A stretch of 64,000 bases of DNA, taken from positions 62,001 to 126,000 of the IMG/VR virus record IMGVR_UViG_3300009545_000018. One strand, given 5' to 3'. The notes below the pieces were generated by a model that saw only the letters and a list, made by a program, of their open reading frames with translations, made no database searches and had not been told where the DNA came from. Shown here one piece after another: positions 1 through 64,000 of the stretch. Both the position numbers and the translations under genes were made by a program. The first letter of the stretch is position 1. Every line of letters starts with the position of its first letter.

Positions 1-108
1 ATTCAGATTTAGATCATAACAAAGCAATAAGTATAATGGAAAAGAAAAGCAATGTTGTGGTAACTAACAGACGAATTATTATAGAGCACGACACACTTAG
101 AGTAGCTA

Positions 109-516
109 ATGTCAACTAATATTTATATTATCATAGCGACTATTCTTTGGGGAGTGGGAGCCATTTTTACTAAGGTAGGCGCTAACAATTTACATCCTTT
201 AATGTTAGCATTAGTGGCAGAATTGTTCTATATAATATTTGTACCTTTAGGTATTTGGTTTACTAAAACTCCAATTCAAATGAACACTACGGGATTTATT
301 TTTGGATTTATTTCGGCGGCATGTGTTGGGGCAGGGTCCTTAGCTTATTACTTTGCTTTGCAGAAGGGTGCTGCGGGCACCATTGCAGCAGCAACAAGTG
401 TATACCCTGTGTTAACTTTAATTATTTCCGTTGCAATTTTAAACGAAGAAATAAGTTTAAGAAAAATAATTGGCTGCCTTCTTGCTATTATTTCTGTTAT
501 TATTATTTCAAAATGA
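109..516 (+). CDS. EamA/DMT family small membrane transporter
   Basis: 135 aa, 4-5 hydrophobic helices, YPVLTLIISVAILNEEIS EamA-like motif. Confidence 0.75.
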   Translation: MSTNIYIIIATILWGVGAIFTKVGANNLHPLMLALVAELFYIIFVPLGIWFTKTPIQMNTTGFIFGFISAACVGAGSLAYYFALQKGAAGTIAAATSVYPVLTLIISVAILNEEISLRKIIGCLLAIISVIIISK

Positions 517-830
517 AATGTCCTATTTGTCAGAAATTATTATTAACTAATATTAATGAAAAATGGTGTGAACAAACCGTTTTTACTAATGATAGTGCAA
601 ATTTACATTATGTAGTTTTTAATATTAAAAATAATAATATGGCTTTATTTTTTAAATATAAAGATCATTCATATGAATTTGACTATTTTTCTTCATCTCA
701 AAAAACAAATATAACATATTATATGGGCAAAACTACTCATGATAGTGATTTTTATTTAGGGGAAATGAAAAATCTAGAAGAACTCTATAAGGCAACACTT
801 AAGTATTTAAAAAACAAAGCATTCTTATGA
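513..830 (+). CDS. small CPxC protein with KAF C-terminal tag
   Basis: ATG at 513 (MKCPICQ) overlaps upstream stop; ends KNKAFL; longer track ORF start judged spurious. Confidence 0.7.
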   Translation: MKCPICQKLLLTNINEKWCEQTVFTNDSANLHYVVFNIKNNNMALFFKYKDHSYEFDYFSSSQKTNITYYMGKTTHDSDFYLGEMKNLEELYKATLKYLKNKAFL

Positions 831-1144
831 TAATGAAATGTCCCTTTTGTAAAGAAGAACTACAATTAGGTATAGAAATATATTTTTGTAATAATGATAA
901 ATTTATTTATCATGATGTAAGTTTTAATACAATAACAAAAGATATACATTTAGCATTTTTATCAGAAAATAAAGAAATAGAATATGAATTTGAATATCTT
1001 TCAGATAAAAAACTTGTAAGTCTATTTGTGTACTCTAACAATCCAGTTACAAGTTTTCTATCTTTAAATTTCGGGGAAATAAATTCTTTGGATGAATTTT
1101 ATACTAAAACAAAATCTTACGTCAAAAATATAGCATTTCAATGA
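827..1144 (+). CDS. small CPxC protein with KAF-like tag
   Basis: MKCPFC...KNIAFQ. Confidence 0.7.
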   Translation: MIMKCPFCKEELQLGIEIYFCNNDKFIYHDVSFNTITKDIHLAFLSENKEIEYEFEYLSDKKLVSLFVYSNNPVTSFLSLNFGEINSLDEFYTKTKSYVKNIAFQ

Positions 1145-1863
1145 TTGAACAATTAAAAACATTATACAACACTTCTCCTCTTGCTTCTAACTGGATTAAA
1201 GAAAATGAACCTGATCCAAATCTTATTTATAACAGTGGAGTTGGGCATCAAGTTAAGCAAGGAATAGCATTATCTAACTTAGTTAGGTTTGATTTAGATG
1301 AGCCTAGGGTGGCAGCCACTCATAGAAGTAAATCTTGCATACTTCCAGTCTTAATGTTTAAGGTTTGGCATTATGATAATGGAGGTGCCTTTTGCTTTAT
1401 AAGAGATAATTTTCATGATGTCAAGCTATCAGTAGTATCTGAGTTTCCTATTGATATTAATTATAATTATATACATCATGAAATGTCTCAAGAAGAATAT
1501 GATGCTGAAAAGAAACGCTGTATTGATTATGATAATAAAGGAACTCCCAGATTAACTGAAGATGAGAAATCTGGAGATGGTTGGATAAATGGTTGGTCCG
1601 GCAATAAAATTATCAGGAAAGATAATAAGATTTGGAAAGCCTATAACGTTAATGAAGTGTATTGTGAAGGCATTAATAGATTAAATTTGCCCAATGAAGT
1701 CTTTCGACCTTATGAAGAAGGTTATGATATGTTTACAATTGCGGCAGGATCTTTTGCACATGTTGCTTATTTATTTGAACATCTTCAAAACGAAATACAA
1801 CATAAGGTTTATTTAAAATTAAAACAAATTAGGGATCAAAATGATAATCTCAAAAGTATGTGA
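1141..1863 (+). CDS. hypothetical phage protein
   Basis: 240 aa ORF, translationally coupled. Confidence 0.6.
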   Translation: MIEQLKTLYNTSPLASNWIKENEPDPNLIYNSGVGHQVKQGIALSNLVRFDLDEPRVAATHRSKSCILPVLMFKVWHYDNGGAFCFIRDNFHDVKLSVVSEFPIDINYNYIHHEMSQEEYDAEKKRCIDYDNKGTPRLTEDEKSGDGWINGWSGNKIIRKDNKIWKAYNVNEVYCEGINRLNLPNEVFRPYEEGYDMFTIAAGSFAHVAYLFEHLQNEIQHKVYLKLKQIRDQNDNLKSM

Positions 1864-2326
1864 GAAAATTTCCAAAAGTTTGCCAGGTATAACTATTCGT
1901 TTGCCAAACCCTAAAACAAAAATTAAACAAGATTATTTAAGTCGTTTCTATTTTTTCTTAGCTGATCGAGATTTTGGAAACATATTCTTACATCACTTTC
2001 ATAGTTCAGATTTAGATGTAGGTGAAGGTGGATTTGGATTATTACATAATCATCCATTTTCCTGGTCATTATCATTTGTATTAGTCAATGGTTATTGGGA
2101 AGAAAGATTAAATCCAGACCAAACAGTTTCACGAAGATTTGTTAAACCATTTTCTTTTAACTTCCTATCTCGTAAAGATTTCCATCGGGTAGACTTAGTT
2201 GATGGTAAAAAAGCTTGGACTATATTTTTTACTGGTTCCCGTTCTAGTCGTGGCAGTTGGGGATTTTATGATAGGATAACTAAACAATATAAAGACTTTA
2301 CCACTTCACCTAATGCAATTAAATAA
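1841..2326 (+). CDS. cupin-fold protein
   Basis: LHHFHSSD..LHNHPFSW..FHRV motifs. Confidence 0.55.
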   Translation: MIISKVCEKISKSLPGITIRLPNPKTKIKQDYLSRFYFFLADRDFGNIFLHHFHSSDLDVGEGGFGLLHNHPFSWSLSFVLVNGYWEERLNPDQTVSRRFVKPFSFNFLSRKDFHRVDLVDGKKAWTIFFTGSRSSRGSWGFYDRITKQYKDFTTSPNAIK

Positions 2327-2337
2327 GGAAATATAAT

Positions 2338-2712
2338 ATGTCTACATCAAATTATAAAAGCAGATTATTAAATCCATTCTATCTAGGAATTTATAAGGAT
2401 AGTCGTGAAGATTATCTTACATATGTTGTTTATTTAAACGTCGCAACTGAAGAGGAACAAAAAGAGTTTAATGAAATATTTCGTGCTAAAGTATTAGCAG
2501 CATGGAATAAGCATATTAAGGATTGCGATAAACAAAGAGAAGAACATCAATCTCATATTGAACTTCAAAAGAAAGAAATTATTAAGTTAAGGCAACTTGG
2601 TCGTTTAGATATGGCGAATAAGCGTGAAGAGTTTGTTCTTCTTTTAGAAAAAAAAGAATTTCCAGGTTATACAACCTGGAGCTATAGATCGTTTGATTTA
2701 GGTTGGGATTAA
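2338..2712 (+). CDS. hypothetical protein
   Basis: ORF with AAGGA SD. Confidence 0.55.
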   Translation: MSTSNYKSRLLNPFYLGIYKDSREDYLTYVVYLNVATEEEQKEFNEIFRAKVLAAWNKHIKDCDKQREEHQSHIELQKKEIIKLRQLGRLDMANKREEFVLLLEKKEFPGYTTWSYRSFDLGWD

Positions 2713-2728
2713 TATATTTGAAATATAA

Positions 2729-3028
2729 ATGAACTGCCCCTTTTGTAAAAAATCTCTTATAAAAGAACCTGGCGGATATTTTTGTAAAAAAAACAAGACG
2801 CATGAATTTTCTATAGGTAACGATCCGTCTTCTGTAAATGATGAACCATATTGGCTTTTATATATTCATGAAGATAAAATTCAGATAGGGAAATATCCAA
2901 AGGGTAATTATATTACTTTTAGAAATAGAGATGGCTTTGGTGGAGAAATAATTAATATTGATCCATTTTCAATAAAAGATTCCCACTCAATTATTAATAA
3001 ATATAAAAAGTTAAAAGCCTTTTTATAA
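2729..3028 (+). CDS. small CPxC protein with KAF tag
   Basis: MNCPFC...KLKAFL. Confidence 0.7.
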   Translation: MNCPFCKKSLIKEPGGYFCKKNKTHEFSIGNDPSSVNDEPYWLLYIHEDKIQIGKYPKGNYITFRNRDGFGGEIINIDPFSIKDSHSIINKYKKLKAFL

Positions 3029-3040
3029 TCGTAATTATAT

Positions 3041-3343
3041 ATGACATTTAATATATGCCCACTTTGTCAATCTAAACTACCAGATAAGGGTGTAAGTTAT
3101 TATACTTGTTATGATAATAATCATGTTTATATTTATACTGGTGGTAATAAATGTTGGTATTTTAAAGATTGTAGAAAAAACATTAGAGTAGGTAAAGATC
3201 TATATAATTATTATATAGTTTTTGATAAAGTATCTTTTGGTAAAAATAATATGATAACATTACAACCTTTTAATGTTCAAGATTCTATGGAAATAATTGA
3301 TAAATTTTATGTTAGATATCAAAAGCTGAAAGCGTTCACTTAA
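3041..3343 (+). CDS. small CPxC protein with KAF tag
   Basis: ICPLC...KLKAFT. Confidence 0.7.
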   Translation: MTFNICPLCQSKLPDKGVSYYTCYDNNHVYIYTGGNKCWYFKDCRKNIRVGKDLYNYYIVFDKVSFGKNNMITLQPFNVQDSMEIIDKFYVRYQKLKAFT

Positions 3344-3354
3344 TAAAGGAATTC

Positions 3355-4089
3355 ATGAATTTTAAATCACTACTATCTAATAAATGGTTTTTAGCCGCAA
3401 CATTTTTCTTAATTTATACTTGGCTAATAAACTGGAAGTTTACCATAGTATTAATGTGTTCTATTGGCTTCCATGAGTCTGGTCACTTATGGGCAGCTAA
3501 TAAAAAAGGTTTATCCACTGGTGGTTTTGTTTTTATTCCATTTTTGGGAGGCTTAGCTGCCATCACAGAAAATTATAAAACTTTTGCACAACAAGCCTAT
3601 ATTGCTATCATGGGTCCTATTTGGGGATTAACTTTAGCAACTATAACAATGTTATTAGGAATTAGTCTGTCTAATAGTTTTTTAACAATTACTGCTACTT
3701 GGATGGGAATTTTTAATTTATTTAACTTAATACCCGTAACCTTTTTAGATGGCGGACAAATATTAAAAACAATTGTACTTTCTCTTTCAAAGATTTATGG
3801 ATTTACAATAATAAACTATTTAACAATAGTGACTGCTGGAATATTCTTTTATTATATTCATTCCCCTTTAATTATCTTTGCCACTATTATTTCAGTTCTA
3901 CAAAATATAGTTGAAGCTAAACAATATTTAAAGTCTAAGTCTTCTTTACCTAGAGATCTAACTAATAACCAGATGATTAAAACTATAATAAGTTATGTGT
4001 CAACAATAATACTATTAGTTATTATTATATGTATTGGGTTTACATATACTCATATATTTACTGGTCATTATAGCTTTATTGTTAAATAG
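3355..4089 (+). CDS. M50 (site-2) family intramembrane zinc metalloprotease
   Basis: HESGH zincin motif, NLIPVTFLDGG motif, multiple TM helices. Confidence 0.85.
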   Translation: MNFKSLLSNKWFLAATFFLIYTWLINWKFTIVLMCSIGFHESGHLWAANKKGLSTGGFVFIPFLGGLAAITENYKTFAQQAYIAIMGPIWGLTLATITMLLGISLSNSFLTITATWMGIFNLFNLIPVTFLDGGQILKTIVLSLSKIYGFTIINYLTIVTAGIFFYYIHSPLIIFATIISVLQNIVEAKQYLKSKSSLPRDLTNNQMIKTIISYVSTIILLVIIICIGFTYTHIFTGHYSFIVK

Positions 4090-4286
4090 GTTTGAAGCTA
4101 TGAGTTAACTTATATATATGCTACTCCCCTATAGATCCCCTCAACAGATGTCGAGAAAAAGTTCGTTTAATTTTTAATAATTGATTATTTAAAGTTTAAA
4201 ATATCATACCCTCAACTTGTCTCGTAGCCGCAGATATAGTACGTAACAATAATATAAATTAGTTTATAATTAGTAATAAGGTAAAA

Positions 4287-5456
4287 ATGTCTATTGCAGA
4301 TCTCTTAAATAAAAAGGTTCGTCTCTTCGTATTTGCCACAGGAGCGGGGGCAGGAGCCCAGAAAACATTATGGGACATTCCTGGATGTTCAAGTTTTCTT
4401 GTAGGAGCTGGATTTACATATGATACTAAACTTACCTCTAAGATAATTGGATATACTCCAAAGCAATTTGCTAGTTTAGATACAGCCGCTGAATTAGCTA
4501 TGGCAGCTTATATGGAAGCATATGATCCCACTCTTAAAGATCATGATACAATTGGTATTGGTCTTTCAGCTTCTGTAGCATCAACTGTTGCACATAAGGG
4601 TGATCATAGAATACATTTAGTTGCAATTAGTAATAAAAAAGTTTATACTATTTCCTTTATTGTTAATAAAGGAACTGGTGAGCCTCAGAGAAAAAATGAT
4701 GGTGAGATTGCTGATCGTCTTATTATAGAAACTATAAAGGGCATTACTAATGTAAATGGATTAAGTGGTTTGGATTCATTTAAATATATGTATAGTGGTT
4801 CTTGTTATGTTTCTAACATAGTAAGTGATGAAAATTCTAGTATAGTTAAAGATTTATTATTACAACGTCCCTTCTTTAAATCTGATGGAACTAAATGTTC
4901 AACCAAAGATTTTTTTGGAGAGGTGACAGAATACCCAAATTATATTTTTTATCCTGGTAGTTTTAATCCGCTGCATCATGGACATTTAAATGCGGCGAAA
5001 CAATCATATAAGACAGCAGTTCATTTAAATGATAATGTTGAAGGTGTAATATTTACTACTTGTATTAATCCAAAACATAAAGCAGAACCAACAGTTCCAG
5101 AGTTACTACAGCGTATTAAACAGATGCGAGGACATAATTTTCTACTTACAATGGATGACCCACTCTTTATTGATAAAGCAAAGATGTTTCCAGGGTCTAT
5201 GATTACTATTGGAACTGATGTATTATTATCTTTGTTTGACCCTAAGTGGGGAGTTGATGCAGTAGAAATGCTAGAAATATTTAGGGAAAACAATGTTCGG
5301 TTTCTAGTGCAGGGGCGTTTAGTTGATGATAAATTTGTTTCTTTGCGAAATGTTCGAGATCAAAATAAATTAATGCAAGATAATAAATACTATAAATTAT
5401 TTGCGCATGTAGAAGGTAGGGTTGATATTTCTTCTACTGAACTTAGAAATAAATGA
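4287..5456 (+). CDS. CinA-like / NMN adenylyltransferase-like fusion
   Basis: C-terminal PGSFNPLHHGH (HIGH) and ISSTELR; N-terminal CinA-like region. Confidence 0.7.
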   Translation: MSIADLLNKKVRLFVFATGAGAGAQKTLWDIPGCSSFLVGAGFTYDTKLTSKIIGYTPKQFASLDTAAELAMAAYMEAYDPTLKDHDTIGIGLSASVASTVAHKGDHRIHLVAISNKKVYTISFIVNKGTGEPQRKNDGEIADRLIIETIKGITNVNGLSGLDSFKYMYSGSCYVSNIVSDENSSIVKDLLLQRPFFKSDGTKCSTKDFFGEVTEYPNYIFYPGSFNPLHHGHLNAAKQSYKTAVHLNDNVEGVIFTTCINPKHKAEPTVPELLQRIKQMRGHNFLLTMDDPLFIDKAKMFPGSMITIGTDVLLSLFDPKWGVDAVEMLEIFRENNVRFLVQGRLVDDKFVSLRNVRDQNKLMQDNKYYKLFAHVEGRVDISSTELRNK

Positions 5457-5791
5457 CAGATAATCCAGAAATAGATGAGTATGGAATTAAGCGATGGTTT
5501 AATGAAAATGGTGAGTTACATCGTTTAGATGGTCCTGCAGTAATTGGACATGGATATGAAAGTTGGTATGTTAATGGAAAAAGACATCGAGATAATGGTC
5601 CGGCAGTAAGCATTGTTTATGAAGATGGAGTTCTTTGCCAAGAATGGTATATAAATAATCTTCTACATAGATTAGATGGTCCCGCAATTATTGATGAATA
5701 TGGTCCGGCTTGGTATGTAAATGACAATAAAATTGAATGCTCCTCTCAAGAAGAATTTAAAAAGTTACTTAAATTGAAAGCCTTTTGGTAA
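5453..5791 (+). CDS. HRLDGPA-repeat protein with KAF tag
   Basis: three HRxDGPA-like repeats; ends KLKAFW. Confidence 0.75.
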   Translation: MTDNPEIDEYGIKRWFNENGELHRLDGPAVIGHGYESWYVNGKRHRDNGPAVSIVYEDGVLCQEWYINNLLHRLDGPAIIDEYGPAWYVNDNKIECSSQEEFKKLLKLKAFW

Positions 5792-6030
5792 TGAAAGATT
5801 GGAATGAAAAAGCCGCCAAGAAATGGCTCTACCTTGCGGCTATGGATATAATTTCTGATGGATTATATGCTGAAGGTGGAGAATTAATTTATTATTATAA
5901 ATTTAATAAGAAAACAATATCTAGAGAATATTTTATCTTTATTATTAAAGATGTTCTTAGTTGGGACCATGATATGATAGAAGATGCAATAGAAGAAGTA
6001 AGAAAGTTAGCTTTATCAGCCTTTATTTAA
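5785..6030 (+). CDS. hypothetical protein, AF-type C-terminus
   Basis: ends ALSAFI. Confidence 0.55.
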   Translation: MVMKDWNEKAAKKWLYLAAMDIISDGLYAEGGELIYYYKFNKKTISREYFIFIIKDVLSWDHDMIEDAIEEVRKLALSAFI

Positions 6031-6031
6031 T

Positions 6032-6217
6032 ATGGAAAAGCAATCAATATATCCTTGTCCTATTTGTCAACAACCAATGACAATTATTGGGCTTAATAAT
6101 AAAAATAAAAAGATTGCAAGTTGTGGGCACGTTTTTTCATTTAGAAAAACCAAATCAGCCAAGATGCTAGATCGTAAATACATTCAAACACCATTTGGGC
6201 TAGAATTACGAAAGTAA
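6032..6217 (+). CDS. small Zn-ribbon protein
   Basis: CPIC...CGH. Confidence 0.55.
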   Translation: MEKQSIYPCPICQQPMTIIGLNNKNKKIASCGHVFSFRKTKSAKMLDRKYIQTPFGLELRK

Positions 6218-6281
6218 TTTTTAAATTTGACAAACGCCAAATCATGGCAATCTTTCGGGCTCAACATACAGGGAATTAATT

Positions 6282-6608
6282 ATGAAGCATAGTAAAACAA
6301 TAAATTTGATTTTCATTAATGCATTAGCAGCATCTATTTTGGGTTGTAGTAGCTCTGAAGAAGTTAAGCACTGTGTTGATGAAAATGGTGTTGTAATTGA
6401 TGAGTCTAATTGTGATCAAGGCAACCCTCATTACAGCCCACATTTTCGTTGGTACTATGGTGGCGGATTATTTAATAGGGGTTCTAGAGTATCAGGTGGA
6501 GGATATCATCCTCTTTCTGGTCATAGTTATTCCAGCCCTTCTCATGGCTCATCTTCAATTACTCGTGGTGGATTTGGTAGCCTTGGTCATGTTAGTTCTG
6601 GTGGATAA
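6282..6608 (+). CDS. YgiB/DUF1190-like lipoprotein
   Basis: lipobox ILGC, Gly/Ser-rich tail ending RGGFG, directly upstream of GspS-family gene. Confidence 0.65.
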   Translation: MKHSKTINLIFINALAASILGCSSSEEVKHCVDENGVVIDESNCDQGNPHYSPHFRWYYGGGLFNRGSRVSGGGYHPLSGHSYSSPSHGSSSITRGGFGSLGHVSSGG

Positions 6609-6610
6609 TT

Positions 6611-7753
6611 ATGCAAAGAAAAAGTATTACAGCACGTTCTAATTGGGAAAAAACTGTTGAGTCACAGGGGTTTCTTTTTCATTCAGTAGAGGGACAACCA
6701 TATTGGGACGAGTCTCATTACTATGAGTTTACTTCGTCCGAAGTAGATGAATTAGAAAAAGCCACCAATAATTTGCATGAGTTATGTTTAAATGCAGTTC
6801 AGCACGTTATTGATAATAATTTATATTCTAAATTATTTATTCCACAACATGCCATACCATTAATTGAATCCTCTTGGAATAATGAGACTCCTGCTATTTA
6901 TGGTAGGTTTGATTTATCTTATGATGGTAAGTCTTCTCCGAAGATGTTGGAATATAATGCTGATACGCCTACTTCTCTATTAGAATCAGCAGTTATTCAA
7001 TGGTATTGGTTGAAAGATCAGTTTCCTTCTTGTGATCAATTTAATTCCATCCACGAAAGATTAGTAAGTAAGTGGAAAGAATTAGGAGATTATTTAAATC
7101 CTGGACCATTATATTTAACTGGACTTGATATGATTGAGGATTATATGAATCTTCAATATATGGCAGAGACCGCCAAGCAAGCAGGATTAGAAACTAAAGA
7201 CATTAATATTGTTGATGTTGGTTGGGATTCTAAAGATAAAAAGTTTGTTGATAATGAATTTTATTCAATCACTAATGTCTTTAAATTGTATCCTTGGGAA
7301 TGGTTATTGAATGAAGAGTTTGGTAAAAACATAGGCGAATGTTTTGATAAGACTTGTTGGATTGAACCCCCATGGAAAATGATTTTATCCAACAAAGGAA
7401 TTCTTCCTATCTTATGGCAACTAAATCCTAATCATCCTAATCTATTACCGGCATTTTTTGATGATAAAAGTGTCTTGTTGAATAAGAGTTTAGTTAAAAA
7501 GCCGTTTTATTCTAGAGAAGGTGCTAACATTTCCATTGAAGAAAATGGGAAAATCATATCCAGTTCTGATGGTGAGTATGGAGAAGAAGGATTTATTTAC
7601 CAGAAGTTTGCCCCATTACCTAACTTTGATGGCAATCACCCTATGATTGGATCATGGGTTATTGATGGAGTATCTGCCGGAATTGGTATTCGAGAAGATA
7701 ATAGTTTGATTACAGGCAACCTTAGTAGATTTGTGCCACATATATTTAAATAA
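6611..7753 (+). CDS. glutathionylspermidine synthase family ATP-grasp ligase (YgiC-like)
   Basis: YGRFDLSYDG, EYNADTPTSLLE, SREGANI, GIGIRED motifs. Confidence 0.92.
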   Translation: MQRKSITARSNWEKTVESQGFLFHSVEGQPYWDESHYYEFTSSEVDELEKATNNLHELCLNAVQHVIDNNLYSKLFIPQHAIPLIESSWNNETPAIYGRFDLSYDGKSSPKMLEYNADTPTSLLESAVIQWYWLKDQFPSCDQFNSIHERLVSKWKELGDYLNPGPLYLTGLDMIEDYMNLQYMAETAKQAGLETKDINIVDVGWDSKDKKFVDNEFYSITNVFKLYPWEWLLNEEFGKNIGECFDKTCWIEPPWKMILSNKGILPILWQLNPNHPNLLPAFFDDKSVLLNKSLVKKPFYSREGANISIEENGKIISSSDGEYGEEGFIYQKFAPLPNFDGNHPMIGSWVIDGVSAGIGIREDNSLITGNLSRFVPHIFK

Positions 7754-7771
7754 TTATAGAAAGAAAATAAT

Positions 7772-8215
7772 ATGAAAAAAGATTTAGTAAAATCAATAAA
7801 ATCCATTTTAAGTAACGGTCAGCCTATGAAACTTATTAATATTTATAATAAGATTGTTGATGAGGGTGATGTAACTTCGCCTAACACATATATGTCAACT
7901 TATCTTGCATTAAGAGAAAATATTCATCTATTTGAAAAAGTATCTAAAGGCTATTACAAAATTAGAGATGAAAAAGAAACTAAAGCTTTTTTGCAATTGA
8001 AAAAAGATCCTGAAGAAGCTTTAGATGAGATATACGATTTTGTTAGCAAAAATCCAAACAAAACACCAACAGCTATCCATCAAGCTATTAATAATAGTGG
8101 AACCTATATTAGTTATAAGTCGGTTTGTCATCATTTAAGAAAAAATTGCTTTACAAGCAAGCTAGATAAAGTAAAAATTAATAAATATACTAGTGTTTAT
8201 TCTACTGAAGAATAA
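7772..8215 (+). CDS. putative winged-helix DNA-binding protein
   Basis: two HARE/wHTH-like segments; weak. Confidence 0.4.
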   Translation: MKKDLVKSIKSILSNGQPMKLINIYNKIVDEGDVTSPNTYMSTYLALRENIHLFEKVSKGYYKIRDEKETKAFLQLKKDPEEALDEIYDFVSKNPNKTPTAIHQAINNSGTYISYKSVCHHLRKNCFTSKLDKVKINKYTSVYSTEE

Positions 8216-8216
8216 T

Positions 8217-9715
8217 ATGTCTTTAGATAAAGTTTATCGTATAAAGTCTGTAAGAGAATACAATAGTTACGGTAGTAGTAAAAAATTTAAATTTAAAATA
8301 CAAAGAAGAGTAAAATTTTTATTTATATCCATTTGGGTAGATGAGTTATCAGACACTTATGATACAATTCAAACAGCAGAAAATTATCTCAAATCTTATT
8401 TAGAAGATAAACATTTTATTAAATACTTTTGTATTATAAGTAATTTTTCTGTTTTTGATGGCGAGACTTTAGTTGAATTAGAAAAGAAAACTAAATTAAA
8501 GGCATTTCTATAATGTACAGAATAGTCTGGGATCCTGAATATCATTATATTATACAAAAAAGATTTTTATATTTCTTTTGGTATACAATACGATATGATG
8601 GTGCATTATGTATTTCTTATTCGAAAAGAGAGCATGCAGAAGAAGTTTTAGAAAAATATATTGATAAAAAGAACTTGCAAAAATCTGGAATAAATCCAGA
8701 TATAAAATATTATTTAAATAGTAATAATAAATTGTTATCTGGAGATACTATTAATGAAGTAAATAAAAAGAGTAAGTTAAAGGCATTTTTATAATGTATA
8801 GAATTAGTTATCATCGAGTATATAAATTTATAATAGAAAGAAGATTTTTATATTTTTTCTGGATTATAATACGAGATCAAGAAGGGAATTTTGGCTGGAA
8901 TTACCCTACAAAAGAAGAGGCAGAAAAGGATCTACAAAAGTATTTAGATTTTAAAGCTACTAAAACAGATACTAATGTAAGTTATTATATGTTTCACAAT
9001 AGTAAGTTGCTCTCTGGCACTTCAGTTAAGGAAGTAAAGAAAAAACGTAAATTAATAGGATTTTTGTGATAGCAACCAGTTCTTCTAAAGAAGTTTGTAT
9101 TTATAAAGCTTTTGAGTGTAAATCATTATTAGAGTTTATGTTTTGTCTTAAGGAAGAATTAGTTCGTGGAATAACTTTTATATCATGCCTTAGAAATCAA
9201 GTCTCATGTGACTCAGAATTAGATGCCATATTAAGTAATGATCATTTTTACCATGTTACAGAAGATGGGGTGGCATATTCAATATTAGATTATAATTATT
9301 ATAACGGTTTTCTTTATAAAGAAATTCGACTATTAAATACTGATAAATTCTATCAATTTATTAAGGATAATGCTGATCGAATCGATAAGCTATATAAAAT
9401 GAAAGCTTTTATATGAACACCAAAAATATAGTTGAAGCAAAGTCTATGATAGAGTGGTTGTGTTTAATTGCACATGAATTTATTAATAATAAAGATTTAA
9501 CGATAGATACAGGGCTTATTGATTTGTTATATCCTAAATATTATTATATAGAATCAAATGATAAGATCATAGCAATACCAAAAAAGCTTCATAATTGGAA
9601 GAGCATTAAAGATTTTGGGTTAGATATTTCCGATGCGGAATATGATTTAATTGCATTTATTGCTCGTAATTGTGAAAAGCTAGATAAGATTTATAAATTG
9701 AAAGCCTTCATTTAA
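8217..9715 (+). CDS. array of five small KAF-tag proteins (8217-8513, 8513-8794, 8794-9069, 9066-9416, 9413-9715)
   Basis: overlapping start/stop codons; C-termini KLKAFL, KLKAFL, KLIGFL, KMKAFI, KLKAFI; first three share IQ/ERRFLYFFW-like motif. Confidence 0.75.
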
Positions 9716-9785
9716 TAATTTATTTTTATAAAATGTCCCATCATTTGACGGCAGTAATTGGATAATTACAACATATTAATGTTTT

Positions 9786-9861
9786 GCCTTCGTAGCTTAA
9801 TGGATAAAGTGCGATTTTTCTAAATTCGAAGATATAGGTTCGAGTCCTATCGAAGGTACCA
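9786..9861 (+). tRNA. tRNA-Arg(TCT)
   Basis: full cloverleaf, loop TT-TCT-AA, TTCGAGT T-loop, ends ACCA. Confidence 0.9.
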
Positions 9862-9862
9862 A

Positions 9863-10087
9863 ATGAATTATGATGAAGCTTTTTTAAAGTTTAAAGAACA
9901 ATATTCATCTCATCCTCGTGTGATGAAAATCATGATGGAACAATTTGGAGGAGATGAATTTTGTGTACTTTATCATGACAAGCATGATACATCTTCACCC
10001 ATTTCAGTAACCTCGTATGAGGGGTTTCCAGACTACTTTCGATCCATTAGTCAGCAAATTGCTGAATATGAGATAGGATTATTATAA
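9863..10087 (+). CDS. hypothetical protein
   Basis: 74 aa ORF directly after tRNA. Confidence 0.5.
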   Translation: MNYDEAFLKFKEQYSSHPRVMKIMMEQFGGDEFCVLYHDKHDTSSPISVTSYEGFPDYFRSISQQIAEYEIGLL

Positions 10088-10217
10088 TGCCTTTTCACTT
10101 TTGTATTGATGAAGCTATGATGATAATGGCAATGATTCCTTTTATAGGAATTTATTTTAAAAAACTTCACCTTTGGTATCATACCAAAGTAAAACATCGC
10201 AGTCATGATGGTCCCAA

Positions 10218-11873
10218 ATGAATGATTATTACAACTTATTAAATACTTGTGCTAAGCCTGTTCCTGGATTAAAGACAAAAGCTATTGCTTTTTATGATGA
10301 TTATAATTATCCGGTTTATTCAGAAGATACTTTTAAACCAGTAACTCAAAAAGCTAAATCTATTATCAATGGTATTACTTTACTTGAAAAGATAGATTTA
10401 AACAAATATGTTTCTTTAAGAGAGAATGTTGGAACAAAAGTTATTTGTTCCAGACTCTTAGAGCTAATTCAAGATCCAACAGATATTTCTCATCTTCCAG
10501 CTAAGTTCTGGGACGTGCATTTTCCTATCTTTGCTAGACCTTGTCCTTTAAAGCCTCGTCATGGATTCATAGATAGCAGAGTTATTTCGACTAAATCAGA
10601 ATTAGAGAAATTACTTTCGGAAGTTAAATCAGTAGATCCAAAAGGCGAAATCATTTTAATGCCTTTTATTAAAGCTGATTATAATGCTATCTTGTGTAAT
10701 AGCGGATACTTATCAATTGGTCCTGGTCATGACGGAGCTACTGCCGGCAATAATTCAGTTTCTTTTCCGGTAGCTCCAGCTAAAATTACTCAAAAAGTAA
10801 AGTTTAAATCTGGTTTGTCTTCAAAATCAACCGTTTTTATTGAGGCTGTCTTTAAAAAGCGTCGTTCGGCAAAACGTTTTGATTATGAATATAGTGTTAA
10901 TAAATCATTTTTTATTACACAACTACGTGGTGGTCCACCAGTTAGTGCGATGAATGATTTTATTCCAGAAAGAATGGATGTTAAAAAAGTAGTTATTCCA
11001 CATAATAACTTATTAAAATGGGAGGCAGAAACTAAAAAATTCCCTAAAGGTACAGTTGTGTATGGTAAAGGTCATACTTTAGCTAGTCATGCAGCTATTC
11101 ACTGCGCCATTAATAAAATACCGTTTATTACTTCTTTTGAGCCTCATGTTGGTGACAGTATTGCTCCTACCGCAATTAGTAAAGTAAAGTTTAATAAACA
11201 ACAATTTTTACGTGGAGTTACAGCCGCTTTAGTTTCTAAAGTTAGTAAAAGAAAAATGCTGCACTTTGCAGCAGTGATACTCCATAATTGGAACTATCTT
11301 TCTACTTCAGAACATTCATCTTGGTTATTAGGCATAGCATCAGTTTATCTTTCGAAAATTTTATGTGCCTTATCATATGGTGAGTATCGGCATTGCCATG
11401 GAAAAACTTTAAAATTTAAGAAGATTAAATCTTCCCGAACTAGAGGATCTATTTACTCTACCGTTATGGATGAAAAATCTTTTAGTTATTACATTAGAAA
11501 TGCTTATAAAATTAAAAAAGAATTTCAATCCAAAGCCAAATTTCGTCGGGGCTATGGTGGTAAGTTATGGGCAAATGCAGTTAAGCAATCCATTAATATC
11601 TGGAATACCATTGCTCTTATTCAAGATTCTAAAAACCTTACAACATCAAAAATTAAAAGCCTAATTAGTTTAGTTAACAAATCTATTAATTTAGTTCATA
11701 ATAATGGTTGGTTATTTAATAAAATAAGTGACAAATCGACTATGACAAAAATATCTGAACAACCAGGTCTTTCAGCGCTGGAATTAGCAGATGTATTTTA
11801 TGAGCATTTACAAAAAGTAAATTCTACTAAAAAATTAAAACCTTTAACTAAAGTAAATCTTACAGAAAAATAA
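10218..11873 (+). CDS. PEP-utilising (phosphohistidine swivel domain) enzyme-like protein
   Basis: GHTLASHAAIH resembles the GGxTSHAAI phospho-His motif; N-terminal FARPCP..PRHGF region. Confidence 0.6.
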   Translation: MNDYYNLLNTCAKPVPGLKTKAIAFYDDYNYPVYSEDTFKPVTQKAKSIINGITLLEKIDLNKYVSLRENVGTKVICSRLLELIQDPTDISHLPAKFWDVHFPIFARPCPLKPRHGFIDSRVISTKSELEKLLSEVKSVDPKGEIILMPFIKADYNAILCNSGYLSIGPGHDGATAGNNSVSFPVAPAKITQKVKFKSGLSSKSTVFIEAVFKKRRSAKRFDYEYSVNKSFFITQLRGGPPVSAMNDFIPERMDVKKVVIPHNNLLKWEAETKKFPKGTVVYGKGHTLASHAAIHCAINKIPFITSFEPHVGDSIAPTAISKVKFNKQQFLRGVTAALVSKVSKRKMLHFAAVILHNWNYLSTSEHSSWLLGIASVYLSKILCALSYGEYRHCHGKTLKFKKIKSSRTRGSIYSTVMDEKSFSYYIRNAYKIKKEFQSKAKFRRGYGGKLWANAVKQSINIWNTIALIQDSKNLTTSKIKSLISLVNKSINLVHNNGWLFNKISDKSTMTKISEQPGLSALELADVFYEHLQKVNSTKKLKPLTKVNLTEK

Positions 11874-11874
11874 A

Positions 11875-12456
11875 ATGCTTAAATTTATGAAGACCTGCAA
11901 TCATCAACCGAAAAAGATTTTTTCGCATGATGGAGTCAATTATTATTCTTCAGATGAAGATAATGCTATTTCATTTGACGGAGATTTAGTTGTTAATTTA
12001 ACTCAATCGCCAGGGATTAGAACATTATCTGGTGCTTATGATATTCCCGCCTTATCTCCGCATTTGATACAACTACCTCCAGAAATAGTTCTTGGATGGA
12101 TAGATATGTCTCGACCTCCAGTTAAAAGCTCTTTTTGGACAGCTTTACATCTTTATTGTAAAAATAATAAGTATAAAGATGTATTGTTCCATTGTGAGCA
12201 TGGTCATGGTAGAACTGGAACCGCACTTTGTGCAATGCTAACGGCTCTTAAGCACACATCAATTAAAACTGCTATTGAGGAAGTCAGAGAGTCTCATTGT
12301 CAATTTGCAGTTGAAAGTGAAAAACAAATTGAGTATCTTTTATTATTAGATAATGAATTAAATGGTAGGCTTCTTCCAGAAGAGGAAGAAGATCTTGAGA
12401 AATTAGTGGATAGTTTATTGCCACCCAGATTAATTAATCGTTCACTAAAAGGATAG
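11875..12456 (+). CDS. dual-specificity/protein-tyrosine phosphatase
   Basis: HCEHGHGRTG = HCx5R signature. Confidence 0.85.
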   Translation: MLKFMKTCNHQPKKIFSHDGVNYYSSDEDNAISFDGDLVVNLTQSPGIRTLSGAYDIPALSPHLIQLPPEIVLGWIDMSRPPVKSSFWTALHLYCKNNKYKDVLFHCEHGHGRTGTALCAMLTALKHTSIKTAIEEVRESHCQFAVESEKQIEYLLLLDNELNGRLLPEEEEDLEKLVDSLLPPRLINRSLKG

Positions 12457-12459
12457 ATA

Positions 12460-13611
12460 ATGTTAACTTTAAATATTTCAGATACAGATGTTACAACAGG
12501 ATCGGTTCCAATTACTTGGTGTTTAGATAATGAAGACATCAAAAATATTATGGAATCATTTGATAATGATCCTATTGTTCTTATTGTAGTTGCTCCGCAA
12601 CAGAGATATTCGGCAAGAAAAGAAATAAGATATATTGTTCCATTAAAAGATTTAATGACTTATATTTCTTTTAAAAGACCTGGTCCTAATAAAATTTTCG
12701 CGGCAGTTCTTGATATGGATATTAAAACTGCTCGCGATGTATTCCTACGAAAATATGATAGGGAATATTTATCTCATGCCCTTAATTATGAGGGAACAAA
12801 GATACAACATTCTAAATTTAATGAAACATCACTAGATGTAAATGTGCCAGAGGAAGCCTTTGCTCCAGAACCACCACAATGGGAAAAAGATTGGGTCCTT
12901 TGGTTGGTTAGTGATAAAGGTTTAGATCAATGTGATTTTCGTAAAAGAAAGATTTTTGCATACACATTACAGCCAATCATCTTTGCTTTAAATTATTTAT
13001 TTAGAGCATTGTTGATCTTTATTTCTGCCTCGCTTTTGCTTGAAAGCTGTAGTCTTAAATTATTAACTAAACCATTACAAAATAATCTTTGTGATTCTTT
13101 TGATTTATTTTATGAACGCTGTTTAGCATTTGGTGAAACTAGGGAGTCTGGTTGGAAATTAACAAATCAACACTCTTGTACTTTTAAAAATTATACGTTG
13201 ACTTGTTGGTATAGTTTTACTAAATTTGGTGGATTACTATTTTTACCAGTATTATGGTTATGTGTTTTTGCACTTTATCATTTCTTTGGGGCGCATGTAA
13301 TTATTAGTCTTGGCATTTTTTGTGCCATTAATATATTTTTATTGATTTTAGTGGGAGCATTAGGTACCTTGGTAGGAAAAATTGCTTGGACATTTATTAA
13401 GCGTGATGTTAAAGAAAAGACCAAGAACACTGACAATGTTAGTAAAAACAAAACCTTTTTTAATAAAAAAGAAATTGAATATATTGCTTGTAATCCAGTT
13501 AACATGCAACCATCTTATGTGAAAGTAGAAGCCTTGCCTATTCAAAAGCGCTCAATTAAATTGCGCTATCAACAACTTAAGTCCAAAATTTGTCGTCCAT
13601 TTCCAGGATAA
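12460..13611 (+). CDS. hypothetical membrane protein
   Basis: 383 aa, 3 hydrophobic segments. Confidence 0.55.
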   Translation: MLTLNISDTDVTTGSVPITWCLDNEDIKNIMESFDNDPIVLIVVAPQQRYSARKEIRYIVPLKDLMTYISFKRPGPNKIFAAVLDMDIKTARDVFLRKYDREYLSHALNYEGTKIQHSKFNETSLDVNVPEEAFAPEPPQWEKDWVLWLVSDKGLDQCDFRKRKIFAYTLQPIIFALNYLFRALLIFISASLLLESCSLKLLTKPLQNNLCDSFDLFYERCLAFGETRESGWKLTNQHSCTFKNYTLTCWYSFTKFGGLLFLPVLWLCVFALYHFFGAHVIISLGIFCAINIFLLILVGALGTLVGKIAWTFIKRDVKEKTKNTDNVSKNKTFFNKKEIEYIACNPVNMQPSYVKVEALPIQKRSIKLRYQQLKSKICRPFPG

Positions 13612-13615
13612 TCTT

Positions 13616-13996
13616 ATGTTTGCTTTAGGACATATTCATTTTAAAAAATATACTTTGTATGTAACTTTGCCTGTAATCTCTGAAGTAAAAGAATATCAGC
13701 AAGGGGCTGATAATCAATCATATTATGAAGTGCTCTTATCAAAGAAGGAGTTACTTCAAGAAGGATCGACCATTCCAGTTACACAACTGTATAATTTTTA
13801 TGTTGATATTATGTCGGAACCTCTTTTAAGAAGTGTTATGGAGGTTGATGAAAAACTTCATCCAATAAAGGATTTTACTGATATGGTTCAATATCAAGCT
13901 TATTTGGATCGTAAAAGTAGTTCTCAACCTTTATACAAACTATCTCATAAGAATGTAACTATGTTAATAGGTATGCTAGAGGTATTAGACAAATAA
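13616..13996 (+). CDS. hypothetical protein
   Basis: ORF track. Confidence 0.5.
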   Translation: MFALGHIHFKKYTLYVTLPVISEVKEYQQGADNQSYYEVLLSKKELLQEGSTIPVTQLYNFYVDIMSEPLLRSVMEVDEKLHPIKDFTDMVQYQAYLDRKSSSQPLYKLSHKNVTMLIGMLEVLDK

Positions 13997-14112
13997 AATT
14001 ATAAATTATTTTAGGCGCCTCCCATCGTCTAACGGCAGTAATATTATAATATAGACTTTAAGATAAGCTTTATTAATCCCCTCCTTTTTCTAATAGAGCT
14101 TATCTTAATTAT

Positions 14113-14198
14113 GCTATTGTGGTGTAATGGCAGCCACGTATCGCTTAGAACGATATGTCCGTAAGGACGTAGGGGTTCAAGTCCCTTCAGTAGCACCA
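14113..14198 (+). tRNA. tRNA-Leu(TAG)
   Basis: type II cloverleaf, stem TATCG/CGATA, loop CT-TAG-AA, ACCA. Confidence 0.92.
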
Positions 14199-14205
14199 AT
14201 TTCAA

Positions 14206-14679
14206 ATGAAGTATTCAAAAGAATTACTATCTAAACTAGTTTCTGAATGTACTACTGTTGCAGAGCTAATGAGAAAGTTAGGACTCCAACAATCTGGAGG
14301 AACACATTCATTTTTAACTAAAAGAATAAAATCATTTAGTATTGACACATCTCATTTTGTTGGTTCTGCTTTTAATGCGGGACTAAATCATGTAGGCGGT
14401 CCAGAGAAACTATGTTCAACAGATGTTTTAGTCCTAGATAGGCTTAACGGTCAAAGAGAGAAATCTTTTAGATTAAAGAGAGCATTATTAGAATCTAACA
14501 TAAAAGAAGAGTGTGAACAATGTGGTGTGAGTACTATTTGGAATAATAAACCAATTACACTTCATATTGATCATAGAGATGGTAATGGTCTAAATAATTG
14601 TATAGAAAATTTAAGGTTCCTTTGTCCTAATTGTCATTCTCAAACGGACAATTATGGATCTAAAAATATTGGAAAATAA
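14206..14679 (+). CDS. HNH homing endonuclease
   Basis: CEQC...LHIDHRDG...N..ENLRFLCPNCH. Confidence 0.9.
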   Translation: MKYSKELLSKLVSECTTVAELMRKLGLQQSGGTHSFLTKRIKSFSIDTSHFVGSAFNAGLNHVGGPEKLCSTDVLVLDRLNGQREKSFRLKRALLESNIKEECEQCGVSTIWNNKPITLHIDHRDGNGLNNCIENLRFLCPNCHSQTDNYGSKNIGK

Positions 14680-16298
14680 TGTCAGAAGAATCCCTTATAG
14701 AAACCCGTCGCCAGAAGCATATTAAAGCTAATGGTGGAACTTACCCCATTGCTAATGATAGTAATTCAATTGATGATATCATTGGGCATAATTTAATTAT
14801 GCGGTTTAAACAACCAGAATCTGACATTAAAACAACTATCTGCTTCTCTGATTTAGAAGGAGAAGAACTCGTTAAGGTTCATGGCAGACTAACCAGTATC
14901 AGAAATACTGGCGGCATTACTTTTCTTAAAATTAAAGATAATACTGGTGCAATACAAATAATTGTTTCAAAAAAAGAATTATCTAATTATAAAGATTTAG
15001 CTAATTTAGATTTAGGCGACATTGTTGAAGTCGAAGGTAAAGTGGTTTTTTCTAAGACCAAAGAATTATCGGTTCTTATGTCTAGCTGGATCTTATTGTC
15101 TAAAGCTATTAGACCTTTACCAGAAAAATATCATGGCATTACAGATGTAGAATTAAAATATCGCAAGAGATATCTAGATTTAATTTGTTCGGATGAGTCA
15201 AGAGAGATCTTTAAATTAAGGTCACTTGTTATTTCTTCCATAAGAAATTTTTTAATTCAGGACGGTTTTATGGAAGTAGAGACTCCAACATTAAATATAG
15301 TTAATAGTGGGGCTAATGCCAAACCATTCCAGACACACCACAATTCTTTAGATATGGATCTTAATTTGAGAATTGCTCCGGAGCTTAATCTCAAGCGATT
15401 AATTGTGGGAGGATTTGATAAAGTATTTGAAATTGGTAAGAATTTTCGTAATGAAGGGCTGTCTACTAGACATAATCCAGAATTTACTATGCTTGAATTT
15501 TATGAGGCTTATAGTAATTTTGGTAATTTAATAGATAAAACAATGCGGCTTTTCAATTATATTGAGGGTGATTTAGAAACTTACTATCAAAGTAAACCAG
15601 AAGAAAAAGTATTATTTGATAAATGGAAAACTGCTCGCCCCTTTTCTTTTTCCTTTTGGAAAGAATTACCTATGTGGGATTTAGTACTTCATGCTTGTAA
15701 TAAAGCAGAAATATTAATTCATCACGGAATTCATCCTCTAGTAAAAGACAGCCCAACAGATGGTGCTCCTTTATTAGAAAGAATTAATTTAAATAATGAA
15801 AGATTATTAAAAATTGATTGGAAAGATTTGTTAGACAAATTAAATCTGGAAAAAGATAATGGTCAAATAATAGGATTATTATTTGAATATCTTGCTGAAC
15901 CATTTCTTACTGAAGATTATAGAACTGCTGATGGTACACATTCTTTGCCAGTCATTGTAACGCAATTCCCCACAGAGCTTTGTCCTTTAGCCAGAGCTTA
16001 TGATAAAGCCCCAACATTATGTGAGCGTTTTGAGCTTTACATAGATGGCAAAGAAATTGCTAATGCCTTTCAAGAACTTAATGATCCAGTAGAACAAAGA
16101 AAAAGGTTTGATGAACAGCTAGTAAGCAATCAAAGAGATGCTATGGATATCGACAATGATTACATTGAAGCTTTAGAATATGGCATGCCTCCAACTGTTG
16201 GTTTGGGTCTAGGAATAGATCGTTTGGTAATGTTATTAACTAATTCATCATCCATTAAAGATGTAATTTTATTTCCTACAATGAAGCCATTAAAGTAA
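14679..16298 (+). CDS. lysS: class II lysyl-tRNA synthetase
   Basis: OB fold, YRKRYLDLI, LRIAPEL.LKRL, FRNEGLSTRHNPEFT, GMPPTVGLGLGIDRL. Confidence 0.95.
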   Translation: MSEESLIETRRQKHIKANGGTYPIANDSNSIDDIIGHNLIMRFKQPESDIKTTICFSDLEGEELVKVHGRLTSIRNTGGITFLKIKDNTGAIQIIVSKKELSNYKDLANLDLGDIVEVEGKVVFSKTKELSVLMSSWILLSKAIRPLPEKYHGITDVELKYRKRYLDLICSDESREIFKLRSLVISSIRNFLIQDGFMEVETPTLNIVNSGANAKPFQTHHNSLDMDLNLRIAPELNLKRLIVGGFDKVFEIGKNFRNEGLSTRHNPEFTMLEFYEAYSNFGNLIDKTMRLFNYIEGDLETYYQSKPEEKVLFDKWKTARPFSFSFWKELPMWDLVLHACNKAEILIHHGIHPLVKDSPTDGAPLLERINLNNERLLKIDWKDLLDKLNLEKDNGQIIGLLFEYLAEPFLTEDYRTADGTHSLPVIVTQFPTELCPLARAYDKAPTLCERFELYIDGKEIANAFQELNDPVEQRKRFDEQLVSNQRDAMDIDNDYIEALEYGMPPTVGLGLGIDRLVMLLTNSSSIKDVILFPTMKPLK

Positions 16299-16305
16299 AA
16301 TAATT

Positions 16306-17364
16306 ATGACTGAAATTTTATTAGCAAAACCAAAATTATCTTCTGATTTTATTGATTCTTCCGTTGGCGAGCCTTACATTATTCGCAAGCATCTCTTTGA
16401 TATGTTTACATGGGACGAGGATGTTGGAGCTGTTGATCTATCATATCCTTTTCCTCAAGGATATGAGCCGTTAGTTAAGATGTTGGAAGATAAACATCAA
16501 GCTCCAGTTATTATAACAAATGGCGCAAAACAAGCCTTGGGTGGGGCTTTTTACTCTCTACAAAAAATGGGTAAAATTAGAATGGGAATGAGAAAGCCAT
16601 ATTGGGCACTCATTCCTCCACTAGCAGAAATGCATGGAATTGTTCCGACTTTTCCAAAACAAGATGTGGATTGTCACCCAAATTTAACAATAGCTAAATT
16701 TAAGGATGACTTTAATCCAAAAGATTTAGATAGTTATTTATGTATAAATCCTAACAATCCTGATGGTTGGGTATCAAATGATATAGAAAATTTGTATTTA
16801 TTATTTGAGAGTCACAAGATTCCATTCATATTTGATGGCGCTTATTATCATGATATGTATATGCAAGGCACATATCCTAAACATAAGCAACTTGGTGACG
16901 TTCAAATTTATACTTTTTCTAAGTCTTTAGGTTTATCTGGACTTAGATTAGGGTACGCTGTTTGTCATAATACAGAGTTTTATAAACACATGTCTGCTTA
17001 TATGGAAGCTATGACAGTTGGAGTATCAACTATATCTCAAAGATATCTTTATAATTTACTTCAATCTATGAATCAGGATCCGGAACTAGTTCGTTCTTTT
17101 GAAGAAAGATGTTTTCTTTCTTTGTTAGAAAACAAAAAAGAATGTTTAAATATTAATCCGGAAGTTTTGGAATTGCCAAGTAATTTTACAGATATTCCAG
17201 GAATGTTTGGATGGTGTAAAGTAGGACCTAAAGCTGATTTTAATAAAGCTAAAATTCATTTTGTTGGTGGTAAGTTATTTGGTGCTGAGGATATGATACG
17301 AATAAATTTAGCTTTTGAAAATCATGTAATCAAAGATATTGTAAATAGATTGAATTCATTATGA
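16306..17364 (+). CDS. PLP-dependent class I/II aminotransferase
   Basis: NPNNPDG, DGAY, TFSKSLGLSGLRLGY. Confidence 0.85.
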   Translation: MTEILLAKPKLSSDFIDSSVGEPYIIRKHLFDMFTWDEDVGAVDLSYPFPQGYEPLVKMLEDKHQAPVIITNGAKQALGGAFYSLQKMGKIRMGMRKPYWALIPPLAEMHGIVPTFPKQDVDCHPNLTIAKFKDDFNPKDLDSYLCINPNNPDGWVSNDIENLYLLFESHKIPFIFDGAYYHDMYMQGTYPKHKQLGDVQIYTFSKSLGLSGLRLGYAVCHNTEFYKHMSAYMEAMTVGVSTISQRYLYNLLQSMNQDPELVRSFEERCFLSLLENKKECLNINPEVLELPSNFTDIPGMFGWCKVGPKADFNKAKIHFVGGKLFGAEDMIRINLAFENHVIKDIVNRLNSL

Positions 17365-17699
17365 AATCATTTGTAGCTGTTATTACTTGTCTAACTTCAG
17401 AATATCATAAAGCTATTTCTCCATCTTTAATTACTTTAGGCTATGAAGTATCAGCCGGGGCAGCGTCTGGTAAAATATCTGTTGATAAATCGGCAATTTC
17501 AACTATAGGTTATTTATTAAAAATTGAAAGTAAAAATGCTAACCAGGTTCGTGATGATATTAAACAGATATGTGATAGTAATAAAGTGTACTATTATTCT
17601 TGTGTGGTATTTCAATTATCAGAATCTGCATGGTGTCTCGGAAACATAGAATGTGAAACAGATCCAACGAGAGTGTTACAATTAAAAGCATTATGGTAA
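17361..17699 (+). CDS. hypothetical protein with KAF-like tag
   Basis: ends QLKALW. Confidence 0.6.
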   Translation: MKSFVAVITCLTSEYHKAISPSLITLGYEVSAGAASGKISVDKSAISTIGYLLKIESKNANQVRDDIKQICDSNKVYYYSCVVFQLSESAWCLGNIECETDPTRVLQLKALW

Positions 17700-17700
17700 G

Positions 17701-17904
17701 ATGACTAAAATTCCTTATGATTTAATTGCTATTGAAGCAGATAAATTAATTACGGAAATGGTGGTGTCTCCTATGTATGAACATAATGTTTTTTATATAA
17801 AATATTTATTTTATCTTAATGCTTGCGGGTGGACTGATAAAGAATTTGATCGTGAAACTCTTCGAAGAATAGATTGTTCTTGGGAGGAAAGGTTTTTAAA
17901 TTAA
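17701..17904 (+). CDS. hypothetical protein
   Basis: 67 aa ORF. Confidence 0.5.
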   Translation: MTKIPYDLIAIEADKLITEMVVSPMYEHNVFYIKYLFYLNACGWTDKEFDRETLRRIDCSWEERFLN

Positions 17905-18278
17905 TGATTATTGTTATAATACTGTTGATGCTTTTTTGCCTAGCGGGTTTTCAAATATATCAAAGTAAACCTAAGCCAACTAAACCATTAGTTAAATTTA
18001 AAGTTGATGATATAAGTGTCACTTTATTTTTTGAAAAGGGACAAGAATTACATAAAAAATTTGAAGGTAGAGTATATAAAACATGTTATCCAACAGCGCA
18101 CCGTGTGTTTTATTATTACGAAACTGTTAAAGCAGAAGATACTATGTTGCGCTGGTTACAGAAAAATAAAGAAAGCGGATTTGTTGCCATTGATGATTCT
18201 ACTCTATTACCAGTAGAACAAATTACTAATATTAATATAGATAAATCTTCCAGAGAAATTGAGTTAGAAGCATTATGA
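17904..18278 (+). CDS. membrane-anchored hypothetical protein
   Basis: N-terminal TM helix from ATG 17904. Confidence 0.55.
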   Translation: MIIVIILLMLFCLAGFQIYQSKPKPTKPLVKFKVDDISVTLFFEKGQELHKKFEGRVYKTCYPTAHRVFYYYETVKAEDTMLRWLQKNKESGFVAIDDSTLLPVEQITNINIDKSSREIELEAL

Positions 18279-18339
18279 AAATTTTGTTTATTATTATAAT
18301 TCTTTCTGCATTTTATTTTATATTGATGAAATCAGGAAA

Positions 18340-18963
18340 ATGGAATCAATGAAACAAAAAATCAGAACCATTCCTAATCTAGCTGATACTTCTCCTGCAC
18401 ATCTTTCTGCTATAGAAAAAGGATTAGAACATTTTGGATCTTGGCAGTATAATGTAGAAGATAGATTTAAATCTTTGGCTCAAGAAGAAATTAAAGCAGA
18501 ATTAAGGCGCACAGCTTTTCCATATGCTGTATTATTTGAACACCTCATTGGAGATTTTAATTTAGGAACTGGTATTAGAAATGCTAATGCCTTTAATGCC
18601 AGAGAAGTATTTTATCTCGGAAATAAAAAATGGGATAAGCGAGGAGCTACTGGAGTATATAATTATACTGATATCACCTTTCTATCTACCATAGATGAAG
18701 TAATAGAGTTGCAATCTAAATATACTTTTATTGGAGTAGATAATGTTCCTGGAAGTATTCCGCTAAATGAAATAGAGTATCAACCAAACACTCTTTTTGT
18801 TTTTGGAGAAGAGGGGGTAGGTTTAACTCCTGCGATGCAATCTTTTTGTAAAAACATTGTTTACATTAAACAATACGGATCAGTAAGATCTTTGAATGTT
18901 GGAACTGCTAGTGGTATTATAATGCATGATTTTGTCACCAGATTCAAACCACACAATTTATAA
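18340..18963 (+). CDS. SpoU/TrmH family RNA 2'-O-methyltransferase
   Basis: NLGTGIRNA, FGEEGVGL, RSLNVGTASGI SPOUT motifs. Confidence 0.9.
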   Translation: MESMKQKIRTIPNLADTSPAHLSAIEKGLEHFGSWQYNVEDRFKSLAQEEIKAELRRTAFPYAVLFEHLIGDFNLGTGIRNANAFNAREVFYLGNKKWDKRGATGVYNYTDITFLSTIDEVIELQSKYTFIGVDNVPGSIPLNEIEYQPNTLFVFGEEGVGLTPAMQSFCKNIVYIKQYGSVRSLNVGTASGIIMHDFVTRFKPHNL

Positions 18964-19016
18964 TTTTAAAAATAGGCAGCCCTTGACAATTTATTTATAG
19001 AAATAATGTTATAGGT

Positions 19017-19310
19017 GGCAATTATGCCTAGTCTTTGCAATGCAGAATAACTGTCTGCTAGTGAGGTTTAAGCTCATGAAAACGGGAGTAGTTACCCGAA
19101 GAAGTAGCCGGCTCGGCTGTTCCAAAAGAACAATAGTTTGCTAACAAGGATAGCGATACAATTATCATAATAAGTCTTATGAAAGTCAAAACGAACTTTT
19201 GATATAAGTAAGAACTAAAAGGTATGTAGAAGCGGAACACTTAGATACATAGGAATAAGGTGTAACAGCTTTATTCCGCTGAAACAAGTTAAACCGTATC
19301 CGTAATTTTT
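19017..19310 (+). ncRNA. putative structured ncRNA, class unknown
   Basis: intergenic, follows TTGACA promoter, chain of hairpins (CGGG/CCCG, TGTTC/GAACA, CATAA/TTATG, TATGTA/TACATA, GGAATAA/TTATTCC); ends approximate. Confidence 0.45.
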
Positions 19311-19497
19311 AATATGTCCAAATTAATATATACAACAATACTTTCATTTATTACGCTATACTTACTCAATGCATTATGGCTCTTTGTGGTATACAAATGT
19401 AATATATTTCATTTAGATTTTGTATGGGGACCATTTGGTGCTCTAATTTTATTCCAATCTGTTATGATTGGAATTGGTCGTAGCATATAGGTTTAAT

Positions 19498-19917
19498 ATG
19501 AGACACGCTGCTGTTATGTTAATTATAAACAGAGAAGGTAAAATTTTAGCCGTTTCTCGCCGTTATGACTCATCTAAGTTCGGACTTCCAGGCGGCAAAC
19601 TTGAGGAAGGCGAATCTACCTCTGATGCTGCCCGAAGAGAAACCCTAGAGGAAACAGGAGTAAAAGTTACCGCCTGTGACTTAATTTATACTAGAGTTGA
19701 AAAGAAACATAATGATAGTGGGGAAGATTTCAATACACATTGTTTTTATGCTACTGAATTTGATGATTCAGGATTAGTAAAATCTTCAGAAGAAGGAACG
19801 GTAAAGTGGATGAGTTCTTCAGAATTAACTTCTATGGAACACGGGGCTTTTCCGGATTATAATTCTAAAACAATAGAATCGTTTAAATTAAAATACCCAG
19901 AGATTAAAATATCATAA
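19498..19917 (+). CDS. NUDIX hydrolase
   Basis: GGKLEEGESTSDAARRETLEETG Nudix box. Confidence 0.92.
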   Translation: MRHAAVMLIINREGKILAVSRRYDSSKFGLPGGKLEEGESTSDAARRETLEETGVKVTACDLIYTRVEKKHNDSGEDFNTHCFYATEFDDSGLVKSSEEGTVKWMSSSELTSMEHGAFPDYNSKTIESFKLKYPEIKIS

Positions 19918-19937
19918 TAAAGTTAGGAATAATTAAA

Positions 19938-20561
19938 ATGAAATTAAATAGTATTGTTTGTGCGTTTATGATTGCTACTTGCGCTATTACATCAACTGGT
20001 TGTGGTCTTTTAGATCAAGGTGTGCAAAAATATGACACTTTAGTAGATAAAGATGAAAAGTGTAACCAGGCTTGGTCAGACTATGAGGCACAATTACAAA
20101 GACGTTCTGATATGATTCCAAATTTAGTAGCTGTTGTAAAAGGTTCTGCTGCACATGAGCATAGTACTCTTAAAGATGTAATTGATGCTAGGGCTAGTGC
20201 CACTCAAGTTAAATTAAATGCTGATGATTTAACCGATCCAGCTAAGGTTGAAGCATTTAAAAATGCTCAAGCAGGTTTGACGGGCGCGTTAAGTAAGCTT
20301 ATGAGCATTCAAGAACAGTATCCAACACTTCAAGCTAATGCTCAATTCCATGATTTAATGATCCAAATGGAAGGAACAGAAAATCGCATTTTGACAGCAC
20401 GTCGAGATTATAATACATCAGTACAAAGTTTTAACTTAGAGTTACGACGTGTTAGTGGAAAAGTGGTTAATCCATTGACTGGCAGGGAATTTAAACCACG
20501 AGTTTATTTTTCTGCTGATGCTGATGCTAAGACCGCTCCCAAAGTTTCTTTTGATAAATAA
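19938..20561 (+). CDS. lemA: LemA family protein
   Basis: LQRRSDMIPNLV, YPTLQAN, ENRI..ARRDYN. Confidence 0.9.
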   Translation: MKLNSIVCAFMIATCAITSTGCGLLDQGVQKYDTLVDKDEKCNQAWSDYEAQLQRRSDMIPNLVAVVKGSAAHEHSTLKDVIDARASATQVKLNADDLTDPAKVEAFKNAQAGLTGALSKLMSIQEQYPTLQANAQFHDLMIQMEGTENRILTARRDYNTSVQSFNLELRRVSGKVVNPLTGREFKPRVYFSADADAKTAPKVSFDK

Positions 20562-20636
20562 TATCTAAAAATGATATACGTAATAATGTATTTTCTATTT
20601 ATGATATTTTGTTGTTGGCGAATGGAGTCCAGATAA

Positions 20637-20831
20637 ATGACATTTTTATTATTTGTACTAGCGGTAGTGGTATTGATATTAGCAATACGTTATGGTTTTG
20701 TTGGTATCCTATTAGATATATTCTTTGCCATTGTTACTGGCGGAAGCTCTTCTGGTAGTTCTGGTAAGAGTGGAGGAAGTGGATTTGGTGGAGGAGATTC
20801 TGGGGGATCTGGTGCCTCTAGTGATTTTTAA
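20637..20831 (+). CDS. short TM protein with TPM-type Gly-rich tail
   Basis: TM helix plus GFGGGDSGGSGASSDF. Confidence 0.65.
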   Translation: MTFLLFVLAVVVLILAIRYGFVGILLDIFFAIVTGGSSSGSSGKSGGSGFGGGDSGGSGASSDF

Positions 20832-20844
20832 TTGGAGATTTAAG

Positions 20845-21735
20845 ATGAAGAAAAGTATTTATACATTAATTGGTTTATTAGCATTATCAACTTTAGGTTG
20901 TTCAAGTGAAGAAATTCCAGCCGCTCATAAAGGCAGAATGTTTGAAAAGACGGGCGCGCTCGCCTTTTATAGTGGCGAGGTAGGTTTTACAGGACCTATT
21001 CTTGGTCCAGGAACGCATTATACTGGATTGTACAATGAACTTAAAATGGTAGAGTGTGCCCAAGGAACCAAAAAAGAAACGCTGCCATCCTTAACAAAGG
21101 ATGGAGTACAATTTAGCGTGGATGTCTATACAAGATTTTCTGCTAATTGTGACGATGATGCTGCATTAAAATCTATCTTAGATAAGTTTTCTCCTGGATG
21201 GACCGACGATGAAAAGCACCCAGAATGGAAACATGTAATCTTTGGTGTTCAATTATATGATCAACTAGCTCGCCCAGCTCTTGGTTCTTCTGTCAGAAAA
21301 TCAGTATCTCCTTATATTGCTAATGATATTAACAATAATCGAGAAAAGATATTTGATGAAACCACCAAATCATTCTTAGACGATATTAATAATCAAAAGC
21401 CCAAGATGATTAATATCTTAGAAATTAATCTTTCTAATTTAGATTTTCCTGATGAATTAGATAAGGCTAACGTAGCTCGGGCGGAACAAGCCGTTTTCAA
21501 AGATAAGGCTATTGCTGAACGTGAGAGAGTAACGGCTGAAATTGAAACTATGAAAATGAGAAAAGATTTAGCCACTAGTGAATCTAATAATGAAGCAGTT
21601 CGTATTGATGCCCTTGGTTCTGCCTATCGTCGCAACCCAGAATATGTTCAATTAGAATCTATTCGGGTAGCGGCTGAAAAAGGGAATTTAATTATAGCTC
21701 AACCAGGGACCGGGCTAATCATTCAACATAAGTAA
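20845..21735 (+). CDS. SPFH/prohibitin-like lipoprotein
   Basis: lipobox TLGC, LTKDGVQFSVDV, C-terminal coiled coil; start at ATG 20845. Confidence 0.75.
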   Translation: MKKSIYTLIGLLALSTLGCSSEEIPAAHKGRMFEKTGALAFYSGEVGFTGPILGPGTHYTGLYNELKMVECAQGTKKETLPSLTKDGVQFSVDVYTRFSANCDDDAALKSILDKFSPGWTDDEKHPEWKHVIFGVQLYDQLARPALGSSVRKSVSPYIANDINNNREKIFDETTKSFLDDINNQKPKMINILEINLSNLDFPDELDKANVARAEQAVFKDKAIAERERVTAEIETMKMRKDLATSESNNEAVRIDALGSAYRRNPEYVQLESIRVAAEKGNLIIAQPGTGLIIQHK

Positions 21736-21740
21736 AAAAT

Positions 21741-22049
21741 ATGAGATTTGTTTTAGAGTTTGCGGTTTTAATTGGTATTGTTACTTTAATTGTTTTCATA
21801 GTTAAAGTATCATATGCAGCATGGTCTAAAAGACGAGATATAATTGCCAAAAAAGAAGAAGCTATGTGGCAGGATCTTCGCCAGGCGTTAAGTAATAACT
21901 CTAAACAAAGATTAGAGGACTGTCTTATATTACATAATAAAAATATTCCAAAAGAAATAAAACCAATAATTCAATCTAGAATTGATGATTTAGCAATTAA
22001 AGAATCTGATGATAAGGCTTTAAAGATTATACATTTTACAGATAAATAG
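21741..22049 (+). CDS. membrane-anchored hypothetical protein
   Basis: N-terminal TM helix. Confidence 0.55.
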   Translation: MRFVLEFAVLIGIVTLIVFIVKVSYAAWSKRRDIIAKKEEAMWQDLRQALSNNSKQRLEDCLILHNKNIPKEIKPIIQSRIDDLAIKESDDKALKIIHFTDK

Positions 22050-22060
22050 GATTTAAATAA

Positions 22061-23188
22061 ATGAAAAAATATATTTCGTTATTGTTCGCCGTATTAATTA
22101 CGGCTTTTACGGCAAATGCTATGGCATTTGCCCCTCCACCTAAACCAGATAATGGTTGGTACATTGTTGATCAGGCAAATAAATTATCTGAAGATCAAAA
22201 ATCTAATCTCAATAAAAAGATTGATGGTATTAATAAAAATACTAAGAATGAATTTGCTGTTTTAATTATCACATCTATGGATGGAGATAATATTGAGGAT
22301 GTGGCTCAAAACACCTTTCGTAGTTGGGGTGTTGGTAAAGCCGGGTTAAATAACGGAGTATTACTTGCTATTTCAGTAGGTGAACGTAAGATGCGTTTAC
22401 AAACTGGCAAAGGGGTAGAGGGTGATTTACCAGATCTTAGAGCAAAAGATATCTTAGATCAAACTCTTAAACCACATTTAAAGAATGGTGATTTTTATGG
22501 AGGTATTGATGCGACTATTGATGCAACATCTTCTTTTCTAGAATCACGTGCCAACAAACAAGCTTCTCCGGCTCCAGATTCTCAAGAAAGCCCAGTATCA
22601 TCTACTACAGAAAATTCTAGTTCTGCTGGTGTTTTTCTCTTGATTTTATTTTTAGGTCTTGGAGGTGGTGGTTTATTTTTCTATTGGCTTATTCGTCGGG
22701 CAGAGCGTAAAGAAAAGGAAGCTAGTCTTCGTGATTGGCAAAAAGAGCAAGACATTTATAATAAATACGTTCAAAAACAACAAGATATTATTAATAAATA
22801 TGCTGCTGATGTTGCTAAAGCTAAAAGACAAAAATCTGCTGCGGCACCTAATATTAATCATTCCGCTGTTAATTCAGTTACTGCTGGTACAGTAGCTGTC
22901 GCTGTTGTTGGAACATCCGCCGTAGCAGCTTCTCATTTATCATCTGATGATGAGGTTAAAAAGCGCAAGAAGCGAGAAGCTGAACAAGCCCGTGAAGCTG
23001 AAGCTGCATCTAGAAAACGTCGAGATGAGGAAGAAGCAGCTGCTCGTAGACGCAGAGAAGAAAGTTCTTCATACTCTAGCTATGATTCTGGGAGTAGTAG
23101 CAGTTATGATTCTGGTAGTAGCTATGACTCTGGTGGTGGATTTGGTGGAGGAGACTCGGGTGGGTCCGGCGCCAGCAGTGATTGGTGA
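22061..23188 (+). CDS. TPM-domain (YgcG-like) membrane protein
   Basis: signal peptide, FRSWGVGKAGLNNGVLL, GKGVEGDLPD, TM, GGGFGGGDSGGSGASSDW tail. Confidence 0.88.
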   Translation: MKKYISLLFAVLITAFTANAMAFAPPPKPDNGWYIVDQANKLSEDQKSNLNKKIDGINKNTKNEFAVLIITSMDGDNIEDVAQNTFRSWGVGKAGLNNGVLLAISVGERKMRLQTGKGVEGDLPDLRAKDILDQTLKPHLKNGDFYGGIDATIDATSSFLESRANKQASPAPDSQESPVSSTTENSSSAGVFLLILFLGLGGGGLFFYWLIRRAERKEKEASLRDWQKEQDIYNKYVQKQQDIINKYAADVAKAKRQKSAAAPNINHSAVNSVTAGTVAVAVVGTSAVAASHLSSDDEVKKRKKREAEQAREAEAASRKRRDEEEAAARRRREESSSYSSYDSGSSSSYDSGSSYDSGGGFGGGDSGGSGASSDW

Positions 23189-23194
23189 AAATTT

Positions 23195-23398
23195 ATGGTA
23201 AAAGTAATTTCTAAAAAACCAGTTTCTTCTAAGAAGTGTATCTGTTCTAATTGTGGATATAAACTAGAGTATACTATAGAAGATGTTAAACGGCACGACT
23301 ATACAGATTATGCCGGTTATTCTGATACATATTACTATATAATTTGTCCACGTACAAATTGTAATAACAAGAATGAAGTAAAGCAATATATTGTTTAA
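23195..23398 (+). CDS. Zn-ribbon protein
   Basis: CSNC...CPRTNC. Confidence 0.6.
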   Translation: MVKVISKKPVSSKKCICSNCGYKLEYTIEDVKRHDYTDYAGYSDTYYYIICPRTNCNNKNEVKQYIV

Positions 23399-23410
23399 AA
23401 GATTAGGAAA

Positions 23411-23809
23411 TTGTTAATGGATAATAAAAGATTTTTAATACAATGTGCCGGTAGAAATGCATTTGATTTGGCTATGAAAGTAGCATTTATTACTGAATAT
23501 GATGACAATGATCCTAAAATGAAGGTCTCTCATTATTTTGAAGATCCAGAAAAAGGATTAGTCTTTCTTTGGTCTGAAGATAAATCGGTTAATTCTATTA
23601 AATTACCAGTTGATTTGAATTGGGAAGGTGCTGCTAATCTGGCGTGGCAGTGGTTACAAAATCAGCCAAATGAAAAATATCAAGAAGATCTTGATCATGC
23701 TGGAAGTAATAGTAAAGGATTTAGAGTTTATAATGAAGCTTGGGGACATATCAAGTCACATTATGCTGTTGTAGGAATAGTTCCTATTTGGGCTTGGCAC
23801 GGGAAGTAA
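23411..23809 (+). CDS. hypothetical protein
   Basis: ORF with AGGA SD. Confidence 0.55.
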   Translation: MLMDNKRFLIQCAGRNAFDLAMKVAFITEYDDNDPKMKVSHYFEDPEKGLVFLWSEDKSVNSIKLPVDLNWEGAANLAWQWLQNQPNEKYQEDLDHAGSNSKGFRVYNEAWGHIKSHYAVVGIVPIWAWHGK

Positions 23810-23811
23810 TA

Positions 23812-24084
23812 ATGGAAAACCCAGCAACGTGGAATCAATGTATTAGAATATTAAATAATAGTCTCAATTATGGAAATGATTCTATGTTAACGACAGATAA
23901 AGTTTTATCAATTTTAATTAATAATAATTTTCTTATACCTGAAGATAAAAATAATCAAAAAATTATTGATGCTATTGACAAGTCTATAGCAAGTCATCAA
24001 TATGCTATTGATAATCAATGTTGCGGGAATAGTATTGGAAACATAATTTATTTTAATTTGAAACCTTTAGGTGTTGTAGAATAA
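23812..24084 (+). CDS. hypothetical protein
   Basis: ATG 23812 just after upstream stop. Confidence 0.5.
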   Translation: MENPATWNQCIRILNNSLNYGNDSMLTTDKVLSILINNNFLIPEDKNNQKIIDAIDKSIASHQYAIDNQCCGNSIGNIIYFNLKPLGVVE

Positions 24085-24089
24085 CTAAT

Positions 24090-24206
24090 GTCGAGATGGC
24101 GAAAAGGTAAACGCGGAAGAATTATGGGTATAATACATAATTCATCTGGGAAACTGTAATTATACTACATAACCCTTGCAGGTTCAAGTCCTTGCTCTCG
24201 ACACCA
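24090..24206 (+). tRNA. atypical type-II tRNA-like RNA with extended anticodon arm
   Basis: GTCGAGA/TCTCGAC+ACCA, Leu-like D arm, TTCAAGT T-loop; 21-nt loop containing ATTATG/CATAAT. Confidence 0.7.
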
Positions 24207-24208
24207 TA

Positions 24209-24478
24209 ATGAATAAATATGATAATGAATATTGGTCAATAATTGAAGAGGCTCAACTTTATTTAAATATAGATGTTCTTAATTATGCTAAAAATAATAA
24301 ACATGGAGTTTTTTATCTTTATGAAAGTCCATGGACCGGAGAGCTAATAGCAAAATATGAAGATGATATATTTGAATTCCGATATTATAATGAATGGAAA
24401 TATCTCATTAAATATAATAATGAGTTAATTTTTGAACAAGAATTAATTAAAAGAATAAAACTTATTGCCTTTATTTAA
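24209..24478 (+). CDS. small protein with KAF-like tag
   Basis: ends KLIAFI. Confidence 0.65.
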   Translation: MNKYDNEYWSIIEEAQLYLNIDVLNYAKNNKHGVFYLYESPWTGELIAKYEDDIFEFRYYNEWKYLIKYNNELIFEQELIKRIKLIAFI

Positions 24479-24492
24479 AGTTTGTTGTTGAA

Positions 24493-24888
24493 ATGAAAGA
24501 TATTTGTAATATGCAAATTAAAATGTTTAAATCTAAAATTCATCGTGCTACCTTAACTGGAGCAAATCTCGAATATGAAGGATCAATTAAAATTGATTCT
24601 GATCTTTTAGATGCTGCTAATATACTTGAATATGAATCAGTTTATGTATGGAATATTAATAATGGTAATAGGTTAATGACATACACTTTACGAGGTGAAG
24701 CTGGTTCAGGCATTGTAGAATTAAATGGCAGTGCTGCCAGATTAGGTCATAAAGGTGATTTAATAATCATTACTACCTTTGCTGACATGACCCCCTTAGA
24801 AGCTAAAGAATTTAAACCTACTGTTGTTTTAGTAGATTCTTTTAATAAAGTTAAATCTATATCAGATAGATCAGGCGGATTAACATGA
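24493..24888 (+). CDS. panD: aspartate 1-decarboxylase
   Basis: KSKIHRATLTGANLEYEGSIKID (G-S self-cleavage site), LNGSAAR; start may be 24511. Confidence 0.93.
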   Translation: MKDICNMQIKMFKSKIHRATLTGANLEYEGSIKIDSDLLDAANILEYESVYVWNINNGNRLMTYTLRGEAGSGIVELNGSAARLGHKGDLIIITTFADMTPLEAKEFKPTVVLVDSFNKVKSISDRSGGLT

Positions 24889-25079
24889 GCAATAAAACAT
24901 CTAAGAAAAAGAAAGCTCCCAAGAAAATTAAAAGAATTGACGAAGATAATCCTGAACATTTTGAAGAGAAAATATCAGAACAAATTAAACAACAAGATAA
25001 AGTTCAAACTGAAATTATAATAAATAATGGAGTAGTGATAGTAAATCCCGTTTACAATCCACTTGATGAAAATAAATAA
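24885..25079 (+). CDS. hypothetical protein
   Basis: 64 aa ORF. Confidence 0.45.
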   Translation: MSNKTSKKKKAPKKIKRIDEDNPEHFEEKISEQIKQQDKVQTEIIINNGVVIVNPVYNPLDENK

Positions 25080-25087
25080 ATCATTAA

Positions 25088-25699
25088 ATGCAAACATTAA
25101 AACTTATTCAACTTAATAATTGTCTAATTAATTATAAATTAGGAAAAGAAATTGGTTGTGGGGCTGATGGACAACTATTTGAACTTGCAGACTTTAAAGA
25201 TAAAGTAATTAAGATATCAGTAATATTTGATTTAGATTTTATTGGTAAAGATGTATTAAATAATAAATATGATGCATTTTCTAAAAACCTAAGTTATTTA
25301 CAACAACACAATACTATTTTTGCAAAAGTCTTTGATTTTCAAAAGATTGGAATCTTTAAAAGATTATTCAATAACATAGATCAATATTATTTATTACATT
25401 ATTGTGTAATGGAAAAATGCTTTAAGCTTACTGAAGATGAGAAAAAAGTATTTCATACAATTATTTCTCATGAAGATCGTGGAATAACAAAAAAATTTTC
25501 AACAGAAAAAATTGAAGAAATATTATTTGGATTATCGCGGGGGCTTGACTTTGATTCTAAAAAGATTAAATTGTTTTATGAATCAGTGATGACATCACCC
25601 ATTAAACATTTAGATTTGCATCCCAGAAATATTATGAAAGATATTAATGGGAATTTTAGATTAATAGATTTTGACCGAATTCAATTGGAGATTACATGA
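25088..25699 (+). CDS. protein kinase-like fold protein
   Basis: IGCGADG loop, HLDLHPRNIM, LIDFD. Confidence 0.75.
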   Translation: MQTLKLIQLNNCLINYKLGKEIGCGADGQLFELADFKDKVIKISVIFDLDFIGKDVLNNKYDAFSKNLSYLQQHNTIFAKVFDFQKIGIFKRLFNNIDQYYLLHYCVMEKCFKLTEDEKKVFHTIISHEDRGITKKFSTEKIEEILFGLSRGLDFDSKKIKLFYESVMTSPIKHLDLHPRNIMKDINGNFRLIDFDRIQLEIT

Positions 25700-26304
25700 A
25701 AGTTAATATTACATATTTAAAAAAACTAGTTGATCAATTAGAGACAGAGTTAAAGACGTCTGAAATGGATACTGGCACCGCACTCTCTAAAGAGGCTCAA
25801 GAAGCGCTAGAACATGAAAAACTAATTGCTTTGAATAAGGCGGGTGGCGTTTGTATGGGCATTTATCAAGAAGCTATAATGTTAGTCTCTGATATTCATA
25901 AAGTAGTAGCATCATCTTTTGGTCCTCCAAAATCATCAAAGGATGATGTTGTAGAGACTTTGTTGGGCTCCTTTAATAAATCATTTAAAGTTAATGGCGA
26001 TAAAAATAATTAGGAGATTAAAATGTATTCAGCATCAAAAAATGATATAAAGACTTTTGCACAAAAAATAGAGATCTTGGCTAAAGAGGTTTCTTCTACC
26101 ATTGATAATGGTGGCGATGTATTAGCGGTGGCTAACAAATTAGTAAGTAATAGTAATACATTCGTTTTTGTTTTGGGTGAAGTGTATGCCGTAGACCAGT
26201 TAGCAAAAAATACGCCTACACCACAAACAAATAAAATTTCTACGGTTAAAAATTCTAACTATCATAATGTTAGAGACAGTTTGGGACGCTTTAAAAAAGC
26301 ATAA
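25696..26304 (+). CDS. two hypothetical proteins (25696-26013, 26023-26304)
   Basis: ORF track, GGAG SD. Confidence 0.5.
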
Positions 26305-26331
26305 TTTTATATTAAATATTGGAGTAAAATC

Positions 26332-26694
26332 ATGAGTAACAATGTAACAAGAGCTACAGAAAAGTTTGAGAGTATTGCTAAGGCTACAGAAGATGCCTTA
26401 AATAGTTGGAGCGGTGAAGGATGTTTACAGTTTCCAACCTTATTGGGAATGATGGCTGTAAAATTCAATTGGGATGAACAAGAGGTTCGTAAAAACGATC
26501 CATTGATTAGGTTTTTTATTAGAGAGCATGATGATTGGCACGTTACTCGTGGTGCTCATGGTGGTATCATGAGAATGTCCGAGAAACAGAAGAAAGAGCA
26601 AAGTCGAGTGGCTAAGAATGCCGCCAAAGAAGCAGCTCGCGTAGCTGTCGAAAATGCAACAAACATATCAACTACCTCTGAAACACAAGAGTGA
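26332..26694 (+). CDS. putative winged-helix protein, paralog of 63460-63747
   Basis: ATE..L..S...Q..L ... VTRGAHGGI. Confidence 0.55.
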   Translation: MSNNVTRATEKFESIAKATEDALNSWSGEGCLQFPTLLGMMAVKFNWDEQEVRKNDPLIRFFIREHDDWHVTRGAHGGIMRMSEKQKKEQSRVAKNAAKEAARVAVENATNISTTSETQE

Positions 26695-26700
26695 GTTGCC

Positions 26701-26738
26701 AAAAGGGACGTGAGAAAAAACTCACGTCCCTTTTATTT
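26701..26738 (+). terminator. intrinsic terminator
   Basis: AAAAGGGACGTGAG-AAAAAA-CTCACGTCCCTTTT. Confidence 0.88.
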
Positions 26739-26765
26739 ATCTGATATATGTAGTGTGAGGTATTT

Positions 26766-27317
26766 ATGAGTTCTTTATCTAAAATTTTAATTGTTAGTTT
26801 ACTGTTTTGTACGGCATCATGTACTTCTTGTTCTAAGAAAAATGTAACTGATCCACCAAAACCATTACCCACTTCTACTGAGACGGTAATAGTTCCTCCA
26901 GTACCCACTACACAATTAGTAGAATCATATCATGCAAGTGTAACTGTTCCATTACTCTTTCAAGACCAGCATAAAGATACTACTAATGATCCTAATTATA
27001 GGCTTTTTGCCAATATGAATGCTAATGAATTACTTTCATTAGATGCTGAGGCGTTTTCCTCTTCATATGAAGAATATGTATTAGAGGCTATAAGATTTAT
27101 AAAAGAAACTGGCGGCACCATACAATCAGCCAATTCTGTAACTCTTAATGGACAGAAAATGACATTGATAGAATCTTCTAGGGAAGGTATTGTGGCTTAT
27201 TTTTGGGTAACAACCAAAGATGGGTATGGTTATACTTTTACTTGTGGTGGAGAAGAAACATCTTCTACTATAGAAGATACCTGTGCGATGCTATCTACGA
27301 CTTTTCAAATTAAGTGA
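26766..27317 (+). CDS. putative lipoprotein
   Basis: signal peptide with Cys, Pro/Thr linker. Confidence 0.6.
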   Translation: MSSLSKILIVSLLFCTASCTSCSKKNVTDPPKPLPTSTETVIVPPVPTTQLVESYHASVTVPLLFQDQHKDTTNDPNYRLFANMNANELLSLDAEAFSSSYEEYVLEAIRFIKETGGTIQSANSVTLNGQKMTLIESSREGIVAYFWVTTKDGYGYTFTCGGEETSSTIEDTCAMLSTTFQIK

Positions 27318-27643
27318 AAACATGGAAAATAGAGATGGCAGTAGTTGCTATCATTCTTTTATTGGTTAATTTGTTAACTCATAAATTATTTACCATAGAA
27401 ATAATATCTGCTGTTGCTGTTTTGTTGACTTTCGGTTATGCCCAAATATCTAGTAGATTAAGTGAACATCAATCTATTATAGAACAGCCTACGATAGATT
27501 GCTATCGCAAACTTATCCTATATTATATAGGAAAAGAGGTTTGCTGGTTTGGATATTTTTTATTAACTAAATCTTACTCTGCTTTAGTTGGTGTATTAGT
27601 ATTTCTCTTATATCCGTTATGGAGGAAGTACTATAAATCATGA
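27314..27643 (+). CDS. membrane protein
   Basis: 3-4 TM helices. Confidence 0.6.
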   Translation: MKTWKIEMAVVAIILLLVNLLTHKLFTIEIISAVAVLLTFGYAQISSRLSEHQSIIEQPTIDCYRKLILYYIGKEVCWFGYFLLTKSYSALVGVLVFLLYPLWRKYYKS

Positions 27644-28065
27644 AAGTAAAATGTCCTATTTGTGCGACTTGGTTAACCAAAAAATCAAGACGTGATTATT
27701 GGAATTATGAAAAAATATACACTTCATTAATTTGCAATCATTGTGTTCAAAAACAAGGTTACTTCTTTAAAGTAGATTTGTGTGATAATAATGAAGAAGA
27801 TTTTTATTTATCAATGGCTATGTCTTTTGTGCATAAAAAATATTATTGTAATGGTAAAATCGTAAATTACAAAAACAATGATATAGATATTTGTTTTTAT
27901 GTATTCGGCATGCCACATGGTAATTTAAAAGATATTACATATGAGAAAAAATTTAACTTTAATGATCTCTGTGATAAAAACATAGATATTTTAGATTACA
28001 ATGAAGTATATTGGCTTTTTAAAAAAGAGGCTCGCAGGTGGTCTAAACTACAGGTATTTTCATAA
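27640..28065 (+). CDS. CPxC Zn-finger protein, KAF-like end
   Basis: CPIC...CNHC; ends KLQVFS. Confidence 0.55.
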   Translation: MKVKCPICATWLTKKSRRDYWNYEKIYTSLICNHCVQKQGYFFKVDLCDNNEEDFYLSMAMSFVHKKYYCNGKIVNYKNNDIDICFYVFGMPHGNLKDITYEKKFNFNDLCDKNIDILDYNEVYWLFKKEARRWSKLQVFS

Positions 28066-28943
28066 TGGATAAAATATTGTTAATAGATGGGATGAATCAA
28101 ATGTGGCGAGCTAATACTACCTTTGGTCCGCCAATCAAACATATTCAAATTGAAGATAAATGCGCTTGTAAGTCTCCTTGGAATGTTACAGATAACTTTT
28201 GTTATGGGGAAAAATATGGTGTAGTTTTTAATTTCTTTAGAAATCTTAGACCATTAATTGAATTATTTCAGCCCAATAAATGTTTCTTTGTTTTAGAGGG
28301 TCATCCTCAATTTAGATATGATTTATTTTCTGACTACAAAGCTAATAGAATTATCAAGACTGCTTCTGCAGTTAAACAGGAAATATTTGATAAATTTGAA
28401 ATTATTAAAACACTTATTCGTTATTTGCCAATAACAATAGTCAAATCAGATAATTATGAATGTGATGACGTCATTGCAACTCTGGCAGAAAATTTAAAAG
28501 ATGAAGATGTTACTATACTAAGTAATGATTCTGATTATATTCAATTATTGCAAAAAGGATATAAAAATCTTTGCATTTATAATCCAATAAAAAAAGTTGC
28601 TATGGAAGCTCCATCTTATCCTTACGTAGCTTGGAAAAGTTTAGCCGGTGATAAATCTGACAATATTCCCTCACTGTTAACACCCAAGAAAGTTATAAAA
28701 TGCATGGAAGATCCGACAGCTTTTCAGGCGTTCCTATCCAGCGAAGAGAATAGAGCAAATTTTAATATTAATCGTCAACTGATAGAGTTTAGGTCAGTAC
28801 CTGAAGAAGAAATTTCTTTTGTTGAAGGTATATCTAATTTTGATGCATTACGTAAAGAATTTATCAAAATGAAATTTGACACAATAACAAATGATAAAAG
28901 TTGGGAAAAGTATATTAATACATTTGATTGTATCAACTTATAG
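28065..28943 (+). CDS. 5'-3' exonuclease / T4 RNase H-like (FEN family)
   Basis: LLIDG, YKANR, YECDDVIATL, SNDSDY, LAGDKSDNIP. Confidence 0.92.
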   Translation: MDKILLIDGMNQMWRANTTFGPPIKHIQIEDKCACKSPWNVTDNFCYGEKYGVVFNFFRNLRPLIELFQPNKCFFVLEGHPQFRYDLFSDYKANRIIKTASAVKQEIFDKFEIIKTLIRYLPITIVKSDNYECDDVIATLAENLKDEDVTILSNDSDYIQLLQKGYKNLCIYNPIKKVAMEAPSYPYVAWKSLAGDKSDNIPSLLTPKKVIKCMEDPTAFQAFLSSEENRANFNINRQLIEFRSVPEEEISFVEGISNFDALRKEFIKMKFDTITNDKSWEKYINTFDCINL

Positions 28944-28951
28944 GAGTATAA

Positions 28952-29416
28952 ATGAAAATATTAAATATTAAATATATTCCGTTCGAGCCTGTTAAGCCTT
29001 CTCCGCCATTAGAGTATATTAAAAAATATAATCCTATTGATGTGGGTTATTATGAAAAAGAATTTACCATTGCAGATATTGAAAAGAAATTACCTCCCAA
29101 TATCATGTTGAGCGATGTAATTTTTGTTCTTGAATCTTCTTATGAAGATGATAGTACTACTATTACTACTACTTCTATTTTTTATCTTACTAAAATTAAA
29201 AATCCCAAATACGAATCGGAATTGAAAAAATATAATAAAGAAATTGAAATTTACAATAAAAAATATTCTAAATTTCAAGTAGAATTAAAAGAATATGAAG
29301 AACAACAAGCCGCGAAGCAGCTATTATTGGAAAGCCAGGCTTTACAAAGAGCAGAGAAAGAATTATTGGCAGCTCAGCGTAAAGTAGAAAAACTTAAGAA
29401 AAAATTAAAAGTATAA
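28952..29416 (+). CDS. coiled-coil hypothetical protein
   Basis: Lys/Glu-rich C-terminal helix. Confidence 0.5.
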   Translation: MKILNIKYIPFEPVKPSPPLEYIKKYNPIDVGYYEKEFTIADIEKKLPPNIMLSDVIFVLESSYEDDSTTITTTSIFYLTKIKNPKYESELKKYNKEIEIYNKKYSKFQVELKEYEEQQAAKQLLLESQALQRAEKELLAAQRKVEKLKKKLKV

Positions 29417-30010
29417 ATGAATATATTTATAATTGGATTACCACGATCAGGTCGCACTACAATTGCAAAAGAAATTTCTAAGAAATTAGGATATACTTAT
29501 GTATCAAGCACTGATTGGATTAAACAAACTTTTAGATTGCAAAATCCAGATGAACATGAGCAGTCTTATGTGGAAGAATATCAAAAATATGTTTTTGATA
29601 GATTAAAAGTAAATCCAGATCTTAATGTAAAAAATATTGTAGATACCATGGCTTGCCAGAAAGATAATAATTTTATTATTGATGGCATTAGTTCCCCCCG
29701 AGACTTTGTTAATTTATTTGACTACAATAAAGATATTGTAGTTATTTTGAATAGAGTTGATAACGAACATTATCATAAAGATTATGATGGTATCTTTATT
29801 TCAGCCGTTAAAGATTATTGTTTTTGGTTAGCTGCCGCCGAATTATTAGAAAAATCACATTGGCTTGAATATAATTTTAAAATAAAGGGAGAGCCTTTAG
29901 ATATTGTTAAACCTATGGGGGCAAAAAATTCTGTTTTCTTGGTCAAGAATATTAATCGAGTTATATCTCACTTAGAAGAACAAGTGAGGAATGTTGTTAA
30001 ATTATCCTAA
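29417..30010 (+). CDS. P-loop nucleotide kinase-like protein
   Basis: IIGLPRSGRTT Walker A at N-terminus, IIDG. Confidence 0.7.
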   Translation: MNIFIIGLPRSGRTTIAKEISKKLGYTYVSSTDWIKQTFRLQNPDEHEQSYVEEYQKYVFDRLKVNPDLNVKNIVDTMACQKDNNFIIDGISSPRDFVNLFDYNKDIVVILNRVDNEHYHKDYDGIFISAVKDYCFWLAAAELLEKSHWLEYNFKIKGEPLDIVKPMGAKNSVFLVKNINRVISHLEEQVRNVVKLS

Positions 30011-30758
30011 TGATTTTATAAATAAAATTATTTGTGGCGACTCAATTGAAATAATGAAACAGATGCCCAACGAATCTGTTGATTTAGTTATTACGTCACC
30101 ACCATATAATCTTAATATAAGAAAAACATATGCCAATACTGCAAAGAATTTCAAAGGCAAATGGAATAACTCTAAATTACAATTATCTGGTTATGATTCT
30201 CATTTAGATAATATGCCGGAAGATAAATATATTGAGTGGCAGCAAAATATTCTTAAAGAATGTTTCAGGTTAATTAAAGATGATGGTGCAATATTTTACA
30301 ATCACAAATGGAGAGTTCAAAAGGGACTTTATCAGCAAAGATTAGAAATTATACAAGGATTACCATTAAGGCAAATTATTATCTGGAAAAAAGCAGGTGG
30401 TATTAATTTTAATGAAGGTTATTATTTGCCAACATATGAAATTATTTATTTGATAACTAAGCCTAAATTTAAAATTGCTAATAAATCATATAAGTATGGT
30501 GATGTTTGGGAAATACCACAACAAAAAGGTAGTTGGCACCCAGCTCCATTTCCTTTAGAAATACCTAAACGATGTTTAGAGTCTACTAACGGAGATGTAA
30601 TTCTAGATCCTTTTATGGGGTCCGGAACTGTTGCTGAGGCTTGTATTAAAGCAAACAAGAACTATATAGGAATTGATATTTCTTCAGAATACTGTACAGA
30701 AACTGAGAAGCGACTTAGCTCAATCGTCCAACCCAGTAATGTGCAAATTATTAAGTAA
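29991..30758 (+). CDS. N4-C/N6-A DNA methyltransferase (beta class)
   Basis: TSPPYN, HPAPFP, DPFMGSGT. Confidence 0.92.
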   Translation: MLLNYPNDFINKIICGDSIEIMKQMPNESVDLVITSPPYNLNIRKTYANTAKNFKGKWNNSKLQLSGYDSHLDNMPEDKYIEWQQNILKECFRLIKDDGAIFYNHKWRVQKGLYQQRLEIIQGLPLRQIIIWKKAGGINFNEGYYLPTYEIIYLITKPKFKIANKSYKYGDVWEIPQQKGSWHPAPFPLEIPKRCLESTNGDVILDPFMGSGTVAEACIKANKNYIGIDISSEYCTETEKRLSSIVQPSNVQIIK

Positions 30759-30889
30759 TTCTTGAAAAATCTTATCAGCATACTCTTTTGAATCTTGAGT
30801 GGTTGATTGATTAGCTTTATCAATTGCATCTTGAGCCGTTTTGTTAAGTTTAGCTTCCTTAACAATTTTATTTATAATATTTTTCTTGT

Positions 30890-31642
30890 TCATAGTAATC
30901 CGCCTTGTAAGTGATTTATAATTTTTGAAGTTGTTTCAGTTAATGGTATAAAGAACTTAACTTGATTATATTTAGTATATAATTCATTACCATACTGTAT
31001 TAGTTTTTCTATTTCTTCTTTAGGGCTATCAGCATTTACAGATAATATTTCATTCTTAAAAATTAAAAATTTACTACTATGTTCAGCATATACCCTAACT
31101 TCATTTTGTTGTTCTGCATAATTATTCATAGCCTTATTTAATTCTTTGGTTGTCTTTGCTAAATATGCAGTATCATTATTTTGTTTAGCAACAGCCACAT
31201 TATTTATCAAATTTTCAAATAAGATATTTTTTTCGGACATTAATTTTCGTATAATTGATTTTTTTATTTCATGTTTTTGTGTAGCAATTCTGGTTTGCAA
31301 CTGTAAACATAGCCCTTCTAAGTTATTTGATTTTTTTATTTCTCTTAGTTTGGTTGCTATTTCCTTATTTTTATTTTGTCTTTCAATAAATTTTGGATGA
31401 TTTTCTAGCTCTAAATTTATCAGCTGTAATTCTTTTTCTAAATCTTGTTTTTTTGCCGGATCTATTTCGTTTTTTAAAAGTTGTAAAACTATTTTTTTAC
31501 GATTTAATAATTCAGATCCATCATAAAACTTTGATAAATATTTTCTTTGTCTTTCTTTTGCTTTAGAACGATATAAAGATCTTTTATTAGGATCCATCAT
31601 AATTTTTTTATATTGTTCTTTTCTTTTATCTATTTTGGGCAT
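30890..31642 (-). CDS. helical protein, duplicate of C-terminal half of 31646-33031
   Basis: shared YRxKAKERQxKYL, LQxRIATQK, YAxQQNEVxVYxEHS, YxQVKFF. Confidence 0.75.
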   Translation of the reverse strand: MPKIDKRKEQYKKIMMDPNKRSLYRSKAKERQRKYLSKFYDGSELLNRKKIVLQLLKNEIDPAKKQDLEKELQLINLELENHPKFIERQNKNKEIATKLREIKKSNNLEGLCLQLQTRIATQKHEIKKSIIRKLMSEKNILFENLINNVAVAKQNNDTAYLAKTTKELNKAMNNYAEQQNEVRVYAEHSSKFLIFKNEILSVNADSPKEEIEKLIQYGNELYTKYNQVKFFIPLTETTSKIINHLQGGLL

Positions 31643-31645
31643 AAA

Positions 31646-33031
31646 TTATAATTTGCTTTGCAAATAGCTAACGATTTGAGATGTTGTATCTACAACAGTT
31701 TTAAAAAATTTAACTTGTTGGTAATTCATACAAAGTTCTTTGCCATTATCAATTAGTGCTTGCACAGCAGGTTTAGCCTCTTCTGGTACGCCAGAATCTA
31801 ACCAACCTAATTTATTTAATTCTTTAACTTGATCTTTGTAAGCTTTGAATTTCAAACTATGTTCAACATATACTTTAACTTCATTTTGTTGATCGGCATA
31901 TGCACTCATTGCCTTATTTAATTCTTTTGTGGCAGCTGTTAATGCTACAGTATCATTTGCTTCTTTAGCTTTTTCAATAGCGTCTAATTGTGGCTTAAAC
32001 ATAGAATCTTTATTGGCTAATAATTTATCAGTTATACTTTGTTTTACTACAATTTTTTGAGTGGCTATTCTTTGTTGTAAATGAGTTAATAAACCATCTA
32101 AATTACCACTTTCTTTAACATTTCTAATCTTTGTAGCAACATCCTTATTCTTATCATGGCGTCTTAGAAAGTCTTTTTGTTTTTGTAGCTCTTGATCTAT
32201 TTCCAATAACTCTTGTTCTAGTTTGTGAGTCTTTTCAACACTAGTTTCATTTTTAAGCATTCTGATAATCAATTCTTTACGAGCTTGTAAATCAGTACCA
32301 GATTTAAATTTTTCTAAATATTTCGCTTGTCTTTCTTTAGCTTTAGTACGATAAATTCCTTTTTTAATAGGATCATCCATTATATCTCTGTATAATTTAC
32401 GACGAGATTCGATATAAGAACGATATTGTGGATGGTTAGGATTTAGTTTTTTTAAAGCCATTAGGTTTTCAAACCAGCGTTTTTTAGCTTCTAAATTTTG
32501 TCTAACTTTATCTCCAGTCCAAGTAATGTTTTTGTCGCCCTTATCAATGCCTTGTTGATTAAACTCTTTAGCTAATTGGGCAGCTTTCATATCAGAAATT
32601 TCAAAGTCTTCACCAGCAAAAGACTTTAATTTATTAGCGGCATCATCATATACTTGTACTACAAAGGTTAAGAAGTCGGCAGGATTAAAGTTTTCGTCCC
32701 ATCCTTGTTCTTCTGTTAGATTAAAGTATGGATTTTTAATGATTCTTTCTAATCTTTTTTCTAGAGTTGTTAAGAGTTCACCAGCATCTTCGAAGTTTTC
32801 TGGGTCTAAATGTTCTGAATCTGTCTTAAGAGTATTCATTAGCTCTTTATATCCAGACATGAATGTCTCAAATTGTTGAAACAGCTCTTCATCTCTAATA
32901 TCATAATCTTCAGATTTGGTTAAAATATCTGCAACTGAAGCTGCTATTTTAACCATATGATACTCAAAATGAGCATCAATGGAGAATTTTTCTATACGAT
33001 TGACAAGTTGTGCTAGTTTATCCATCTTCAC
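31646..33031 (-). CDS. large helical hypothetical protein
   Basis: 461 aa, AAGG SD on minus strand. Confidence 0.75.
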   Translation of the reverse strand: MKMDKLAQLVNRIEKFSIDAHFEYHMVKIAASVADILTKSEDYDIRDEELFQQFETFMSGYKELMNTLKTDSEHLDPENFEDAGELLTTLEKRLERIIKNPYFNLTEEQGWDENFNPADFLTFVVQVYDDAANKLKSFAGEDFEISDMKAAQLAKEFNQQGIDKGDKNITWTGDKVRQNLEAKKRWFENLMALKKLNPNHPQYRSYIESRRKLYRDIMDDPIKKGIYRTKAKERQAKYLEKFKSGTDLQARKELIIRMLKNETSVEKTHKLEQELLEIDQELQKQKDFLRRHDKNKDVATKIRNVKESGNLDGLLTHLQQRIATQKIVVKQSITDKLLANKDSMFKPQLDAIEKAKEANDTVALTAATKELNKAMSAYADQQNEVKVYVEHSLKFKAYKDQVKELNKLGWLDSGVPEEAKPAVQALIDNGKELCMNYQQVKFFKTVVDTTSQIVSYLQSKL

Positions 33032-33082
33032 CTTTAATTCAAAAGTATTCGATTTTATTACCTAAGATGATATATCATTTGT

Positions 33083-33991
33083 ATGAATAAAACAATAAAA
33101 TCTCCTTATTCTTTATTTGGAGGAAAATCTAAAGTATCTTCTATAATTTGGGAAAGATTAGGTGAAGTTTCTAATTATATTGAGCCATTTGCTGGAACTT
33201 TGGCGGTTTTATTAGGAAACCCTAATATTCCAAAAATAGAAACAGTTAATGATATAAATTGTTATATTGCTAATTTTTGGCGAGCTGTTGCTGCTGAACC
33301 GGATAAAGTAGCAAGTTTTGCAGATTACCCATTAACACAAACCGACTTGCATGCCCGCCATAGATGGTTAGTTTCCAGCACCAATGATAATTTTCGATTA
33401 AAAATGGATACAGATCCTGACTTTTATGATGTAAAAATTGCAGGATGGTGGTTATGGGGAATAGGCGCATCTATTGGAAATAATTGGTTAAATTCGAAGG
33501 GGTTAAATTCTATGCCTTTATTGTCTTCCGCAGGGGGAGGCATTCATGGATTAACCAATAATATTGATGACTGGATGCATCAATTACAAAAAAGAATGCG
33601 CCGAGTTCGGGTAGCATGTGGCGATTGGAAAAAAATACTTACTCCATCTATTAGCTTTAATAACAAAGGATTAACTGATAAAGATATAACTGGAATTTTG
33701 TTAGATCCGCCATATGATTTTACTTCAAGATCTAAAGTTTATGATAATGATGAAGATATTTTTCTTAATGTAGTTAAGTGGGCTGTTGAAAATGGTAGCA
33801 ACCCTAGATTAAGAATAGCTTTATGTGGTTATGATGGAGATTGGGGAATTCCAGATTCTTGGGAGAAATATAACTGGAAAGCCAATGGCGGGATGGCAAA
33901 CCTGGGAAATAAACAAGGCAAACAAAATGCTAATAAAGAAGTAATATGGTTTTCTCCTTTTTGTTTAAAGTCAGAAAATGAAATTATATAA
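33083..33991 (+). CDS. DNA adenine methyltransferase (D12/Dam-like)
   Basis: YSLFGGKS, YIEPFAG, DPPY. Confidence 0.88.
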   Translation: MNKTIKSPYSLFGGKSKVSSIIWERLGEVSNYIEPFAGTLAVLLGNPNIPKIETVNDINCYIANFWRAVAAEPDKVASFADYPLTQTDLHARHRWLVSSTNDNFRLKMDTDPDFYDVKIAGWWLWGIGASIGNNWLNSKGLNSMPLLSSAGGGIHGLTNNIDDWMHQLQKRMRRVRVACGDWKKILTPSISFNNKGLTDKDITGILLDPPYDFTSRSKVYDNDEDIFLNVVKWAVENGSNPRLRIALCGYDGDWGIPDSWEKYNWKANGGMANLGNKQGKQNANKEVIWFSPFCLKSENEII

Positions 33992-34932
33992 TAACTTAAA
34001 AAAACATCTTAATAAGTCTAATCTAGAATTAACTCAAGATATGGCATATTATATAGCTCTTGCCATTAAAGAGTATTTGCCTAGCTTTTACGAAAGAGCT
34101 AAGAAATCTGATTGTGATGATTTAAAGTTAGTAAAATATACTGATGCTTTAGATTTAACTGAAGAGGAAATTATAAAGATATTAAAGTATGCTGGTAAAA
34201 TTGGAAATTTAAAAGCTTTTATTTAAAGATTATGAAACTAAAACAAGGTTTTTCTAAAACAAAAATAACAAAAGACATGTATCCTATGTTATTATTTGCT
34301 ATTAAGCAAGTATTGCCAGAATTTTATAATGCATGTTACAGTAGAAGAATGAATGAAACGACTATAATTTTATTCGCCTTAAACGAAAGTATTGATGAAA
34401 TATCTTATTATAAAATAATTGATATCTGTGAAAAATATAAATCTATGCAGGCATTTTCATGACATCAATTAATAAAATTTTAGATTACAAGGCAATAGAT
34501 ATTGTAAAAAATTACCCAATTCTTATTTTAGTTATTAAAGAAATTTTTCCAGACATATATGACAGCAAGAAAATAGAAAATTGGTCTGACTTAACTATTA
34601 TCTCTTATATTTTAAATTTAAAAATAAATACAATTACAGTAGGCAAATTTCTTTTGTTATATGATAGGTATCAAAAATTTTATGTGTTTAGTTAAATGAA
34701 AATTAATACATTAATGTATAGTTGTGATTGGGAAGTTTTATTTCTAGCAATTAGTCAAGTGTATCCAGAAATGGTTATAGAGGCTAAAAAATATTTAGTT
34801 GGAAAATACGGACATTATATTTCAAATGAAACTATTATTGGCTATTGTGCAGTACAAATTGACTCTAGTTTAGATTCAAAATTAGTTGTTGATGTCTATA
34901 ATAGATTATTGAAGTTAAAAAGTTTTACTTAA
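33978..34932 (+). CDS. array of four small KAF-tag proteins (33978-34226, 34232-34462, 34459-34695, 34696-34932)
   Basis: ends NLKAFI, SMQAFS, KFYVFS, KLKSFT; share AIK(E/Q)xxP(E/D)xY-like motif. Confidence 0.7.
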
Positions 34933-34964
34933 CGGGCACTTATATCGATGAAGAAAGAAAAATT

Positions 34965-36155
34965 ATGCAAGTAATATATACTGGTGAAAAAATACCTAAG
35001 AAGATAACGAAATCAATATTTTTGGCTGGACCATCTGCTCGTCCTGGACAAGAAGATGAAGTAGCTCATTGGCGTCATGATGCTATTAAGATCTTAGAAG
35101 ATAAGGGGTTTGACGGAGTAATATTTAGTCCAGAAAATAGGGACGGTTCTTTTGGTAAGGATTTTGATTATGATGATCAAATAGATTGGGAAGATGAGTG
35201 TCTTAATATTGCTGATTGTATTTTGTTTTGGGTTCCACGAGATTTATCACTAGATTCTAATGGTAATTTGAAATTAGGAGGACTTACAACTAATGTGGAA
35301 TTTGGCGCATGGTGTAATTCTGGCAAAGTATTATTTGGTGCTCCCCCTAAAGCAGATAAAGTAAGATATTTACAACGTTATGCTGATACCTATAATTTAG
35401 GTAATTATGAAAATTTAACGGAACTATTACAGGCAGCTATAGATAAATTGGGAAATGGCGCTGAAAGAAATGAGGGGGAAAGATATGTTCCATTAATGAT
35501 TTGGAATACTCCATCTTTTCAATCTTGGTATACAGCGCAAACTAATGCTGGTAATGTCTTAGAGACTGCCAAATTATTATATTCTTTTCGACCCGGGTTT
35601 AAAGACTTTGTATTTCTCTGGATTCTTAAAGTTGAAGTTTATATTACATCAGAAAAAAGAAGCAAAACAAATGAATTTGTTCTCGCCAGAACAGATACAT
35701 CTTCTGTTGTTATGTGGTATCCAGAAGGTGAATCTATTGAGGAGAATTTAGTTGTCTTAATAAAAGAATTTAGATCTCCAGCATCTACGGAAGATGGTTT
35801 CATTTATGAAAATGCCGGCGGATCTTCTCATAATCCAAAAGAAGATGCTTTTGACACTGCTATTGAAGAAGTACACGAGGAGACAGGGCTTATGATTGAT
35901 AGTAAAAGATTAAAATCAATGCAATCTAGACAAGTCTGTGGAACATTATCTTCTCATAAAAATTATTTATATTCTTATCAATTAAATAAAGAAGAATTAG
36001 ATTGGCTAAAATCTCAAGATGGAATTGCTCATGGAGTAGAAGAAGATACGGAAAGATCTTTTGTTACTATTTCTAGTGTGGGAGAAATATTGCAAAGCAC
36101 TAATGTAGATTGGGCTAATTTGGGCGCTATATTATCAGTAATAGTTAAAAATTAA
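34965..36155 (+). CDS. nucleoside 2-deoxyribosyltransferase-like / NUDIX fusion
   Basis: IFLAGP, QIDWE, ILFWVPR, TNVEFG; C-terminal AGG..TAIEEVHEETG. Confidence 0.82.
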   Translation: MQVIYTGEKIPKKITKSIFLAGPSARPGQEDEVAHWRHDAIKILEDKGFDGVIFSPENRDGSFGKDFDYDDQIDWEDECLNIADCILFWVPRDLSLDSNGNLKLGGLTTNVEFGAWCNSGKVLFGAPPKADKVRYLQRYADTYNLGNYENLTELLQAAIDKLGNGAERNEGERYVPLMIWNTPSFQSWYTAQTNAGNVLETAKLLYSFRPGFKDFVFLWILKVEVYITSEKRSKTNEFVLARTDTSSVVMWYPEGESIEENLVVLIKEFRSPASTEDGFIYENAGGSSHNPKEDAFDTAIEEVHEETGLMIDSKRLKSMQSRQVCGTLSSHKNYLYSYQLNKEELDWLKSQDGIAHGVEEDTERSFVTISSVGEILQSTNVDWANLGAILSVIVKN

Positions 36156-36181
36156 ATCTATTAAAAATAACATATGTATTT

Positions 36182-36343
36182 ATGTTATTTGATAAAAGCA
36201 AACATGTTTTATTTAGATGTGAGTCTTGTGGAACAATTGTGTCTGTTGATTTTGAAGACGAAGATGATATTGAAAAGTTAGATGAAAATAAAATTGTATT
36301 AGAGTGCCCTTGTGGGGGAAGTTCCGAGATTTTAAGAAATTAA
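36182..36343 (+). CDS. small Zn-ribbon protein (below ORF-track cutoff)
   Basis: 53 aa, CESC...CPCG. Confidence 0.55.
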   Translation: MLFDKSKHVLFRCESCGTIVSVDFEDEDDIEKLDENKIVLECPCGGSSEILRN

Positions 36344-36433
36344 TTTTATAAATTATTAAGATATTGACAATATTGGCGAGCACCTTAAATTAGAGTGTGC
36401 CTAGATTATAAATTTACTATTACAGAAAATTAT

Positions 36434-36979
36434 ATGACTAATAACTCTTTCATAAATGAATTGTCTCAGTTGCGCCCTAATTCTACCTTTTTAGTCCTTA
36501 AAGGTTATCGAAATTCTTATTCTGAAGTTTCAGATTATAATATAGTTTTTAATGTTAATTATCAAAATGCATTGCAGAAAAGCATTAATTTTCTACAAAA
36601 TTATACGCCCCTTTCTTCTTTAGAAATTCAAGCAAAAGATGAATTAATTGCTAGTTATCAAAAATCTTTAACTAAAATGGAAACAATTCCATTTGAGGAA
36701 CTTGAAGATAATTATCTTCATTTTAAAGATGATAATGGAGATTATATTAAAGGGGTAAAGTATCATTTGAAATCTGATACTATTCATTTATATGGATTTG
36801 TGGTGCATAAAAAAATTATTATCCCAGGCAATTACCCCCAAGTTAATAAAAGGGAATTAACACTTGTTAAAGATAAATTATCTAAACTAACAATCGTATC
36901 AAAATTTAGACAATTTAAGATTGTACCAGAACAATTAGATTATATTAAAGTTAATAAATTAACAATATTTCCTGAATGA
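36434..36979 (+). CDS. hypothetical protein
   Basis: follows TTGACA promoter. Confidence 0.6.
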   Translation: MTNNSFINELSQLRPNSTFLVLKGYRNSYSEVSDYNIVFNVNYQNALQKSINFLQNYTPLSSLEIQAKDELIASYQKSLTKMETIPFEELEDNYLHFKDDNGDYIKGVKYHLKSDTIHLYGFVVHKKIIIPGNYPQVNKRELTLVKDKLSKLTIVSKFRQFKIVPEQLDYIKVNKLTIFPE

Positions 36980-37731
36980 GAACTATTAATAAATCTACAC
37001 TTGACTCTATTAAAATAAGGGTTGAAAAATTTCTTAATAAAAAAGATATTTTATTTTACGATTATGAAAATATGCGAGAAAATATTCTTTTTCTTATTAA
37101 AGAGAATGCTGTTCTTAAAGAAAAATTATTTGATTTAGAACAAGAATTGCCTGATGATAAACGTTGGGAAAACATTTTAGCTTCTAAATTAGAATTAGCA
37201 TTTTTAGAAAATGAAGCTAAAGAGTTCTTTGAAATAAATAATTCTATCAATAATCAAACATATACAATTATCATTCAGAAAAAGTTTGGGAAAACACCTA
37301 AACAACTTTTGAAATCTTCCGAGATTCGTCGTTTAAAAGCAATTAGAAAAATTGTAAGCTTACAAAAGCATATAATAGAATTACAAAAAACTTGCACCGA
37401 TTATAATAATCAAATTGGTGCTTTGACAAACATTGTAAGCAAACCTTTTCAAAATGATGAGTCTGTACGATTATCTCGACAAATTGTTGAGGCTGCGCTT
37501 CTTAAAGCACAACAATTAGCACATTCATTTAATACTCAGTTCATAAAATATGAAACTGTTAAATTACATAAATCATTTACAGCATCTTATTATGAAAGCT
37601 GGCGCCGTGCTTCTGACGCAGAAAGTCAAGTAGAAAAGTTGAAAAACGAAATTAGTAAAATAAAAAGAGTCATTTTGCAAAAGAAATATCCATTCTGTCG
37701 GATATATAAAGGAAGATTAAAGAAAAAATAA
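36976..37731 (+). CDS. coiled-coil hypothetical protein
   Basis: 251 aa. Confidence 0.55.
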   Translation: MRTINKSTLDSIKIRVEKFLNKKDILFYDYENMRENILFLIKENAVLKEKLFDLEQELPDDKRWENILASKLELAFLENEAKEFFEINNSINNQTYTIIIQKKFGKTPKQLLKSSEIRRLKAIRKIVSLQKHIIELQKTCTDYNNQIGALTNIVSKPFQNDESVRLSRQIVEAALLKAQQLAHSFNTQFIKYETVKLHKSFTASYYESWRRASDAESQVEKLKNEISKIKRVILQKKYPFCRIYKGRLKKK

Positions 37732-37823
37732 TTTTATTATTTGCAAAACCTTGACGGCAATATACAATGATTTAACTTGTTTGCCTCACAATTCGTTGAA
37801 TTTATTTCAAATATAAAAGGAGA

Positions 37824-39404
37824 TTGATTATGGTATCTAAAAATTTATTTAAGTCTACAGGTTCAGTTAAGAAAGCAATTAAACCAGTTAATGCTGTTAA
37901 TAATGCGGGCGGTGTGGCTTATACTATGGATGATAAGGCTGCCTTAGCGCAACTTGCCATGACTGGTTGTTTTAATGGAACTTATTATGTTGATGCTAAA
38001 GATCAACTTAATCAAGTTGTTGCTCTTGCTAATAAGCTTCCAGTAGAGTTCGTGGCAAAGTTAGCAGTATATGCTCGCCAAGAAGGTTTTATGAAGGATA
38101 TGCCTGCAGTATTAGCCGCAGTTGTTGCTAGCAAAGATACTGTTCTTTTATCCAAGATCTTTCCAAAGGTTATTGATAATCCAAAAATGGTTCGTAACTT
38201 TGTACAAGTTATTCGTTCTGGAGTAACAGGCAGAAAAAGTTTGGGAACCCGTCCTAAGAAATTAATTCAAAATTATTTGAATTCATTAACTGATGAGCAG
38301 TTGTTTAAGGCTGATGTAGGTAATAGCCCTTCATTACAAGATATTATTAAGTTAGCTCGTCCTAAGCCAGCTACTAAGAATCGCTCTGCTTTGTATGGTT
38401 ATTTGCTAGACAAGGAATATAATCCAGAAGACTTATGTTCCTTGGTTCAAGAGTTTGAATCTTTCAAAAAAGAAATGAGTTTGGATATTCCAAATGTTCC
38501 ATTTCAAATGTTAACAGCTTTGCCATTAACTGATAAGCATTGGAGCAAGATTGCTGAAAATGCAACCTGGAATCAAACCAGAATGAATTTAAATACTTTT
38601 GCTCGTCATAAGGTATTTGAAGATGCTACTACTTTAAACCTATTGGCTGAGAGATTAGCTGATTCTTCACAAATTGCAAAAGCAAAGGTATTCCCATATC
38701 AATTGTTTGCTGCATTTAAAAATGTAACTGCAGATGTTCCTAAGAAATTAACTAATGCTTTACAAAAAGCAGCGGATGCTTCGCTGGAAAATATTCCAGC
38801 TATTGAAGGTGAAGTTCACGTTTTAGTTGATGTATCAGGCAGCATGAGTAGCCCAGTCACTGGTAATCGTGGTTTTGTCACTAGTACTATGCGTTGTATT
38901 GATGTAGCAGCCTTAATGGCTTCTGCATTAATGCGCAAGAATGAAGATACTAAGGTATATCCATTTGATACTAGAGTTCATAATCATTCATTGAATCCAA
39001 TGGATTCAGTGATGACTAATGCGGCAACTCTTGCTGCATTTGGTGGTGGAGGAACTGATTGTGGTATGGCGTTAGAGAATTTAAATAAGCAGAAAGCCAA
39101 AGGCAATCTTGTTATTTATGTTTCTGATAATGAGTCTTGGGTAGATACTACTCCTAATTCCTATTATTCTCAAAGAGGTACTAAGGTAATGGAAGAGTGG
39201 AATAAATATAAAGCTCGTAATCCAAAAGCCAAATTGGTTTGTATTGATGTCACTCCTAATAAAACCACTCAAGCTCATAATAGAGAAGATATAATCAACA
39301 TTGCAGGATTTTCTGATCAAGTATTCGATGTTATTGCATTATTCCAAAAATTTGGCAATAATAAAGATCTTTGGGTTCAAACCATTGACTCAGTAGAAAT
39401 GTAA
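37824..39404 (+). CDS. rsr: Ro60 / TROVE-domain RNA-binding protein
   Basis: NNAGGVAY, LAQLAMTG.FNGTYY, YARQEGFMKDMP, MNLNTFARH, vWA DVSGSM, GGGGTDC, SDNESW. Confidence 0.93.
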   Translation: MIMVSKNLFKSTGSVKKAIKPVNAVNNAGGVAYTMDDKAALAQLAMTGCFNGTYYVDAKDQLNQVVALANKLPVEFVAKLAVYARQEGFMKDMPAVLAAVVASKDTVLLSKIFPKVIDNPKMVRNFVQVIRSGVTGRKSLGTRPKKLIQNYLNSLTDEQLFKADVGNSPSLQDIIKLARPKPATKNRSALYGYLLDKEYNPEDLCSLVQEFESFKKEMSLDIPNVPFQMLTALPLTDKHWSKIAENATWNQTRMNLNTFARHKVFEDATTLNLLAERLADSSQIAKAKVFPYQLFAAFKNVTADVPKKLTNALQKAADASLENIPAIEGEVHVLVDVSGSMSSPVTGNRGFVTSTMRCIDVAALMASALMRKNEDTKVYPFDTRVHNHSLNPMDSVMTNAATLAAFGGGGTDCGMALENLNKQKAKGNLVIYVSDNESWVDTTPNSYYSQRGTKVMEEWNKYKARNPKAKLVCIDVTPNKTTQAHNREDIINIAGFSDQVFDVIALFQKFGNNKDLWVQTIDSVEM

Positions 39405-39412
39405 GCAGGTAT

Positions 39413-39733
39413 ATGCAAATGAAAATTGTTGAGCATAGATTTGGAAAATATACAGCTCATGAGCCGCAAGAATGTTATTTTGCCGTAGTGGAACCAAATA
39501 TGGAAGATTATCCGCCCGTACTTATTTTTATTTCAGATAAAGAGACTTGGGATAAAAATAAATATACTGGGGATGTTAAGTTTGAAGACGGAATTCTTCC
39601 AGAAGAATTTGTGGAGTGGGTAGAGTCTGTTTATGAATCAAATTCTACGTCGCAAGAAATAAAAGAGGCTTTACTAAAAGTAGGCTTTACTTATTGTCAA
39701 GAGATGGAGTCTTGTATAGAAGAGTATAATTAA
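39413..39733 (+). CDS. acidic hypothetical protein, paralog of 41131-41436
   Basis: ECYF..EDYP..WDKN motif. Confidence 0.6.
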   Translation: MQMKIVEHRFGKYTAHEPQECYFAVVEPNMEDYPPVLIFISDKETWDKNKYTGDVKFEDGILPEEFVEWVESVYESNSTSQEIKEALLKVGFTYCQEMESCIEEYN

Positions 39734-39737
39734 ACTA

Positions 39738-40061
39738 ATGAAAACCATGTTGTTTGAAAAAACTATTAATTTAGTTAAAACTTTAAGAGAAACATTCACA
39801 ACTCGATGTTTACATAATCAAAAATTGCCCCTTTTTAGTTGGTTACATAGAAATTCTAGTAACTTTTCGAATGAAGAGTTTGAAGAGTTTTGGAAATTTT
39901 TAGTAATTTTATTTAAATATAAATATAAGGATATGAGCTTATTTTATGAAGCAGGAGAGTCTCCATTAGAAATGTTTGATTTTAGAGCAAACAAAGATCA
40001 AATCAATGACTTTATTTCTTTATTAGAAAATAAAATTAATAAATTGAAAGCTTTTATTTAA
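39738..40061 (+). CDS. small KAF-tag protein
   Basis: ends KLKAFI. Confidence 0.65.
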   Translation: MKTMLFEKTINLVKTLRETFTTRCLHNQKLPLFSWLHRNSSNFSNEEFEEFWKFLVILFKYKYKDMSLFYEAGESPLEMFDFRANKDQINDFISLLENKINKLKAFI

Positions 40062-40897
40062 TGATTAAAAGAAATGGTATTGAAATTAAGACTGCCCAAG
40101 CTCCAAATATAGTAGCAGCAAAAGATACTTTAAATATTCTTAAGAATAAAAATTATCTTGTTAAAGATAAGATCATAGATATTTCAGTGGCATTAGATAA
40201 TTCAATTAAAAATACTAAGTTATATTTGCCAGAAGATTGTTTTAATAGTAAAAATAATTTAATTAAACCTACTATAGAGGTAACAAATGAAACTACTACC
40301 TCTGCTGGGTTAAGATTATTAAATAGTGGTTTAGAAAATATTGTAGCTTTGAATTTTGCCTCAGCTAGAAATGTTGGGGGCGGATTTTTAGCGGGGGCAG
40401 TTGCCCAAGAAGAAGATTTGTGTCGGTGTTCTGGATTATATCTTTGTATTAAAAGCAAACCTATCTTTTATAATAAAAACATTTTATGTGATGATACTTT
40501 CTATACTAATCATATTATTTACTCACCCAATGTTCCTTTCTTTCGTAATGATAATCTAGATCTTTTAGAAGAGATATTCCACATTTCTATTATTTCTGCG
40601 CCCGCACCTAATGTTAGAGCTATGGAGAATGTTGATGAAGATAATTTAAGAAGCATATTAGAAATAAGGGCAGCTAGAATTTTACAGATTGCTATTGAAA
40701 ATAATCATGAAAATATTATCTTAGGAGCTTGGGGCTGTGGTGCTTTTGGTAATGATTCTAAAATGATAATTGAGGTTTTTCAAAAGGTATTAAATAGATA
40801 TCCTCATTTCAAACATGTTTGTTTTGCCGTCTTTGATAATAAAATAAATGCCCCTATTTTCAATGCATTTAAAGAAGCATTTGAAAATAATGAATGA
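40061..40897 (+). CDS. TIGR02452 / bacterial PARG-like ADP-ribose glycohydrolase
   Basis: LNFASARNVGGGF..GAVAQEEDLCRCS, LGAWGCGAFGND. Confidence 0.9.
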   Translation: MIKRNGIEIKTAQAPNIVAAKDTLNILKNKNYLVKDKIIDISVALDNSIKNTKLYLPEDCFNSKNNLIKPTIEVTNETTTSAGLRLLNSGLENIVALNFASARNVGGGFLAGAVAQEEDLCRCSGLYLCIKSKPIFYNKNILCDDTFYTNHIIYSPNVPFFRNDNLDLLEEIFHISIISAPAPNVRAMENVDEDNLRSILEIRAARILQIAIENNHENIILGAWGCGAFGNDSKMIIEVFQKVLNRYPHFKHVCFAVFDNKINAPIFNAFKEAFENNE

Positions 40898-41117
40898 TTT
40901 TAAAGTTGGAGATTTTGTTAAATTGGCACTTGTAGCTAAAGATGTTATGCCTTTAAATTATTCTCTGTATCAATTTAGTATTGGTAAAATTACTCATATA
41001 CAATATCATGTGATACAACAATGTAATTATATATCAGTGTGTTGGTCTAATGACACCAGAACTTATGTTTATATGGATAAACATTTAGTTAAAACAAATT
41101 TAAAAGCTTTCGTGTAA
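40890..41117 (+). CDS. small KAF-tag protein
   Basis: MNDFKVGD...NLKAFV. Confidence 0.65.
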   Translation: MNDFKVGDFVKLALVAKDVMPLNYSLYQFSIGKITHIQYHVIQQCNYISVCWSNDTRTYVYMDKHLVKTNLKAFV

Positions 41118-41130
41118 AGGAAATATTAAA

Positions 41131-41436
41131 ATGAAAATAGAAAATGATACAGAAATATATGTTCCAAATGAATGTTACTTTGGAATTGATGAAAGTGAAG
41201 ATTATCCAACGACCGTTCTTATTGTGAATAAAGATTATTGGGATAAAAATCAATGTACCAACGAATCTATTGGAGATCAATCGTTTGAATCAACTATTAT
41301 TCCAAATGATTTTTATAATGTTATGGAAGCCACTTGGGAAACCCAAATGCCTATGGAAAAAGCCAAACTAATTTTAGAGAAATCTGGTTTTACTTTTAAT
41401 AAATCATTATCTGAGTTTGTAGCAGATTATGTATGA
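41131..41436 (+). CDS. acidic hypothetical protein, paralog of 39413-39733
   Basis: ECYF..EDYP..WDKN motif. Confidence 0.6.
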   Translation: MKIENDTEIYVPNECYFGIDESEDYPTTVLIVNKDYWDKNQCTNESIGDQSFESTIIPNDFYNVMEATWETQMPMEKAKLILEKSGFTFNKSLSEFVADYV

Positions 41437-41720
41437 TACCACAAGAATTTCATAATAAAGCCATAGAAATACTTACAAAATGGAGGAAAACTCCTTGTAT
41501 GTATGCTTCTGATTATGAAGCTTGGATGACTATGGTTCTTGCAATTATGGAATTTGTTGATGTAAGAAATGAATCTCCTGGATTTTTTAAAAAACATATA
41601 GGTACTTATGGTAATTCATATCTAAATTTAGATAAGAAATTAGATGATGAATGGGCTCATAAAGTTATAGATGAAGCAATTAATATTATTAAAATAAATA
41701 AATTAAAAGCTTTTATTTAA
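41433..41720 (+). CDS. small KAF-tag protein
   Basis: ends KLKAFI. Confidence 0.65.
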   Translation: MIPQEFHNKAIEILTKWRKTPCMYASDYEAWMTMVLAIMEFVDVRNESPGFFKKHIGTYGNSYLNLDKKLDDEWAHKVIDEAINIIKINKLKAFI

Positions 41721-41780
41721 ATTTATTTTAAATAACTGAAGATATATTTTTTCTTGCACTTCATTGGCAAGAGGATATTT

Positions 41781-42470
41781 ATGACAAAAGAAAATTATAC
41801 ATTAGTAGGCGTAGTAATAGATCGTAGCGGGTCTATGAGTTCATTAGTTTCTGATACAATTGGTGGATTTAATTCCCTTTTAAAAGAACAAAAAAACGAG
41901 CCTGGACAAGCTTCTGTTAGTTTATGTTTATTTAGTACAGATTATAAACTTACTCATTATGATGATATTAATCAGGTTGAAGAATTAAATGAAATTTCTT
42001 ATAGACCAGGTGGTGGTACTGCACTATTAGATGCTTTGGGTACTACAATTGATGAGATTGGAGTTAGATTAGCTGCTAAAAATGAAGAAGATAGACCATC
42101 TAAAGTAATTATTATAGTGATTACTGATGGTCAGGAAAATTCATCTAGAAAATATTCTAAAAATAAAATTAAAGAAATGATTTCTCACCAAGAAGAAAAA
42201 TATAATTGGTCATTTACTTTTATTGGCGCCAATATGGATGCAGTTAGTGCTGGCGACTCTATTGGGTTTTCTGCCAATAATTCTTATAATTATTCCGCTT
42301 CCGCTGGTGGGACTCAAAAAGTATATGCTACCATGAATAATTCTTTAAAAAGAGCTAGAGTTATGGGAAGTGGCATGAAATCTAATGAATCCTTATTTAC
42401 TCCAGAAGAGGCGCAAAGCTTATTAGATTCTGATAAAAAGGTGAAAGATAATGCAGAAAATAAGTCATAA
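41781..42470 (+). CDS. vWA-domain protein
   Basis: IDRSGSM MIDAS, GGTALLDA, ITDGQENSS. Confidence 0.88.
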   Translation: MTKENYTLVGVVIDRSGSMSSLVSDTIGGFNSLLKEQKNEPGQASVSLCLFSTDYKLTHYDDINQVEELNEISYRPGGGTALLDALGTTIDEIGVRLAAKNEEDRPSKVIIIVITDGQENSSRKYSKNKIKEMISHQEEKYNWSFTFIGANMDAVSAGDSIGFSANNSYNYSASAGGTQKVYATMNNSLKRARVMGSGMKSNESLFTPEEAQSLLDSDKKVKDNAENKS

Positions 42471-42942
42471 AATATTAGTGCTATTTCTGTTGTGCTTTGG
42501 ATGTTCTTCTGTAACTTCTACTATAAAAGATCCTGTAACTACCAAACATTCTTTACAAGTAGATCGAATATTAAATAATCCAGAAGCACCACACCTGGCA
42601 GACCCTTCTTCAGAAGCAGAAAGAATTTGTATAAAACAAGGTGGCAGAATTATAGGTCTAAATCATAGTTCTTTTAATTGTCAATTAGATAATGAAACTA
42701 TTTTTTCTTATTATATAATACCCATTTCTTCAGATGAAAGTAAGATTGTTGGAATGCGAGTTTTCTTTCATCATGATAATGGTTCTTTATTACAACTTGC
42801 CACCCAAAAATTTGGACAACCTACTTTATGGAAAGATAATGTTGCTTCTTGGTATAATGAAAATAATGGAGTAGTTATGTCTATAGAATCTCATGATAAA
42901 ATCACTATTATCAGTTTTTATATTGCAGCGGCATTTATGTAA
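42451..42942 (+). CDS. putative lipoprotein
   Basis: signal peptide with lipobox-like CFGC. Confidence 0.55.
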   Translation: MQKISHKILVLFLLCFGCSSVTSTIKDPVTTKHSLQVDRILNNPEAPHLADPSSEAERICIKQGGRIIGLNHSSFNCQLDNETIFSYYIIPISSDESKIVGMRVFFHHDNGSLLQLATQKFGQPTLWKDNVASWYNENNGVVMSIESHDKITIISFYIAAAFM

Positions 42943-43139
42943 TGACAAGTGAAAAATGGGTCGCCGGAGAAAATAGTATTTTTTGGTTTCTGCCAGGAAC
43001 CGATCTGTTACATCGTATAGATGGTCCAGCTATAGAATATTCTCATGGTGTTAATTATTGGTACTATAATGGCATTCAAATTGACTGTCAATCTCAAGAA
43101 GAGTTCAATCGTAAAATTAAACTCTTAGCATTTTTATAG
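42942..43139 (+). CDS. HRIDGPA-repeat protein with KAF-like tag
   Basis: LHRIDGPA; ends KLLAFL. Confidence 0.7.
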   Translation: MTSEKWVAGENSIFWFLPGTDLLHRIDGPAIEYSHGVNYWYYNGIQIDCQSQEEFNRKIKLLAFL

Positions 43140-43147
43140 GGGTTTAT

Positions 43148-43867
43148 ATGGATCCAAAATGGAAAAATCCTGATTTATCATTAGGTGAGCGATGTGTAGC
43201 TTTTGCAGAAAATGAAATGAATAATGGAGTAAAAGAAGATAAACCTAATTCTTTTACTTCGCCCCGATTAAGAGAATACTTTGCCATTTGCACTCGTTTA
43301 GTTAATGGTAAAGAAGTTTCTATGAAAAGCTTTACTGCTGGTAATTGGTGTGCCGCTGGCGTCTCTTTTTGTTTACATGAAAGTCTATTACTTAATGAAA
43401 TGGCGCCTCATGGTTATCGTTTAGGTGTAGTTGAATTAGTAGCAGATATGCAACACAATAAAACTTATTTTACTATTGATGAGGTTCGCAAAGGACTATA
43501 TACTCTTAAAGTTGGCGATATTATTATTTTTGATAGAAGCAATCCTAATAAACCAGAAACTCAATGGTTTCGTCATGTTGGAAGAATTTATAGTGTAGAT
43601 GGTTTGGATTCTTTTAAATGTATCTCTGGTAATTCTGGGGGACAATGGAGAATTAGTTCTCATAATTTATCTCAAACTAATTTGTTAGGGTTTGGTTATT
43701 ATCCAGAAAAAGCGGCTCCTACAACAGTAAATCCAGTTCAACCAAGACAACCATTATCATTTGATAATGTTGATATTTTATCTCTTGCCCCCTTAGAAGA
43801 TTCTGGTAAATTTATTTCTCAAGGGTTTTTTGATAAATTTTTTAATTTGTTTGGAAATAAATCATGA
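43148..43867 (+). CDS. CHAP-like cysteine amidase / cell-wall hydrolase
   Basis: NWCAAGVS, GDIIIF, HVG, ISGN. Confidence 0.6.
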   Translation: MDPKWKNPDLSLGERCVAFAENEMNNGVKEDKPNSFTSPRLREYFAICTRLVNGKEVSMKSFTAGNWCAAGVSFCLHESLLLNEMAPHGYRLGVVELVADMQHNKTYFTIDEVRKGLYTLKVGDIIIFDRSNPNKPETQWFRHVGRIYSVDGLDSFKCISGNSGGQWRISSHNLSQTNLLGFGYYPEKAAPTTVNPVQPRQPLSFDNVDILSLAPLEDSGKFISQGFFDKFFNLFGNKS

Positions 43868-44160
43868 TTGATATTGAAGATATGGTTGAGCAATTGTATC
43901 AAGCTTCTTTAGATCAAACAAATGTTTCTAAAGAAAAAATGCGTTTAATATTAAATTTAGCATTACAAAAGCAATGTAATAATAATTTAGATATTATTTA
44001 TAAATATCTAAATCAATGGAGCGCAACTAAAGTATTAGGCTCTGAAGATAATGATCCGACCTCAAGATTAATTAAATTATTGTTCAGTTTAATCACTGAT
44101 GATATTAATGATGAAGTTAAAGAATATGGAAAGCTATCTGTTAATTATAATATAAAATAA
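43864..44160 (+). CDS. hypothetical protein
   Basis: ORF track. Confidence 0.5.
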   Translation: MIDIEDMVEQLYQASLDQTNVSKEKMRLILNLALQKQCNNNLDIIYKYLNQWSATKVLGSEDNDPTSRLIKLLFSLITDDINDEVKEYGKLSVNYNIK

Positions 44161-44167
44161 TATTGCG

Positions 44168-45170
44168 ATGGATCAAAAAGATTTAATAATACAAGAATTA
44201 CATAATATCATTTATAAATATGGCGTCAAAGCTTTAATGGAATTTGAGTCTAGGTTTCCGTGTGATCAATTAAGTTGTGTTAAAGTTCCATATAATCATA
44301 TTCCTAACAATTCAAAATTCATAGAGAGAAATTTTGGATATGGAATTTTTGTTTGGCAAGGAATTTCTTATAATGATGCATATTTATTTAGAATTCAATC
44401 ATATGAGAAATTTTGGATCGATTGGAATCAATTTAAACGTTATCTAGAATTATTAGCATTTACATGAAGACTAAAAAAGATATTGCAGATTTACTTCGAC
44501 CTATGCTTGAAAAATATGGAAGAGAATATCTTGTTAATTTTAACTTATTGATTAATAACGTTACTTGGGACGGCACTCTTAGTGAGTATGTTTCTATTCC
44601 TTTTAATAACATAAGTGAACACAGAGTTAATTGTAGTTCTTTTTTAGAGCTTAAACAACATATTAATAATTTAGAGATGAAAAGAACTTGGGGAAATTCG
44701 TGGACATATATTGAAGTTCCATCTGATTGTAATGATTTTTTTCATCTTAGAATTGATGGTGTTGAAAATTTTTACATTAAGTGGGAAAAATATCAAAGAT
44801 ACTTAAATTTGAAAGCTTTTATATAATGACAACAGAAGAAGATTTTAGAAAAAGTTTATCTTGTATTATTGAAAAATTTGGTCCAGAACATTTTAGTGTT
44901 ATTTTAACAATTGCACAAAATTCAAGCTTTTATTTTAAAAGTAAAAATATGTTATTAATACCATTTAAATCTAATTCTTCGTTTAAAAGAGTAAATGTTA
45001 AATATGAGGAGTGTGCCGCTGTTGTATGGAAAAATTATGCTAATCATAAATATTTTCCATTTCCTCCAGATTGTGATGATTGGTATTGTATGCTTGGTGA
45101 TTCTTTTGAAAGTATACTAACTCTGTATAATGTTGGTAGCAAAATGATAAAAATGAAAGCTTTTATATAA
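44168..45170 (+). CDS. array of three KAF-tag proteins (44168-44467, 44464-44826, 44826-45170)
   Basis: ends ELLAFT, NLKAFI, KMKAFI; mutually similar N-termini. Confidence 0.7.
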
Positions 45171-45664
45171 TGACAATTGGAATATTTGCTGGCAGTTTTG
45201 ATCCTATTACTTTAGGGCATTTAGATATTATAAATCGTAGTTTAACTTTTTTAGATAAATTAATAGTGTTAATAGCAGTTAACCCAAATAAGAAAACCAC
45301 TTTCTCTTTAAATAAAAGAAAATCTTTAATTATAGAGAGTCTTTTCGAAACATCAACGAGATCTGCAGATGTTATAGTGGATTCATATGATGGATTGGTT
45401 GTTAATTATGCTAAGTTACATGGAGCTTCAGTTTTGATTAGAGGTGTTCGTACCTCAACAGATTTTGAATATGAAACTAATTTAGCTAATGGTAATAGAT
45501 TATTAGCACCAGAGATTGAAACTGTCTTTATACCAACTCGTCCAGAATTATCTGTAGTATCTTCTTCCATGGCTAAAGAAATTAATAAATGGAATGGTGA
45601 TGTATCTAAATTAGTTACAGTTAAAGTTAAAAATGCTCTGAATGAAATTGTGAGTTTAAAATGA
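45170..45664 (+). CDS. coaD: phosphopantetheine adenylyltransferase
   Basis: AGSFDPITLGHLDII, IRGVR..DFEYE, VSSSMAKE. Confidence 0.93.
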   Translation: MTIGIFAGSFDPITLGHLDIINRSLTFLDKLIVLIAVNPNKKTTFSLNKRKSLIIESLFETSTRSADVIVDSYDGLVVNYAKLHGASVLIRGVRTSTDFEYETNLANGNRLLAPEIETVFIPTRPELSVVSSSMAKEINKWNGDVSKLVTVKVKNALNEIVSLK

Positions 45665-45912
45665 AAGTTAAAGAATTTAATAAAAGAGATAAAGCTATAG
45701 GTACTTTAGTACATACCACAGAGTATATTTATAGTGTTATTTACCCTTTCTTCCAACCAGGTTTTTGTGAAGGCGTAATTGATCTTATTAAAGATACTAA
45801 GTATGTACATATAATTGTTGATAATAATTTATCTAAAAATAAAATCGAAGCTATTGTTGAATCTGATTTTCAAGAAGAAAAAGAATATATTGTAATTGAA
45901 ACCGCCGATTAA
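45661..45912 (+). CDS. hypothetical protein
   Basis: ORF track. Confidence 0.5.
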   Translation: MKVKEFNKRDKAIGTLVHTTEYIYSVIYPFFQPGFCEGVIDLIKDTKYVHIIVDNNLSKNKIEAIVESDFQEEKEYIVIETAD

Positions 45913-45935
45913 TTTATTTTTTAAAATAACGGGCG

Positions 45936-45963
45936 TTGACAACAAGTAAGTCGGAGTTATAAT
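45936..45963 (+). promoter_or_regulatory. sigma70-like promoter
   Basis: TTGACA-N16-TATAAT. Confidence 0.75.
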
Positions 45964-45970
45964 ATGCCTT

Positions 45971-46159
45971 GTGCTAAGCAATGATGATTTATTGGGATTA
46001 GAGGAATCAGTAGCTATTAAGTTATTAAAAGATTCTAATAGTTCTTTTAGAATTACTAAGAGAGATAATCAGCATTATATTGTAACTCGAGACTTTAAAC
46101 CAGAAAGATTTAATTTAGAAATTAAAGATGCTTTAATTGTTAAAGTAACAAAAGGATAA
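45971..46159 (+). CDS. I78 peptidase-inhibitor-like small protein
   Basis: VTRDFKPERFNLEI resembles TMDYRxDRLNV motif. Confidence 0.5.
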   Translation: MLSNDDLLGLEESVAIKLLKDSNSSFRITKRDNQHYIVTRDFKPERFNLEIKDALIVKVTKG

Positions 46160-46212
46160 AAATCTAGGAATAACATGATATAAATAATACGTATTTGTTA
46201 TTTTAAGTTTAT

Positions 46213-46302
46213 GGGGAAGTAGCTCAGCCGGCCAGAGCGCTTTACTGTTTTATAAAACGAATAGTGAAGAGGTCGATGGTTCAAATCCATCCTTCCCCAC
46301 CA
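46213..46302 (+). tRNA. tRNA with 20-nt anticodon loop, identity uncertain
   Basis: GGGGAAG/CTTCCCC+ACCA, canonical D and T arms; anticodon arm extended to about 11 bp. Confidence 0.75.
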
Positions 46303-46374
46303 TGAATCAAATGCAGATAAGATTACATTTAACAGTTAATTAAAAAAGCATCTTATCAATAATTTGTTGATTCA
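46303..46374 (+). ncRNA. scaffold-family ncRNA copy A
   Basis: TGAATCAA/TTGATTCA, GATAAGAT/ATCTTATC, ATGC and TACATT motifs. Confidence 0.7.
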
Positions 46375-46380
46375 TTTAAT

Positions 46381-46464
46381 GCCGTAGTTGGACAGTGTGG
46401 TGAGTCCAAGACGCTGTAAACGTCCCGGTAAACTTTGTAGGTTCGATTCCTACCTGCGGCACCA
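46381..46464 (+). tRNA. tRNA-Tyr(GTA)
   Basis: loop CT-GTA-AA, long variable arm, ACCA. Confidence 0.9.
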
Positions 46465-46518
46465 AAAGATAAAGCAAAGTAATTTGCCTTGTTATTTGAC
46501 AACTTAATAGTTATGTAT

Positions 46519-46593
46519 TGGGTAGTAATGTCAACCTGGTAGACGCCTCCGTTTGGATCGGAGAAGTTGCGAGTTCAAATCCCGCCTACCCAA
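46519..46593 (+). tRNA. tRNA-Pro(TGG)
   Basis: CTCCG/CGGAG stem, TT-TGG-AT; no encoded CCA. Confidence 0.85.
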
Positions 46594-46653
46594 CAAATAT
46601 AAATGATTTCATATAGTTAGCAAAGCCAAAGTATTTGGTCAACAAAGTATGGT

Positions 46654-47622
46654 TTGAACTGTTATATATTCTGTATGATTGTCATACAGAAACGATCTTT
46701 TTCTTTAGAAGAGTTAAGAGAAATATTCAAAAGTTCATTGTCAAAGCAAGATGTTGCCATAAAGTTAGGTTTTACTTATAGTAATGGGAAAGTTTATAAA
46801 AAAATTGAGAAACTTTCTATTGAATATAATTTATCGACGGATCATTTTGATCCATTTTTAAGTCAAAGATTAAATACAAAATTTCCTAAAATAGAAAAAG
46901 AATGTCCTATATGCGGTAATTTATTTGAAACTAAACATGGACATCGTGATGAAAAAATTACTTGCTCAATATCATGCTCTAATACTTATTTTGCTCCTAG
47001 TAAACACACTGAATTATCAAATTTAAAAAGATCGTTAAAGCTTTTAAAAAATTCAAAAAATGAAACTGTCAATATAATAAAAGTTCGTAAAAAACGTAAA
47101 AAGAATTTTAAATTAAAAGCTGTTGTTTTATATATTAAGTCTTGTGAATTTTGTGATTATGATTTTGAAACTTATAATAAAAATAAAAGATTTTGCAATA
47201 TATCATGTCAAATCAAACATAATTGGGAAGATCCCAATTATCGTATTAATATTATAAATAAAGCTAATGAAAGAGTTACAAATGGAACCCATAATGGGTG
47301 GTCATCAAGATCAAAACTAAAACCTTCTTATGCTGAACAATATGTTATCAATCTTTTAGATGAGTTAAAAATAACAAATATTACTCGAGAATACAAAATT
47401 AACAAATGGTTTATTGATTTTGCTGATATAGATAGAAAATTAGCTTTAGAAATAGATGGTAAACAACATGAATTACCAGAACGTAAGGCTTCGGATCAAG
47501 TTAAAGATCAATATTTAAAAGATAATGGTTGGACCATTTTAAGAATAAAATGGAAAAAGATAACAGCAGAATTTAGAGAAGAATTAATAAAAGTTTTGCA
47601 AAATTTCACAAGGATCATATAA
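46654..47622 (+). CDS. homing endonuclease, Vsr/DUF559-like
   Basis: CPIC and CxxC Zn motifs, IDFAD..LALEIDGKQH..D..L..GWTILRIKW. Confidence 0.82.
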   Translation: MNCYIFCMIVIQKRSFSLEELREIFKSSLSKQDVAIKLGFTYSNGKVYKKIEKLSIEYNLSTDHFDPFLSQRLNTKFPKIEKECPICGNLFETKHGHRDEKITCSISCSNTYFAPSKHTELSNLKRSLKLLKNSKNETVNIIKVRKKRKKNFKLKAVVLYIKSCEFCDYDFETYNKNKRFCNISCQIKHNWEDPNYRINIINKANERVTNGTHNGWSSRSKLKPSYAEQYVINLLDELKITNITREYKINKWFIDFADIDRKLALEIDGKQHELPERKASDQVKDQYLKDNGWTILRIKWKKITAEFREELIKVLQNFTRII

Positions 47623-48026
47623 TGAATTTTAAAGATGCTCAAGACAAGTTTGATAATGAAATTAAATCAAAATCAACTATTGTAACACATAATAAAAATG
47701 CTGTAAATCAATATAGATGTTTCGACGCTGGTCTTGTCTTAAGAACGTTAAGACAACTATCTATTTCGAATCATATAGTTGATTTATATAATTTTTTTAC
47801 ATCACATCCATTTAAAATTAATAATACTTCAGATTTAGATAATTTAAGAAATAAAATTAAACTTGCAAACCAAGATTTGAGTAAATTTAGGGAGGTGGAG
47901 TTTAATTCTTATAAAGTAATAAATGAATCTTTGATTTTATCAATTGAAAAAGATATAGAATTTATTATTTCTTCTTTTAAAGAATTAGAAAAAGCTCTAC
48001 GTGATATACAAGATTCAGAAATTTAA
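47622..48026 (+). CDS. hypothetical protein
   Basis: ORF track. Confidence 0.5.
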   Translation: MNFKDAQDKFDNEIKSKSTIVTHNKNAVNQYRCFDAGLVLRTLRQLSISNHIVDLYNFFTSHPFKINNTSDLDNLRNKIKLANQDLSKFREVEFNSYKVINESLILSIEKDIEFIISSFKELEKALRDIQDSEI

Positions 48027-48053
48027 TATTACAACATTAAAGGAAAACACAAC

Positions 48054-48215
48054 ATGAACGAAATAACTGATTTAAAACCGTATTTAAAATATAACAATGG
48101 CGTGGTTACCGTCTTGAAGGTATTAGCCTTCCCATTAAACTGGGTAGCTGATGTATTCGAAAATTGGAGTCGCAAGCGCACACAAAAGAAATGTGAAAAG
48201 TGGCTATCTGAATAA
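48054..48215 (+). CDS. small hypothetical protein (53 aa)
   Basis: AAGGA SD, MNEITDLKPYL...WLSE. Confidence 0.5.
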   Translation: MNEITDLKPYLKYNNGVVTVLKVLAFPLNWVADVFENWSRKRTQKKCEKWLSE

Positions 48216-48319
48216 TTTTATACTACTAGAGTAGTATTCTTTTATCTATACTGGTTGAGTTACCCAGCTAAAATATAAACTTCCAGGCACGGTAGCCTGG
48301 TTAATCAAAACCGATTTAT

Positions 48320-48397
48320 AGGCTTCTAGCTTAACTTTTAGAGCAAGGGACATAAAGAGTCCCGTGGATCTTGGTGTAAATCCAAGGGAGCCTGCCA
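48320..48397 (+). tRNA. atypical tRNA-like RNA (loop AT-AAA-GA)
   Basis: AGGCTTC/GGAGCCT+GCCA, GGGAC/GTCCC, T-loop TGTAAAT, D-loop lacks GG. Confidence 0.65.
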
Positions 48398-48402
48398 TTT
48401 AT

Positions 48403-48484
48403 TGCGGGGTAGAGGAGTATGGTTATCTCACCAGCCTCATAAGCTGTGGTATACGTGGGTTCAAATCCCACCCTTCCGCAACCA
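48403..48484 (+). tRNA. tRNA-Met(CAT)
   Basis: CT-CAT-AA loop, TTCAAAT T-loop, ACCA; slightly irregular acceptor junction. Confidence 0.8.
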
Positions 48485-48552
48485 CTGGATGGTGGTTACC
48501 AAATCCGCAAAGGGGTATAGAAATATACTCGGAGGATTGAATCCACTATTAT

Positions 48553-48687
48553 GCAATTCTGGTATAATGGCATTACTGACTCTAAAAAGAGTATCACTTA
48601 CAAAGAAACCTGTGAGGCTACCAGGAAATTATTGTAAGAATAACGCCTTGCCTGGCGTAGATGTTGGTTCGATTCCAACGGATTGCA
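48553..48687 (+). ncRNA. tRNA-like RNA with multi-hairpin central insertion
   Basis: GCAATTC/GGATTGC, D arm, GTTGG-TTCGATT-CCAAC; about 80 nt of hairpins replace anticodon/variable arm. Confidence 0.6.
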
Positions 48688-48691
48688 TTAA

Positions 48692-48782
48692 GTGATGTTT
48701 GATAAGTAATCACGCCAGAAACATGATTTATCATGTTTGCCCTGATCAGCCTGGTAGTTAGGTGCAAATCCTAAGCATCACA
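48692..48782 (+). ncRNA. tRNA-like RNA with branched anticodon arm
   Basis: GTGATGT/GCATCAC, TTAGG-TGCAAAT-CCTAA, AAACATGA/TCATGTTT hairpin inside CCAG/CTGG. Confidence 0.55.
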
Positions 48783-48798
48783 ACAACTGAGTTTATAT

Positions 48799-49079
48799 GC
48801 CCGAATCCCTATATTGGTTAAGACATATAGACAATAGTCCGGTCTTAGGCTACCATTAAGGAGTAATCCTTTTAGAGACCACTGCTTCGGTGTGGGCAAA
48901 CCCGGCATTTAGGTGGAAAGCCTAATAAATTTTGCTTGATTAAATAGTTTCTTGCTACAAGATCAACGGTGTACAACGAATCTTGCTATTTAATTGGGAA
49001 GTCTTATAATTGTGGACTTGGTGAAACAGGTATAAGGCGAATTACGCTCGATATTGGATAAAACTAACATTGGGCGCCA
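48799..49079 (+). ncRNA. 281-nt structured RNA ending in GCCA
   Basis: GCCCGA/TTGGGC terminal stem plus GCCA; GTAA, cTTCGg, GCAA tetraloops. Confidence 0.55.
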
Positions 49080-49143
49080 TGAATCAAATCCGTATAGGAA
49101 TACATTCGGAAAAAATAAATCTTATACACTACTTGTTGATTCA
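49080..49143 (+). ncRNA. scaffold-family ncRNA copy B
   Basis: TGAATCAA/TTGATTCA, GTATAGGA/TCTTATAC, TACATT. Confidence 0.7.
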
Positions 49144-49148
49144 ATTAT

Positions 49149-49225
49149 TGTCGATTAGCTCATCGTTAGAGCGCCCGGCCGTAAGAGTCTGGAGGTACTA
49201 GGTTCAATTCCTAGATCGACAACCA
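49149..49225 (+). tRNA. tRNA with irregular anticodon arm (Thr-CGT-like, uncertain)
   Basis: TGTCGAT/ATCGACA+ACCA, good D and T arms; loop region CCGTAAGAGT. Confidence 0.65.
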
Positions 49226-49337
49226 TGTAACAAATGCCAGGGCAGCATTACATTTATTGGAATTAAATCCGATGAGGCTCGACTCCTCTTAAGGTCCGGT
49301 GACAGGCAAAACATGTTGCTCATTATTTGTTGTTACA
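49226..49337 (+). ncRNA. scaffold-family ncRNA copy C
   Basis: TGTAACAA/TTGTTACA, GGCAGCAT/ATGTTGCT, TACATT; cargo includes GAGG-CTCGACT-CCTC. Confidence 0.7.
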
Positions 49338-49465
49338 AATTTTTGACAGTATATCTAAACTGTATAGTGTGAGTTATGCGCAAGGGATAATTACCTAAGT
49401 AGCAACTATAGGTTTGCTAGTTAATCCTACACATGAATCAGAGTTAACCTGAAAACTAGCACAAT

Positions 49466-49539
49466 GCGAGTATGGCATAATGGTTGTGTCCCATGTTTCC
49501 AACTTGGTTATCTCAGTTCGATTCTGAGTACTCGCTCCA
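49466..49539 (+). tRNA. tRNA-Gly(TCC)
   Basis: GCGAGTA/TACTCGC, T73, TT-TCC-AA, CCA. Confidence 0.9.
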
Positions 49540-49591
49540 TGCCCACTAACTTAATTACATAAAAGTAAGGTTGTCGGGGCGCCAAATTTAC

Positions 49592-49666
49592 GTTCTGGTC
49601 GTCTAAATAATTAGGACATCTCCGCGAAAGGGGAAGATATTGGAGAATTACCAATCTGGAGCGCCA
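49592..49666 (+). ncRNA. non-canonical tRNA-like RNA
   Basis: GTTCTGG/CTGGAGC+GCCA, T-loop AGAATTA, anticodon loop GCGAAA. Confidence 0.6.
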
Positions 49667-49753
49667 TAAGTTAGTGGCTGGAAATCATTTAAGCGAGTTC
49701 AAATGCAATAACAGTCCGCCTAATTGCTCGTATATTAGGTAACTTAATTTTAT

Positions 49754-49830
49754 GCCCCTGTCGTCGTAAAAAGTCAGGACATCTCCAGTAATAGGAGAAG
49801 ATGTTGGAGAATTGCCAACTGGGGGTGCCA
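49754..49830 (+). ncRNA. non-canonical tRNA-like RNA, paralog of 49592-49666
   Basis: GCCCCTG/TGGGGGT+GCCA, TCTCC/GGAGA, T-loop AGAATTG. Confidence 0.6.
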
Positions 49831-50132
49831 AAGGCAAGTAAGGACCAGGAAGCCTTATGAGCTGCTGGTTTTTCATATAGGGAACTAGCCTGGTTAGTCC
49901 TATATGAGAACCAACCAATGTCTTTAAATAAAGAAATTTATATAAGGACACCATGATTAATTTGTGCAGCTGACTTATATTGGATTTCGCGATCTGATAT
50001 ATGAGTGCTGGAAAATACGGAAAGTTGGAAAACTGATGCACACCGTATAAGTTAACTAAATCACTAACTGTTATTATCTACGCGAATAGATAAAAACAAA
50101 GTAATTAGTTAATTATAATTAATCAAAAACTT

Positions 50133-50226
50133 TAGCAAATGCAGTAAGGATTACATTGGTTATAGTCAATCGAAAGATTGATGGTGGGTATCGATTCCCA
50201 CAGTATCTTTACAAAACTTGTTGCTA
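50133..50226 (+). ncRNA. scaffold-family ncRNA copy D
   Basis: TAGCAA/TTGCTA, GTAAGGAT/ATCTTTAC, TACATT; cargo GNRA hairpin plus GTGGG-TATCGATT-CCCAC. Confidence 0.7.
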
Positions 50227-50230
50227 TTAT

Positions 50231-50367
50231 TCCGAGGTACGTCTAATGGTAAGACACGCGGCTGTGGGAACTATAGGTTAATAATAAGTCCCGTTCGATT
50301 CGGGCAGTTCCAAGAATAACCGCGCGGTGGTAACACTTTGTAGGTTCGAGTCCTACCCTCGGAGCCA
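50231..50367 (+). tRNA. tRNA-Asn(GTT)-like gene with 51-nt insertion in the anticodon
   Basis: TCCGAGG/CCTCGGA+GCCA; CGCGG-CTGT[50266-50316]TAA-CCGCG. Confidence 0.75.
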
Positions 50368-50392
50368 TTATATTAAATAAAAGGAAAGTACT

Positions 50393-50554
50393 ATGCAAGT
50401 TCAAATACATCTTTACAATCAATCCAATCCTATTGTGTTGGAACATGTAACTAATGCTTATCAAAAAGGTGATTTTTATTGTGTTATGTTTGCTAGTAAA
50501 CTAGTTCAAAAGTTTCCAATTCAACATATATTTAGAATAATAGAAACTCCTTAA
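50393..50554 (+). CDS. small hypothetical protein (53 aa)
   Basis: AAGGA SD, MQVQIHLYNQSNPI... Confidence 0.55.
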   Translation: MQVQIHLYNQSNPIVLEHVTNAYQKGDFYCVMFASKLVQKFPIQHIFRIIETP

Positions 50555-50557
50555 TGT

Positions 50558-51330
50558 ATGATTTCAAAATTAACAATCAAATCTTATGGAGTGACAGTAA
50601 CTCTTCCCAGTGAAATTCTAATTTTAGAAGATTGTATCTGGGCTAAAACTGGTGAACATTTAGCTTTAGGAAAAGACAAAAATATTATGGGTAATGATTG
50701 TTTTATTGTCCTTAGAAAAAACGGAGTTGTTATTTCTGGACCTTCTCCTTTAATTCATTCGGTTGGAGCAAATAGTTTAATTTATCAAGAGTGTTCGGTA
50801 GAAAAATATTATAAAATGAAAGCATTTTTGTAATGATCAAATATGTTGATGATAACGGTAAAGAAAAAATTTTACCTGAAAAAATAGTTATACTAAAATG
50901 TCCTGATAGTTGGCTTATTGAGCCTGGAGATTATATAGAATTTATTCATACATATTATCTTCATATGAGGATCTCCAGCTTTGAAATCAAAGTTTTAAAA
51001 GGATATCATAAGAATAAAATATTTGATTTACTCTTTAGTCATTTATCTAAGATTGAATATGTAAGCATAGAAAAGTTTGAAAAACTAAAGGCGTTTGTTT
51101 AAATGGAAACCAAGTGGATTTTAGTAACACAACAAAACTCTGTTTACTATAATAAAATCTTAGAATTAAAAGAAGGTTGGACATCAACCATTTATAATGG
51201 GACTATTGTTTGGTTTATTGAGTCAGTAAATGGTCAAGTTAGACATTATCCGGATTGGTTTGAGTTAAACGATTTGCCAACACATACAGTAGTAACAAAG
51301 GATGCCCTTAATTTATTAGCCTTTTTATAA
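50558..51330 (+). CDS. array of three KAF-tag proteins (50558-50833, 50833-51102, 51103-51330)
   Basis: ends KMKAFL, KLKAFV, NLLAFL. Confidence 0.7.
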
Positions 51331-51336
51331 AAAACT

Positions 51337-51579
51337 TTAGATGAATGCCGCAATGGAATACATATACAACCGATAGCTGAATGTCGCAAGACATTCAATA
51401 TCTCCGATTTCATAAAAGAGATATGAACCAACCTAAAGGAATTCCTATAAGGATAAACTATGTGACTGACAAACTTGAAGCCAGTTAAAGCTCAAGTCCT
51501 CTATGGTATTATTAGGATAAGATATACTGTGCTATTGGATAAAATTAATCGCACTTTCTATTGCATTCTTGTCATCTAA
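51337..51579 (+). ncRNA. scaffold-family ncRNA copy G (large cargo)
   Basis: TTAGATGA/TCATCTAA, ATGCC, GCAATGGAA/TTCTATTGC, TACAT, CTTG. Confidence 0.62.
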
Positions 51580-51591
51580 TTAACTTTTCAT

Positions 51592-51720
51592 TTAAATGAA
51601 TGCCGATTCGGGAATACATTAAACACAAAGATACTGCAGCATGTGCCAGGCTAATCCACATGTACCTTAGGAGTACTCAGGGTAAAGTGTACCGACTTCT
51701 CAATCACCTTTGTCATTTAA
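51592..51720 (+). ncRNA. scaffold-family ncRNA copy H
   Basis: TTAAATGA/TCATTTAA, ATGCC, GATTCGGGAA/TTCTCAATC (imperfect), TACATT, TTTG. Confidence 0.62.
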
Positions 51721-51721
51721 C

Positions 51722-52962
51722 ATGAATTACTTAAAACACACATTAGATAACGGCACAGTATTAGAAATACCAGAAGAATTTATGGTATTAGATAATTTAC
51801 CATCAGAAGATCTACATTACAAAGTAGAATTAATTCTTGATTTTATTAGAGGCTGGGTATTTAAAATAACCCATATAAATGGTTTAGAACTAACTCAATA
51901 TAAAGAAGATCCAACATGGATTTGTTATTTTAGTCCAGAAAAGATTTTTAATAAAAAAATTATACCATGTTCACTTGAAAAATTTAACAATATGAAAGCA
52001 TTTTTATAATGTCAAAAGAAGAAAAACCATTATCACCTTATGAGATAAGAAGATTAGGTCATTGCAAAGAAACAGAGCAGTGTGTTGATGATCTATATTG
52101 TAATTGTCCTTGTTTACCTTGTTCTAAGCAAGATTGTTTTAGACCAGGATGTAAATGTGGTAGAACTCATCCATATAAAAATTAATGTACTTACATATCC
52201 ATGATAAAGATGTTCCATCTTCTATTTTAGTTTTAGAAGACTCAAAAACTCACACCATTGAAAAGAATTCTCATTTTGTTTTTAGAAAAATTAAGTATAA
52301 TGAATATTGTGTTGATTTTTTTAATGGTAAAGATAATCGTTATTCTTATGCAAGATATTCAGAAGATGATTTATATCGTATGTTTTTTGATGGCAAATTA
52401 AAATATAAAGAATTTTCTTTAGCCCAGTTTAATAAAATAAAAGCATTTTTATGAAATATTATATTATTGAGGATACAGTAGTTCCAAGTGAGTTCATTAT
52501 AATTCATGATACAGATTTATGTAGAATTTATAATATTTATCCAGAGTTTAATAGAAATATTTATACTCATAAGAATTTTTTTGATTATATAAGCTACGAT
52601 CTTGATTATAATTTTATTTCGATTGCTACCATGCCAGGCAGTCAATTACTAAGTTATATTGATAATAATAAGTTATTTCCAATAGAAAAGTTTAATAGTT
52701 TAAAGGCTTTCTTATGAAATATATTCAAACTGCTAAATATAATTATCCAGAAGAAATATTTGTAACACAAAGTTTCTTTAGACACGAGTGGACTAATAAA
52801 CACTTGGTATTAAAACAATATAATGAATATGTATTAAGTGTATTTTTAATAAATGGGGAAGAGCCCTCACATCCAATGGCTATTACCAATAATTTCATTC
52901 ATGAGGCTAATTTTTTAGAAATGTCTTTAGAAAGATATTTAAAGATTAAATCTTTCTTATAA
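51722..52962 (+). CDS. four KAF-tag proteins (51722-52009, 52185-52454, 52451-52717, 52714-52962) and a Cys-rich 58-aa ORF (52009-52185)
   Basis: ends NMKAFL, KIKAFL, SLKAFL, KIKSFL; overlapping start/stops. Confidence 0.7.
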
Positions 52963-52985
52963 TAACTTGATATATAGTAATTCAT

Positions 52986-53059
52986 GCCTTCATCGTTCAA
53001 TGGTAGGACGCTGGATTGTCACTTCAGTAACAGCGGATCGTAACCGCTTGGAGGCGCCA
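52986..53059 (+). tRNA. tRNA-Asp(GTC) with atypical T-loop
   Basis: GCCTTCA/TGGAGGC+GCCA, TT-GTC-AC, T-loop ATCGTAA. Confidence 0.85.
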
Positions 53060-53066
53060 TTATTAT

Positions 53067-53142
53067 CCGCTATGAGTCTCTTGGTTGAGCTGAAGGTTCT
53101 TATAAAGCTTTTGGACAAGTTCAAATCTTGTATGGCGGACCA
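53067..53142 (+). tRNA. degenerate tRNA-like element
   Basis: CCGCTAT/ATGGCGG+ACCA, ACAAG-TTCAAAT-CTTGT; weak D and anticodon arms. Confidence 0.5.
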
Positions 53143-53197
53143 TGAGGAATATTCCTCACTTTGCACATGGTATCCATGTGATAATTTAGGAGCACTC

Positions 53198-53476
53198 ATG
53201 TTAGATAATAGAGATGGTTATATTTGTCCCGATCAGCGTGTTGGATTTAATAATCATTCAGGTTTGAATTTTTCTGATATATCTTCAGAAGAATATCGAA
53301 TTTATGAATTTGAAAGCGGAAGATCAATCTTAATAAATAAACCATTAAGATTAAATGTCTCACCAAGTGGTGGACATAGGGTATTTGATGAAGATAAAGT
53401 ATCTCATTATATTCCTAAAGGTTGGATTCATCTTAAATGGAAAGCCAGAGAAGGTCAACCTAATTTTGTGAAATGA
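53198..53476 (+). CDS. hypothetical phage protein
   Basis: AGGAG SD before ATG 53198; DISSEEYRIYEF..SGGHRV..SHYIPKGW; the track's earlier start overlaps tRNAs. Confidence 0.7.
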   Translation: MLDNRDGYICPDQRVGFNNHSGLNFSDISSEEYRIYEFESGRSILINKPLRLNVSPSGGHRVFDEDKVSHYIPKGWIHLKWKAREGQPNFVK

Positions 53477-53516
53477 ATTTATCAAGCAATAATATTAAGT
53501 TATTATTGCTTTGACT

Positions 53517-53586
53517 ATGGACAAATTAGATAAGGATTACATTTTATTGGAAAAACAAACATCTTTGTCAACTACTTGTTGTCCAT
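53517..53586 (+). ncRNA. scaffold-family ncRNA copy E
   Basis: ATGGACAA/TTGTCCAT, GATAAGGAT/ATCTTTGTC, TACATT. Confidence 0.7.
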
Positions 53587-53589
53587 TAT

Positions 53590-53666
53590 GGTACATAGGC
53601 GAATCTAGTGAACGCAAAACCCTGAAGAGGTTTGGAGCCCAGAGCGTAACTTGGGATGTACCACCA
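53590..53666 (+). tRNA. tRNA-Phe(GAA) with atypical T-loop
   Basis: GGTACAT/ATGTACC+ACCA, AAACC-CTGAAGA-GGTTT, T-loop AGCGTAAC. Confidence 0.8.
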
Positions 53667-53782
53667 AGAAAGGTAGCGCCTTTCAGCCTGCTCACATGGA
53701 CGAAACTGTGACGTTCCCTCTTGGCTGTATAGCTCAAGTAGTAAAAGGGACAGCCGGTTCACCTGGTTGGAAACGGTGATAA

Positions 53783-53859
53783 AGTCATCTAGTTTAATGG
53801 TAAAACGCCATCACATTTATGTGCCGGCGGAGATCTGGGTTCGAGTCCCAGGATGATTT
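53783..53859 (+). tRNA. degenerate tRNA with expanded anticodon loop
   Basis: AGTCATC/GATGATT, canonical D and T arms, 13-nt loop, no CCA. Confidence 0.55.
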
Positions 53860-53862
53860 CTA

Positions 53863-54013
53863 TGAAAACAAATGCCCGTACAAGGATTACATTCATTATA
53901 GGAACGTGAAGAAAGTTCGATTCTTTCCGCAGCGACCAAACTAAAAACAATTGCTGCGTGGTGTATTGGTTAACACACGAAAAAAACATCTTTGTCAATT
54001 TTTGTTGTTTTCA
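53863..54013 (+). ncRNA. Y RNA-like ncRNA: scaffold copy F with circularly permuted tRNA domain
   Basis: TGAAAACAA/TTGTTTTCA, ACAAGGAT/ATCTTTGT; inside: T arm, CGCAGCG-ACCA, linker, TGCTGCG, D arm. Confidence 0.78.
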
Positions 54014-54033
54014 ATTATTTAAATAGGTGAAAC

Positions 54034-54366
54034 ATGAAATGTAAGATTCATCCAAAATATAAAGCCATATATCAGCCTAGGAAAACTAATAAGTTTCCAG
54101 ACGGTTGTATGGAATGTATTAAAATTTTTAACAAAAAACATAAAGTTTTTCTCTGTACAAGGAATCTTAGTAAAAATAATAATTTGCTTTTTAAAAAGGG
54201 TAAACATTATCAATTTATTTGTAAACAAAAAGTTATTAGTCATATGCCTTTTTCCAAATCACCGTATGATTATTTAATATATATTCGAAATGAAAGAGGG
54301 GATTACTCTTTTTTTAGTAAAGATAAAAATTTTCCTTATTTTTGGATAAAAGATTATTTCGAATAA
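54034..54366 (+). CDS. hypothetical protein
   Basis: AGG SD, MKCKIHP. Confidence 0.5.
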   Translation: MKCKIHPKYKAIYQPRKTNKFPDGCMECIKIFNKKHKVFLCTRNLSKNNNLLFKKGKHYQFICKQKVISHMPFSKSPYDYLIYIRNERGDYSFFSKDKNFPYFWIKDYFE

Positions 54367-54372
54367 CACTAT

Positions 54373-54449
54373 CGACCTCTAGCTCATTTGGTTAGAGCGA
54401 CCGCCTGATACGCGGTAGGTGCGGGGATCATAGCCCCGGGGGTCGACCA
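54373..54449 (+). tRNA. tRNA-Ile(GAT) with atypical T-loop
   Basis: ACCGC-CTGATAC-GCGGT, CGGGG-ATCATAG-CCCCG, ACCA. Confidence 0.87.
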
Positions 54450-54483
54450 TTAACAATATAATAATTTGAATTAGGAACTCTAT

Positions 54484-55011
54484 ATGTGGACAAAAGAAGA
54501 TCAAAAAAAATCAGACCAAGCGTTTAGAGAAAGACGAAGAGCGCGTACACATATTGAAACGCCAATCAGTAAAATTTGTTCTGGATGTTTAATAGATAAA
54601 CCAGCTAGTGAATTTACAAGAGACAAAATCTCTAAAGATGGTTTAAAATTTCATTGCAAAACTTGTACTAAAAAAGAAGGCGATGCTTAGAAAAACAAAA
54701 ATTGGTTTAAAAAATTGTTACATACCGCAAAATCAATTTCGAAAAAATATAATCTTTTATTTGATTTAGATGAAGATTTTATAATTGGTTTATTTAATAA
54801 ACAAGATAGAAAATGTTTTTATCTTGGAATAGATTTAGAACCAGCATTTAATAGAAGAAAATTAAATTCTCCATCATTAGATAGAATAGATTGCAATAAA
54901 GGATATACTAGGGATAATGTAGTTTTATGTTCACAATTTGCCAATTTAGGTCGGTGTGATGTTCCTTTTGAAGAATTTAAAAATTTTTGTAACAAATTAT
55001 TAAATAATTAA
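54484..55011 (+). pseudogene. HNH-type homing endonuclease interrupted by one in-frame TAG
   Basis: CSGC..CKTC domain in frame with SLDRID..GY..NV domain; TAG at 54688-54690. Confidence 0.7.
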
Positions 55012-55032
55012 TATATTGACACTATTGGAAGG

Positions 55033-55827
55033 ATGGTTACTATGAATACTAGTTATTTTCAAGTTTGTAAATGTCATTGTCATATTTCTAAGAATGTCAA
55101 GCACATTATGGCTTGTTGTTTTAATTGTAGCATTTGTGATAAGAATATTGTAAATGTTTATTTTACTTCGCACAAAAAAGCATGTGAAGAAGAAAAGAAG
55201 CAATTATTAGAAAAAATAACAAAAGAATTTAATGAAAGCACAAATAAGGATCATGGCGACAACAATTCATGAATTAAAAAATTGGTTCTTAAAGGGTAAG
55301 ACAAAGGGAGCTACACATATGATTATTGTTTGCTCTACTTTTGATTGGGAAGATTTTCCAATTTATGTTATGCCAAGCCAAGATGTCAAAAAAGAATTTG
55401 ATTTACAATCTAAAAAAGAGATGCAAAAGATAATGGAAGTTTATAATCTTAATAAAGATATTAGTGCTCAATTAAACCAATTTCGAACAATGGAGTTTTA
55501 ATGGACAATTTAATGTCAGACTTAAGACAGTCAGTAGCTTTATTTAAACACTCTTTATCTTCTTTTATTTTAAAGAAAGAGGTCTTTTCCATTGTTGATG
55601 GGTTGTCGTATCAACAATATTGTTTACAAGAAGCAATCTTTTATTTAGTTGAAATGGAAAGAGCCGCAAAAACCTTATTGCATTTATCATTGAATGATCA
55701 AAAACAAATTATGTTTTGGGCAATTCAAATGAGAGATGAAATGCAAAGAATCTTAAAAAATGATTTTCATACCATTTATGAGATGTTTTTGACCGATAAT
55801 GAGACGAGAGTAATTAATGCGTATTAA
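55033..55827 (+). CDS. three hypothetical proteins (55033-55272 Cys-rich, 55253-55501, 55501-55827)
   Basis: downstream of TTGACA-N16-TACTAT at 55016-55043; coupled ORFs. Confidence 0.5.
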
Positions 55828-56289
55828 GATAGAAAAAGCAAATAATAAAGCTAAATGTCGTGGACTTAAATGTAAAAAATTACCAGAATTTATCAATCGT
55901 AAAGGTAGAATAAGAAAAGACACTAGTTGCGCTGTTGTTAGTATAGCTAGTGCAGGTGGTGGAGCTACCGCCTTTTATTGTAGAGATTGTATTGATCAAA
56001 TTTATATGGATATGAAAATGGCTTTGGATCCAAAATTATGGATATTTAAATGAGAAATATTTTATATATTAAAGTGGAGCCTAATCCTGGTGGTAATGCT
56101 CCATGTTATTATAAAAATTGTAGTAATAATCCAGATTTAATAAATAAAGATGGTTCTATTAAAACAGGAACTTTAAGAGCTAGAATAGAAAATTCTTTCT
56201 ACTGTAAAGAATGTATTCCGAAAGTTTATAAGGATTTATGCTTTCAAATAAAGAGAGAATTAGATCCTAAGTTGTGGGCATTTAAATAA
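55817..56289 (+). CDS. two paralogous Zn-finger proteins (55817-56053, 56050-56289)
   Basis: FYCxxCI and C-termini LDPKLWIFK / LDPKLWAFK. Confidence 0.65.
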
Positions 56290-56290
56290 T

Positions 56291-56374
56291 GGGTTCGTCG
56301 CATAGTGGTATTGCACCTGGCTCTTAACCAGACGTAGAAATGCAACGTCGGTTCGATTCCGACCGGACCCACCA
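56291..56374 (+). tRNA. tRNA-Lys(CTT) with long variable arm
   Basis: CT-CTT-AA, 14-nt variable region, ACCA. Confidence 0.88.
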
Positions 56375-56387
56375 ACATATTAAATAT

Positions 56388-56461
56388 GGGCTTATAACTC
56401 AATGGTAGAGTAGCTGGCTTTTAACCAGTTAATCAGAGTTCGACTCTCTGTGAGCCCACCA
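56388..56461 (+). tRNA. tRNA-Lys(TTT)
   Basis: CT-TTT-AA, canonical, ACCA. Confidence 0.92.
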
Positions 56462-56484
56462 ATCCAATTAGGAGATTTATTAAT

Positions 56485-56907
56485 ATGATTGATTCATTAA
56501 AAGATTTAGAATTAGATAAAATTGATTTAAAAGCCGAAGATTATTTAGAAAAAATTAATTCTATTCTTCAAGAAAAACTTGGAGTAGGATTTAAAGAGAT
56601 CAAATCTCCTTTAATAGACTATGTTAAGTCTCATGCCGAAGAGTTATCATTATCATTTCCTAATATTGCGCCCCATGGTGACTATAGTAAAATGATTGAG
56701 GATAATGATGGTATGTCAAATTTTCTAAAGTCTTTAGAGAATTTAGATGATTGGAAAGTCTTATCAATAGATGAAGATACTAAATTTAATTTATTAAAGT
56801 TTTCTTTCGTATCTATAGCAGTAGATGATGGTGATTCCTTGGAAGGATTTACTTATCTATCTAAAGATGGTAAAATTAAACATTCTTTTGCTCAATATGT
56901 CGGATGA
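56485..56907 (+). CDS. acidic hypothetical protein
   Basis: AGGAG SD. Confidence 0.55.
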   Translation: MIDSLKDLELDKIDLKAEDYLEKINSILQEKLGVGFKEIKSPLIDYVKSHAEELSLSFPNIAPHGDYSKMIEDNDGMSNFLKSLENLDDWKVLSIDEDTKFNLLKFSFVSIAVDDGDSLEGFTYLSKDGKIKHSFAQYVG

Positions 56908-57209
56908 AAGACCTTACTGACGAAGAGATTGCAGAAGGTTGCGTCATGACAAGTGATGGGACAAAAAGATGGTATAATAAGGAAAACATATTGCATCGTT
57001 TAGATGGTCCTGCCATATTGTGTACCAATGGCAGTTATGCTTGGTATAAAGATGGTAAAAGACATCGTTTAGATGGTCCGGCTTATTATCTAAAAATCGC
57101 TTATAAATCATTAGAAATTATAAAAGAGTGGTATTTTGAAGGTAAAAAAATAGAATGTAGTTCTCAGGAAGAATTTGAAAAACTAATCAAACTAAAAGCA
57201 TTTTGGTAA
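56904..57209 (+). CDS. HRLDGPA-repeat protein with KAF tag
   Basis: two HRLDGPA repeats; ends KLKAFW. Confidence 0.75.
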   Translation: MKDLTDEEIAEGCVMTSDGTKRWYNKENILHRLDGPAILCTNGSYAWYKDGKRHRLDGPAYYLKIAYKSLEIIKEWYFEGKKIECSSQEEFEKLIKLKAFW

Positions 57210-57212
57210 AAC

Positions 57213-57770
57213 ATGGTAAATGATTTAAAAACAAAAATAATAAACTTATATGGCGGACCAGGCGTTGGTAAGAGTACTTCTGCAGCTTATCTTTATTTTT
57301 TATCTAAAATAAATAAACAAAATGCTGAATTAGTTCGAGAATATGCCAAGGATTGGGTATATCAGGACAGAAAGATTGGTCCCTACAATCAAATATATTT
57401 CTTGGGAAAACAAATTCATAAAGAGAGTTTACTATATGGAAAAGTAAATTATATAATTACTGACTCTCCCATTATGATGAGTGTATATTATGCTTATCTA
57501 TATTGCGAAAAGGACTTGGCTGATGGAGTTTGTTGTGCAGCTGAAGCTTTTTATGAGCAAGCCAGAAAAGATGGTCATCAACATATCCATGTTATGTTAA
57601 GTCGAGCACATCCTTATGATCCTAATGGTAGGTATCAATCTGAAAAAGAGGCGGTTCAAATTGATAATGGAGTTAGAAAACTTTTGTCAGATTTAGATAT
57701 TCCTTTTATAGAGTGCAAAAGTGACGAAAATGATTTATCTGAATTAATGATGCATTTACAAAAACTATGA
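57213..57770 (+). CDS. P-loop ATPase/kinase (AAA_28/NadR-like)
   Basis: GGPGVGKST, VREYAK, ITDSP. Confidence 0.8.
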   Translation: MVNDLKTKIINLYGGPGVGKSTSAAYLYFLSKINKQNAELVREYAKDWVYQDRKIGPYNQIYFLGKQIHKESLLYGKVNYIITDSPIMMSVYYAYLYCEKDLADGVCCAAEAFYEQARKDGHQHIHVMLSRAHPYDPNGRYQSEKEAVQIDNGVRKLLSDLDIPFIECKSDENDLSELMMHLQKL

Positions 57771-58135
57771 GAAAAAATTTTATATTAGAAACATTATTAG
57801 AGAGTGGGGAAGTAGTTTGGAAACCCCGCGGCAACTCTATGACTCCTAAAATTAATTCTGGAGATCAAGTTTTAATAAAATCTTCAAATCAATTAATACT
57901 ATTAGTTGGTGATATTGTGTATGTTAAGGTAAAGAGTAATTATTATTTGCATCTAATATCAGCAATTGATGGTGATAGATATCAAATTTCCAACAATCAT
58001 GGTTTTGTAAATGGGTGGGTTCATCGAAATAATATCTTTGGAATATGTATTAAGATAGAAGATAAAGTTCTCTTGAATGGTGAAGATTTAAAACTTAGAG
58101 AAGAAGCATTTACCTCTGAACAAAGTAAAGCTTGA
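57767..58135 (+). CDS. S24/S26 peptidase-like protein
   Basis: GNSMTPKINSGD motif; second catalytic position appears to be His. Confidence 0.65.
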   Translation: MRKNFILETLLESGEVVWKPRGNSMTPKINSGDQVLIKSSNQLILLVGDIVYVKVKSNYYLHLISAIDGDRYQISNNHGFVNGWVHRNNIFGICIKIEDKVLLNGEDLKLREEAFTSEQSKA

Positions 58136-58223
58136 TATAAGATTTAATGTTCAGTAGATCTTAAAAGTTAATTTAGAGTCCAAATCTAAATCTTCTCGAA
58201 TAAATTTAATGATATATAACTAT

Positions 58224-58297
58224 GGGGCTGTGATATAATGCGATTATGTTGCCCTTGCAAGGCAAAAAAATGGGTTGGATTCCCATCAGCTCCACCA
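58224..58297 (+). tRNA. tRNA-Ala(TGC)
   Basis: G3:T70 pair, CT-TGC-AA, ACCA; T-loop TTGGATT. Confidence 0.9.
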
Positions 58298-58326
58298 ATT
58301 TATTATAATAATTAATCCGTCATTTC

Positions 58327-58761
58327 ATGATATATGAATTGGTCATGAGACCATTATTAACAATAAACGCTTACGGTTCTGTAATTGACAATAGCAGAAA
58401 AAATTATGCTGGAAATTATACTGGAGCTATGGGACCTATAGGACCTACGGGTCCAACAGGTCCAACAGGTCCTATAGGGGGCGCTTTTATCTCAGCTTCT
58501 ATACCAGCTATTGCTACAAATTCAACATCCGGTGCCTCTCTTGTTTGGAATGGTTCTGGAGCTGGATGGATCTCCTCATATATTTCTGGAGCTACTGCCG
58601 CTTCAGGATACGGAAAGTCTCTAACTCACGTGAATCCTTCAACTTCTGTCTCAGTTGGACCCAAATATATTTCTATATTAGGTGGTTCTTTTTATAAAGA
58701 CCAACCAGATGATTATCCAAAATACCGAAATATAATAAGCGGAAGCTTTATCAATAAATAA
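58327..58761 (+). CDS. Ser/Gly-rich protein with short collagen-like (GPT)n repeat
   Basis: GPIGPTGPTGPTGPIG. Confidence 0.55.
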   Translation: MIYELVMRPLLTINAYGSVIDNSRKNYAGNYTGAMGPIGPTGPTGPTGPIGGAFISASIPAIATNSTSGASLVWNGSGAGWISSYISGATAASGYGKSLTHVNPSTSVSVGPKYISILGGSFYKDQPDDYPKYRNIISGSFINK

Positions 58762-58835
58762 TCTTTCTACCATAACTAATGGTAATAAAAGAGAATAACA
58801 TCATGCAACTTAATTAATCTTTTAAGGGAATAAGT

Positions 58836-59711
58836 GTGATGTCTAATAAAGCTATAGAATCAGAAGATCTTCCAGAATTAGAGTTGATTGAAATGGACAA
58901 GCATTCTGAAGAAAAAATAAAGAGAATAAACAAAGACATTTTGGGATTACAGACCGAAAGTGACTTAGTACTTTTTAAACATATTCCAGAAATAGTAAAT
59001 AAATTAGATTATTTATCAAATAATTTTAATATTCTTAGAGACGATCATACTGATACTAATAGATTAGTACGTAAGATGTATTATGATCAAATACCATCTT
59101 TACATTCTAAAATAGATAGTCTGAATGATAAGTTAGATCTTCTTTGTAGTAAAATAGATAAGTTAATAAACAAATGATAGTATATTTAATTATCTTGATA
59201 TTGGCAATAGCTACTTCGATTTGTGCAGCAATGTATTGGACTGTTAAAATTGAGTTAAAACATTTACAAGATAATTTTCAGATTAAACTATTAGCCAAAC
59301 ATATTAGTTTAACAAGAGAAATAGAATCCCTTACTAAGATTAGGGCTAAGGAATTAGATTTTACTGAACTAGATAAAATCATAGAAAATTTAAGAAGGCT
59401 CCACAATGGATAATGATCTATTAGAGCGCGCGCTCGACAAACAAGAACTTTTTGAAAAGTCTCTTTTAGAATTAAGAGATATTTCTTATGCTCTAAAACT
59501 AAGTGTAAACACTCAAGAATTAGAGAATAGATATTTAAAGCAATCTGTAGAAGAGCTTAAAAAGATTCTTGAAAAAGAAGCAGAAAAAAGAGAACAAGAA
59601 AAACAGGCAGCTAAATCATCAGCTACCACAGTTAAAACTGCATTAATTACTGGCATATTAGGTTTTATTACTGCTACAGTAGTTGCAATTATTTCTTTGT
59701 TCAAACATTAA
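58836..59711 (+). CDS. three coiled-coil/TM proteins (58836-59177, 59174-59413, 59406-59711)
   Basis: heptad patterns; N- or C-terminal TM helices. Confidence 0.55.
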
Positions 59712-59727
59712 TAACTATTAAGTTGTC

Positions 59728-60108
59728 ATGCCAACACAAAAAGAAATATTAAATTCTTTGCGTTGCCCAATTTGTCAATCACAAATTGATGGAGTATCTT
59801 ATTCAATAAGATTTTATTGTGCCCAAGATCAAAAACATTATAATGTTTGGATTAAAGATGGTAAATTAAAAAAAGAAACTATTAATCTTTATGATTTAAA
59901 AAAATTATTAAAGTATGAATTAACGCAGACTTATGAGACTAATGGTGTTAAAACGATAATTATATTAGAAAATATTGATGCAGAGGGTAGGGAAATTTTC
60001 TCATTTGAGGAAAATTCTTATACAGCTAATCTTGCTTTATTTGATTTTAGAAATTTTAATTATGATAAAGCTATAAATAAAATAAAAACATTTTTAGTAT
60101 TTGGATAA
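59728..60108 (+). CDS. CPxC protein with extended KAF-like end
   Basis: CPIC...KIKTFLVFG. Confidence 0.6.
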   Translation: MPTQKEILNSLRCPICQSQIDGVSYSIRFYCAQDQKHYNVWIKDGKLKKETINLYDLKKLLKYELTQTYETNGVKTIIILENIDAEGREIFSFEENSYTANLALFDFRNFNYDKAINKIKTFLVFG

Positions 60109-60129
60109 TTTGTCTCTTAGGAGAATGTC

Positions 60130-61026
60130 ATGTCAAAGAAAAATTTAGCCAGAACAGCCATAGAAGGTGGTAGGGTTAACACTTGGGAACGTCGCCATTC
60201 CCATAATCAAGAACGCAGATCAATTAGAGAGTTTTGTCAAAAAGTTTTGATTGATCCAGAACTAGCTGAAGAAATTGATATTGAAGAAAAAGATTTAATT
60301 TGTAAAGAATTTCATGATAAATTAAATCCAATGTTTCGTTGGCTTCGTTCTAAAGTAGGTCAACCTTGGTCAGAAGTTCGTTCAGAAATAACTAAGAAAT
60401 TTGATGCTCGCACTACTGCTGGGCGTCATATTTTATATGACCATTTGTTATCTTCTGTTAATGATACTCAAAGTGGTTTTGATCAATATGGAAACATTAT
60501 CGATCCTACTATTGAAGTTATTGGTAAGAGAAAAGAAATTAAATATTATTTTGGTCGTCCTTATAATGAATTTTATGTTAATCAAGAAGGTATTCTTTGC
60601 AAAGTTATTCGAGAAAAATATCCTTATGCATTTGTTACAGAAATTGAATATAAAGAAGCTGGTGATTGGTTAAATGGAAGAATGATTGTAGACAAGGGTG
60701 GCGTCTTATTTTGGTGCTGCCCGATGGATGGCATTTGGAAAGCTTCGTGGTTTGACCCTAATGGTACTGTTCCACAATCTTATAAATTATTCTTGGGTTA
60801 TTATTTATTTGATAATGGCTTACATAAAGCTCCCGGATTTATAGGCTTTGACTGGGAAGAGACTTCAAACTTTACTGGCAAAATTCATAGTGATTACTGG
60901 AATTTAATTGAAAACCCATTCTCTTTTAAACAAAGAGGCTCATTATCTGAAGATGAATTAAAATTCTTTAAATCACTAAAGAAAAAGTTGCAAAAAGATA
61001 TTTTAGACTATACTAAAGGCAGATGA
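60130..61026 (+). CDS. hypothetical phage protein
   Basis: 298 aa, AGGAG SD. Confidence 0.6.
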   Translation: MSKKNLARTAIEGGRVNTWERRHSHNQERRSIREFCQKVLIDPELAEEIDIEEKDLICKEFHDKLNPMFRWLRSKVGQPWSEVRSEITKKFDARTTAGRHILYDHLLSSVNDTQSGFDQYGNIIDPTIEVIGKRKEIKYYFGRPYNEFYVNQEGILCKVIREKYPYAFVTEIEYKEAGDWLNGRMIVDKGGVLFWCCPMDGIWKASWFDPNGTVPQSYKLFLGYYLFDNGLHKAPGFIGFDWEETSNFTGKIHSDYWNLIENPFSFKQRGSLSEDELKFFKSLKKKLQKDILDYTKGR

Positions 61027-61932
61027 TTATTTAGTTAAATGATATTTATTTCTTGTTTTTAATCTATTTCTAATGGCTGTGCCATGAACTCCAAGTTGTT
61101 TTGCTACTTGCTCTATATTTGATAATTTTATCATCTCAATTAATTTATCATCATTTGGCCAATTTATTTTAGTATTAATATTTAATTTTTTTAATTTTCG
61201 TTTATCAATTATAGGAGATTTTTCATAAAAATCAATAATATTATATGCTAATTGCTCTTTTCTTTTTAAGCTAAGTTGCGATTTATCATAATAAATTAAA
61301 GATAAAAATTTATAAGCATTTTTTCCAATAACATATAAGGAATAACACTTATTTTTTTGTATGATTGGCTTGTTATCAACAATATTTGGTTTTGATTGTT
61401 TTTTCTCAGTTATTCCGGCTTTTATATTAATTGATGCCAAATAATTTTGAATTTTATTCAAGAAAATTAAAGAAGATGAAGTTAAACTACAAACTCTTTT
61501 AATTGATGTTTTATTTTTATATATTCCTATAGATCCATCACCATCAATACATCCTCTTAAAAAATCTCGTATATATATTTCTGGAATATTTGGGAAATCA
61601 ATAATTAATGTTTTTCTAGGAAAACAGCCATGGCTAATTAACCATTGAGCAATTTCATTGCGTATTATTCTAATTCCATAATAATTTTCTTTAAATTTAT
61701 GTAATTTGAGATTTGTACCAATAATATCTTTAATAGAATTAAGCCAGTCTTGATCGCAAGAACTTATTTGACAAGCAAATGTGTTTTTATTGTTTTTATA
61801 AACACACCCATCAGTATAAAACACTCCTAATAAATAATAGGAAATTTCATTTTCATTGTAAAATATGTTGTAATTATAATTATATTTTATACTCATAACA
61901 TGAGATATATCACCACTAACTATTTTTATCAC
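61027..61932 (-). CDS. LAGLIDADG homing endonuclease (double motif)
   Basis: YLLGVFYTDGCV and FLRGCIDGDGSI, C-terminal HTH; start may be 61896. Confidence 0.88.
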   Translation of the reverse strand: MIKIVSGDISHVMSIKYNYNYNIFYNENEISYYLLGVFYTDGCVYKNNKNTFACQISSCDQDWLNSIKDIIGTNLKLHKFKENYYGIRIIRNEIAQWLISHGCFPRKTLIIDFPNIPEIYIRDFLRGCIDGDGSIGIYKNKTSIKRVCSLTSSSLIFLNKIQNYLASINIKAGITEKKQSKPNIVDNKPIIQKNKCYSLYVIGKNAYKFLSLIYYDKSQLSLKRKEQLAYNIIDFYEKSPIIDKRKLKKLNINTKINWPNDDKLIEMIKLSNIEQVAKQLGVHGTAIRNRLKTRNKYHLTK

Positions 61933-61940
61933 ATTTTTAT

Positions 61941-62477
61941 ATGTCTTATGAGGATAATTTTATAGTTTATGGACCATATTTATCTAAGGATACTGGACGT
62001 AAAATAGTTATTGTAAAATCTAAAAAAGATGGTACAAAAAGAACGATGACTTATCCACGATGGTTACTTGAAGTTCATATGGAAAAACCATTAGATTCTG
62101 ATTTAACTGTGGATCATTGGGACTCAAATCATACTAATGATTCTATTGATAATTTTAAGTTATTTCCAAGATCTGAACATTCATCTAATGATACCAGACG
62201 TGTTAAATTAGTTAAATTCAAATGTAAATGGTGTGACAAAGATTTTGAAAGAAGTCCCCGTCTTATTAGAGATAAATCTAAAAAAGATAAAGCCGGACCC
62301 TTTTGTTCTAGACCTTGTGCTGGCAAATATAGCAGAAAAGTACAGCTCAAATTAATTGATCCAATGGAAGCTCAGCCCATGATAGAAAGCGAATATTATA
62401 AGAAAAAATATGCGTCAGCCATCAATGATATGGTTGATATTTATATTGATTTTTGCTGTGATGTTTGGGAAGAATAA
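61941..62477 (+). CDS. HNH homing endonuclease
   Basis: TVDHWDSNHTNDSIDN, CKWC..FCS..C. Confidence 0.8.
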   Translation: MSYEDNFIVYGPYLSKDTGRKIVIVKSKKDGTKRTMTYPRWLLEVHMEKPLDSDLTVDHWDSNHTNDSIDNFKLFPRSEHSSNDTRRVKLVKFKCKWCDKDFERSPRLIRDKSKKDKAGPFCSRPCAGKYSRKVQLKLIDPMEAQPMIESEYYKKKYASAINDMVDIYIDFCCDVWEE

Positions 62478-62529
62478 ATTAAAATATTTGCAGTCTTGAC
62501 TTTTATTATTTACATTTTATATTGATGAC

Positions 62530-63039
62530 ATGGAAAAATACAATTATACTATTAGAGATAATTATTTATTATTTTGGCACAGTCACTTTTCAAATTGGTA
62601 TCCAGCAAATTTTATAATTGACATTGCTGATGTGGGTACCATGAGATTTAATTGTGCCGAACAATATATGATGTATATGAAGGCAAAAACTTTTGATGAT
62701 AAATCTATAATGTCCAGTATTATTAATACAAATGATCCAAAAGAACAAAAAAGACTTGGTAGAGACGTTAAAAATTTTAATCCGATAGTTTGGGACAAAC
62801 TAAAAGAACCAGTAGTATATTATGCATGTTTGGCTAAGTATTCGCAGAATGAAGACCTTAAAAAGGACATTCTTGATACTAAAGATTTAATCTTAGTAGA
62901 AGCATCACCTTATGATAAAATTTGGGGAATTGGCATGGCAGAGAGTGATCCTGATGCTACTAATGAAAGTAAGTGGAAGGGTCAAAATTTATTAGGCAAA
63001 GCTTTAATGAAAGTAAGAAATACTTTGAGGTCTAAATGA
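62530..63039 (+). CDS. NADAR (YbiA/DUF1768) family hydrolase
   Basis: FSNWY, AEQYMMYMKA, KRLGR, LVEASPYDKIWGIG, GQNLLGKALM. Confidence 0.93.
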   Translation: MEKYNYTIRDNYLLFWHSHFSNWYPANFIIDIADVGTMRFNCAEQYMMYMKAKTFDDKSIMSSIINTNDPKEQKRLGRDVKNFNPIVWDKLKEPVVYYACLAKYSQNEDLKKDILDTKDLILVEASPYDKIWGIGMAESDPDATNESKWKGQNLLGKALMKVRNTLRSK

Positions 63040-63356
63040 AAAAAGATAATTTAAATAATTTTTTTAAAGGTTGGACGATTGGGAATATAACCCCAACACT
63101 TATCAAAACTAATGAATTTGAATTTGCTATAAAAAAATATAAAGCTGGAGATTTTGAAAATTTACATCATCATAAAATTGCCCAAGAAATTACATATATT
63201 ATTTCTGGTGAAGTTGAAATGAATGGTGAAAAATTTGTCGCTGATGATATTATAATTATTGACCCCAATGAAAGCACCGATTTCAAATGCTTATCAGATT
63301 CTATTACTGCAGTAATTAAATATCCCGGCGCCAATAACGATAAATATATAGATTAA
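63036..63356 (+). CDS. cupin-domain protein
   Basis: HHHKIAQEITYIISG. Confidence 0.75.
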   Translation: MKKDNLNNFFKGWTIGNITPTLIKTNEFEFAIKKYKAGDFENLHHHKIAQEITYIISGEVEMNGEKFVADDIIIIDPNESTDFKCLSDSITAVIKYPGANNDKYID

Positions 63357-63459
63357 AGAATTAACTTTAATTTTTTAAAATTTTGTATTGTTGACAAAAT
63401 TTTTTTAGTGGCTAAACTAGTTGCGGTAAAAAGACTAAAATGTCTAAAAATTATTTTAA

Positions 63460-63747
63460 TTGGAGTCAATTATGAATCAAGAAGTTACATCATTAATCAA
63501 AAATATTGAAATTGTATTTAGTGCTACTGAAACCAACTTACAAGCTATGAGTGTTGGTGAACGTATTCAAATGAAAGATTTAACAGCTGCCGTGGGGCTA
63601 GCTGTTGCAAAAGATCCTAAAGATATTTTGCCTTTCGTAAGCTATTTTGTCCATAACACCTCCTTAGCTTATGTTAGCCGAGGTAAAAATGGCGGAATCA
63701 TTCGTGGAGCCAAGTCAGTAAAGAACGAATCAACTCAAACAGTTTAA
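63460..63747 (+). CDS. putative winged-helix protein, paralog of 26332-26694
   Basis: ATETNL..S..Q..L ... VSRGKNGGII; preceded by TTGACA-N16-TAAACT. Confidence 0.55.
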   Translation: MESIMNQEVTSLIKNIEIVFSATETNLQAMSVGERIQMKDLTAAVGLAVAKDPKDILPFVSYFVHNTSLAYVSRGKNGGIIRGAKSVKNESTQTV

Positions 63748-63771
63748 TTTAACTTTATAAATTATTACTTG

Positions 63772-63800
63772 AGGCTGGACTTGTTCCAGCCTTTTTATTT
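63772..63800 (+). terminator. intrinsic terminator
   Basis: AGGCTGGA-CTTGT-TCCAGCCT-TTTT. Confidence 0.85.
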
Positions 63801-63827
63801 AGAGTTTTGAAAAAAGGTTAGAAAATT

Positions 63828-64000
63828 ATGAAAGAACACAATTATTTATTTACAAAATATATTCTACCAAACTTAGGAAAAAAACAAGATGATGTTTTTT
63901 CCATACTAGAAAGGGGGCACCCAGGTTTATTAGTTTATTTTTTAAATAATCCATCTATTATTATAGATGAAACGGAGCACTTTCCCGTGTATGTTCCTAC
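63828..64000 (+). CDS. partial ORF running off window
   Basis: ATG 63828, open to end. Confidence 0.45.
   Translation, partial: MKEHNYLFTKYILPNLGKKQDDVFSILERGHPGLLVYFLNNPSIIIDETEHFPVYVP

What the first reader, a model, noticed from the sequence alone, without database searches (positions are those of the whole stretch)
513..60108. About 33 diverse small proteins share a C-terminal K-hydrophobic-K-A-F-hydrophobic tag
Seen: ORFs of about 65-140 aa end in KLKAFL, KLKAFI, KLKAFW, KLKAFT, KMKAFI, NLKAFV, KIKAFL, KLLAFL, KLKSFT and similar. They sit in arrays at 513-1144, 2729-3343, 8217-9715, 33978-34932, 39738-41720, 44168-45170 and 50558-52962, and as singletons. The bodies belong to several unrelated families (CPxC, HRLDGPA, others). 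Ala codons vary (GCA/GCC/GCG/GCT), Phe codons vary (TTT/TTC) and all three stops occur, so selection appears to act on the peptide rather than on a DNA repeat. No recognisable enzyme in the window carries the tag. Inference: a sorting or docking signal (capsid loading/ejection, binding to a hub or PDZ-like domain, compartment import) or a degron marking a large effector library.
Basis: partly seen in the sequence, partly recalled or inferred. Interest (0 to 1): 0.9.

Follow-up and report, generated by a model that had tools for sequence, protein, structure and literature searches.

The report
Shared C-terminal tag on phage proteins
About a third of the genes in this stretch of a 448-kb uncultured "huge phage" encode small, mutually unrelated proteins that all end in the same nine-residue peptide (…K-F/Y-x-K-L-K-A-F-x-stop). 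This looks like a previously undescribed address or docking tag whose reader is still unknown.

Summary
In the window, 23 plus-strand ORFs (65–130 aa) end in a strong [KR]-[FY]-x-[KN]-[LMI]-[KR]-[AS]-F-x-COOH motif and about 13 more in weak or variant forms. That is roughly 30% of all genes. None lies on the minus strand, none in 16,512 internal 9-mers and none in 3,896 control phage ORFs. Phe is always the penultimate residue (78 of 78 unbiased occurrences). Wobble bases vary freely, so selection acts on the peptide. The bodies fall into many families and at least three fold classes (Zn-ribbon/β-sheet, MORN-like, all-α).

The window is part of a 447,763-bp IMG/VR contig. The same tag fills arrays in at least 10 other large uncultured phage contigs from various metagenomes. 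It was absent from cellular genomes, from the one other huge-phage genome sampled and from the papers searched. The tail seems ancestral to a widespread MORN-type phage protein family and spread to unrelated bodies in this clade.

Best reading: a modular docking or sorting tag, forming the end of a C-terminal helix, read together with the free carboxyl end by one common partner. The partner was not identified. Candidates include capsid loading, compartment import and an AAA+ protease. Rivals are weaker: a structural helix, a membrane anchor, a termination-level effect and a DNA signal.

The parts
513..830 (+). Tagged small protein, Zn-ribbon family (CPxC). Tail ...KYLKNKAFL.
   Evidence: gene call starts at 513; the ORF is open from 321. 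PSSM 18.0 bits.
827..1144 (+). Zn-ribbon family paralogue with a degenerate tail ...SYVKNIAFQ.
   Evidence: related to the 513-830 protein, E = 3e-10. PSSM -5.1 bits.
2729..3028 (+). Tagged Zn-ribbon protein. Tail ...KYKKLKAFL.
   Evidence: PSSM 24.3 bits. AlphaFold pLDDT 88, pTM 0.77: Zn-ribbon, 7 strands and helix 82-96 ending in the tag. The L004 orthologue keeps the tail.
3041..3343 (+). Tagged Zn-ribbon protein. Tail ...RYQKLKAFT.
   Evidence: PSSM 22.4 bits..
5453..5791 (+). Tagged MORN-like (HRLDGPA repeat) protein. Tail ...SSQEEFKKLLKLKAFW.
   Evidence: PSSM 16.4 bits..
5785..6030 (+). Weak tag ...VRKLALSAFI.
   Evidence: PSSM 5.4 bits. The L004 orthologue ends ...KKLTAFI.
8217..8513 (+). 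Tagged orphan protein. Tail ...KKTKLKAFL.
   Evidence: PSSM 20.4 bits. Orthologue: body 49% identical, tail 9/9.
8513..8794 (+). Tagged orphan protein. Tail ...KKSKLKAFL.
   Evidence: PSSM 19.9 bits.
8794..9069 (+). Variant tail ...KKRKLIGFL (Gly at -3).
   Evidence: PSSM 4.0 bits..
9066..9416 (+). Tagged orphan protein. Tail ...KLYKMKAFI.
   Evidence: PSSM 19.2 bits. Orthologue: body 45% identical, tail 7/9.
9413..9715 (+). Tagged orphan protein. Tail ...KIYKLKAFI.
   Evidence: PSSM 22.2 bits. No homologue outside its own contig.
17361..17699 (+). Degenerate tail ...RVLQLKALW (Leu in place of Phe).
   Evidence: Conserved 8/9 in the L004 orthologue.
24176..24478 (+). Weak tag ...KRIKLIAFI.
   Evidence: PSSM 9.6 bits. 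The gene call starts at 24209.
27640..28065 (+). Variant tail ...RRWSKLQVFS (Val at -3).
   Evidence: The same K-L-x-V-F-S/T type is seen outside the window.
33978..34226 (+). Tagged protein that looks alpha-helical by eye (not predicted). Tail ...KIGNLKAFI.
   Evidence: PSSM 16.2 bits. Family with 34232-34462.
34232..34462 (+). Weak tag ...KYKSMQAFS.
   Evidence: PSSM 7.2 bits.
34459..34695 (+). Variant tail ...RYQKFYVFS.
   Evidence: PSSM -3.5 bits.
34696..34932 (+). Tagged protein. Tail ...RLLKLKSFT.
   Evidence: PSSM 16.6 bits.
39738..40061 (+). Tagged orphan protein. Tail ...KINKLKAFI.
   Evidence: PSSM 20.9 bits.
40848..41117 (+). Tagged protein. Tail ...VKTNLKAFV.
   Evidence: The gene call is 40863-41117.
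41433..41720 (+). Tagged protein that looks alpha-helical by eye (not predicted). Tail ...KINKLKAFI.
   Evidence: PSSM 20.9 bits.
42942..43139 (+). Tagged MORN-like protein, 65 aa. Tail ...QSQEEFNRKIKLLAFL.
   Evidence: PSSM 12.9 bits..
44168..44467 (+). Weak tag ...RYLELLAFT.
   Evidence: PSSM 7.8 bits. Family with the next two genes.
44464..44826 (+). Tagged protein. Tail ...RYLNLKAFI.
44826..45170 (+). Tagged protein. Tail ...KMIKMKAFI.
   Evidence: PSSM 20.1 bits. Gene call.
50558..50833 (+). Tagged protein, first of a seven-gene array. Tail ...KYYKMKAFL.
   Evidence: PSSM 22.4 bits.
50833..51102 (+). Tagged protein. Tail ...KFEKLKAFV.
   Evidence: PSSM 24.9 bits.
51103..51330 (+). Weak tag ...DALNLLAFL.
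   Evidence: PSSM 2.2 bits.
51710..52009 (+). Tagged protein. Tail ...KFNNMKAFL.
   Evidence: PSSM 21.0 bits.
52185..52454 (+). Tagged protein. Tail ...QFNKIKAFL.
   Evidence: PSSM 13.8 bits.
52451..52717 (+). Tagged protein. Tail ...KFNSLKAFL.
   Evidence: PSSM 19.7 bits.
52714..52962 (+). Tagged protein. Tail ...RYLKIKSFL.
   Evidence: PSSM 17.4 bits.
55817..56053 (+). Variant tail ...DPKLWIFK.
   Evidence: Compare the DPKLKAF tails in L005.
56050..56289 (+). Variant tail ...DPKLWAFK.
   Evidence: PSSM 4.5 bits.
56904..57209 (+). Tagged MORN-like protein. Tail ...SSQEEFEKLIKLKAFW.
   Evidence: PSSM 15.4 bits. AlphaFold: beta-hairpins plus helix 88-100, the best-predicted part. More than 2,000 homologues; about half of the top 120 carry this tail.
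59728..60108 (+). Type-2-like tail ...NKIKTFLVFG.
   Evidence: Matches the [KR]-I-K-x-Phi-Phi-x-F-x tails of relatives.

Best explanation
The tag is a modular short linear motif: +(-9) Phi(-8) x [K/N](-6) [L/M/I](-5) [K/R](-4) [A/S/V](-3) F(-2) x(-1)-COOH. It forms the last turns of a C-terminal alpha-helix on many unrelated small soluble proteins.

Shown here:
- It is kept by selection on the peptide.
- Phe is always the penultimate residue.
- It sits on bodies of different predicted secondary-structure class.
- It outlasts rapid divergence of those bodies.
- It is confined to a clade of uncultured huge phages, plus a wider MORN-type phage protein family from which it probably spread.

Inferred mechanism: one common partner reads the helix end together with the free carboxyl terminus. 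The tag therefore works as an address or docking handle. It plugs a large, fast-evolving library of accessory proteins, probably host-directed ones, into a single machine or place.

My preferred sub-reading is sorting or delivery, either loading into the prohead for co-injection or routing to a phage-made compartment or hub. The reason is that only a benefit useful to almost any accessory protein explains why the tag spread across unrelated families. Docking to, or degradation by, an AAA+ protease is the next most likely. The partner itself is not identified.
For: - Enrichment and controls.
- Absolute position lock, 78 of 78.
- Free wobble positions and Ser from two codon families.
- Unrelated bodies. 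Two contrasting predictions: Zn-ribbon plus beta-sheet at pLDDT 88 and MORN-like beta-hairpins. Bodies at 33978 and 41433 look all-alpha by eye only.
- Positions -9, -8 and -6 are conserved although they were never used for selection.
- Orthologue pairs have bodies 28-49% identical but tails 4-9 of 9 identical. Untagged proteins' tails are mostly 0-3 of 9.
- The same tag fills arrays in at least 10 other large contigs.
- The tag is modular. MORN homologues carry either this tail or other recurrent C-terminal modules. In a 140-kb phage contig only the MORN paralogues have it.
- Tagged proteins have no transmembrane segment or signal peptide and no family annotation, as is typical of phage accessory genes.
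[quoted passage not shown] Giant phage heads can hold about 50 proteins and more than 40 MDa of ejection proteins (PMC7411985 abstract).
Against: - No receptor was found. About 104 kb of this genome (the window and its two flanks), plus a further ~20-kb locus (L238) from the same or a near-identical genome, show no PDZ, TPR, clamp, ClpX/Lon or capsid gene.
- AlphaFold gives a compact, confident single-domain model for the Zn-ribbon family (pTM 0.77). The conserved hydrophobic stripe (-11, -8, -5, -2) may therefore pack against the protein's own body rather than a partner. Coordinates could not be inspected.
- Tagged genes are co-oriented and often translationally coupled with tRNA genes and with NAD, methylase and nucleotide-metabolism genes. 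No virion genes are nearby, which does not favour late expression and packaging.
- There are no experimental data, and no cultured relative exists.
Confidence: 0.55

Rival explanations
1. C-terminal degron or adaptor-docking peptide for an AAA+ protease (host ClpXP, ClpAP, FtsH or Lon, or a phage enzyme). Either the tagged proteins are short-lived early proteins or decoy substrates, or they are adaptors that hand bound host targets to the protease.
For: - The strict lock to the free C-terminus is what carboxylate-reading degron receptors require (own knowledge: ssrA and MuA-type ClpX signals, and the SspB C-terminal ClpX-binding tail).
- The last five residues are largely non-polar and preceded by Lys/Arg, most clearly in type-2 tails such as ...LIIFS.
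- The diverse, fast-evolving bodies would suit target-binding adaptors.
Against: - The last residue, which matters most for ClpX signals, is the least conserved position of the tag (L, I, T, W, V, S, A, Q).
- The invariant A-F has no counterpart in known degrons.
- No protease or unfoldase gene was seen in the regions read.
- It is hard to see why instability would benefit about 30% of genes.
- No tmRNA was found for comparison.
Confidence: 0.18
2. The tail is a purely structural element: a C-terminal helix that caps the hydrophobic face of each small domain, or drives oligomerisation. Its sequence was inherited from a common ancestor or copied by recombination, and there is no separate reader.
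For: - AlphaFold predicts the tail as the end of a 13-15-residue helix with the highest confidence in the chain, in compact models.
- Hydrophobic positions recur every third residue at -11, -8, -5 and -2.
- In one lineage the tail is confined to a single family, the MORN type.
Against: - Structure alone does not require identical residues (K, K, A, F) on bodies of different fold class, nor a chain that always ends exactly one residue after Phe.
- Ordinary C-terminal helices in the untagged proteins of the same genome are poorly conserved.
- MORN homologues do without the tail, using other end modules.
Confidence: 0.12
3. Membrane-targeting amphipathic helix, as in MinD or FtsA, that parks the small proteins on the inner membrane.
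For: - A basic-plus-aromatic C-terminal helix.
- MORN repeats are often membrane-associated (own knowledge).
- The window also encodes LemA, SPFH, TPM and M50 membrane proteins.
Against: - The hydrophobic moment of the last 12 residues is modest (0.26) and no higher than in untagged proteins (0.31). Lys(-9) sits inside the hydrophobic arc.
- Membrane-targeting helices tolerate sequence and length variation, whereas this tag has an invariant A-F and a fixed end.
Confidence: 0.07
4. The motif acts as a nascent peptide inside the ribosome at termination, for example tuning release or re-initiation in tightly packed arrays, possibly together with the phage's RF2-like release factor.
For: - The motif is locked to the stop codon.
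- Its length of about 9-10 residues matches the upper exit tunnel (own knowledge).
- An RF2-like gene is embedded in tagged arrays in contigs from at least three tag-bearing lineages.
- Many tagged genes overlap the next start as ATGA or TAATG.
Against: - Stop/start overlap is no more common for tagged genes (16 of 30) than for untagged genes (32 of 80; p = 0.28).
- Enzymes in the same coupled operons lack the tag.
- Conservation follows helical periodicity back to -12, with helix N-caps, and the helix is part of a predicted fold.
- RF2 genes are common in huge phages without the tag.
Confidence: 0.05
5. A DNA- or RNA-level signal (recombination site, promoter, terminator or processing site) that happens to be translated.
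For: The motif sits at gene boundaries within arrays.
Against: - Wobble positions carry 0.2-0.6 bits.
- All six Leu codons and all four Ala codons are used. Ser comes from both TCN and AGT, and all three stops occur.
- There are no matches on the opposite strand or out of frame in the phage.
Confidence: 0.01

Closest known systems
Capsid targeting sequence (CTS) of T-even phage internal proteins (IPI, IPII, IPIII, Alt and the polymorphic internal-protein loci)
   Same: A roughly 10-residue terminal peptide is the only thing shared by otherwise unrelated, fast-evolving small proteins encoded in variable arrays. In T4 it directs them into the prohead core for injection as anti-defence proteins (PMC3012670).
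   Different: - The CTS is N-terminal and is cut off by the prohead protease. This tag is C-terminal, locked to the chain end, and shows no conserved cleavage site.
- T-even phages have a handful of CTS proteins. This genome has at least 36 in 64 kb.
- Virion location is untested here.
- There is no sequence similarity.
Encapsulin cargo-loading peptides and microcompartment encapsulation peptides
   Same: Short C-terminal (or N-terminal) peptides or helices on diverse cargo dock to the inside of a protein shell. For encapsulins the shell has the HK97 phage-capsid fold (own knowledge).
   Different: - The consensus differs; encapsulin peptides are Gly/Ser/Leu-rich.
- Those peptides are not strictly locked to the last residue.
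- The cargo gene normally sits next to the shell gene, and no shell gene is near these arrays.
C-terminal degrons and adaptor tails read by ClpX (ssrA-type, MuA-type, SspB ClpX-binding tail)
   Same: Extreme C-terminal, dependent on the free carboxylate, a few non-polar residues preceded by basic ones, and transferable to any protein (own knowledge).
   Different: Different residues matter. Here Phe(-2) and Ala(-3) are invariant and the last residue is variable. There is no evidence of instability.
PTS1 peroxisomal import signal (…SKL-COOH read by the Pex5 TPR domain)
   Same: A position-locked C-terminal peptide with upstream basic context routes many unrelated folded proteins into one compartment (own knowledge).
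   Different: PTS1 is eukaryotic, a tripeptide, and has a different sequence. No compartment or TPR receptor is known for this phage.
bS21 C-terminal RLY/KLY motif, including S21 homologues of huge phages
   Same: A basic alpha-helical C-terminal tail whose last three residues (basic-Leu-aromatic) dock on a cellular machine, here 16S rRNA h37 and A1167 (PMC7550191).
   Different: It belongs to one protein family, the aromatic residue is the very last one, and it is not shared across unrelated proteins.
MORN-repeat small proteins of uncultured phages (weak DUF6745 matches), e.g. WP_348063077.1 'hypothetical protein [Flavobacterium sp.]'
   Same: Direct homologues of window proteins 5453-5791, 42942-43139 and 56904-57209, many with the same SQEEFE[KR]L[IL]KLKAFW tail.
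   Different: They are uncharacterised. In those genomes the tail is restricted to the MORN family, whereas in the window's clade it is also found on many unrelated bodies.

Membership tests
T4-type capsid targeting sequence | Short conserved terminal peptide shared by otherwise unrelated small proteins in variable arrays | tested here: met
   (tagged genes cluster: 14 adjacent pairs against 7.8 expected).
T4-type capsid targeting sequence | The peptide is at the N-terminus and is removed by the prohead protease | tested here: not met
   The tag is at the extreme C-terminus. N-termini are not conserved across families. No conserved cleavage motif lies next to the tag.
T4-type capsid targeting sequence | Tagged proteins are present in the virion and injected | not testable with these tools
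   The phage is uncultured, there are no proteomics data, and no structural genes lie in the regions read.
ClpX-type C-terminal degron | Signal at the extreme C-terminus with a free carboxylate | tested here: met
   78 of 78 occurrences end one residue after Phe.
ClpX-type C-terminal degron | The last two or three residues are the main determinants (small non-polar, e.g. Ala-Ala) | tested here: not met
   Position -1 is the least conserved tag position (about 2.0 bits: L, I, T, V, S, A, W). The invariant residues are at -2 and -3.
ClpX-type C-terminal degron | Confers protease-dependent instability | not testable with these tools
   Needs half-life assays.
Encapsulin cargo-loading peptide | The cargo gene is adjacent to an HK97-fold shell gene, and the peptide has a Gly/Ser/Leu-rich consensus | tested here: not met
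   There is no capsid or encapsulin Pfam hit in about 104 kb. The consensus is Lys/Leu/Ala/Phe.
PDZ-binding C-terminal motif | The last residue (P0) and P-2 are the specificity positions, and a PDZ protein is present | tested here: inconclusive
   P0 is mostly hydrophobic but variable. P-2 is A, S or V, and the strongest position is P-1 (Phe), which PDZ domains usually ignore. No PDZ domain appears among the Pfam hits in the regions read.
Bacterial beta-clamp-binding motif (Q-L-[S/D]-L-F) | Pentapeptide with Gln1, Leu2, Leu4 and Phe5, often C-terminal | tested here: inconclusive
   Leu2 and Phe5 equivalents are present. Position 1 is K or N rather than Q, and position 4 is an invariant small residue rather than Leu. 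The consensus is recalled from memory, and no clamp gene was seen in the regions read.
MinD/FtsA-type membrane-targeting helix | Strongly amphipathic C-terminal helix that tolerates sequence variation | tested here: not met
   A helix is predicted. However, the hydrophobic moment is 0.26 against 0.31 for untagged tails, and the sequence and the chain end are rigid.
Single paralogous protein family | Detectable similarity throughout the proteins | tested here: not met
   With tails removed there are 4 small BLAST families and 17 singletons. The two predicted bodies differ in secondary structure. There are no shared Pfam or PHROG families.
DNA-level repeat or recombination site | Nucleotide conservation that includes synonymous sites | tested here: not met
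MORN-type phage small-protein family (weak DUF6745 matches) | HRxDGPA-type repeats with significant sequence similarity | tested here: met
   Met only for 5453-5791, 42942-43139 and 56904-57209. One search found 2,058 homologues at E <= 0.001. The other tagged proteins are not members.

The most novel reading that the evidence does not exclude
A proteome-scale C-terminal addressing system in a clade of huge phages. A PTS1-like or CTS-like 'postcode' read at the free carboxyl end routes a hundred or more different small accessory proteins either into the capsid for co-injection with the DNA or into a phage-built compartment or hub. Under this reading, any newly acquired gene becomes 'deliverable' simply by gaining nine codons.
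Probability: 0.3. Interest if true: 0.9.

Novelty: new variant of a known kind. Interest (0 to 1): 0.72.

Why it matters
If the tag is an address label, it marks out a whole class of phage accessory proteins, likely host-takeover or anti-defence factors, in genomes where about 90% of genes are unannotated. It also points to a single receptor whose identification would explain how huge phages organise or deliver them.

A nine-residue transferable tag would be a practical tool for loading or localising foreign proteins in such phages. The T4 CTS has been used in this way (PMC3012670).

The finding also gives a clean, testable example of a short linear motif spreading across unrelated gene families within a virus lineage. 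The motif itself is a simple marker for recognising members of this uncultured clade in metagenomes.

Tried and rejected
1. Megablast and tblastn against 50,697 GenBank phages found no close or cultured relative. MORN hits in PA5oct and Atu_ph07 lack the tail.
2. Pfam, PHROGs and PADLOC on tagged proteins gave nothing.
It was reused as a background control.
5. The cellular-genome scan gave 24 matches. Of these, 23 were out of frame and one was a spurious ORF in 60%-GC DNA.
6. A tail-only HMM against 1.84 billion proteins returned 0 hits at E <= 0.001. The motif is too short for that database size, with about 24-28 bits at best.
7. Foldseek of the confident Zn-ribbon model against PDB and BFVD gave nothing significant, only weak polo-box-like and uncharacterised phage hits. 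The PDB sequence search was also empty.
8. The sigma-70 promoter scan was not distinguishable from shuffles in this AT-rich DNA (135 against 114 +/- 10). Expression timing is therefore unresolved, although a few intergenic TTGACA-N17-TATAAT sites exist.
9. The search for a receptor among recurring neighbours found RF2, an M50 peptidase, NUDIX and RNase HII. RF2 is common in tagless huge phages. An M50 homologue occurs in LR745206, which showed no tag in the 50 kb read. With tags on about 30% of genes, adjacency carries little weight.
10. No tmRNA was found in the fetched loci for comparison with a degron.
11. The literature has no paper with the motif in a relevant sense and no description in the jumbo-phage comparative overview.
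12. The idea that the neighbouring glutathionylspermidine-synthase-like ATP-grasp enzyme (6611-7753) modifies the free carboxyl end of tagged proteins rests only on adjacency and could not be tested.

Full report
**What the window is.** The 64-kb window is 31% G+C. Nearly all genes are on the plus strand and tightly packed, and there are 16 tRNA genes. It is bases 62,001-126,000 of a 447,763-bp viral contig, IMGVR_UViG_3300009545_000018 = Ga0105237_10000004. Annotated genes are auxiliary or metabolic. They include:
- two NMN-adenylyltransferase-like proteins, NUDIX, PARG and NADAR;
- a class-II aminoacyl-tRNA synthetase and SpoU;
- two DNA methylases, a 5'-3' exonuclease and a nucleoside deoxyribosyltransferase;
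- Ro60/vWA and a glutathionylspermidine-synthase-like ATP-grasp enzyme;
- an M50 peptidase, LemA/SPFH/TPM membrane proteins and homing endonucleases.

There are no virion genes. No close or cultured relative exists among 50,697 GenBank phage records.

**Checking the observation.**
- ORFs ending in K-L-K-A-F-x and close variants sit at the coordinates given.
- A loose end-pattern is found on 27 of 160 plus-strand open frames and 0 of 143 minus-strand frames.
- To avoid circularity I trained a nine-position matrix on tails from other contigs only. With it, 21 of 115 window gene ends score 10 bits or more. By comparison, 0 of 16,512 internal 9-mers and 0 of 3,896 ORF ends in 1.08 Mb of unrelated phage DNA reach that score.
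- Two further strong cases were lost to my crude gene caller (44464-44826 and 40848-41117). Seven are weak and about six are degenerate or belong to a second type. The total is about 36 of roughly 115 genes. All are 170 aa or shorter, and none has a recognised enzyme domain.
- The motif is longer than reported. Positions -9 (K/R), -8 (F/Y) and -6 (K/N) are conserved although they were never used to pick the sequences.

**Peptide or DNA?** Over 100 non-redundant tags from several genomes (23-43% G+C):
- Leu(-5) uses all six Leu codons, plus Met and Ile.
- Ala(-3) uses all four codons, with Ser substitutes from both TCN and AGT.
- Phe is TTT 73 / TTC 27.
- Stops are TGA 54, TAA 44 and TAG 2.
- Wobble positions carry 0.2-0.6 bits.

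Selection is on the peptide.

**Position lock.** In 157,000 residues of open frame (six frames; window plus relatives), every one of the 78 non-redundant K[LIM][KR]AF occurrences lies exactly one residue before a stop. This is the most telling property. Whatever reads the motif is sensitive to the chain end, or to the stop codon.

**Bodies.**
- With tails removed, BLAST gives four small families and 17 singletons. The families are Zn-ribbon, MORN-like HRLDGPA, a three-member family at 44168-45170, and a two-member family at 33978-34462.
- AlphaFold on the Zn-ribbon family gives a confident model (pLDDT 88, pTM 0.77). It has a Zn-ribbon, a seven-strand sheet and helix 82-96, with A-F-L at the very end. 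There is no significant structural neighbour.
- The MORN-type protein is predicted as beta-hairpins plus helix 88-100, which is the best-predicted part.
- The proteins at 33978 and 41433 look all-alpha-helical by eye from their sequences; no structure prediction was run on them.
- The same tail therefore ends proteins of at least two predicted, contrasting architectures.
- Tagged proteins have no transmembrane segment or signal peptide, and their bodies are mildly acidic.

**Relatives.**
- A strict degenerate DNA pattern found the tag in eight IMG/VR contigs besides the window's own, including ones of 394 and 446 kb.
- It also found the tag in many metagenome contigs. One is a 419-kb contig carrying dozens of roughly 85-aa MORN-like paralogues that end in RKFVKLKAFL.
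- In 596 Gb of cellular genomes there were only chance matches.
- A 256-kb contig (ZJ_forest) and a locus that carries window-genome tagged proteins (L238) hold uninterrupted arrays of 20-30 mostly Zn-ribbon genes. These carry two related tail types: type 1 (K-[LM]-K-A-F-Phi) and type 2 ([KR]-[IL]-K-x-Phi-Phi-x-F-S).
- Tags continue on both sides of the window.
- A 635-kb huge phage (LR745206) that shares the M50 and Ro60 genes showed no tag in the 50 kb examined.
- Between the window and a 61%-identical relative, tagged orthologues have bodies 28-49% identical but tails 4-9 of 9 identical. The C-termini of untagged proteins are usually less conserved than their bodies.

**Origin.**
- The MORN-type window protein has more than 2,000 homologues. 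About half of the top 120 end in SQEEFE[KR]L[IL]KLKAFW (45 by a strict pattern, about 15 more by eye).
- The remaining homologues carry other recurrent C-terminal modules.
- One member is RefSeq WP_348063077.1, a hypothetical protein binned to Flavobacterium.
- In a 140-kb, 43%-GC phage contig the tail is on nine MORN paralogues and on nothing else.
- The tail is thus probably an old end-module of that family, and its core has been copied onto many unrelated bodies in the huge-phage clade.

**Mechanism.** The following are shown: peptide-level selection, an absolute C-terminal lock, modularity, clade restriction and helical context. It is inferred that one partner reads the helix end together with the free carboxyl group, so the tag acts as a docking or address handle.

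I prefer a sorting or delivery role, meaning prohead loading or routing to a phage-made site. Only a benefit useful to nearly any accessory protein explains the spread across families. The T-even capsid targeting sequence shows exactly this evolutionary pattern (PMC3012670), and giant phage heads carry dozens of ejection proteins (PMC7411985).

Points against this reading:
- The tagged genes are interleaved and often coupled with tRNA and metabolic genes, not virion genes.
- No receptor was found.
- The AlphaFold model is a compact single domain, so the hydrophobic stripe may be used intramolecularly.

**Rivals.**
- *Protease degron or adaptor tail.* This fits the carboxylate lock and the non-polar, basic-flanked ending. 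However, the last residue is the least conserved position, and a general benefit is unclear.
- *Purely structural helix.* This does not explain identical residues on different folds, or the fixed chain end.
- *Membrane-targeting helix.* This is disfavoured by the modest hydrophobic moment (0.26 against 0.31 for untagged tails) and by the rigidity of the motif.
- *Ribosome or termination-level role.* This is suggested by the stop-codon lock and by an RF2-like gene embedded in the arrays of several genomes. Against it, stop/start overlap is no commoner for tagged genes (p = 0.28), coupled enzymes lack the tag, and RF2 is common in tagless huge phages.
- *DNA-level signal.* This is excluded by codon diversity.

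**Comparison and novelty.** The nearest concepts are the T4 CTS, encapsulin and microcompartment loading peptides, ClpX-type C-terminal signals, PTS1, and the bS21 RLY tail (PMC7550191). The tag fails defining features of each one tested:
- it is on the wrong terminus for a CTS;
- it has the wrong determinant positions for ClpX or PDZ signals;
- it has the wrong consensus and genomic context for encapsulins;
- it has weak amphipathicity for a membrane helix.

No paper in the searched library mentions the motif in a relevant sense. I rate it a new variant of a known kind (a terminal address or docking peptide) with an unknown reader. It is unusual in its scale (about 30% of genes), its absolute end lock and its clade specificity.

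Noticed in passing
L234:3433-4524; L238:4598-5677; L009:1147-2226; L171:3421-4479: An RF2-like class-I release factor gene is embedded in, and translationally coupled with, arrays of tagged genes in contigs representing at least three tag-bearing lineages. Most genes in those arrays end in TGA overlapping the next ATG (ATGA). A bL12-like gene lies nearby in L238.
   Followed up: partly
L234 and L238 arrays; window 59728-60108: A second, related tail type, [KR]-[IL]-K-x-Phi-Phi-x-F-S (e.g. ...KIKTLLTFS), sits on the same Zn-ribbon bodies and on 180-230-aa proteins. Intermediates of the form K-L-x-V-F-[S/T/A] occur in and around the window.
   Followed up: partly
P0012-P0128 (homologues of window 56904-57209): The MORN-type family carries several alternative recurrent C-terminal modules besides the KLKAFW helix (e.g. 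endings ...DGKKYKLV.., ...KFGVD..KIKIVK, ...NPGIEMDI). This suggests end-module swapping.
   Followed up: no
window 6611-7753: A glutathionylspermidine-synthase-like ATP-grasp enzyme (PHROG E = 4e-131) sits between two tag arrays and is 72% conserved in the relative L004. Enzymes of this type act on a terminal carboxylate, so a link to the free C-terminus of tagged proteins is conceivable but untested.
   Followed up: no
window 3355-4089: A small M50 (site-2-type) membrane metallopeptidase lies next to tagged Zn-ribbon genes. It recurs in the distant 419-kb tag-bearing contig but is rare in GenBank phages (2 records).
   Followed up: partly
window 4287-5456, 19468-19917, 40061-40897, 45170-45664, 62530-63039: A cluster of NAD and ADP-ribose-related genes: two NMNAT-like proteins, NUDIX, PARG and NADAR. 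It resembles a counter-defence or NAD-salvage set.
   Followed up: no
window 37824-39404: A Ro60/TROVE plus vWA protein is 50% identical to one in Myxococcus phage Mx1. A VWA protein lies at 41754-42470.
   Followed up: no
window 14679-16298 and the 16 tRNA genes: A class-II (Asp/Lys/Asn-type) aminoacyl-tRNA synthetase and a large tRNA set. ARAGORN reports one tRNA with a four-base anticodon (46213-46302). More tRNAs lie in both flanks.
   Followed up: no
window 19938-23188: A LemA - SPFH/Band 7 - TPM membrane-protein cluster. Several proteins here end in Gly/Ser-rich ...GGSGASSD[W/F] tails.
   Followed up: no
window 30890-33031 (minus strand): A two-gene minus-strand island (250 and 461 aa, no family hits) lies between two DNA methylase genes. 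A LAGLIDADG endonuclease lies on the minus strand at 61027-61932. HNH (14206-14679) and DUF559 (46654-47622) endonucleases are also present.
   Followed up: no
window 48480-49148 and 49540-50557: Gaps of 0.7-1.0 kb without convincing ORFs lie among tRNA genes just upstream of the largest tag array. There are no Rfam matches other than tRNAs.
   Followed up: partly

Follow-up and report, generated by a model that had tools for sequence, protein, structure and literature searches.

Location and neighbourhood of the element

The window, i.e. the whole stretch of 64,000 nucleotides analysed here, represents bases 62001–126000 of a phage record of 447,763 bp (31% G+C). Direct reading of its sequence revealed a 117-nt tRNA-like RNA gene at positions 24090–24206 on the plus strand, located between two ORFs without assigned function. 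The upstream ORF (23740–24084, plus strand) has its stop codon 5 nt before the RNA, while the ATG of the downstream ORF (24209–24478, plus strand; 89 aa) is positioned 2 nt past the CCA end, and the 124-nt gap in the gene calls coincides exactly with the element. Promoter-like and terminator-like sites were scanned for around the element and were found at chance level.

The genes surrounding the element (20725–24888) are auxiliary in appearance, and include those encoding an SPFH/Band 7 protein (20725–21735), a TPM-domain protein (22061–23188) and a homologue of the aspartate 1-decarboxylase PanD (24493–24888). Further downstream, positions 25088–25699 encode a conserved kinase-like protein of 203 aa, which carries a G-loop, a catalytic Lys and an HPRN...DFD signature, and whose protein-kinase fold is truncated just after the DFD motif. 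The AlphaFold model of this protein reached a pLDDT of 92.5, with PknB and CDK-type kinases as its best matches in the PDB.

In total, 37 tRNA genes were called by ARAGORN in the record, of which five are canonical tRNA-Leu genes and two are of the tRNA(CUA) type. The tRNA genes nearest to the element are located at window positions 14113 and 46213, in agreement with an earlier note on this DNA, made from the letters alone, in which the element was described as lying apart from the main cluster. The element is present as a single copy in the genome, the next-best matches to the family covariance model described below being four canonical tRNA-Leu genes. The phage was furthermore shown to encode two nucleotidyltransferases of the PolyA_pol/CCA-adding superfamily (PF01743). 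A class I LeuRS-type gene was searched for and is absent from the phage genome, so that any charging of the element would fall to the host enzyme; a search for candidate partners showed L/F-transferase and FemAB to be absent from this genome as well, and no gene was found to track with the element beyond synteny.

Structure of the tRNA-like element

The 5′ strand of the acceptor stem, GUCGAGA (24090–24096, plus strand), pairs perfectly over 7 bp with UCUCGAC (24196–24202), which is followed by A73 (24203) and an encoded CCA (24204–24206, plus strand), exactly as the earlier note had described for the acceptor stem and its ACCA end. U8, G9 and a Leu-type D arm occupy positions 24097–24114 (plus strand). 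The D stem consists of 3 bp, GCG (24099–24101) with CGC (24112–24114), which is normal for class II (Leu-type) tRNAs, and closes the loop AAAAGGTAAA, with G18 and G19 contained in the loop AAAAGGUAAA. On the 3′ side, UU (nt 47–48) and the T arm extend across 24176–24195 (plus strand), comprising GCAGG (24178–24182), the loop UUCAAGU (24183–24189) and CC(U)UGC (24190–24195). The extra U in the 3′ strand of this arm can be read as part of an 8-nt loop or, when judged against the orthologues, as a bulge (CC-U-UGC), and the same comparison showed it to be private to the window copy. Both the D and T arms had been taken as normal; this holds for the D arm, while the T arm deviates by this nucleotide.

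Direct reading and folding placed an extended ‘anticodon’ arm, referred to here as arm 1, at 24115–24147 (plus strand). A helix of GAATTATG (24119–24126) and CATAATTC (24136–24143) was shown to enclose GGTATAATA (24127–24135), as written in the earlier note, and to continue outward through A24117–U24145, G24116–C24146 and G24115·U24147 (corresponding to G26·U44). The lower stem of 5 bp (24116–24120 with 24142–24146) contains an A × A mismatch (24118 × 24144), and the upper helix extends to G24126–C24136, leaving an apical loop of 9 nt (24127–24135, GGUAUAAUA). Arm 1 of the window copy accordingly comprises 12 pairs, including G26·U44, and this single mismatch. The 5-bp anticodon stem encloses 21 nt rather than the 7 of a canonical tRNA, which confirms the 21-nt loop reported previously.

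The variable region, estimated before at about 30 nt, measures 30–31 nt (31 nt when counted as 24147–24177) and contains a long arm (arm 2; 24148–24175, plus strand). In the fold, this arm is represented by GGG (24148–24150) paired with CCC (24173–24175), an internal loop, UGUA (24155–24158) paired with UACA (24166–24169) and a 7-nt loop. Within the apical loop of arm 1, the segment GUAUAAU (24128–24134, plus strand) is the perfect reverse complement of the segment AUUAUAC in the variable-arm loop (24159–24165, plus strand). The minimum free energy fold of the window element, as predicted by RNAfold, is a cloverleaf with a z-score of −3.1.

Comparison with RNA families showed that the window copy attains 28.4 bits against the Rfam tRNA family (RF00005; cut-off 29), with the anticodon arm being skipped, while some of the orthologues described below pass this model with 35–39 bits. 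No family in Rfam 15 was found to match the element, nor did any intron family. ARAGORN did not call the window element at default settings; when introns were allowed and the threshold was lowered, a tRNA-Ile(UAU) with a 37-nt intron was proposed, a candidate which was dropped as it cuts through both conserved arms. A tmRNA was likewise not reported by ARAGORN -m, the element being 117 nt in length with a full D arm and lacking a tag reading frame. Furthermore, the acceptor branch is of the 7/5 type in all 21 sequences of the family, by which an allo-tRNA was rejected, such RNAs being defined by a 12-bp acceptor branch with an 8/4 or 9/3 split (PMC5389517).

Conservation and covariation of the cloverleaf

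To identify relatives of the element, the TPM-domain gene upstream and the small kinase-like gene downstream were used as anchors of the locus, within which the element was found by script and then by a covariance model (R1). A total of 21 distinct orthologues were identified at the syntenic position in genomes and genome fragments of related phages of ~270–500 kb, derived from IMG/VR and from JGI metagenomes. In these 21 sequences the kinase-like gene follows the element at a distance of a few nucleotides to 1.3 kb, the interval being occupied by a varying set of small genes, and most copies are packed between ORFs as tightly as the window copy. The flanking genes vary among the orthologues, and the neighbouring proteins of the phages concerned are only ~40–60% identical. 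Members of the family score 71–123 bits against the family covariance model, compared with 45–57 bits for canonical tRNA-Leu genes. The window copy represents the lowest-scoring member (71.5 bits) and has a T-stem bulge, an A × A mismatch and an interrupted variable arm.

All orthologous loci have the kinase-like gene on the downstream side of the RNA, and relatives that lack the RNA also possess this gene. Three such near-complete relatives (G005, G006 and G007) carry the kinase-like gene without the element, indicating that the element is dispensable for the lineage. One orthologue (L082:1-121) is encoded on a metagenome contig of 1151 nt that starts 2 nt upstream of the 5′ end of the element, which may be due to chance in the assembly or to a library made from RNA. 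Neither half of the element gave a match in IMG/VR when searched for with exact 25-nt patterns, and a BLAST search of the 2.5-kb region against GenBank phages was equally negative. A generic pattern (Leu-type D arm, 60–90 nt, T arm) retrieved 61 matches in IMG/VR. Those beyond the known orthologues were excluded from the family, as they represent other long tRNA-like genes that score at most 57 bits, like ordinary tRNA-Leu, and they lack clear loop–loop complementarity, with the possible exception of L031. A provirus contig (L005) that matched the first pattern was also left out, its middle part being folded differently.

Nested pairing was counted in a model-based alignment of the 21 sequences. 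Standard pairs occupied 94.3% of 629 cells, compared with ~43% in slid-partner controls, and double changes affecting both sides were observed in 24 of 30 pairs. The 157 double-change cells contrast with 40 ± 6 in shuffled alignments, and none of 500 shuffles reached the observed values for pairing or double changes. All seven pairs of the acceptor stem were intact in every orthologue, with double changes in six of them; the D stem was paired in 96.8% and the T stem in 100% of cells, the latter with double changes in four of its five pairs. Similarly, the lower helix of arm 1 (helix 3) was 95.2% paired with double changes in four of five pairs, whereas arm 2, which in the family is a 10-bp helix, was 86% paired with double changes in nine of ten. 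Conservation in relatives, on which the earlier note had made its reading depend, was thus found, since the 21 orthologues retain all helices with compensatory changes, and the nested cloverleaf is under selection.

In an alignment of 14 sequences (A3), invariant positions included U8, G9, G10, A14, G18, G19, the U preceding the T stem and G53, as well as T54, T55, C56, A58, C61, C72, A73 and C74 in the 3′ part. CCA is encoded in the window copy and in most orthologues, the others ending in ACAA, ACUA or ACCU. The two arms are of regular length across the family, the strands beside the paired loop segment measuring 14.6 ± 1.1 and 14.0 ± 1.1 nt in arm 1, and 10.5 ± 1.0 and 11.3 ± 0.8 nt in arm 2; by this measurement the variable region spans 26–30 nt. 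In most orthologues a mismatch, bulge or small internal loop is located directly above the 5-bp lower stem, while arm 1 of L002 folds into 15 uninterrupted pairs.

These observations bear on whether the element is a decaying tRNA-Leu pseudogene with hairpins arisen by chance. Such an origin would be in line with the several imperfections of the window copy, its omission by ARAGORN at default settings and its score below the Rfam gathering threshold. The persistence of the element in 21 orthologues whose neighbouring proteins are ~40–60% identical, together with compensatory changes that affect each helix as well as the loop–loop pairing described below, refutes it, and we regard decay as having next to no probability.

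Pairing between the loops of the two long arms

The principal feature of the family, which goes beyond the earlier note, is the complementarity and covariation between the tip of arm 1 and the loop of the variable arm. In all 21 orthologues, the apical loop of arm 1 (5′-GUNNNN) is complementary over 6–7 nt to the loop of arm 2 (NNNNAC-3′). As MAFFT lost the register of the two segments, these pairs were counted by script, anchored on the invariant G–C and U–A pairs, and allowing a 1-nt bulge, which occurred in four sequences. Under these conditions, 125 of 126 cells were Watson–Crick pairs. Compensatory changes were observed at four of the six pairs, i.e. positions 3–6, each with two to four pair types: AU (7) and GC (14) at position 3; UA (14), AU (1) and CG (6) at position 4; AU (18), UA (1) and GC (1) at position 5; and AU (6), UA (11), GC (1) and CG (3) at position 6.

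The corresponding segments of arm 1 and arm 2 illustrate this variation: GUAUAAU and AUUAUAC in the window copy, GUGUAAU and AUUACAC in L003, GUGAUG and CAUCAC in L004, GUAUGAU and AUCAUAC in L075, GUACAU and AUGUAC in L082, GUGUAC and GUACAC in L070, and GUGCAU and AUGCA-A-C, with one bulged A, in L072. The weakest case is represented by L071, with GUAC and GUAC. On average, the longest complement between cognate loops was 7.0 nt, compared with 4.3 nt for non-cognate and 3.4 nt for shuffled loops, and none of 5000 permutations of the partners reached the observed complementarity.

The covariation proves that the loop–loop pairing is real and is silent on whether it occurs within one molecule or between molecules. 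Arm lengths were found to be uncorrelated and do not separate the two arrangements. Judged by simple helix geometry, an intramolecular kiss between arms of ~14 bp and ~10 bp that emanate from one junction looks strained.

The loops may alternatively pair between molecules, hand in hand, generating a symmetric homodimer or a closed ring, an arrangement that would be compatible with a role as tRNA mimic and that we put forward tentatively, as a minority view. In a dimer, arm 1 of one molecule, the kissing helix and arm 2 of the other would stack coaxially, giving two composite helices of ~30 bp, both ends of which would carry a tRNA top half. Besides the covariation, which proves pairing and not molecularity, this arrangement is favoured by loops that resemble known dimerization loops, with six paired nucleotides and a flanking unpaired A (A-GUGUAC-A and A-GUACAC), and by fixed arm lengths (~14 and ~10 bp) with a shared origin at the junction of nt 43/44/45. 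By helix geometry, an intramolecular kiss would require sharp bends, which the uninterrupted 15-bp arm of L002 does not obviously allow, and oligomers formed through kissing loops have been documented among natural phage-associated RNAs (PMC12286853, PMC7357161). Conversely, the defect above the 5-bp lower stem in most orthologues could act as a hinge for an intramolecular kiss, and peripheral hairpins of large RNAs commonly engage in loop–loop contacts within the molecule.

The more specific proposal of a self-assembling tRNA mimic, in which intermolecular loop pairing would produce a homodimer or ring bearing several chargeable tRNA-Leu acceptor/elbow modules and no exposed loops, appears rather unlikely to us, at about a one-in-four level of belief. 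If true, the assembly would be a phage RNA particle of a new kind, serving to capture or scaffold a host factor that binds tRNA, with LeuRS, EF-Tu, RNase P or a defence enzyme targeting acceptor ends as candidates.

Absence of a conserved anticodon

In its acceptor stem, its D and T arms and the nucleotides of the elbow, the element was shown to conform to a canonical tRNA, while in none of the 21 orthologues does the 5-bp stem carry a 7-nt loop in which U33 and an anticodon are present. Instead, the 5-bp lower stem encloses 21–29 nt. Possible anticodons were sought by fixing nt 26 and nt 44 and by retaining x nt on the 5′ side and 7 − x nt on the 3′ side (x = 0 to 7). Under any register, U33 was present in at most nine of the 21 orthologues, and U33 together with a Leu anticodon in at most three, which shows that the family has no conserved anticodon.

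The earlier note had offered a short intron as one of two explanations, according to which the tip of the long arm would be excised and the halves ligated to yield a decoding tRNA-Leu. This explanation did not hold up, and we consider it very improbable. A UAA anticodon can be obtained in the window copy and in L002 when the loop is built from four 5′ and three 3′ nucleotides, short insertions in phage tRNA genes are on record (PMC6784885), and the genome carries other tRNA-like genes with inserts (window 46213–46302 and 50231–50367), as well as a weak match to the T4 Rnl1 model, below the family cut-off. Against excision stand the inconsistent anticodon register across the 21 orthologues, the absence of RtcB from the phage genome upon searching and the five canonical tRNA-Leu genes already encoded there. 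Moreover, covariation with the variable-arm loop would be needless for an excised spacer, yet it is observed for the very loop that splicing would remove.

Known intron types were also considered and rejected. For a group I intron in tRNA-Leu(UAA), the extra sequence amounts to just 14–22 nt, compared with ~200 nt or more including a P1–P9 core. For an intron of the archaeal/eukaryal type, arm 1 is continuous or interrupted by one mismatch or bulge, without a bulge–helix–bulge motif, and no register restores a Leu anticodon.

Other unusual tRNA-like genes

Additional tRNA-like genes of unusual structure were observed in the same genome. A 90-nt gene at window positions 46213–46302, for which ARAGORN reported a four-base anticodon (‘gttt’), possesses an anticodon arm that forms a fully paired helix of 11 bp with an 8-nt loop, GUU being located in the 5′ strand. 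Across the genome, neither tRNA-Asn nor tRNA-Ser genes were called. An orthologue of the 90-nt gene on a related fragment (L130:1500-1590, minus strand) has a very different anticodon region with an 11-nt loop. Two further tRNA-like genes of 137 nt each are located at 50231–50367 and 48552–48688. In the former (39 bits against the Rfam tRNA model), the anticodon arm is enlarged by ~58 nt that include a T-arm-like hairpin, the variable arm is long and the discriminator is G73, while in the latter a very long stretch separates the anticodon arm from the T arm. Outside the window, a 125-nt tRNA-like gene with an insertion of ~50 nt in the D loop (L128, G000:C1:212753-213035) was found directly upstream of two tRNA(CUA) amber-suppressor genes, an arrangement that hints at TAG reassignment in part of the genes of this phage.

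A related phage fragment carries a 100-nt tRNA-like gene with an insert (L127, G003:C1:4698-4797, minus strand), in which ~25 extra nt follow an anticodon-loop sequence of the UUAUAAA type. Leu-type tRNA-like genes of 110–200 nt, with at least 60–90 nt between D arm and T arm and sometimes several per contig, were also encountered in many unrelated phage contigs of IMG/VR (L009, L017/L061, L019, L020-L022, L025, L028-L031, L037/L040/L057, L039/L053, L051, L054, L060 and L062). They score 57 bits or less against the family model and were not counted as members; one of these (L031:82-202) may have complementary loops of its own (UGGCAGC and GCUGCCA).

Proposed nature and role of the element

The other explanation offered in the earlier note, a non-decoding mimic, is the one favoured here, given that the features of the top half are conserved and covary in the 21 orthologues, that the closest relatives within the genome are canonical tRNA-Leu genes and that no anticodon is conserved. 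On balance, the element is probably a non-decoding RNA that descends from a class II tRNA-Leu, is conserved in a clade of phages of ~270–500 kb and would serve there as a mimic, decoy or adaptor. This clade was sourced from environmental metagenomes, and its members are described as very large soil phages. The Leu origin is based on the invariant A73 and C74 and on a D arm that matches UGGCGGAAUGGNNUACGCG; A73, the class II core and the Leu-type D arm, all features of tRNA-Leu identity, are present, while leucylation itself is a prediction.

In bacteria, the identity element recognized by LeuRS is A73 and not the anticodon, the enzyme making use of A73 and the class II core, while RNase P, RNase Z and the CCA-adding enzyme rely on the elbow together with the acceptor/T minihelix. 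Since the parts used by such anticodon-blind enzymes are conserved, we read the element as a tRNA-Leu-derived mimic that would be matured and probably charged, and that does not decode. In its proposed evolution, the parts recognized by anticodon-independent tRNA machinery (7-bp acceptor stem, G1–C72, A73, U8/A14/G18G19, T-loop elbow and Leu-type D arm) would have been retained, while a helix extension took the place of the 7-nt anticodon loop to give an arm of ~14 bp, and the variable arm grew to ~10 bp.

RNase P together with 3′ processing would probably release the RNA from a polycistronic transcript, and the RNA would probably receive or keep its CCA, for which the PF01743 nucleotidyltransferases of the phage are available. 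The host LeuRS, which ignores the anticodon, would then probably accept the RNA as a substrate and charge it, or bind it tightly. As the D and T loops would be held in the elbow and the loops of arms 1 and 2 would pair with each other, no single-stranded loop would remain free and no decoding would be expected, the two arms either locking each other or linking molecules hand in hand. Any action would presumably rest on the tRNA-like top half, with which the RNA could serve some tRNA-binding factor as mimic, decoy or adaptor.

Another possibility is that the element acts only in cis, as a processing or stability signal at which RNase P and RNase Z would separate the flanking mRNAs, the released RNA being without function. 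The tight packing described above, with gaps of 5 nt to the preceding stop codon and 2 nt to the following ATG and with most orthologues equally tight, and the apparent lack of an own promoter or terminator are consistent with such punctuation. However, punctuation requires just the acceptor/T minihelix and the elbow, and does not account for an invariant A73, a Leu-specific D arm, arms of fixed length or covarying loops, while the flanking genes that would be separated vary among the orthologues. A purely cis-acting signal is considered improbable.

Huge phages encode dozens of tRNA genes, some of which contain unexplained insertions that are usually dismissed as introns or pseudogenes. The present case shows that at least one such gene with an insert represents a separately evolving and structurally constrained RNA family, which has lost decoding and gained a covarying loop–loop pairing, while the regions on which RNase P, the CCA-adding enzyme and LeuRS rely were kept. 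Phage annotations of a ‘tRNA with intron’ can, by implication, be wrong in kind. At ~117 nt, the element is an easily synthesized object with which to test tRNA mimicry by phages outside translation, as well as self-assembly of natural RNAs derived from tRNAs.

Comparison with known systems

A search of the literature on extended-anticodon, kissing and tRNA-like phage RNAs yielded no description of the element. Its closest counterpart is bacterial class II tRNA-Leu, with which it shares the 7/5 acceptor/T architecture, G1–C72, A73, a 3-bp D stem, a D arm of the UGGCGGAAUGG..ACGCG type, the T-loop GTTCRA and a long variable arm. It differs from tRNA-Leu by lacking a 7-nt anticodon loop, a conserved U33 and an anticodon, by an anticodon arm of ~14 bp instead of 5 bp and by the mutual pairing of two loops, and its variable region is longer than in the canonical tRNA-Leu genes (83–87 nt) of the same genome.

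With phi29-family pRNA, a phage RNA of ~117–120 nt in which complementary, covarying loops pair between molecules to form a ring, the likeness is one of principle only, i.e. a similar length and two covarying complementary loops roughly 35–40 nt apart. The pRNA belongs to small protein-primed podoviruses and is not tRNA-like; it bears no relation to the element in sequence or fold, being a three-way junction rather than a cloverleaf, and nothing links the element to packaging.

Mimicry of the acceptor/T/elbow portion, of which tRNA enzymes make use without ordinary decoding (PMC4201824, PMC5389517), is a property that the element has in common with the tRNA-like domain of tmRNA, the YrlA/Y RNA module, Bacillus cereus tRNA-Other and plant-virus tRNA-like structures (TLS). 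The ends of the element form an acceptor stem, in contrast to the Ro-binding stem of YrlA; its acceptor stem is not pseudoknotted, unlike that of plant-virus TLS; and, in contrast to tmRNA, it contains no tag reading frame. Kissing anticodon and variable arms are seen in none of these four types of RNA.

The nearest published observation concerns the tRNAs with ‘enigmatic introns’ of Lak megaphages (PMC6784885). As compared by description only, both cases involve a huge phage with many tRNA genes, an insertion in the anticodon region, genes that are missed by bacterial settings of tRNA-finding programs, and a function that is unexplained. The Lak tRNAs were described as having assignable anticodons once the insert is removed, whereas the element has none, and its insert takes part in a covarying tertiary pairing.

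What the first reader, a model, noticed from the sequence alone, without database searches (positions are those of the whole stretch)
37751..39404. Phage-encoded Ro60 with its own promoter
Seen: a full TROVE+vWA protein behind TTGACG-N16-TAACTT and an AAGGAG SD. Established: bacterial Ro60 (Rsr) works with Y RNAs in structured-RNA decay and is often linked to RtcB RNA repair; some phages carry it. Of interest here is that the same window offers eight candidate partner RNAs and many damaged-tRNA-like substrates. Inference: an RNA quality-control or anti-tRNase system.
Basis: partly seen in the sequence, partly recalled or inferred. Interest (0 to 1): 0.7.

Follow-up and report, generated by a model that had tools for sequence, protein, structure and literature searches.

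The report
Huge-phage Ro60 with Y-like RNAs
A 448-kb soil phage encodes a genuine Ro60 RNA-binding ring protein, and its likely partner "Y RNAs" (seven in this window) lie several kilobases away, packed between the phage's tRNA genes; this is a known kind of system in a new arrangement.

Summary
ATG 37830 to stop 39404 encodes a 524-aa Ro60/Rsr orthologue. It has a TROVE ring and a vWA domain with a MIDAS motif, and its model matches all solved Ro60 structures (TM 0.64-0.75). AAGGAG lies 7 nt before the ATG. TTGACG-N16-TAACTT is weak by itself, but five relatives carry a TTGACG/TTGACA box and a -10 box in the same place.

Phage Ro60 is already known (Chen 2014, Iyer 2021, Hu 2025), so the gene is a new member of a known kind.

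What I add:
- Rfam finds no YrlA here. A model built from YrlA RNAs next to related Ro60 genes finds seven Y-like RNAs on the same strand at 46304-54014, inside the tRNA array. Five abut a tRNA within 4 nt. Their two-helix core shows strong covariation.
- The Ro60 leader carries a conserved, covarying hairpin that resembles stem 1 of these RNAs. This suggests autoregulation.
- In this all-viral clade Ro60 lies in a conserved block with PARG, an NMNAT-like enzyme and the tRNA array. In three relatives an Rnl2 RNA ligase lies next to it or one gene away.
- The genome has no RtcB and no PNPase. It has three Rnl2 ligases.

RNA binding and the biological role are untested.

The parts
37751..37778 (+). 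Candidate sigma-70-type promoter TTGACG-N16-TAACTT of the Ro60 gene
   Evidence: The sequence is shown. The -10 box is weak and lies below the scan threshold. Orthologous TTGACG/TTGACA plus TATAAT-like boxes occur in L007, L008, L010, L121 and L123.
37796..37810 (+). Conserved leader hairpin UUGAA-uuuau-UUCAA, flanked by G and AU, ending 6 nt before the SD. It resembles stem 1 of the Y-like RNAs.
   Evidence: All 10 clade members can form it. The fourth pair is A-U in 5, G-C in 4 and U-A in 1. The motif occurs at only 11 sites in 895,526 genome positions.
37817..37822 (+). Shine-Dalgarno AAGGAG, 7 nt before the ATG
   Evidence: conserved in relatives.
37830..39404 (+). Ro60/Rsr orthologue, 524 aa (P0001): TROVE HEAT-repeat ring plus vWA domain with MIDAS motif DVSGS at residues 334-338
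   Evidence: The AF2 model (pLDDT 84.8) matches all solved Ro60 structures with TM 0.64-0.75. D334, S336, G337 and S338 are invariant in 46 homologues.
46304..46376 (+). Mini Y-like RNA (73 nt), 1 nt after one tRNA and 4 nt before tRNA-Tyr
   Evidence: R1 29.0 bits; R2 66.7 bits (training member); the MFE fold gives the two-helix architecture; tRNA gaps.
49081..49145 (+). Mini Y-like RNA (65 nt), 3 nt before tRNA-Leu
   Evidence: R1 17.2 bits; R2 60.5 bits (training member); fold z -2.6.
49227..49339 (+). Y-like RNA (113 nt) with a T-arm-like hairpin, 1 nt after tRNA-Leu
   Evidence: R1 22.0 bits, E 5e-5; the MFE fold keeps both helices.
50132..50230 (+). Y-like RNA (99 nt), directly abutting the insertion-bearing tRNA-like gene at 50231
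   Evidence: R1 32.2 bits; R2 41.3 bits and not in the R2 training set; fold z -3.2.
51593..51722 (+). Probable Y-like RNA (130 nt, UGAAUGC motif); weaker call
   Evidence: R1 17.6 bits, E 0.001; found by the motif scan; the MFE fold keeps stem 1 and stem 2.
53518..53588 (+). Mini Y-like RNA (71 nt)
   Evidence: R1 21.3 bits; R2 58.6 bits (training member).
53865..54014 (+). Full YrlA-like RNA (150 nt): Ro-binding-type stem plus T arm, closed 'acceptor' stem and D-like arm; 4 nt after a tRNA
   Evidence: R1 42.4 bits, E 2e-11, over the full model. Note that a tandem tRNA pair elsewhere in the genome scores as high. Here the non-tRNA stem motif is also present.
45936..45963 (+). Perfect TTGACA-N16-TATAAT just upstream of the tRNA/Y-RNA array; a candidate array promoter
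   Evidence: 12 of 12 consensus matches, the best site between 34000 and 46500.
34965..37731 (+). Conserved upstream neighbours: a Nuc_deoxyri_tr2-like protein (396 aa), a 181-183-aa protein of unknown fold family (36434-36976) and a 251-aa protein
   Evidence: Pfam. The same gene order is seen in relatives. For P0122, AF2 gives pLDDT 84 with no PDB match.
40061..40897 (+). Microbial-type poly(ADP-ribose) glycohydrolase, a conserved downstream neighbour
   Evidence: PARG_cat_microb 4e-44. It lies near Ro60 in L121, P0010 and P0022.
45170..45664 (+). Cytidylyltransferase-like (NMNAT-type) protein, the last conserved gene before the tRNA array
   Evidence: CTP_transf_like 2.9e-19. It occupies the same position in L120, L121, P0010, P0017 and P0022.

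Best explanation
The ORF is a functional phage Ro60 (Rsr) orthologue. It belongs to a lineage that exists in viruses only and is inherited among very large AT-rich phages.

Shown here:
- The Ro60 fold and motifs are present.
- A family of Y-like RNA genes carries a covarying two-helix core homologous to the Ro60-binding module of bacterial YrlA/YrlB.
- These RNA genes are interleaved with tRNA genes on the same strand.
- The gene order is conserved.

Inferred:
- Ro60 is transcribed from its own sigma-70-type promoter as the first gene of a small operon.
- The Y-like RNAs are transcribed with the tRNA array and cut out by the tRNA-processing enzymes (RNase P and the 3' processing nucleases), because most of them abut a tRNA.
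- Ro60 binds their [C/U][A/G]AAUGC stem to form RNPs.
- The RNPs act on structured or damaged RNAs, above all tRNAs, during infection. They would do so either by handing them to, or shielding them from, the host 3'-5' exonuclease PNPase, or by cooperating with the phage Rnl2 ligases in tRNA repair.
- The leader hairpin, which looks like a closed copy of Y stem 1 just before the SD, lets free Ro60 repress its own translation.
For: Identity of the protein:
- Pfam, PHROG and PDB sequence hits.
- The AF2 model matches human and Xenopus Ro60, Deinococcus Rsr and phiLo Ro60 over the full length.
- 79 invariant columns in 46 homologues, including the MIDAS motif.
- phiLo RNA-contact residues K141/K142, R173 and R178 align with K143/K144, K174 and K179.

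Viral lineage:
- The window's protein lies in a 100/100 clade of 10 viral sequences, inside a 95/95 all-virus clade of 15.

Y-like RNAs:
- Model R1, built from four YrlA RNAs, finds window hits at 42.4, 32.2, 29.0, 22.0, 21.3, 17.6 and 17.2 bits. All lie on the + strand in the tRNA array.
- R2, run over the whole window with filters off, finds nothing credible elsewhere.
- On 12 mini-Y RNAs, 88% of cells pair against 64% in shuffles. 13 of 15 pairs show compensatory change. The covariation score is 0.742 against 0.256 (0 of 500 shuffles reach it), and slid controls score at most 0.22.
- Independent MFE folds agree for 6 of 7.
- All eight clade loci that reach the tRNA array contain such RNAs, and 17 of 21 abut a tRNA within 6 nt.
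- Related phages L020 and L011, and bacteria, have YrlA directly after Ro60.

Context:
- An Rnl2 ligase lies next to or one gene from Ro60 in three relatives, and PARG and an NMNAT-like gene are conserved.
- The genome holds three Rnl2 ligases, PNK-like kinases and a CCA-adding-type enzyme.

Precedent:
- phiLo Ro60 binds phage Yrl RNAs and host PNPase (PMC12135203).
Against: - There are no expression or binding data. The only run that holds this DNA is a DNA metagenome.
- Rfam YrlA finds nothing in the window at E up to 5, or in the genome beyond a tandem-tRNA artefact.
- The nearest Y-like RNA is 6.9 kb from Ro60, outside the 4-kb rule of Chen 2014.
- The canonical CGAA is CAAA in most window copies, and single CGAA changes weakened phiLo binding 3- to 4-fold.
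- R1 E-values are rough, and a tandem tRNA pair scores 42.8 bits.
- RtcB and PNPase are absent from the phage, so any nuclease partner must be a host protein, and the host is unknown.
- The resemblance of the leader hairpin to the Y stem was noticed after the fact.
Confidence: 0.62

Rival explanations
1. The Ro60-Y RNP mainly sequesters or inhibits the host's PNPase, as shown in vitro for Thermus phage phiLo. This would protect phage transcripts and tRNAs, or blunt PNPase-dependent defences. It would not serve quality control or repair.
For: phiLo Ro60 plus Yrl RNAs form ternary complexes with host PNPase and attenuate its activity (PMC12135203). This phage has no PNPase of its own. Several copies of Y-like RNA would suit a titration mechanism.
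Against: The host and its PNPase are unknown. The conserved neighbours (Rnl2 ligase in relatives, PARG, NMNAT-like gene, tRNA array) point to RNA or tRNA maintenance. The tRNA-like effector domain is missing from the mini forms.
Confidence: 0.25
2. Ro60 acts without dedicated phage Y RNAs. The 'Y-like' elements would then be spacers or processing signals of the tRNA array, or degenerate tRNA-derived repeats, and only look like YrlA.
For: Rfam does not recognise them. They lie 7-16 kb from Ro60. tRNA arrays contain many structured spacers, and tandem tRNAs can fool YrlA models (Chen 2014).
Against: The mini forms contain no tRNA-like part, yet they score through the stem motif alone. The motif AAUGC...GGAUUACAU...UUGU(C/U)G is shared with genuine YrlA next to Ro60 in bacteria and in phage L020. 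The G-C to A-U change is compensated. Covariation is strong. Every clade locus that reaches the tRNA array carries them.
Confidence: 0.1
3. The leader hairpin has nothing to do with Ro60 binding. It would be a generic 5' stabiliser, an RNase site, or a DNA operator for a phage regulator.
For: It is short (5-6 bp). Similar AT-rich hairpins occur elsewhere in the genome (11 sites). The A-U form in the leader does not track the C-G form of the Y RNAs in L003 and L007.
Against: It is conserved at the same place in 10 of 10 relatives while the flanks diverge, and the pairs show compensatory change, which favours RNA. Both strands and both flanks match Y stem 1 (AAUUCGUUGA against AAUUUGUUGA; UCAAAUAU against UCAAAUGC). 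Relative L009 carries a complete mini-Y in the same leader position.
Confidence: 0.5

Closest known systems
Bacterial Ro60 (Rsr) with YrlA/YrlB Y RNAs (Salmonella, Mycobacterium, Rhizobium; Chen et al. 2014, PMC4201824; Rfam RF02553)
   Same: The protein architecture and fold are the same. The RNAs have a terminal stem carrying the (G)NCGAAUG-type motif. The longer ones add a T arm, a closed acceptor-like stem and a D arm. RNA and protein genes are on the same strand, and bacteria also carry several copies.
   Different: Protein identity is about 48-53% and the phage protein sits in a separate all-viral clade. The RNAs score below Rfam's threshold, mostly carry CAAAUGC with a compensating change, lie 7-16 kb from the gene inside a tRNA array, and mostly abut tRNAs. 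There is no sigma-54/RtcR promoter and no RtcB. The relatives' bacterial loci mostly show TGGCAC-N5-TTGC promoters.
Thermus phage phiLo Ro60 with Yrl1/Yrl2 (Hu et al. 2025, PMC12135203; PDB 9kop, 9l5y)
   Same: It is a phage-encoded Ro60 with phage-encoded stem-bulge-stem Y-like RNAs bearing a CGAA-type motif, and the phage has no PNPase. The fold match is TM 0.64-0.73. Four of eight mapped basic RNA-contact residues are kept.
   Different: Sequence similarity is low (phmmer E 2.3e-14; 19% identity in the structural alignment). In phiLo the Yrl RNAs lie immediately upstream of the gene. Here they are dispersed among tRNAs, and the leader keeps only a stem-1-like hairpin.
'Ro-like RNA binding protein' of actinobacteriophages and TROVE proteins of jumbo phages (Iyer et al. 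2021, PMC7824862); Myxococcus phage Mx1 TROVE protein
   Same: The family is the same: 164 phage records match. Mx1 is the closest named phage (50% identity). Its gene also lies among tRNAs, with a vWA protein and a SLOG-type protein nearby.
   Different: Actinophage proteins are only 20-24% identical. No convincing Y-like RNA was found within 6 kb in Mx1 with my model.

Membership tests
Ro60/Rsr (TROVE + vWA) | N-terminal TROVE HEAT-repeat ring | tested here: met
   Pfam TROVE 7.9e-8; PHROG 850 over residues 21-508; AF2 model TM 0.64-0.75 to 1yvp, 2i91, 2nvo, 9kop and 9nfa over about 500-550 columns.
Ro60/Rsr (TROVE + vWA) | C-terminal vWA domain with MIDAS motif DxSxS | tested here: met
   vWA_Ro60 1.4e-15. 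DVSGS at residues 334-338 aligns with DVSGS of phiLo and is invariant in 46 homologues.
Ro60/Rsr (TROVE + vWA) | Basic Y-RNA-binding surface | tested here: inconclusive
   phiLo residues K141/K142, R173 and R178 align with K143/K144, K174 and K179. R137, R163, R169 and K193 do not align with basic residues. The GRKSLG..PKK stretch is near-invariant.
Ro60/Rsr (TROVE + vWA) | Binds Y RNA and misfolded RNA | not testable with these tools
   Complex prediction did not fold the protein-RNA job. No RNA data exist.
Ro60/Rsr (TROVE + vWA) | Y RNA gene within about 4 kb on the same strand (Chen 2014 criterion) | tested here: not met
   The strand is the same, but the nearest Y-like RNA starts 6.9 kb after the stop and the farthest 14.5 kb after it.
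rsr-yrlBA-rtcBA RNA repair operon | RtcB ligase linked to Ro60 | tested here: not met
   No PF01139 match in the 447,763-bp genome, while 10 of 14 control genomes matched.
YrlA (Rfam RF02553) | Score at or above the Rfam gathering threshold (69 bits) | tested here: not met
   No YrlA match at E up to 5 in the window. The best genome hit, 22 bits, is a tandem tRNA pair. The positive control worked on L069, L083 and L075.
YrlA/YrlB Y RNAs | Terminal helix from the 5' and 3' ends with the GNCGAAN0-1G motif on the 5' strand | tested here: inconclusive
   The helix is present and covaries. The motif is CAAAUGC in most window copies, UGAAUGC in 51593 and CGAAUGC in the copy at genome 135811. The G-to-A change is compensated by C-to-U on the 3' strand.
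YrlA/YrlB Y RNAs | tRNA-like module (T arm, closed acceptor-like stem, D arm) in at least one Y RNA per genome | tested here: met
   53865-54014 aligns to all model elements, with T arm GAAAG-UUCGAUU-CUUUC. Relatives L120, L121 and L006 have clear T and D arms.

The most novel reading that the evidence does not exclude
In a lineage of very large phages, the Ro60-Y RNA system has been built into the phage's own tRNA factory in three ways. First, multiple mini and full Y RNAs are produced as 'punctuation' between tRNAs and released by tRNA-processing enzymes. Second, Ro60 senses the free Y-RNA pool through a Y-stem mimic in its own mRNA leader and tunes its translation. Third, the RNP works with neighbouring Rnl2 ligase, PARG and NAD-salvage-type enzymes as a phage-borne tRNA maintenance and counter-defence module.
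Probability: 0.3. Interest if true: 0.65.

Novelty: new member of a known kind. Interest (0 to 1): 0.45.

Why it matters
The role of bacterial and phage Ro60 is still poorly defined. A viral lineage that keeps Ro60, seven to eight Y-like RNAs, tRNAs, RNA ligases and ADP-ribose- and NAD-related enzymes together gives a compact system to test three things: what Ro60-Y RNPs do during infection, how Y RNAs are made, and whether Ro60 controls its own synthesis.

The work also shows that Rfam's YrlA model misses a sizeable set of viral and bacterial Y-like RNAs. Bacterial relatives carry tandem arrays, mostly below the Rfam threshold.

Tried and rejected
- Rfam scans of the window and genome found tRNAs only and no YrlA.
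- megablast and blastn against named phages found no close relative.
- Complex prediction of Ro60 with the 73-nt RNA was not folded by the tool. It is no evidence either way.
- The search for sequencing runs found one DNA rhizosphere metagenome and no RNA, so expression could not be checked.
It was uninformative.
- The conserved 181-aa upstream protein has 24 homologues only and no Pfam or PHROG hit. Its confident AF2 model has no PDB match and one unnamed-function AFDB cluster at TM 0.78. Its function remains unknown.
- The protein-atlas look-up gave only sub-threshold leads.
- Bacteroides-type promoter motifs, checked by eye, do not fit the leader.
- Bacterial rsr leaders mostly lack the hairpin. 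L030, L048 and L067 carry CGAATG close to the SD, which is suggestive only.
- Mx1 shows no convincing Y-like RNA within 6 kb.
- The idea that the long tRNA-model hit at 50231-50364 is itself a Y RNA was rejected. It has normal tRNA order with free acceptor ends. It is recorded in passing.
Full report
**Observation.**
The window is bases 62001-126000 of a 447,763-bp IMG/VR virus record. CheckV rates the record complete, its GC content is about 30%, and ARAGORN finds 37 tRNA genes. The only sequencing run that holds it is a rhizosphere DNA metagenome.

- TTGACG at 37751-37756, a 16-nt spacer and TAACTT at 37773-37778.
- AAGGAG at 37817-37822, 7 nt before ATG 37830.
- An open frame to the stop at 39404, giving 524 aa.

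**Identity of the protein.**
- Pfam gives vWA_Ro60 at 1.4e-15 and TROVE at 7.9e-8.
- PHROG 850 'RNA-binding protein' covers residues 21-508.
- The protein aligns over its length with the Ro60 of Thermus phage phiLo (2.3e-14) and with Deinococcus Rsr (5.2e-12). The MIDAS motif DVSGS is shared.
- An AlphaFold model (pLDDT 84.8) matches every solved Ro60 with TM 0.64-0.75. These are human, Xenopus, Deinococcus and phiLo. Nothing else matches beyond isolated vWA domains.
- Among 46 homologues down to 48% identity, 79 columns are invariant.
- Four of the eight basic residues that contact RNA in phiLo are retained, as K143/K144, K174 and K179. They include the two with the largest effect in phiLo (K142 and R178).

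This is a bona fide Ro60.

**Relatives.**
- At least 7,997 proteins match at E <= 1e-10. The best is 81% identical, and many sit on contigs of 200-500 kb.
- 164 named phage records encode a homologue. The nearest is Myxococcus phage Mx1 at 50%.
- Bacterial relatives are about 48-53% identical. They come from Planctomycetota, Pyrinomonadaceae, Rhizobiaceae and Oxalobacteraceae.
- In a maximum-likelihood tree the window's protein lies in a 100/100 clade of ten viral sequences. That clade sits inside a 95/95 clade of fifteen, all viral, with bacteria elsewhere.

The gene is therefore a long-standing viral lineage and not a recent capture from a host.

**Promoter.**
The -10 box matches TATAAT at 3 of 6 positions. 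Promoter-like sites in this AT-rich DNA are hardly above shuffled expectation.

Orthologous leaders support it. L007, L008, L010 and L121 carry TTGACG-N16-TATAAT or TATTAT. The closest relative with DNA, L123, has TTGACA and a TAATAT box. No terminator-like site separates Ro60 from the next ORFs. It probably heads a small operon.

**Partner RNAs.**
Rfam's YrlA model finds nothing in the window at E up to 5. In the whole genome it finds only a tandem-tRNA artefact. The model itself works:
- It finds YrlA directly after rsr in three bacterial relatives.
- It scores 64.9 bits, just under threshold, 12 nt after Ro60 in the related phage L020.

I built model R1 from those four RNAs.
- In bacteria it detects tandem arrays of YrlA-like RNAs after rsr.
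- In the window it detects seven elements, all on the Ro60 strand and all inside the tRNA array. They are 53865-54014 (42.4 bits), 50132-50230 (32.2), 46304-46376 (29.0), 49227-49339 (22.0), 53518-53588 (21.3), 51593-51722 (17.6) and 49081-49145 (17.2).
- An eighth lies at genome 135811-135884, just after a tRNA-Gly.

The elements share this layout: a terminal 7-bp helix, [C/U][A/G]AAUGC, a second helix, GGAUUACAU, a variable centre, AUCU..., CAAnnnUUGU(C/U)G, and the returning helix strand. The centre is either absent ('mini' form, like YrlB) or holds a T arm, a closed stem and a D-like arm (like YrlA). The bacterial CGAAUGC/UUGUCG becomes CAAAUGC/UUGUUG, a compensated G-C to A-U change.

Evidence that the structure is real:
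- On twelve mini forms from seven phages, 88% of cells pair against 64% in shuffles.
- 13 of 15 pairs show changes on both sides.
- The covariation score is 0.742 against 0.256, reached by 0 of 500 shuffles. Slid controls score at most 0.22.
- Minimum-free-energy folds reproduce the architecture for six of the seven.
- A second model built from the mini forms, run over the whole window without filters, finds no credible copy outside the array and none on the minus strand.

One caution applies. A tandem tRNA pair scores 42.8 bits with R1. The longest element therefore rests on its non-tRNA stem motif as much as on its score.

**Arrangement.**
All eight clade loci that reach the tRNA array contain such RNAs. 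Of 21 elements, 17 abut a tRNA gene within 6 nt on one side. In the window the figure is five of seven. For example, 46304-46376 lies 1 nt after one tRNA and 4 nt before tRNA-Tyr.

A perfect TTGACA-N16-TATAAT lies at 45936-45963, just before the array. The simplest reading is that the Y-like RNAs are co-transcribed with the tRNAs and released by tRNA-processing enzymes. This is inference.

**Leader hairpin.**
All ten clade members have a hairpin, G-UUG-N(1-3)-loop-N'-CAA-AU, that ends 3-8 nt before the SD (6 nt in the window). The fourth pair is A-U in five, G-C in four and U-A in one, while the surrounding sequence diverges.

In the window the hairpin is at 37796-37810. Its 5' half with flank, AAUUCGUUGA, resembles the 3' strand of Y stem 1 (AAUUUGUUGA). 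Its 3' half, UCAAAUAU, resembles the 5' strand (UCAAAUGC). The motif occurs at 11 sites in 895,526 genome positions. By my estimate the chance of one in a given 60-nt leader is about 7e-4.

In the more distant relative L009 a complete mini-Y RNA occupies the leader, ending 33 nt before the ATG. I therefore propose that Ro60 binds its own leader and represses translation. This was noticed after the fact and is untested.

**Gene context.**
The clade keeps this order:
- a Nuc_deoxyri_tr2-like protein (weak NUDIX hit in one relative)
- a 53-aa protein
- a 183-aa protein
- sometimes a 250-aa protein
- Ro60
- sometimes an Rnl2 ligase or an R2K ATP-grasp protein
- a microbial PARG
- a GIY-YIG protein
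- further genes, then a CTP_transf_like protein
- the tRNA array

An Rnl2 RNA ligase follows Ro60 directly or one gene later in three relatives. In the window that slot holds two small ORFs.

The genome inventory is:

| Feature | Result |
|---|---|
| Rnl2 ligases | three, elsewhere in the genome |
| AAA_33 (PNK-like) kinases | two over the cut-off |
| CCA-adding / poly(A) polymerase family | two |
| RtcB | none |
| RNase PH (PNPase) domain | none |

The 183-aa neighbour has a confident model but no known fold relative.

**Mechanism.**
- Best supported: Ro60 forms RNPs with the phage's own Y-like RNAs.
- Less certain is what the RNPs do. The context favours maintenance or repair of the tRNA pool during infection. 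The only experimental phage precedent (phiLo) shows recruitment and attenuation of host PNPase (PMC12135203).
- The two are not exclusive. I rank tRNA and structured-RNA handling with a host nuclease or the phage ligases first, and pure PNPase titration second.

**Comparison and novelty.**
Phage Ro60 with Y RNAs was reported in 22 phages (PMC4201824), noted in jumbo phages (PMC7824862) and solved structurally (PMC12135203). The gene is therefore a new member of a known kind.

The distinctive points are these:
- There are several Y-like RNAs.
- They are displaced from Ro60 into the tRNA array.
- Most abut tRNA genes.
- They carry a variant motif that Rfam misses.
- The Ro60 leader has a hairpin that mimics Y stem 1.
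- The neighbours are RNA-ligase, PARG and NAD-related genes where bacteria have RtcB.

Interest is moderate.

Noticed in passing
window 48552-48688 and 50231-50367 (also 24090-24203, weak): These tRNA-like genes have canonical acceptor, D and T arms and long variable arms, but carry 44-51-nt insertions in the anticodon loop. The insertion at 50231 holds its own T-arm-like hairpin CCCG-UUCGAUU-CGGG. They are too short for group I introns, so the identity of these genes and how they are processed are unknown.
   Followed up: partly
genome G000:C1:212881-213035 (outside the window): Two tandem tRNAs have a CUA anticodon (amber-suppressor type; ARAGORN labels them Pyl). This may hint at stop-codon reassignment in part of the genome. 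Ro60 itself is open under table 11.
   Followed up: no
window 9686, 34197, 40032, 41691, 45141, 50804, 51980: A 33-nt repeat family lies at the 3' ends of small ORFs, around ...AAATTGAAAGCTTTTATTTAATGA. It suggests a family of small paralogous proteins that share a C-terminal tail and stop-start overlaps.
   Followed up: no
window 14679-16298: A 539-aa ORF has blastn similarity to lysyl-tRNA synthetase genes (lysU) annotated in other phage records. It may be a phage-encoded aminoacyl-tRNA synthetase.
   Followed up: no
window 41754-42470: A stand-alone vWA-domain protein (PHROG 7371, 1e-55) lies 2.3 kb downstream of Ro60. Myxococcus phage Mx1 also has a vWA protein near its Ro60.
   Followed up: partly
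L024-L103 (bacterial loci), just downstream of rsr: Bacterial relatives carry tandem arrays of roughly two to six YrlA-like RNAs after rsr. Many score far below Rfam's 69-bit threshold. Several leaders show sigma-54-type TGGCAC-N5-TTGC promoters.
   Followed up: partly
L016 8635-9050, L020 7928-8324, L021 987-1360: tmRNA genes lie within about 1 kb of Ro60 in L016 and L020, and about 4.6 kb upstream in L021. All three are more distant viral relatives. The window's genome has no tmRNA by ARAGORN.
   Followed up: no
window 48480-50230: An unusually long, GC-richer non-coding stretch in the tRNA array holds further structured segments beyond the Y-like RNAs and tRNAs called here, for example the weak hit at 48941-48995.
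   Followed up: partly
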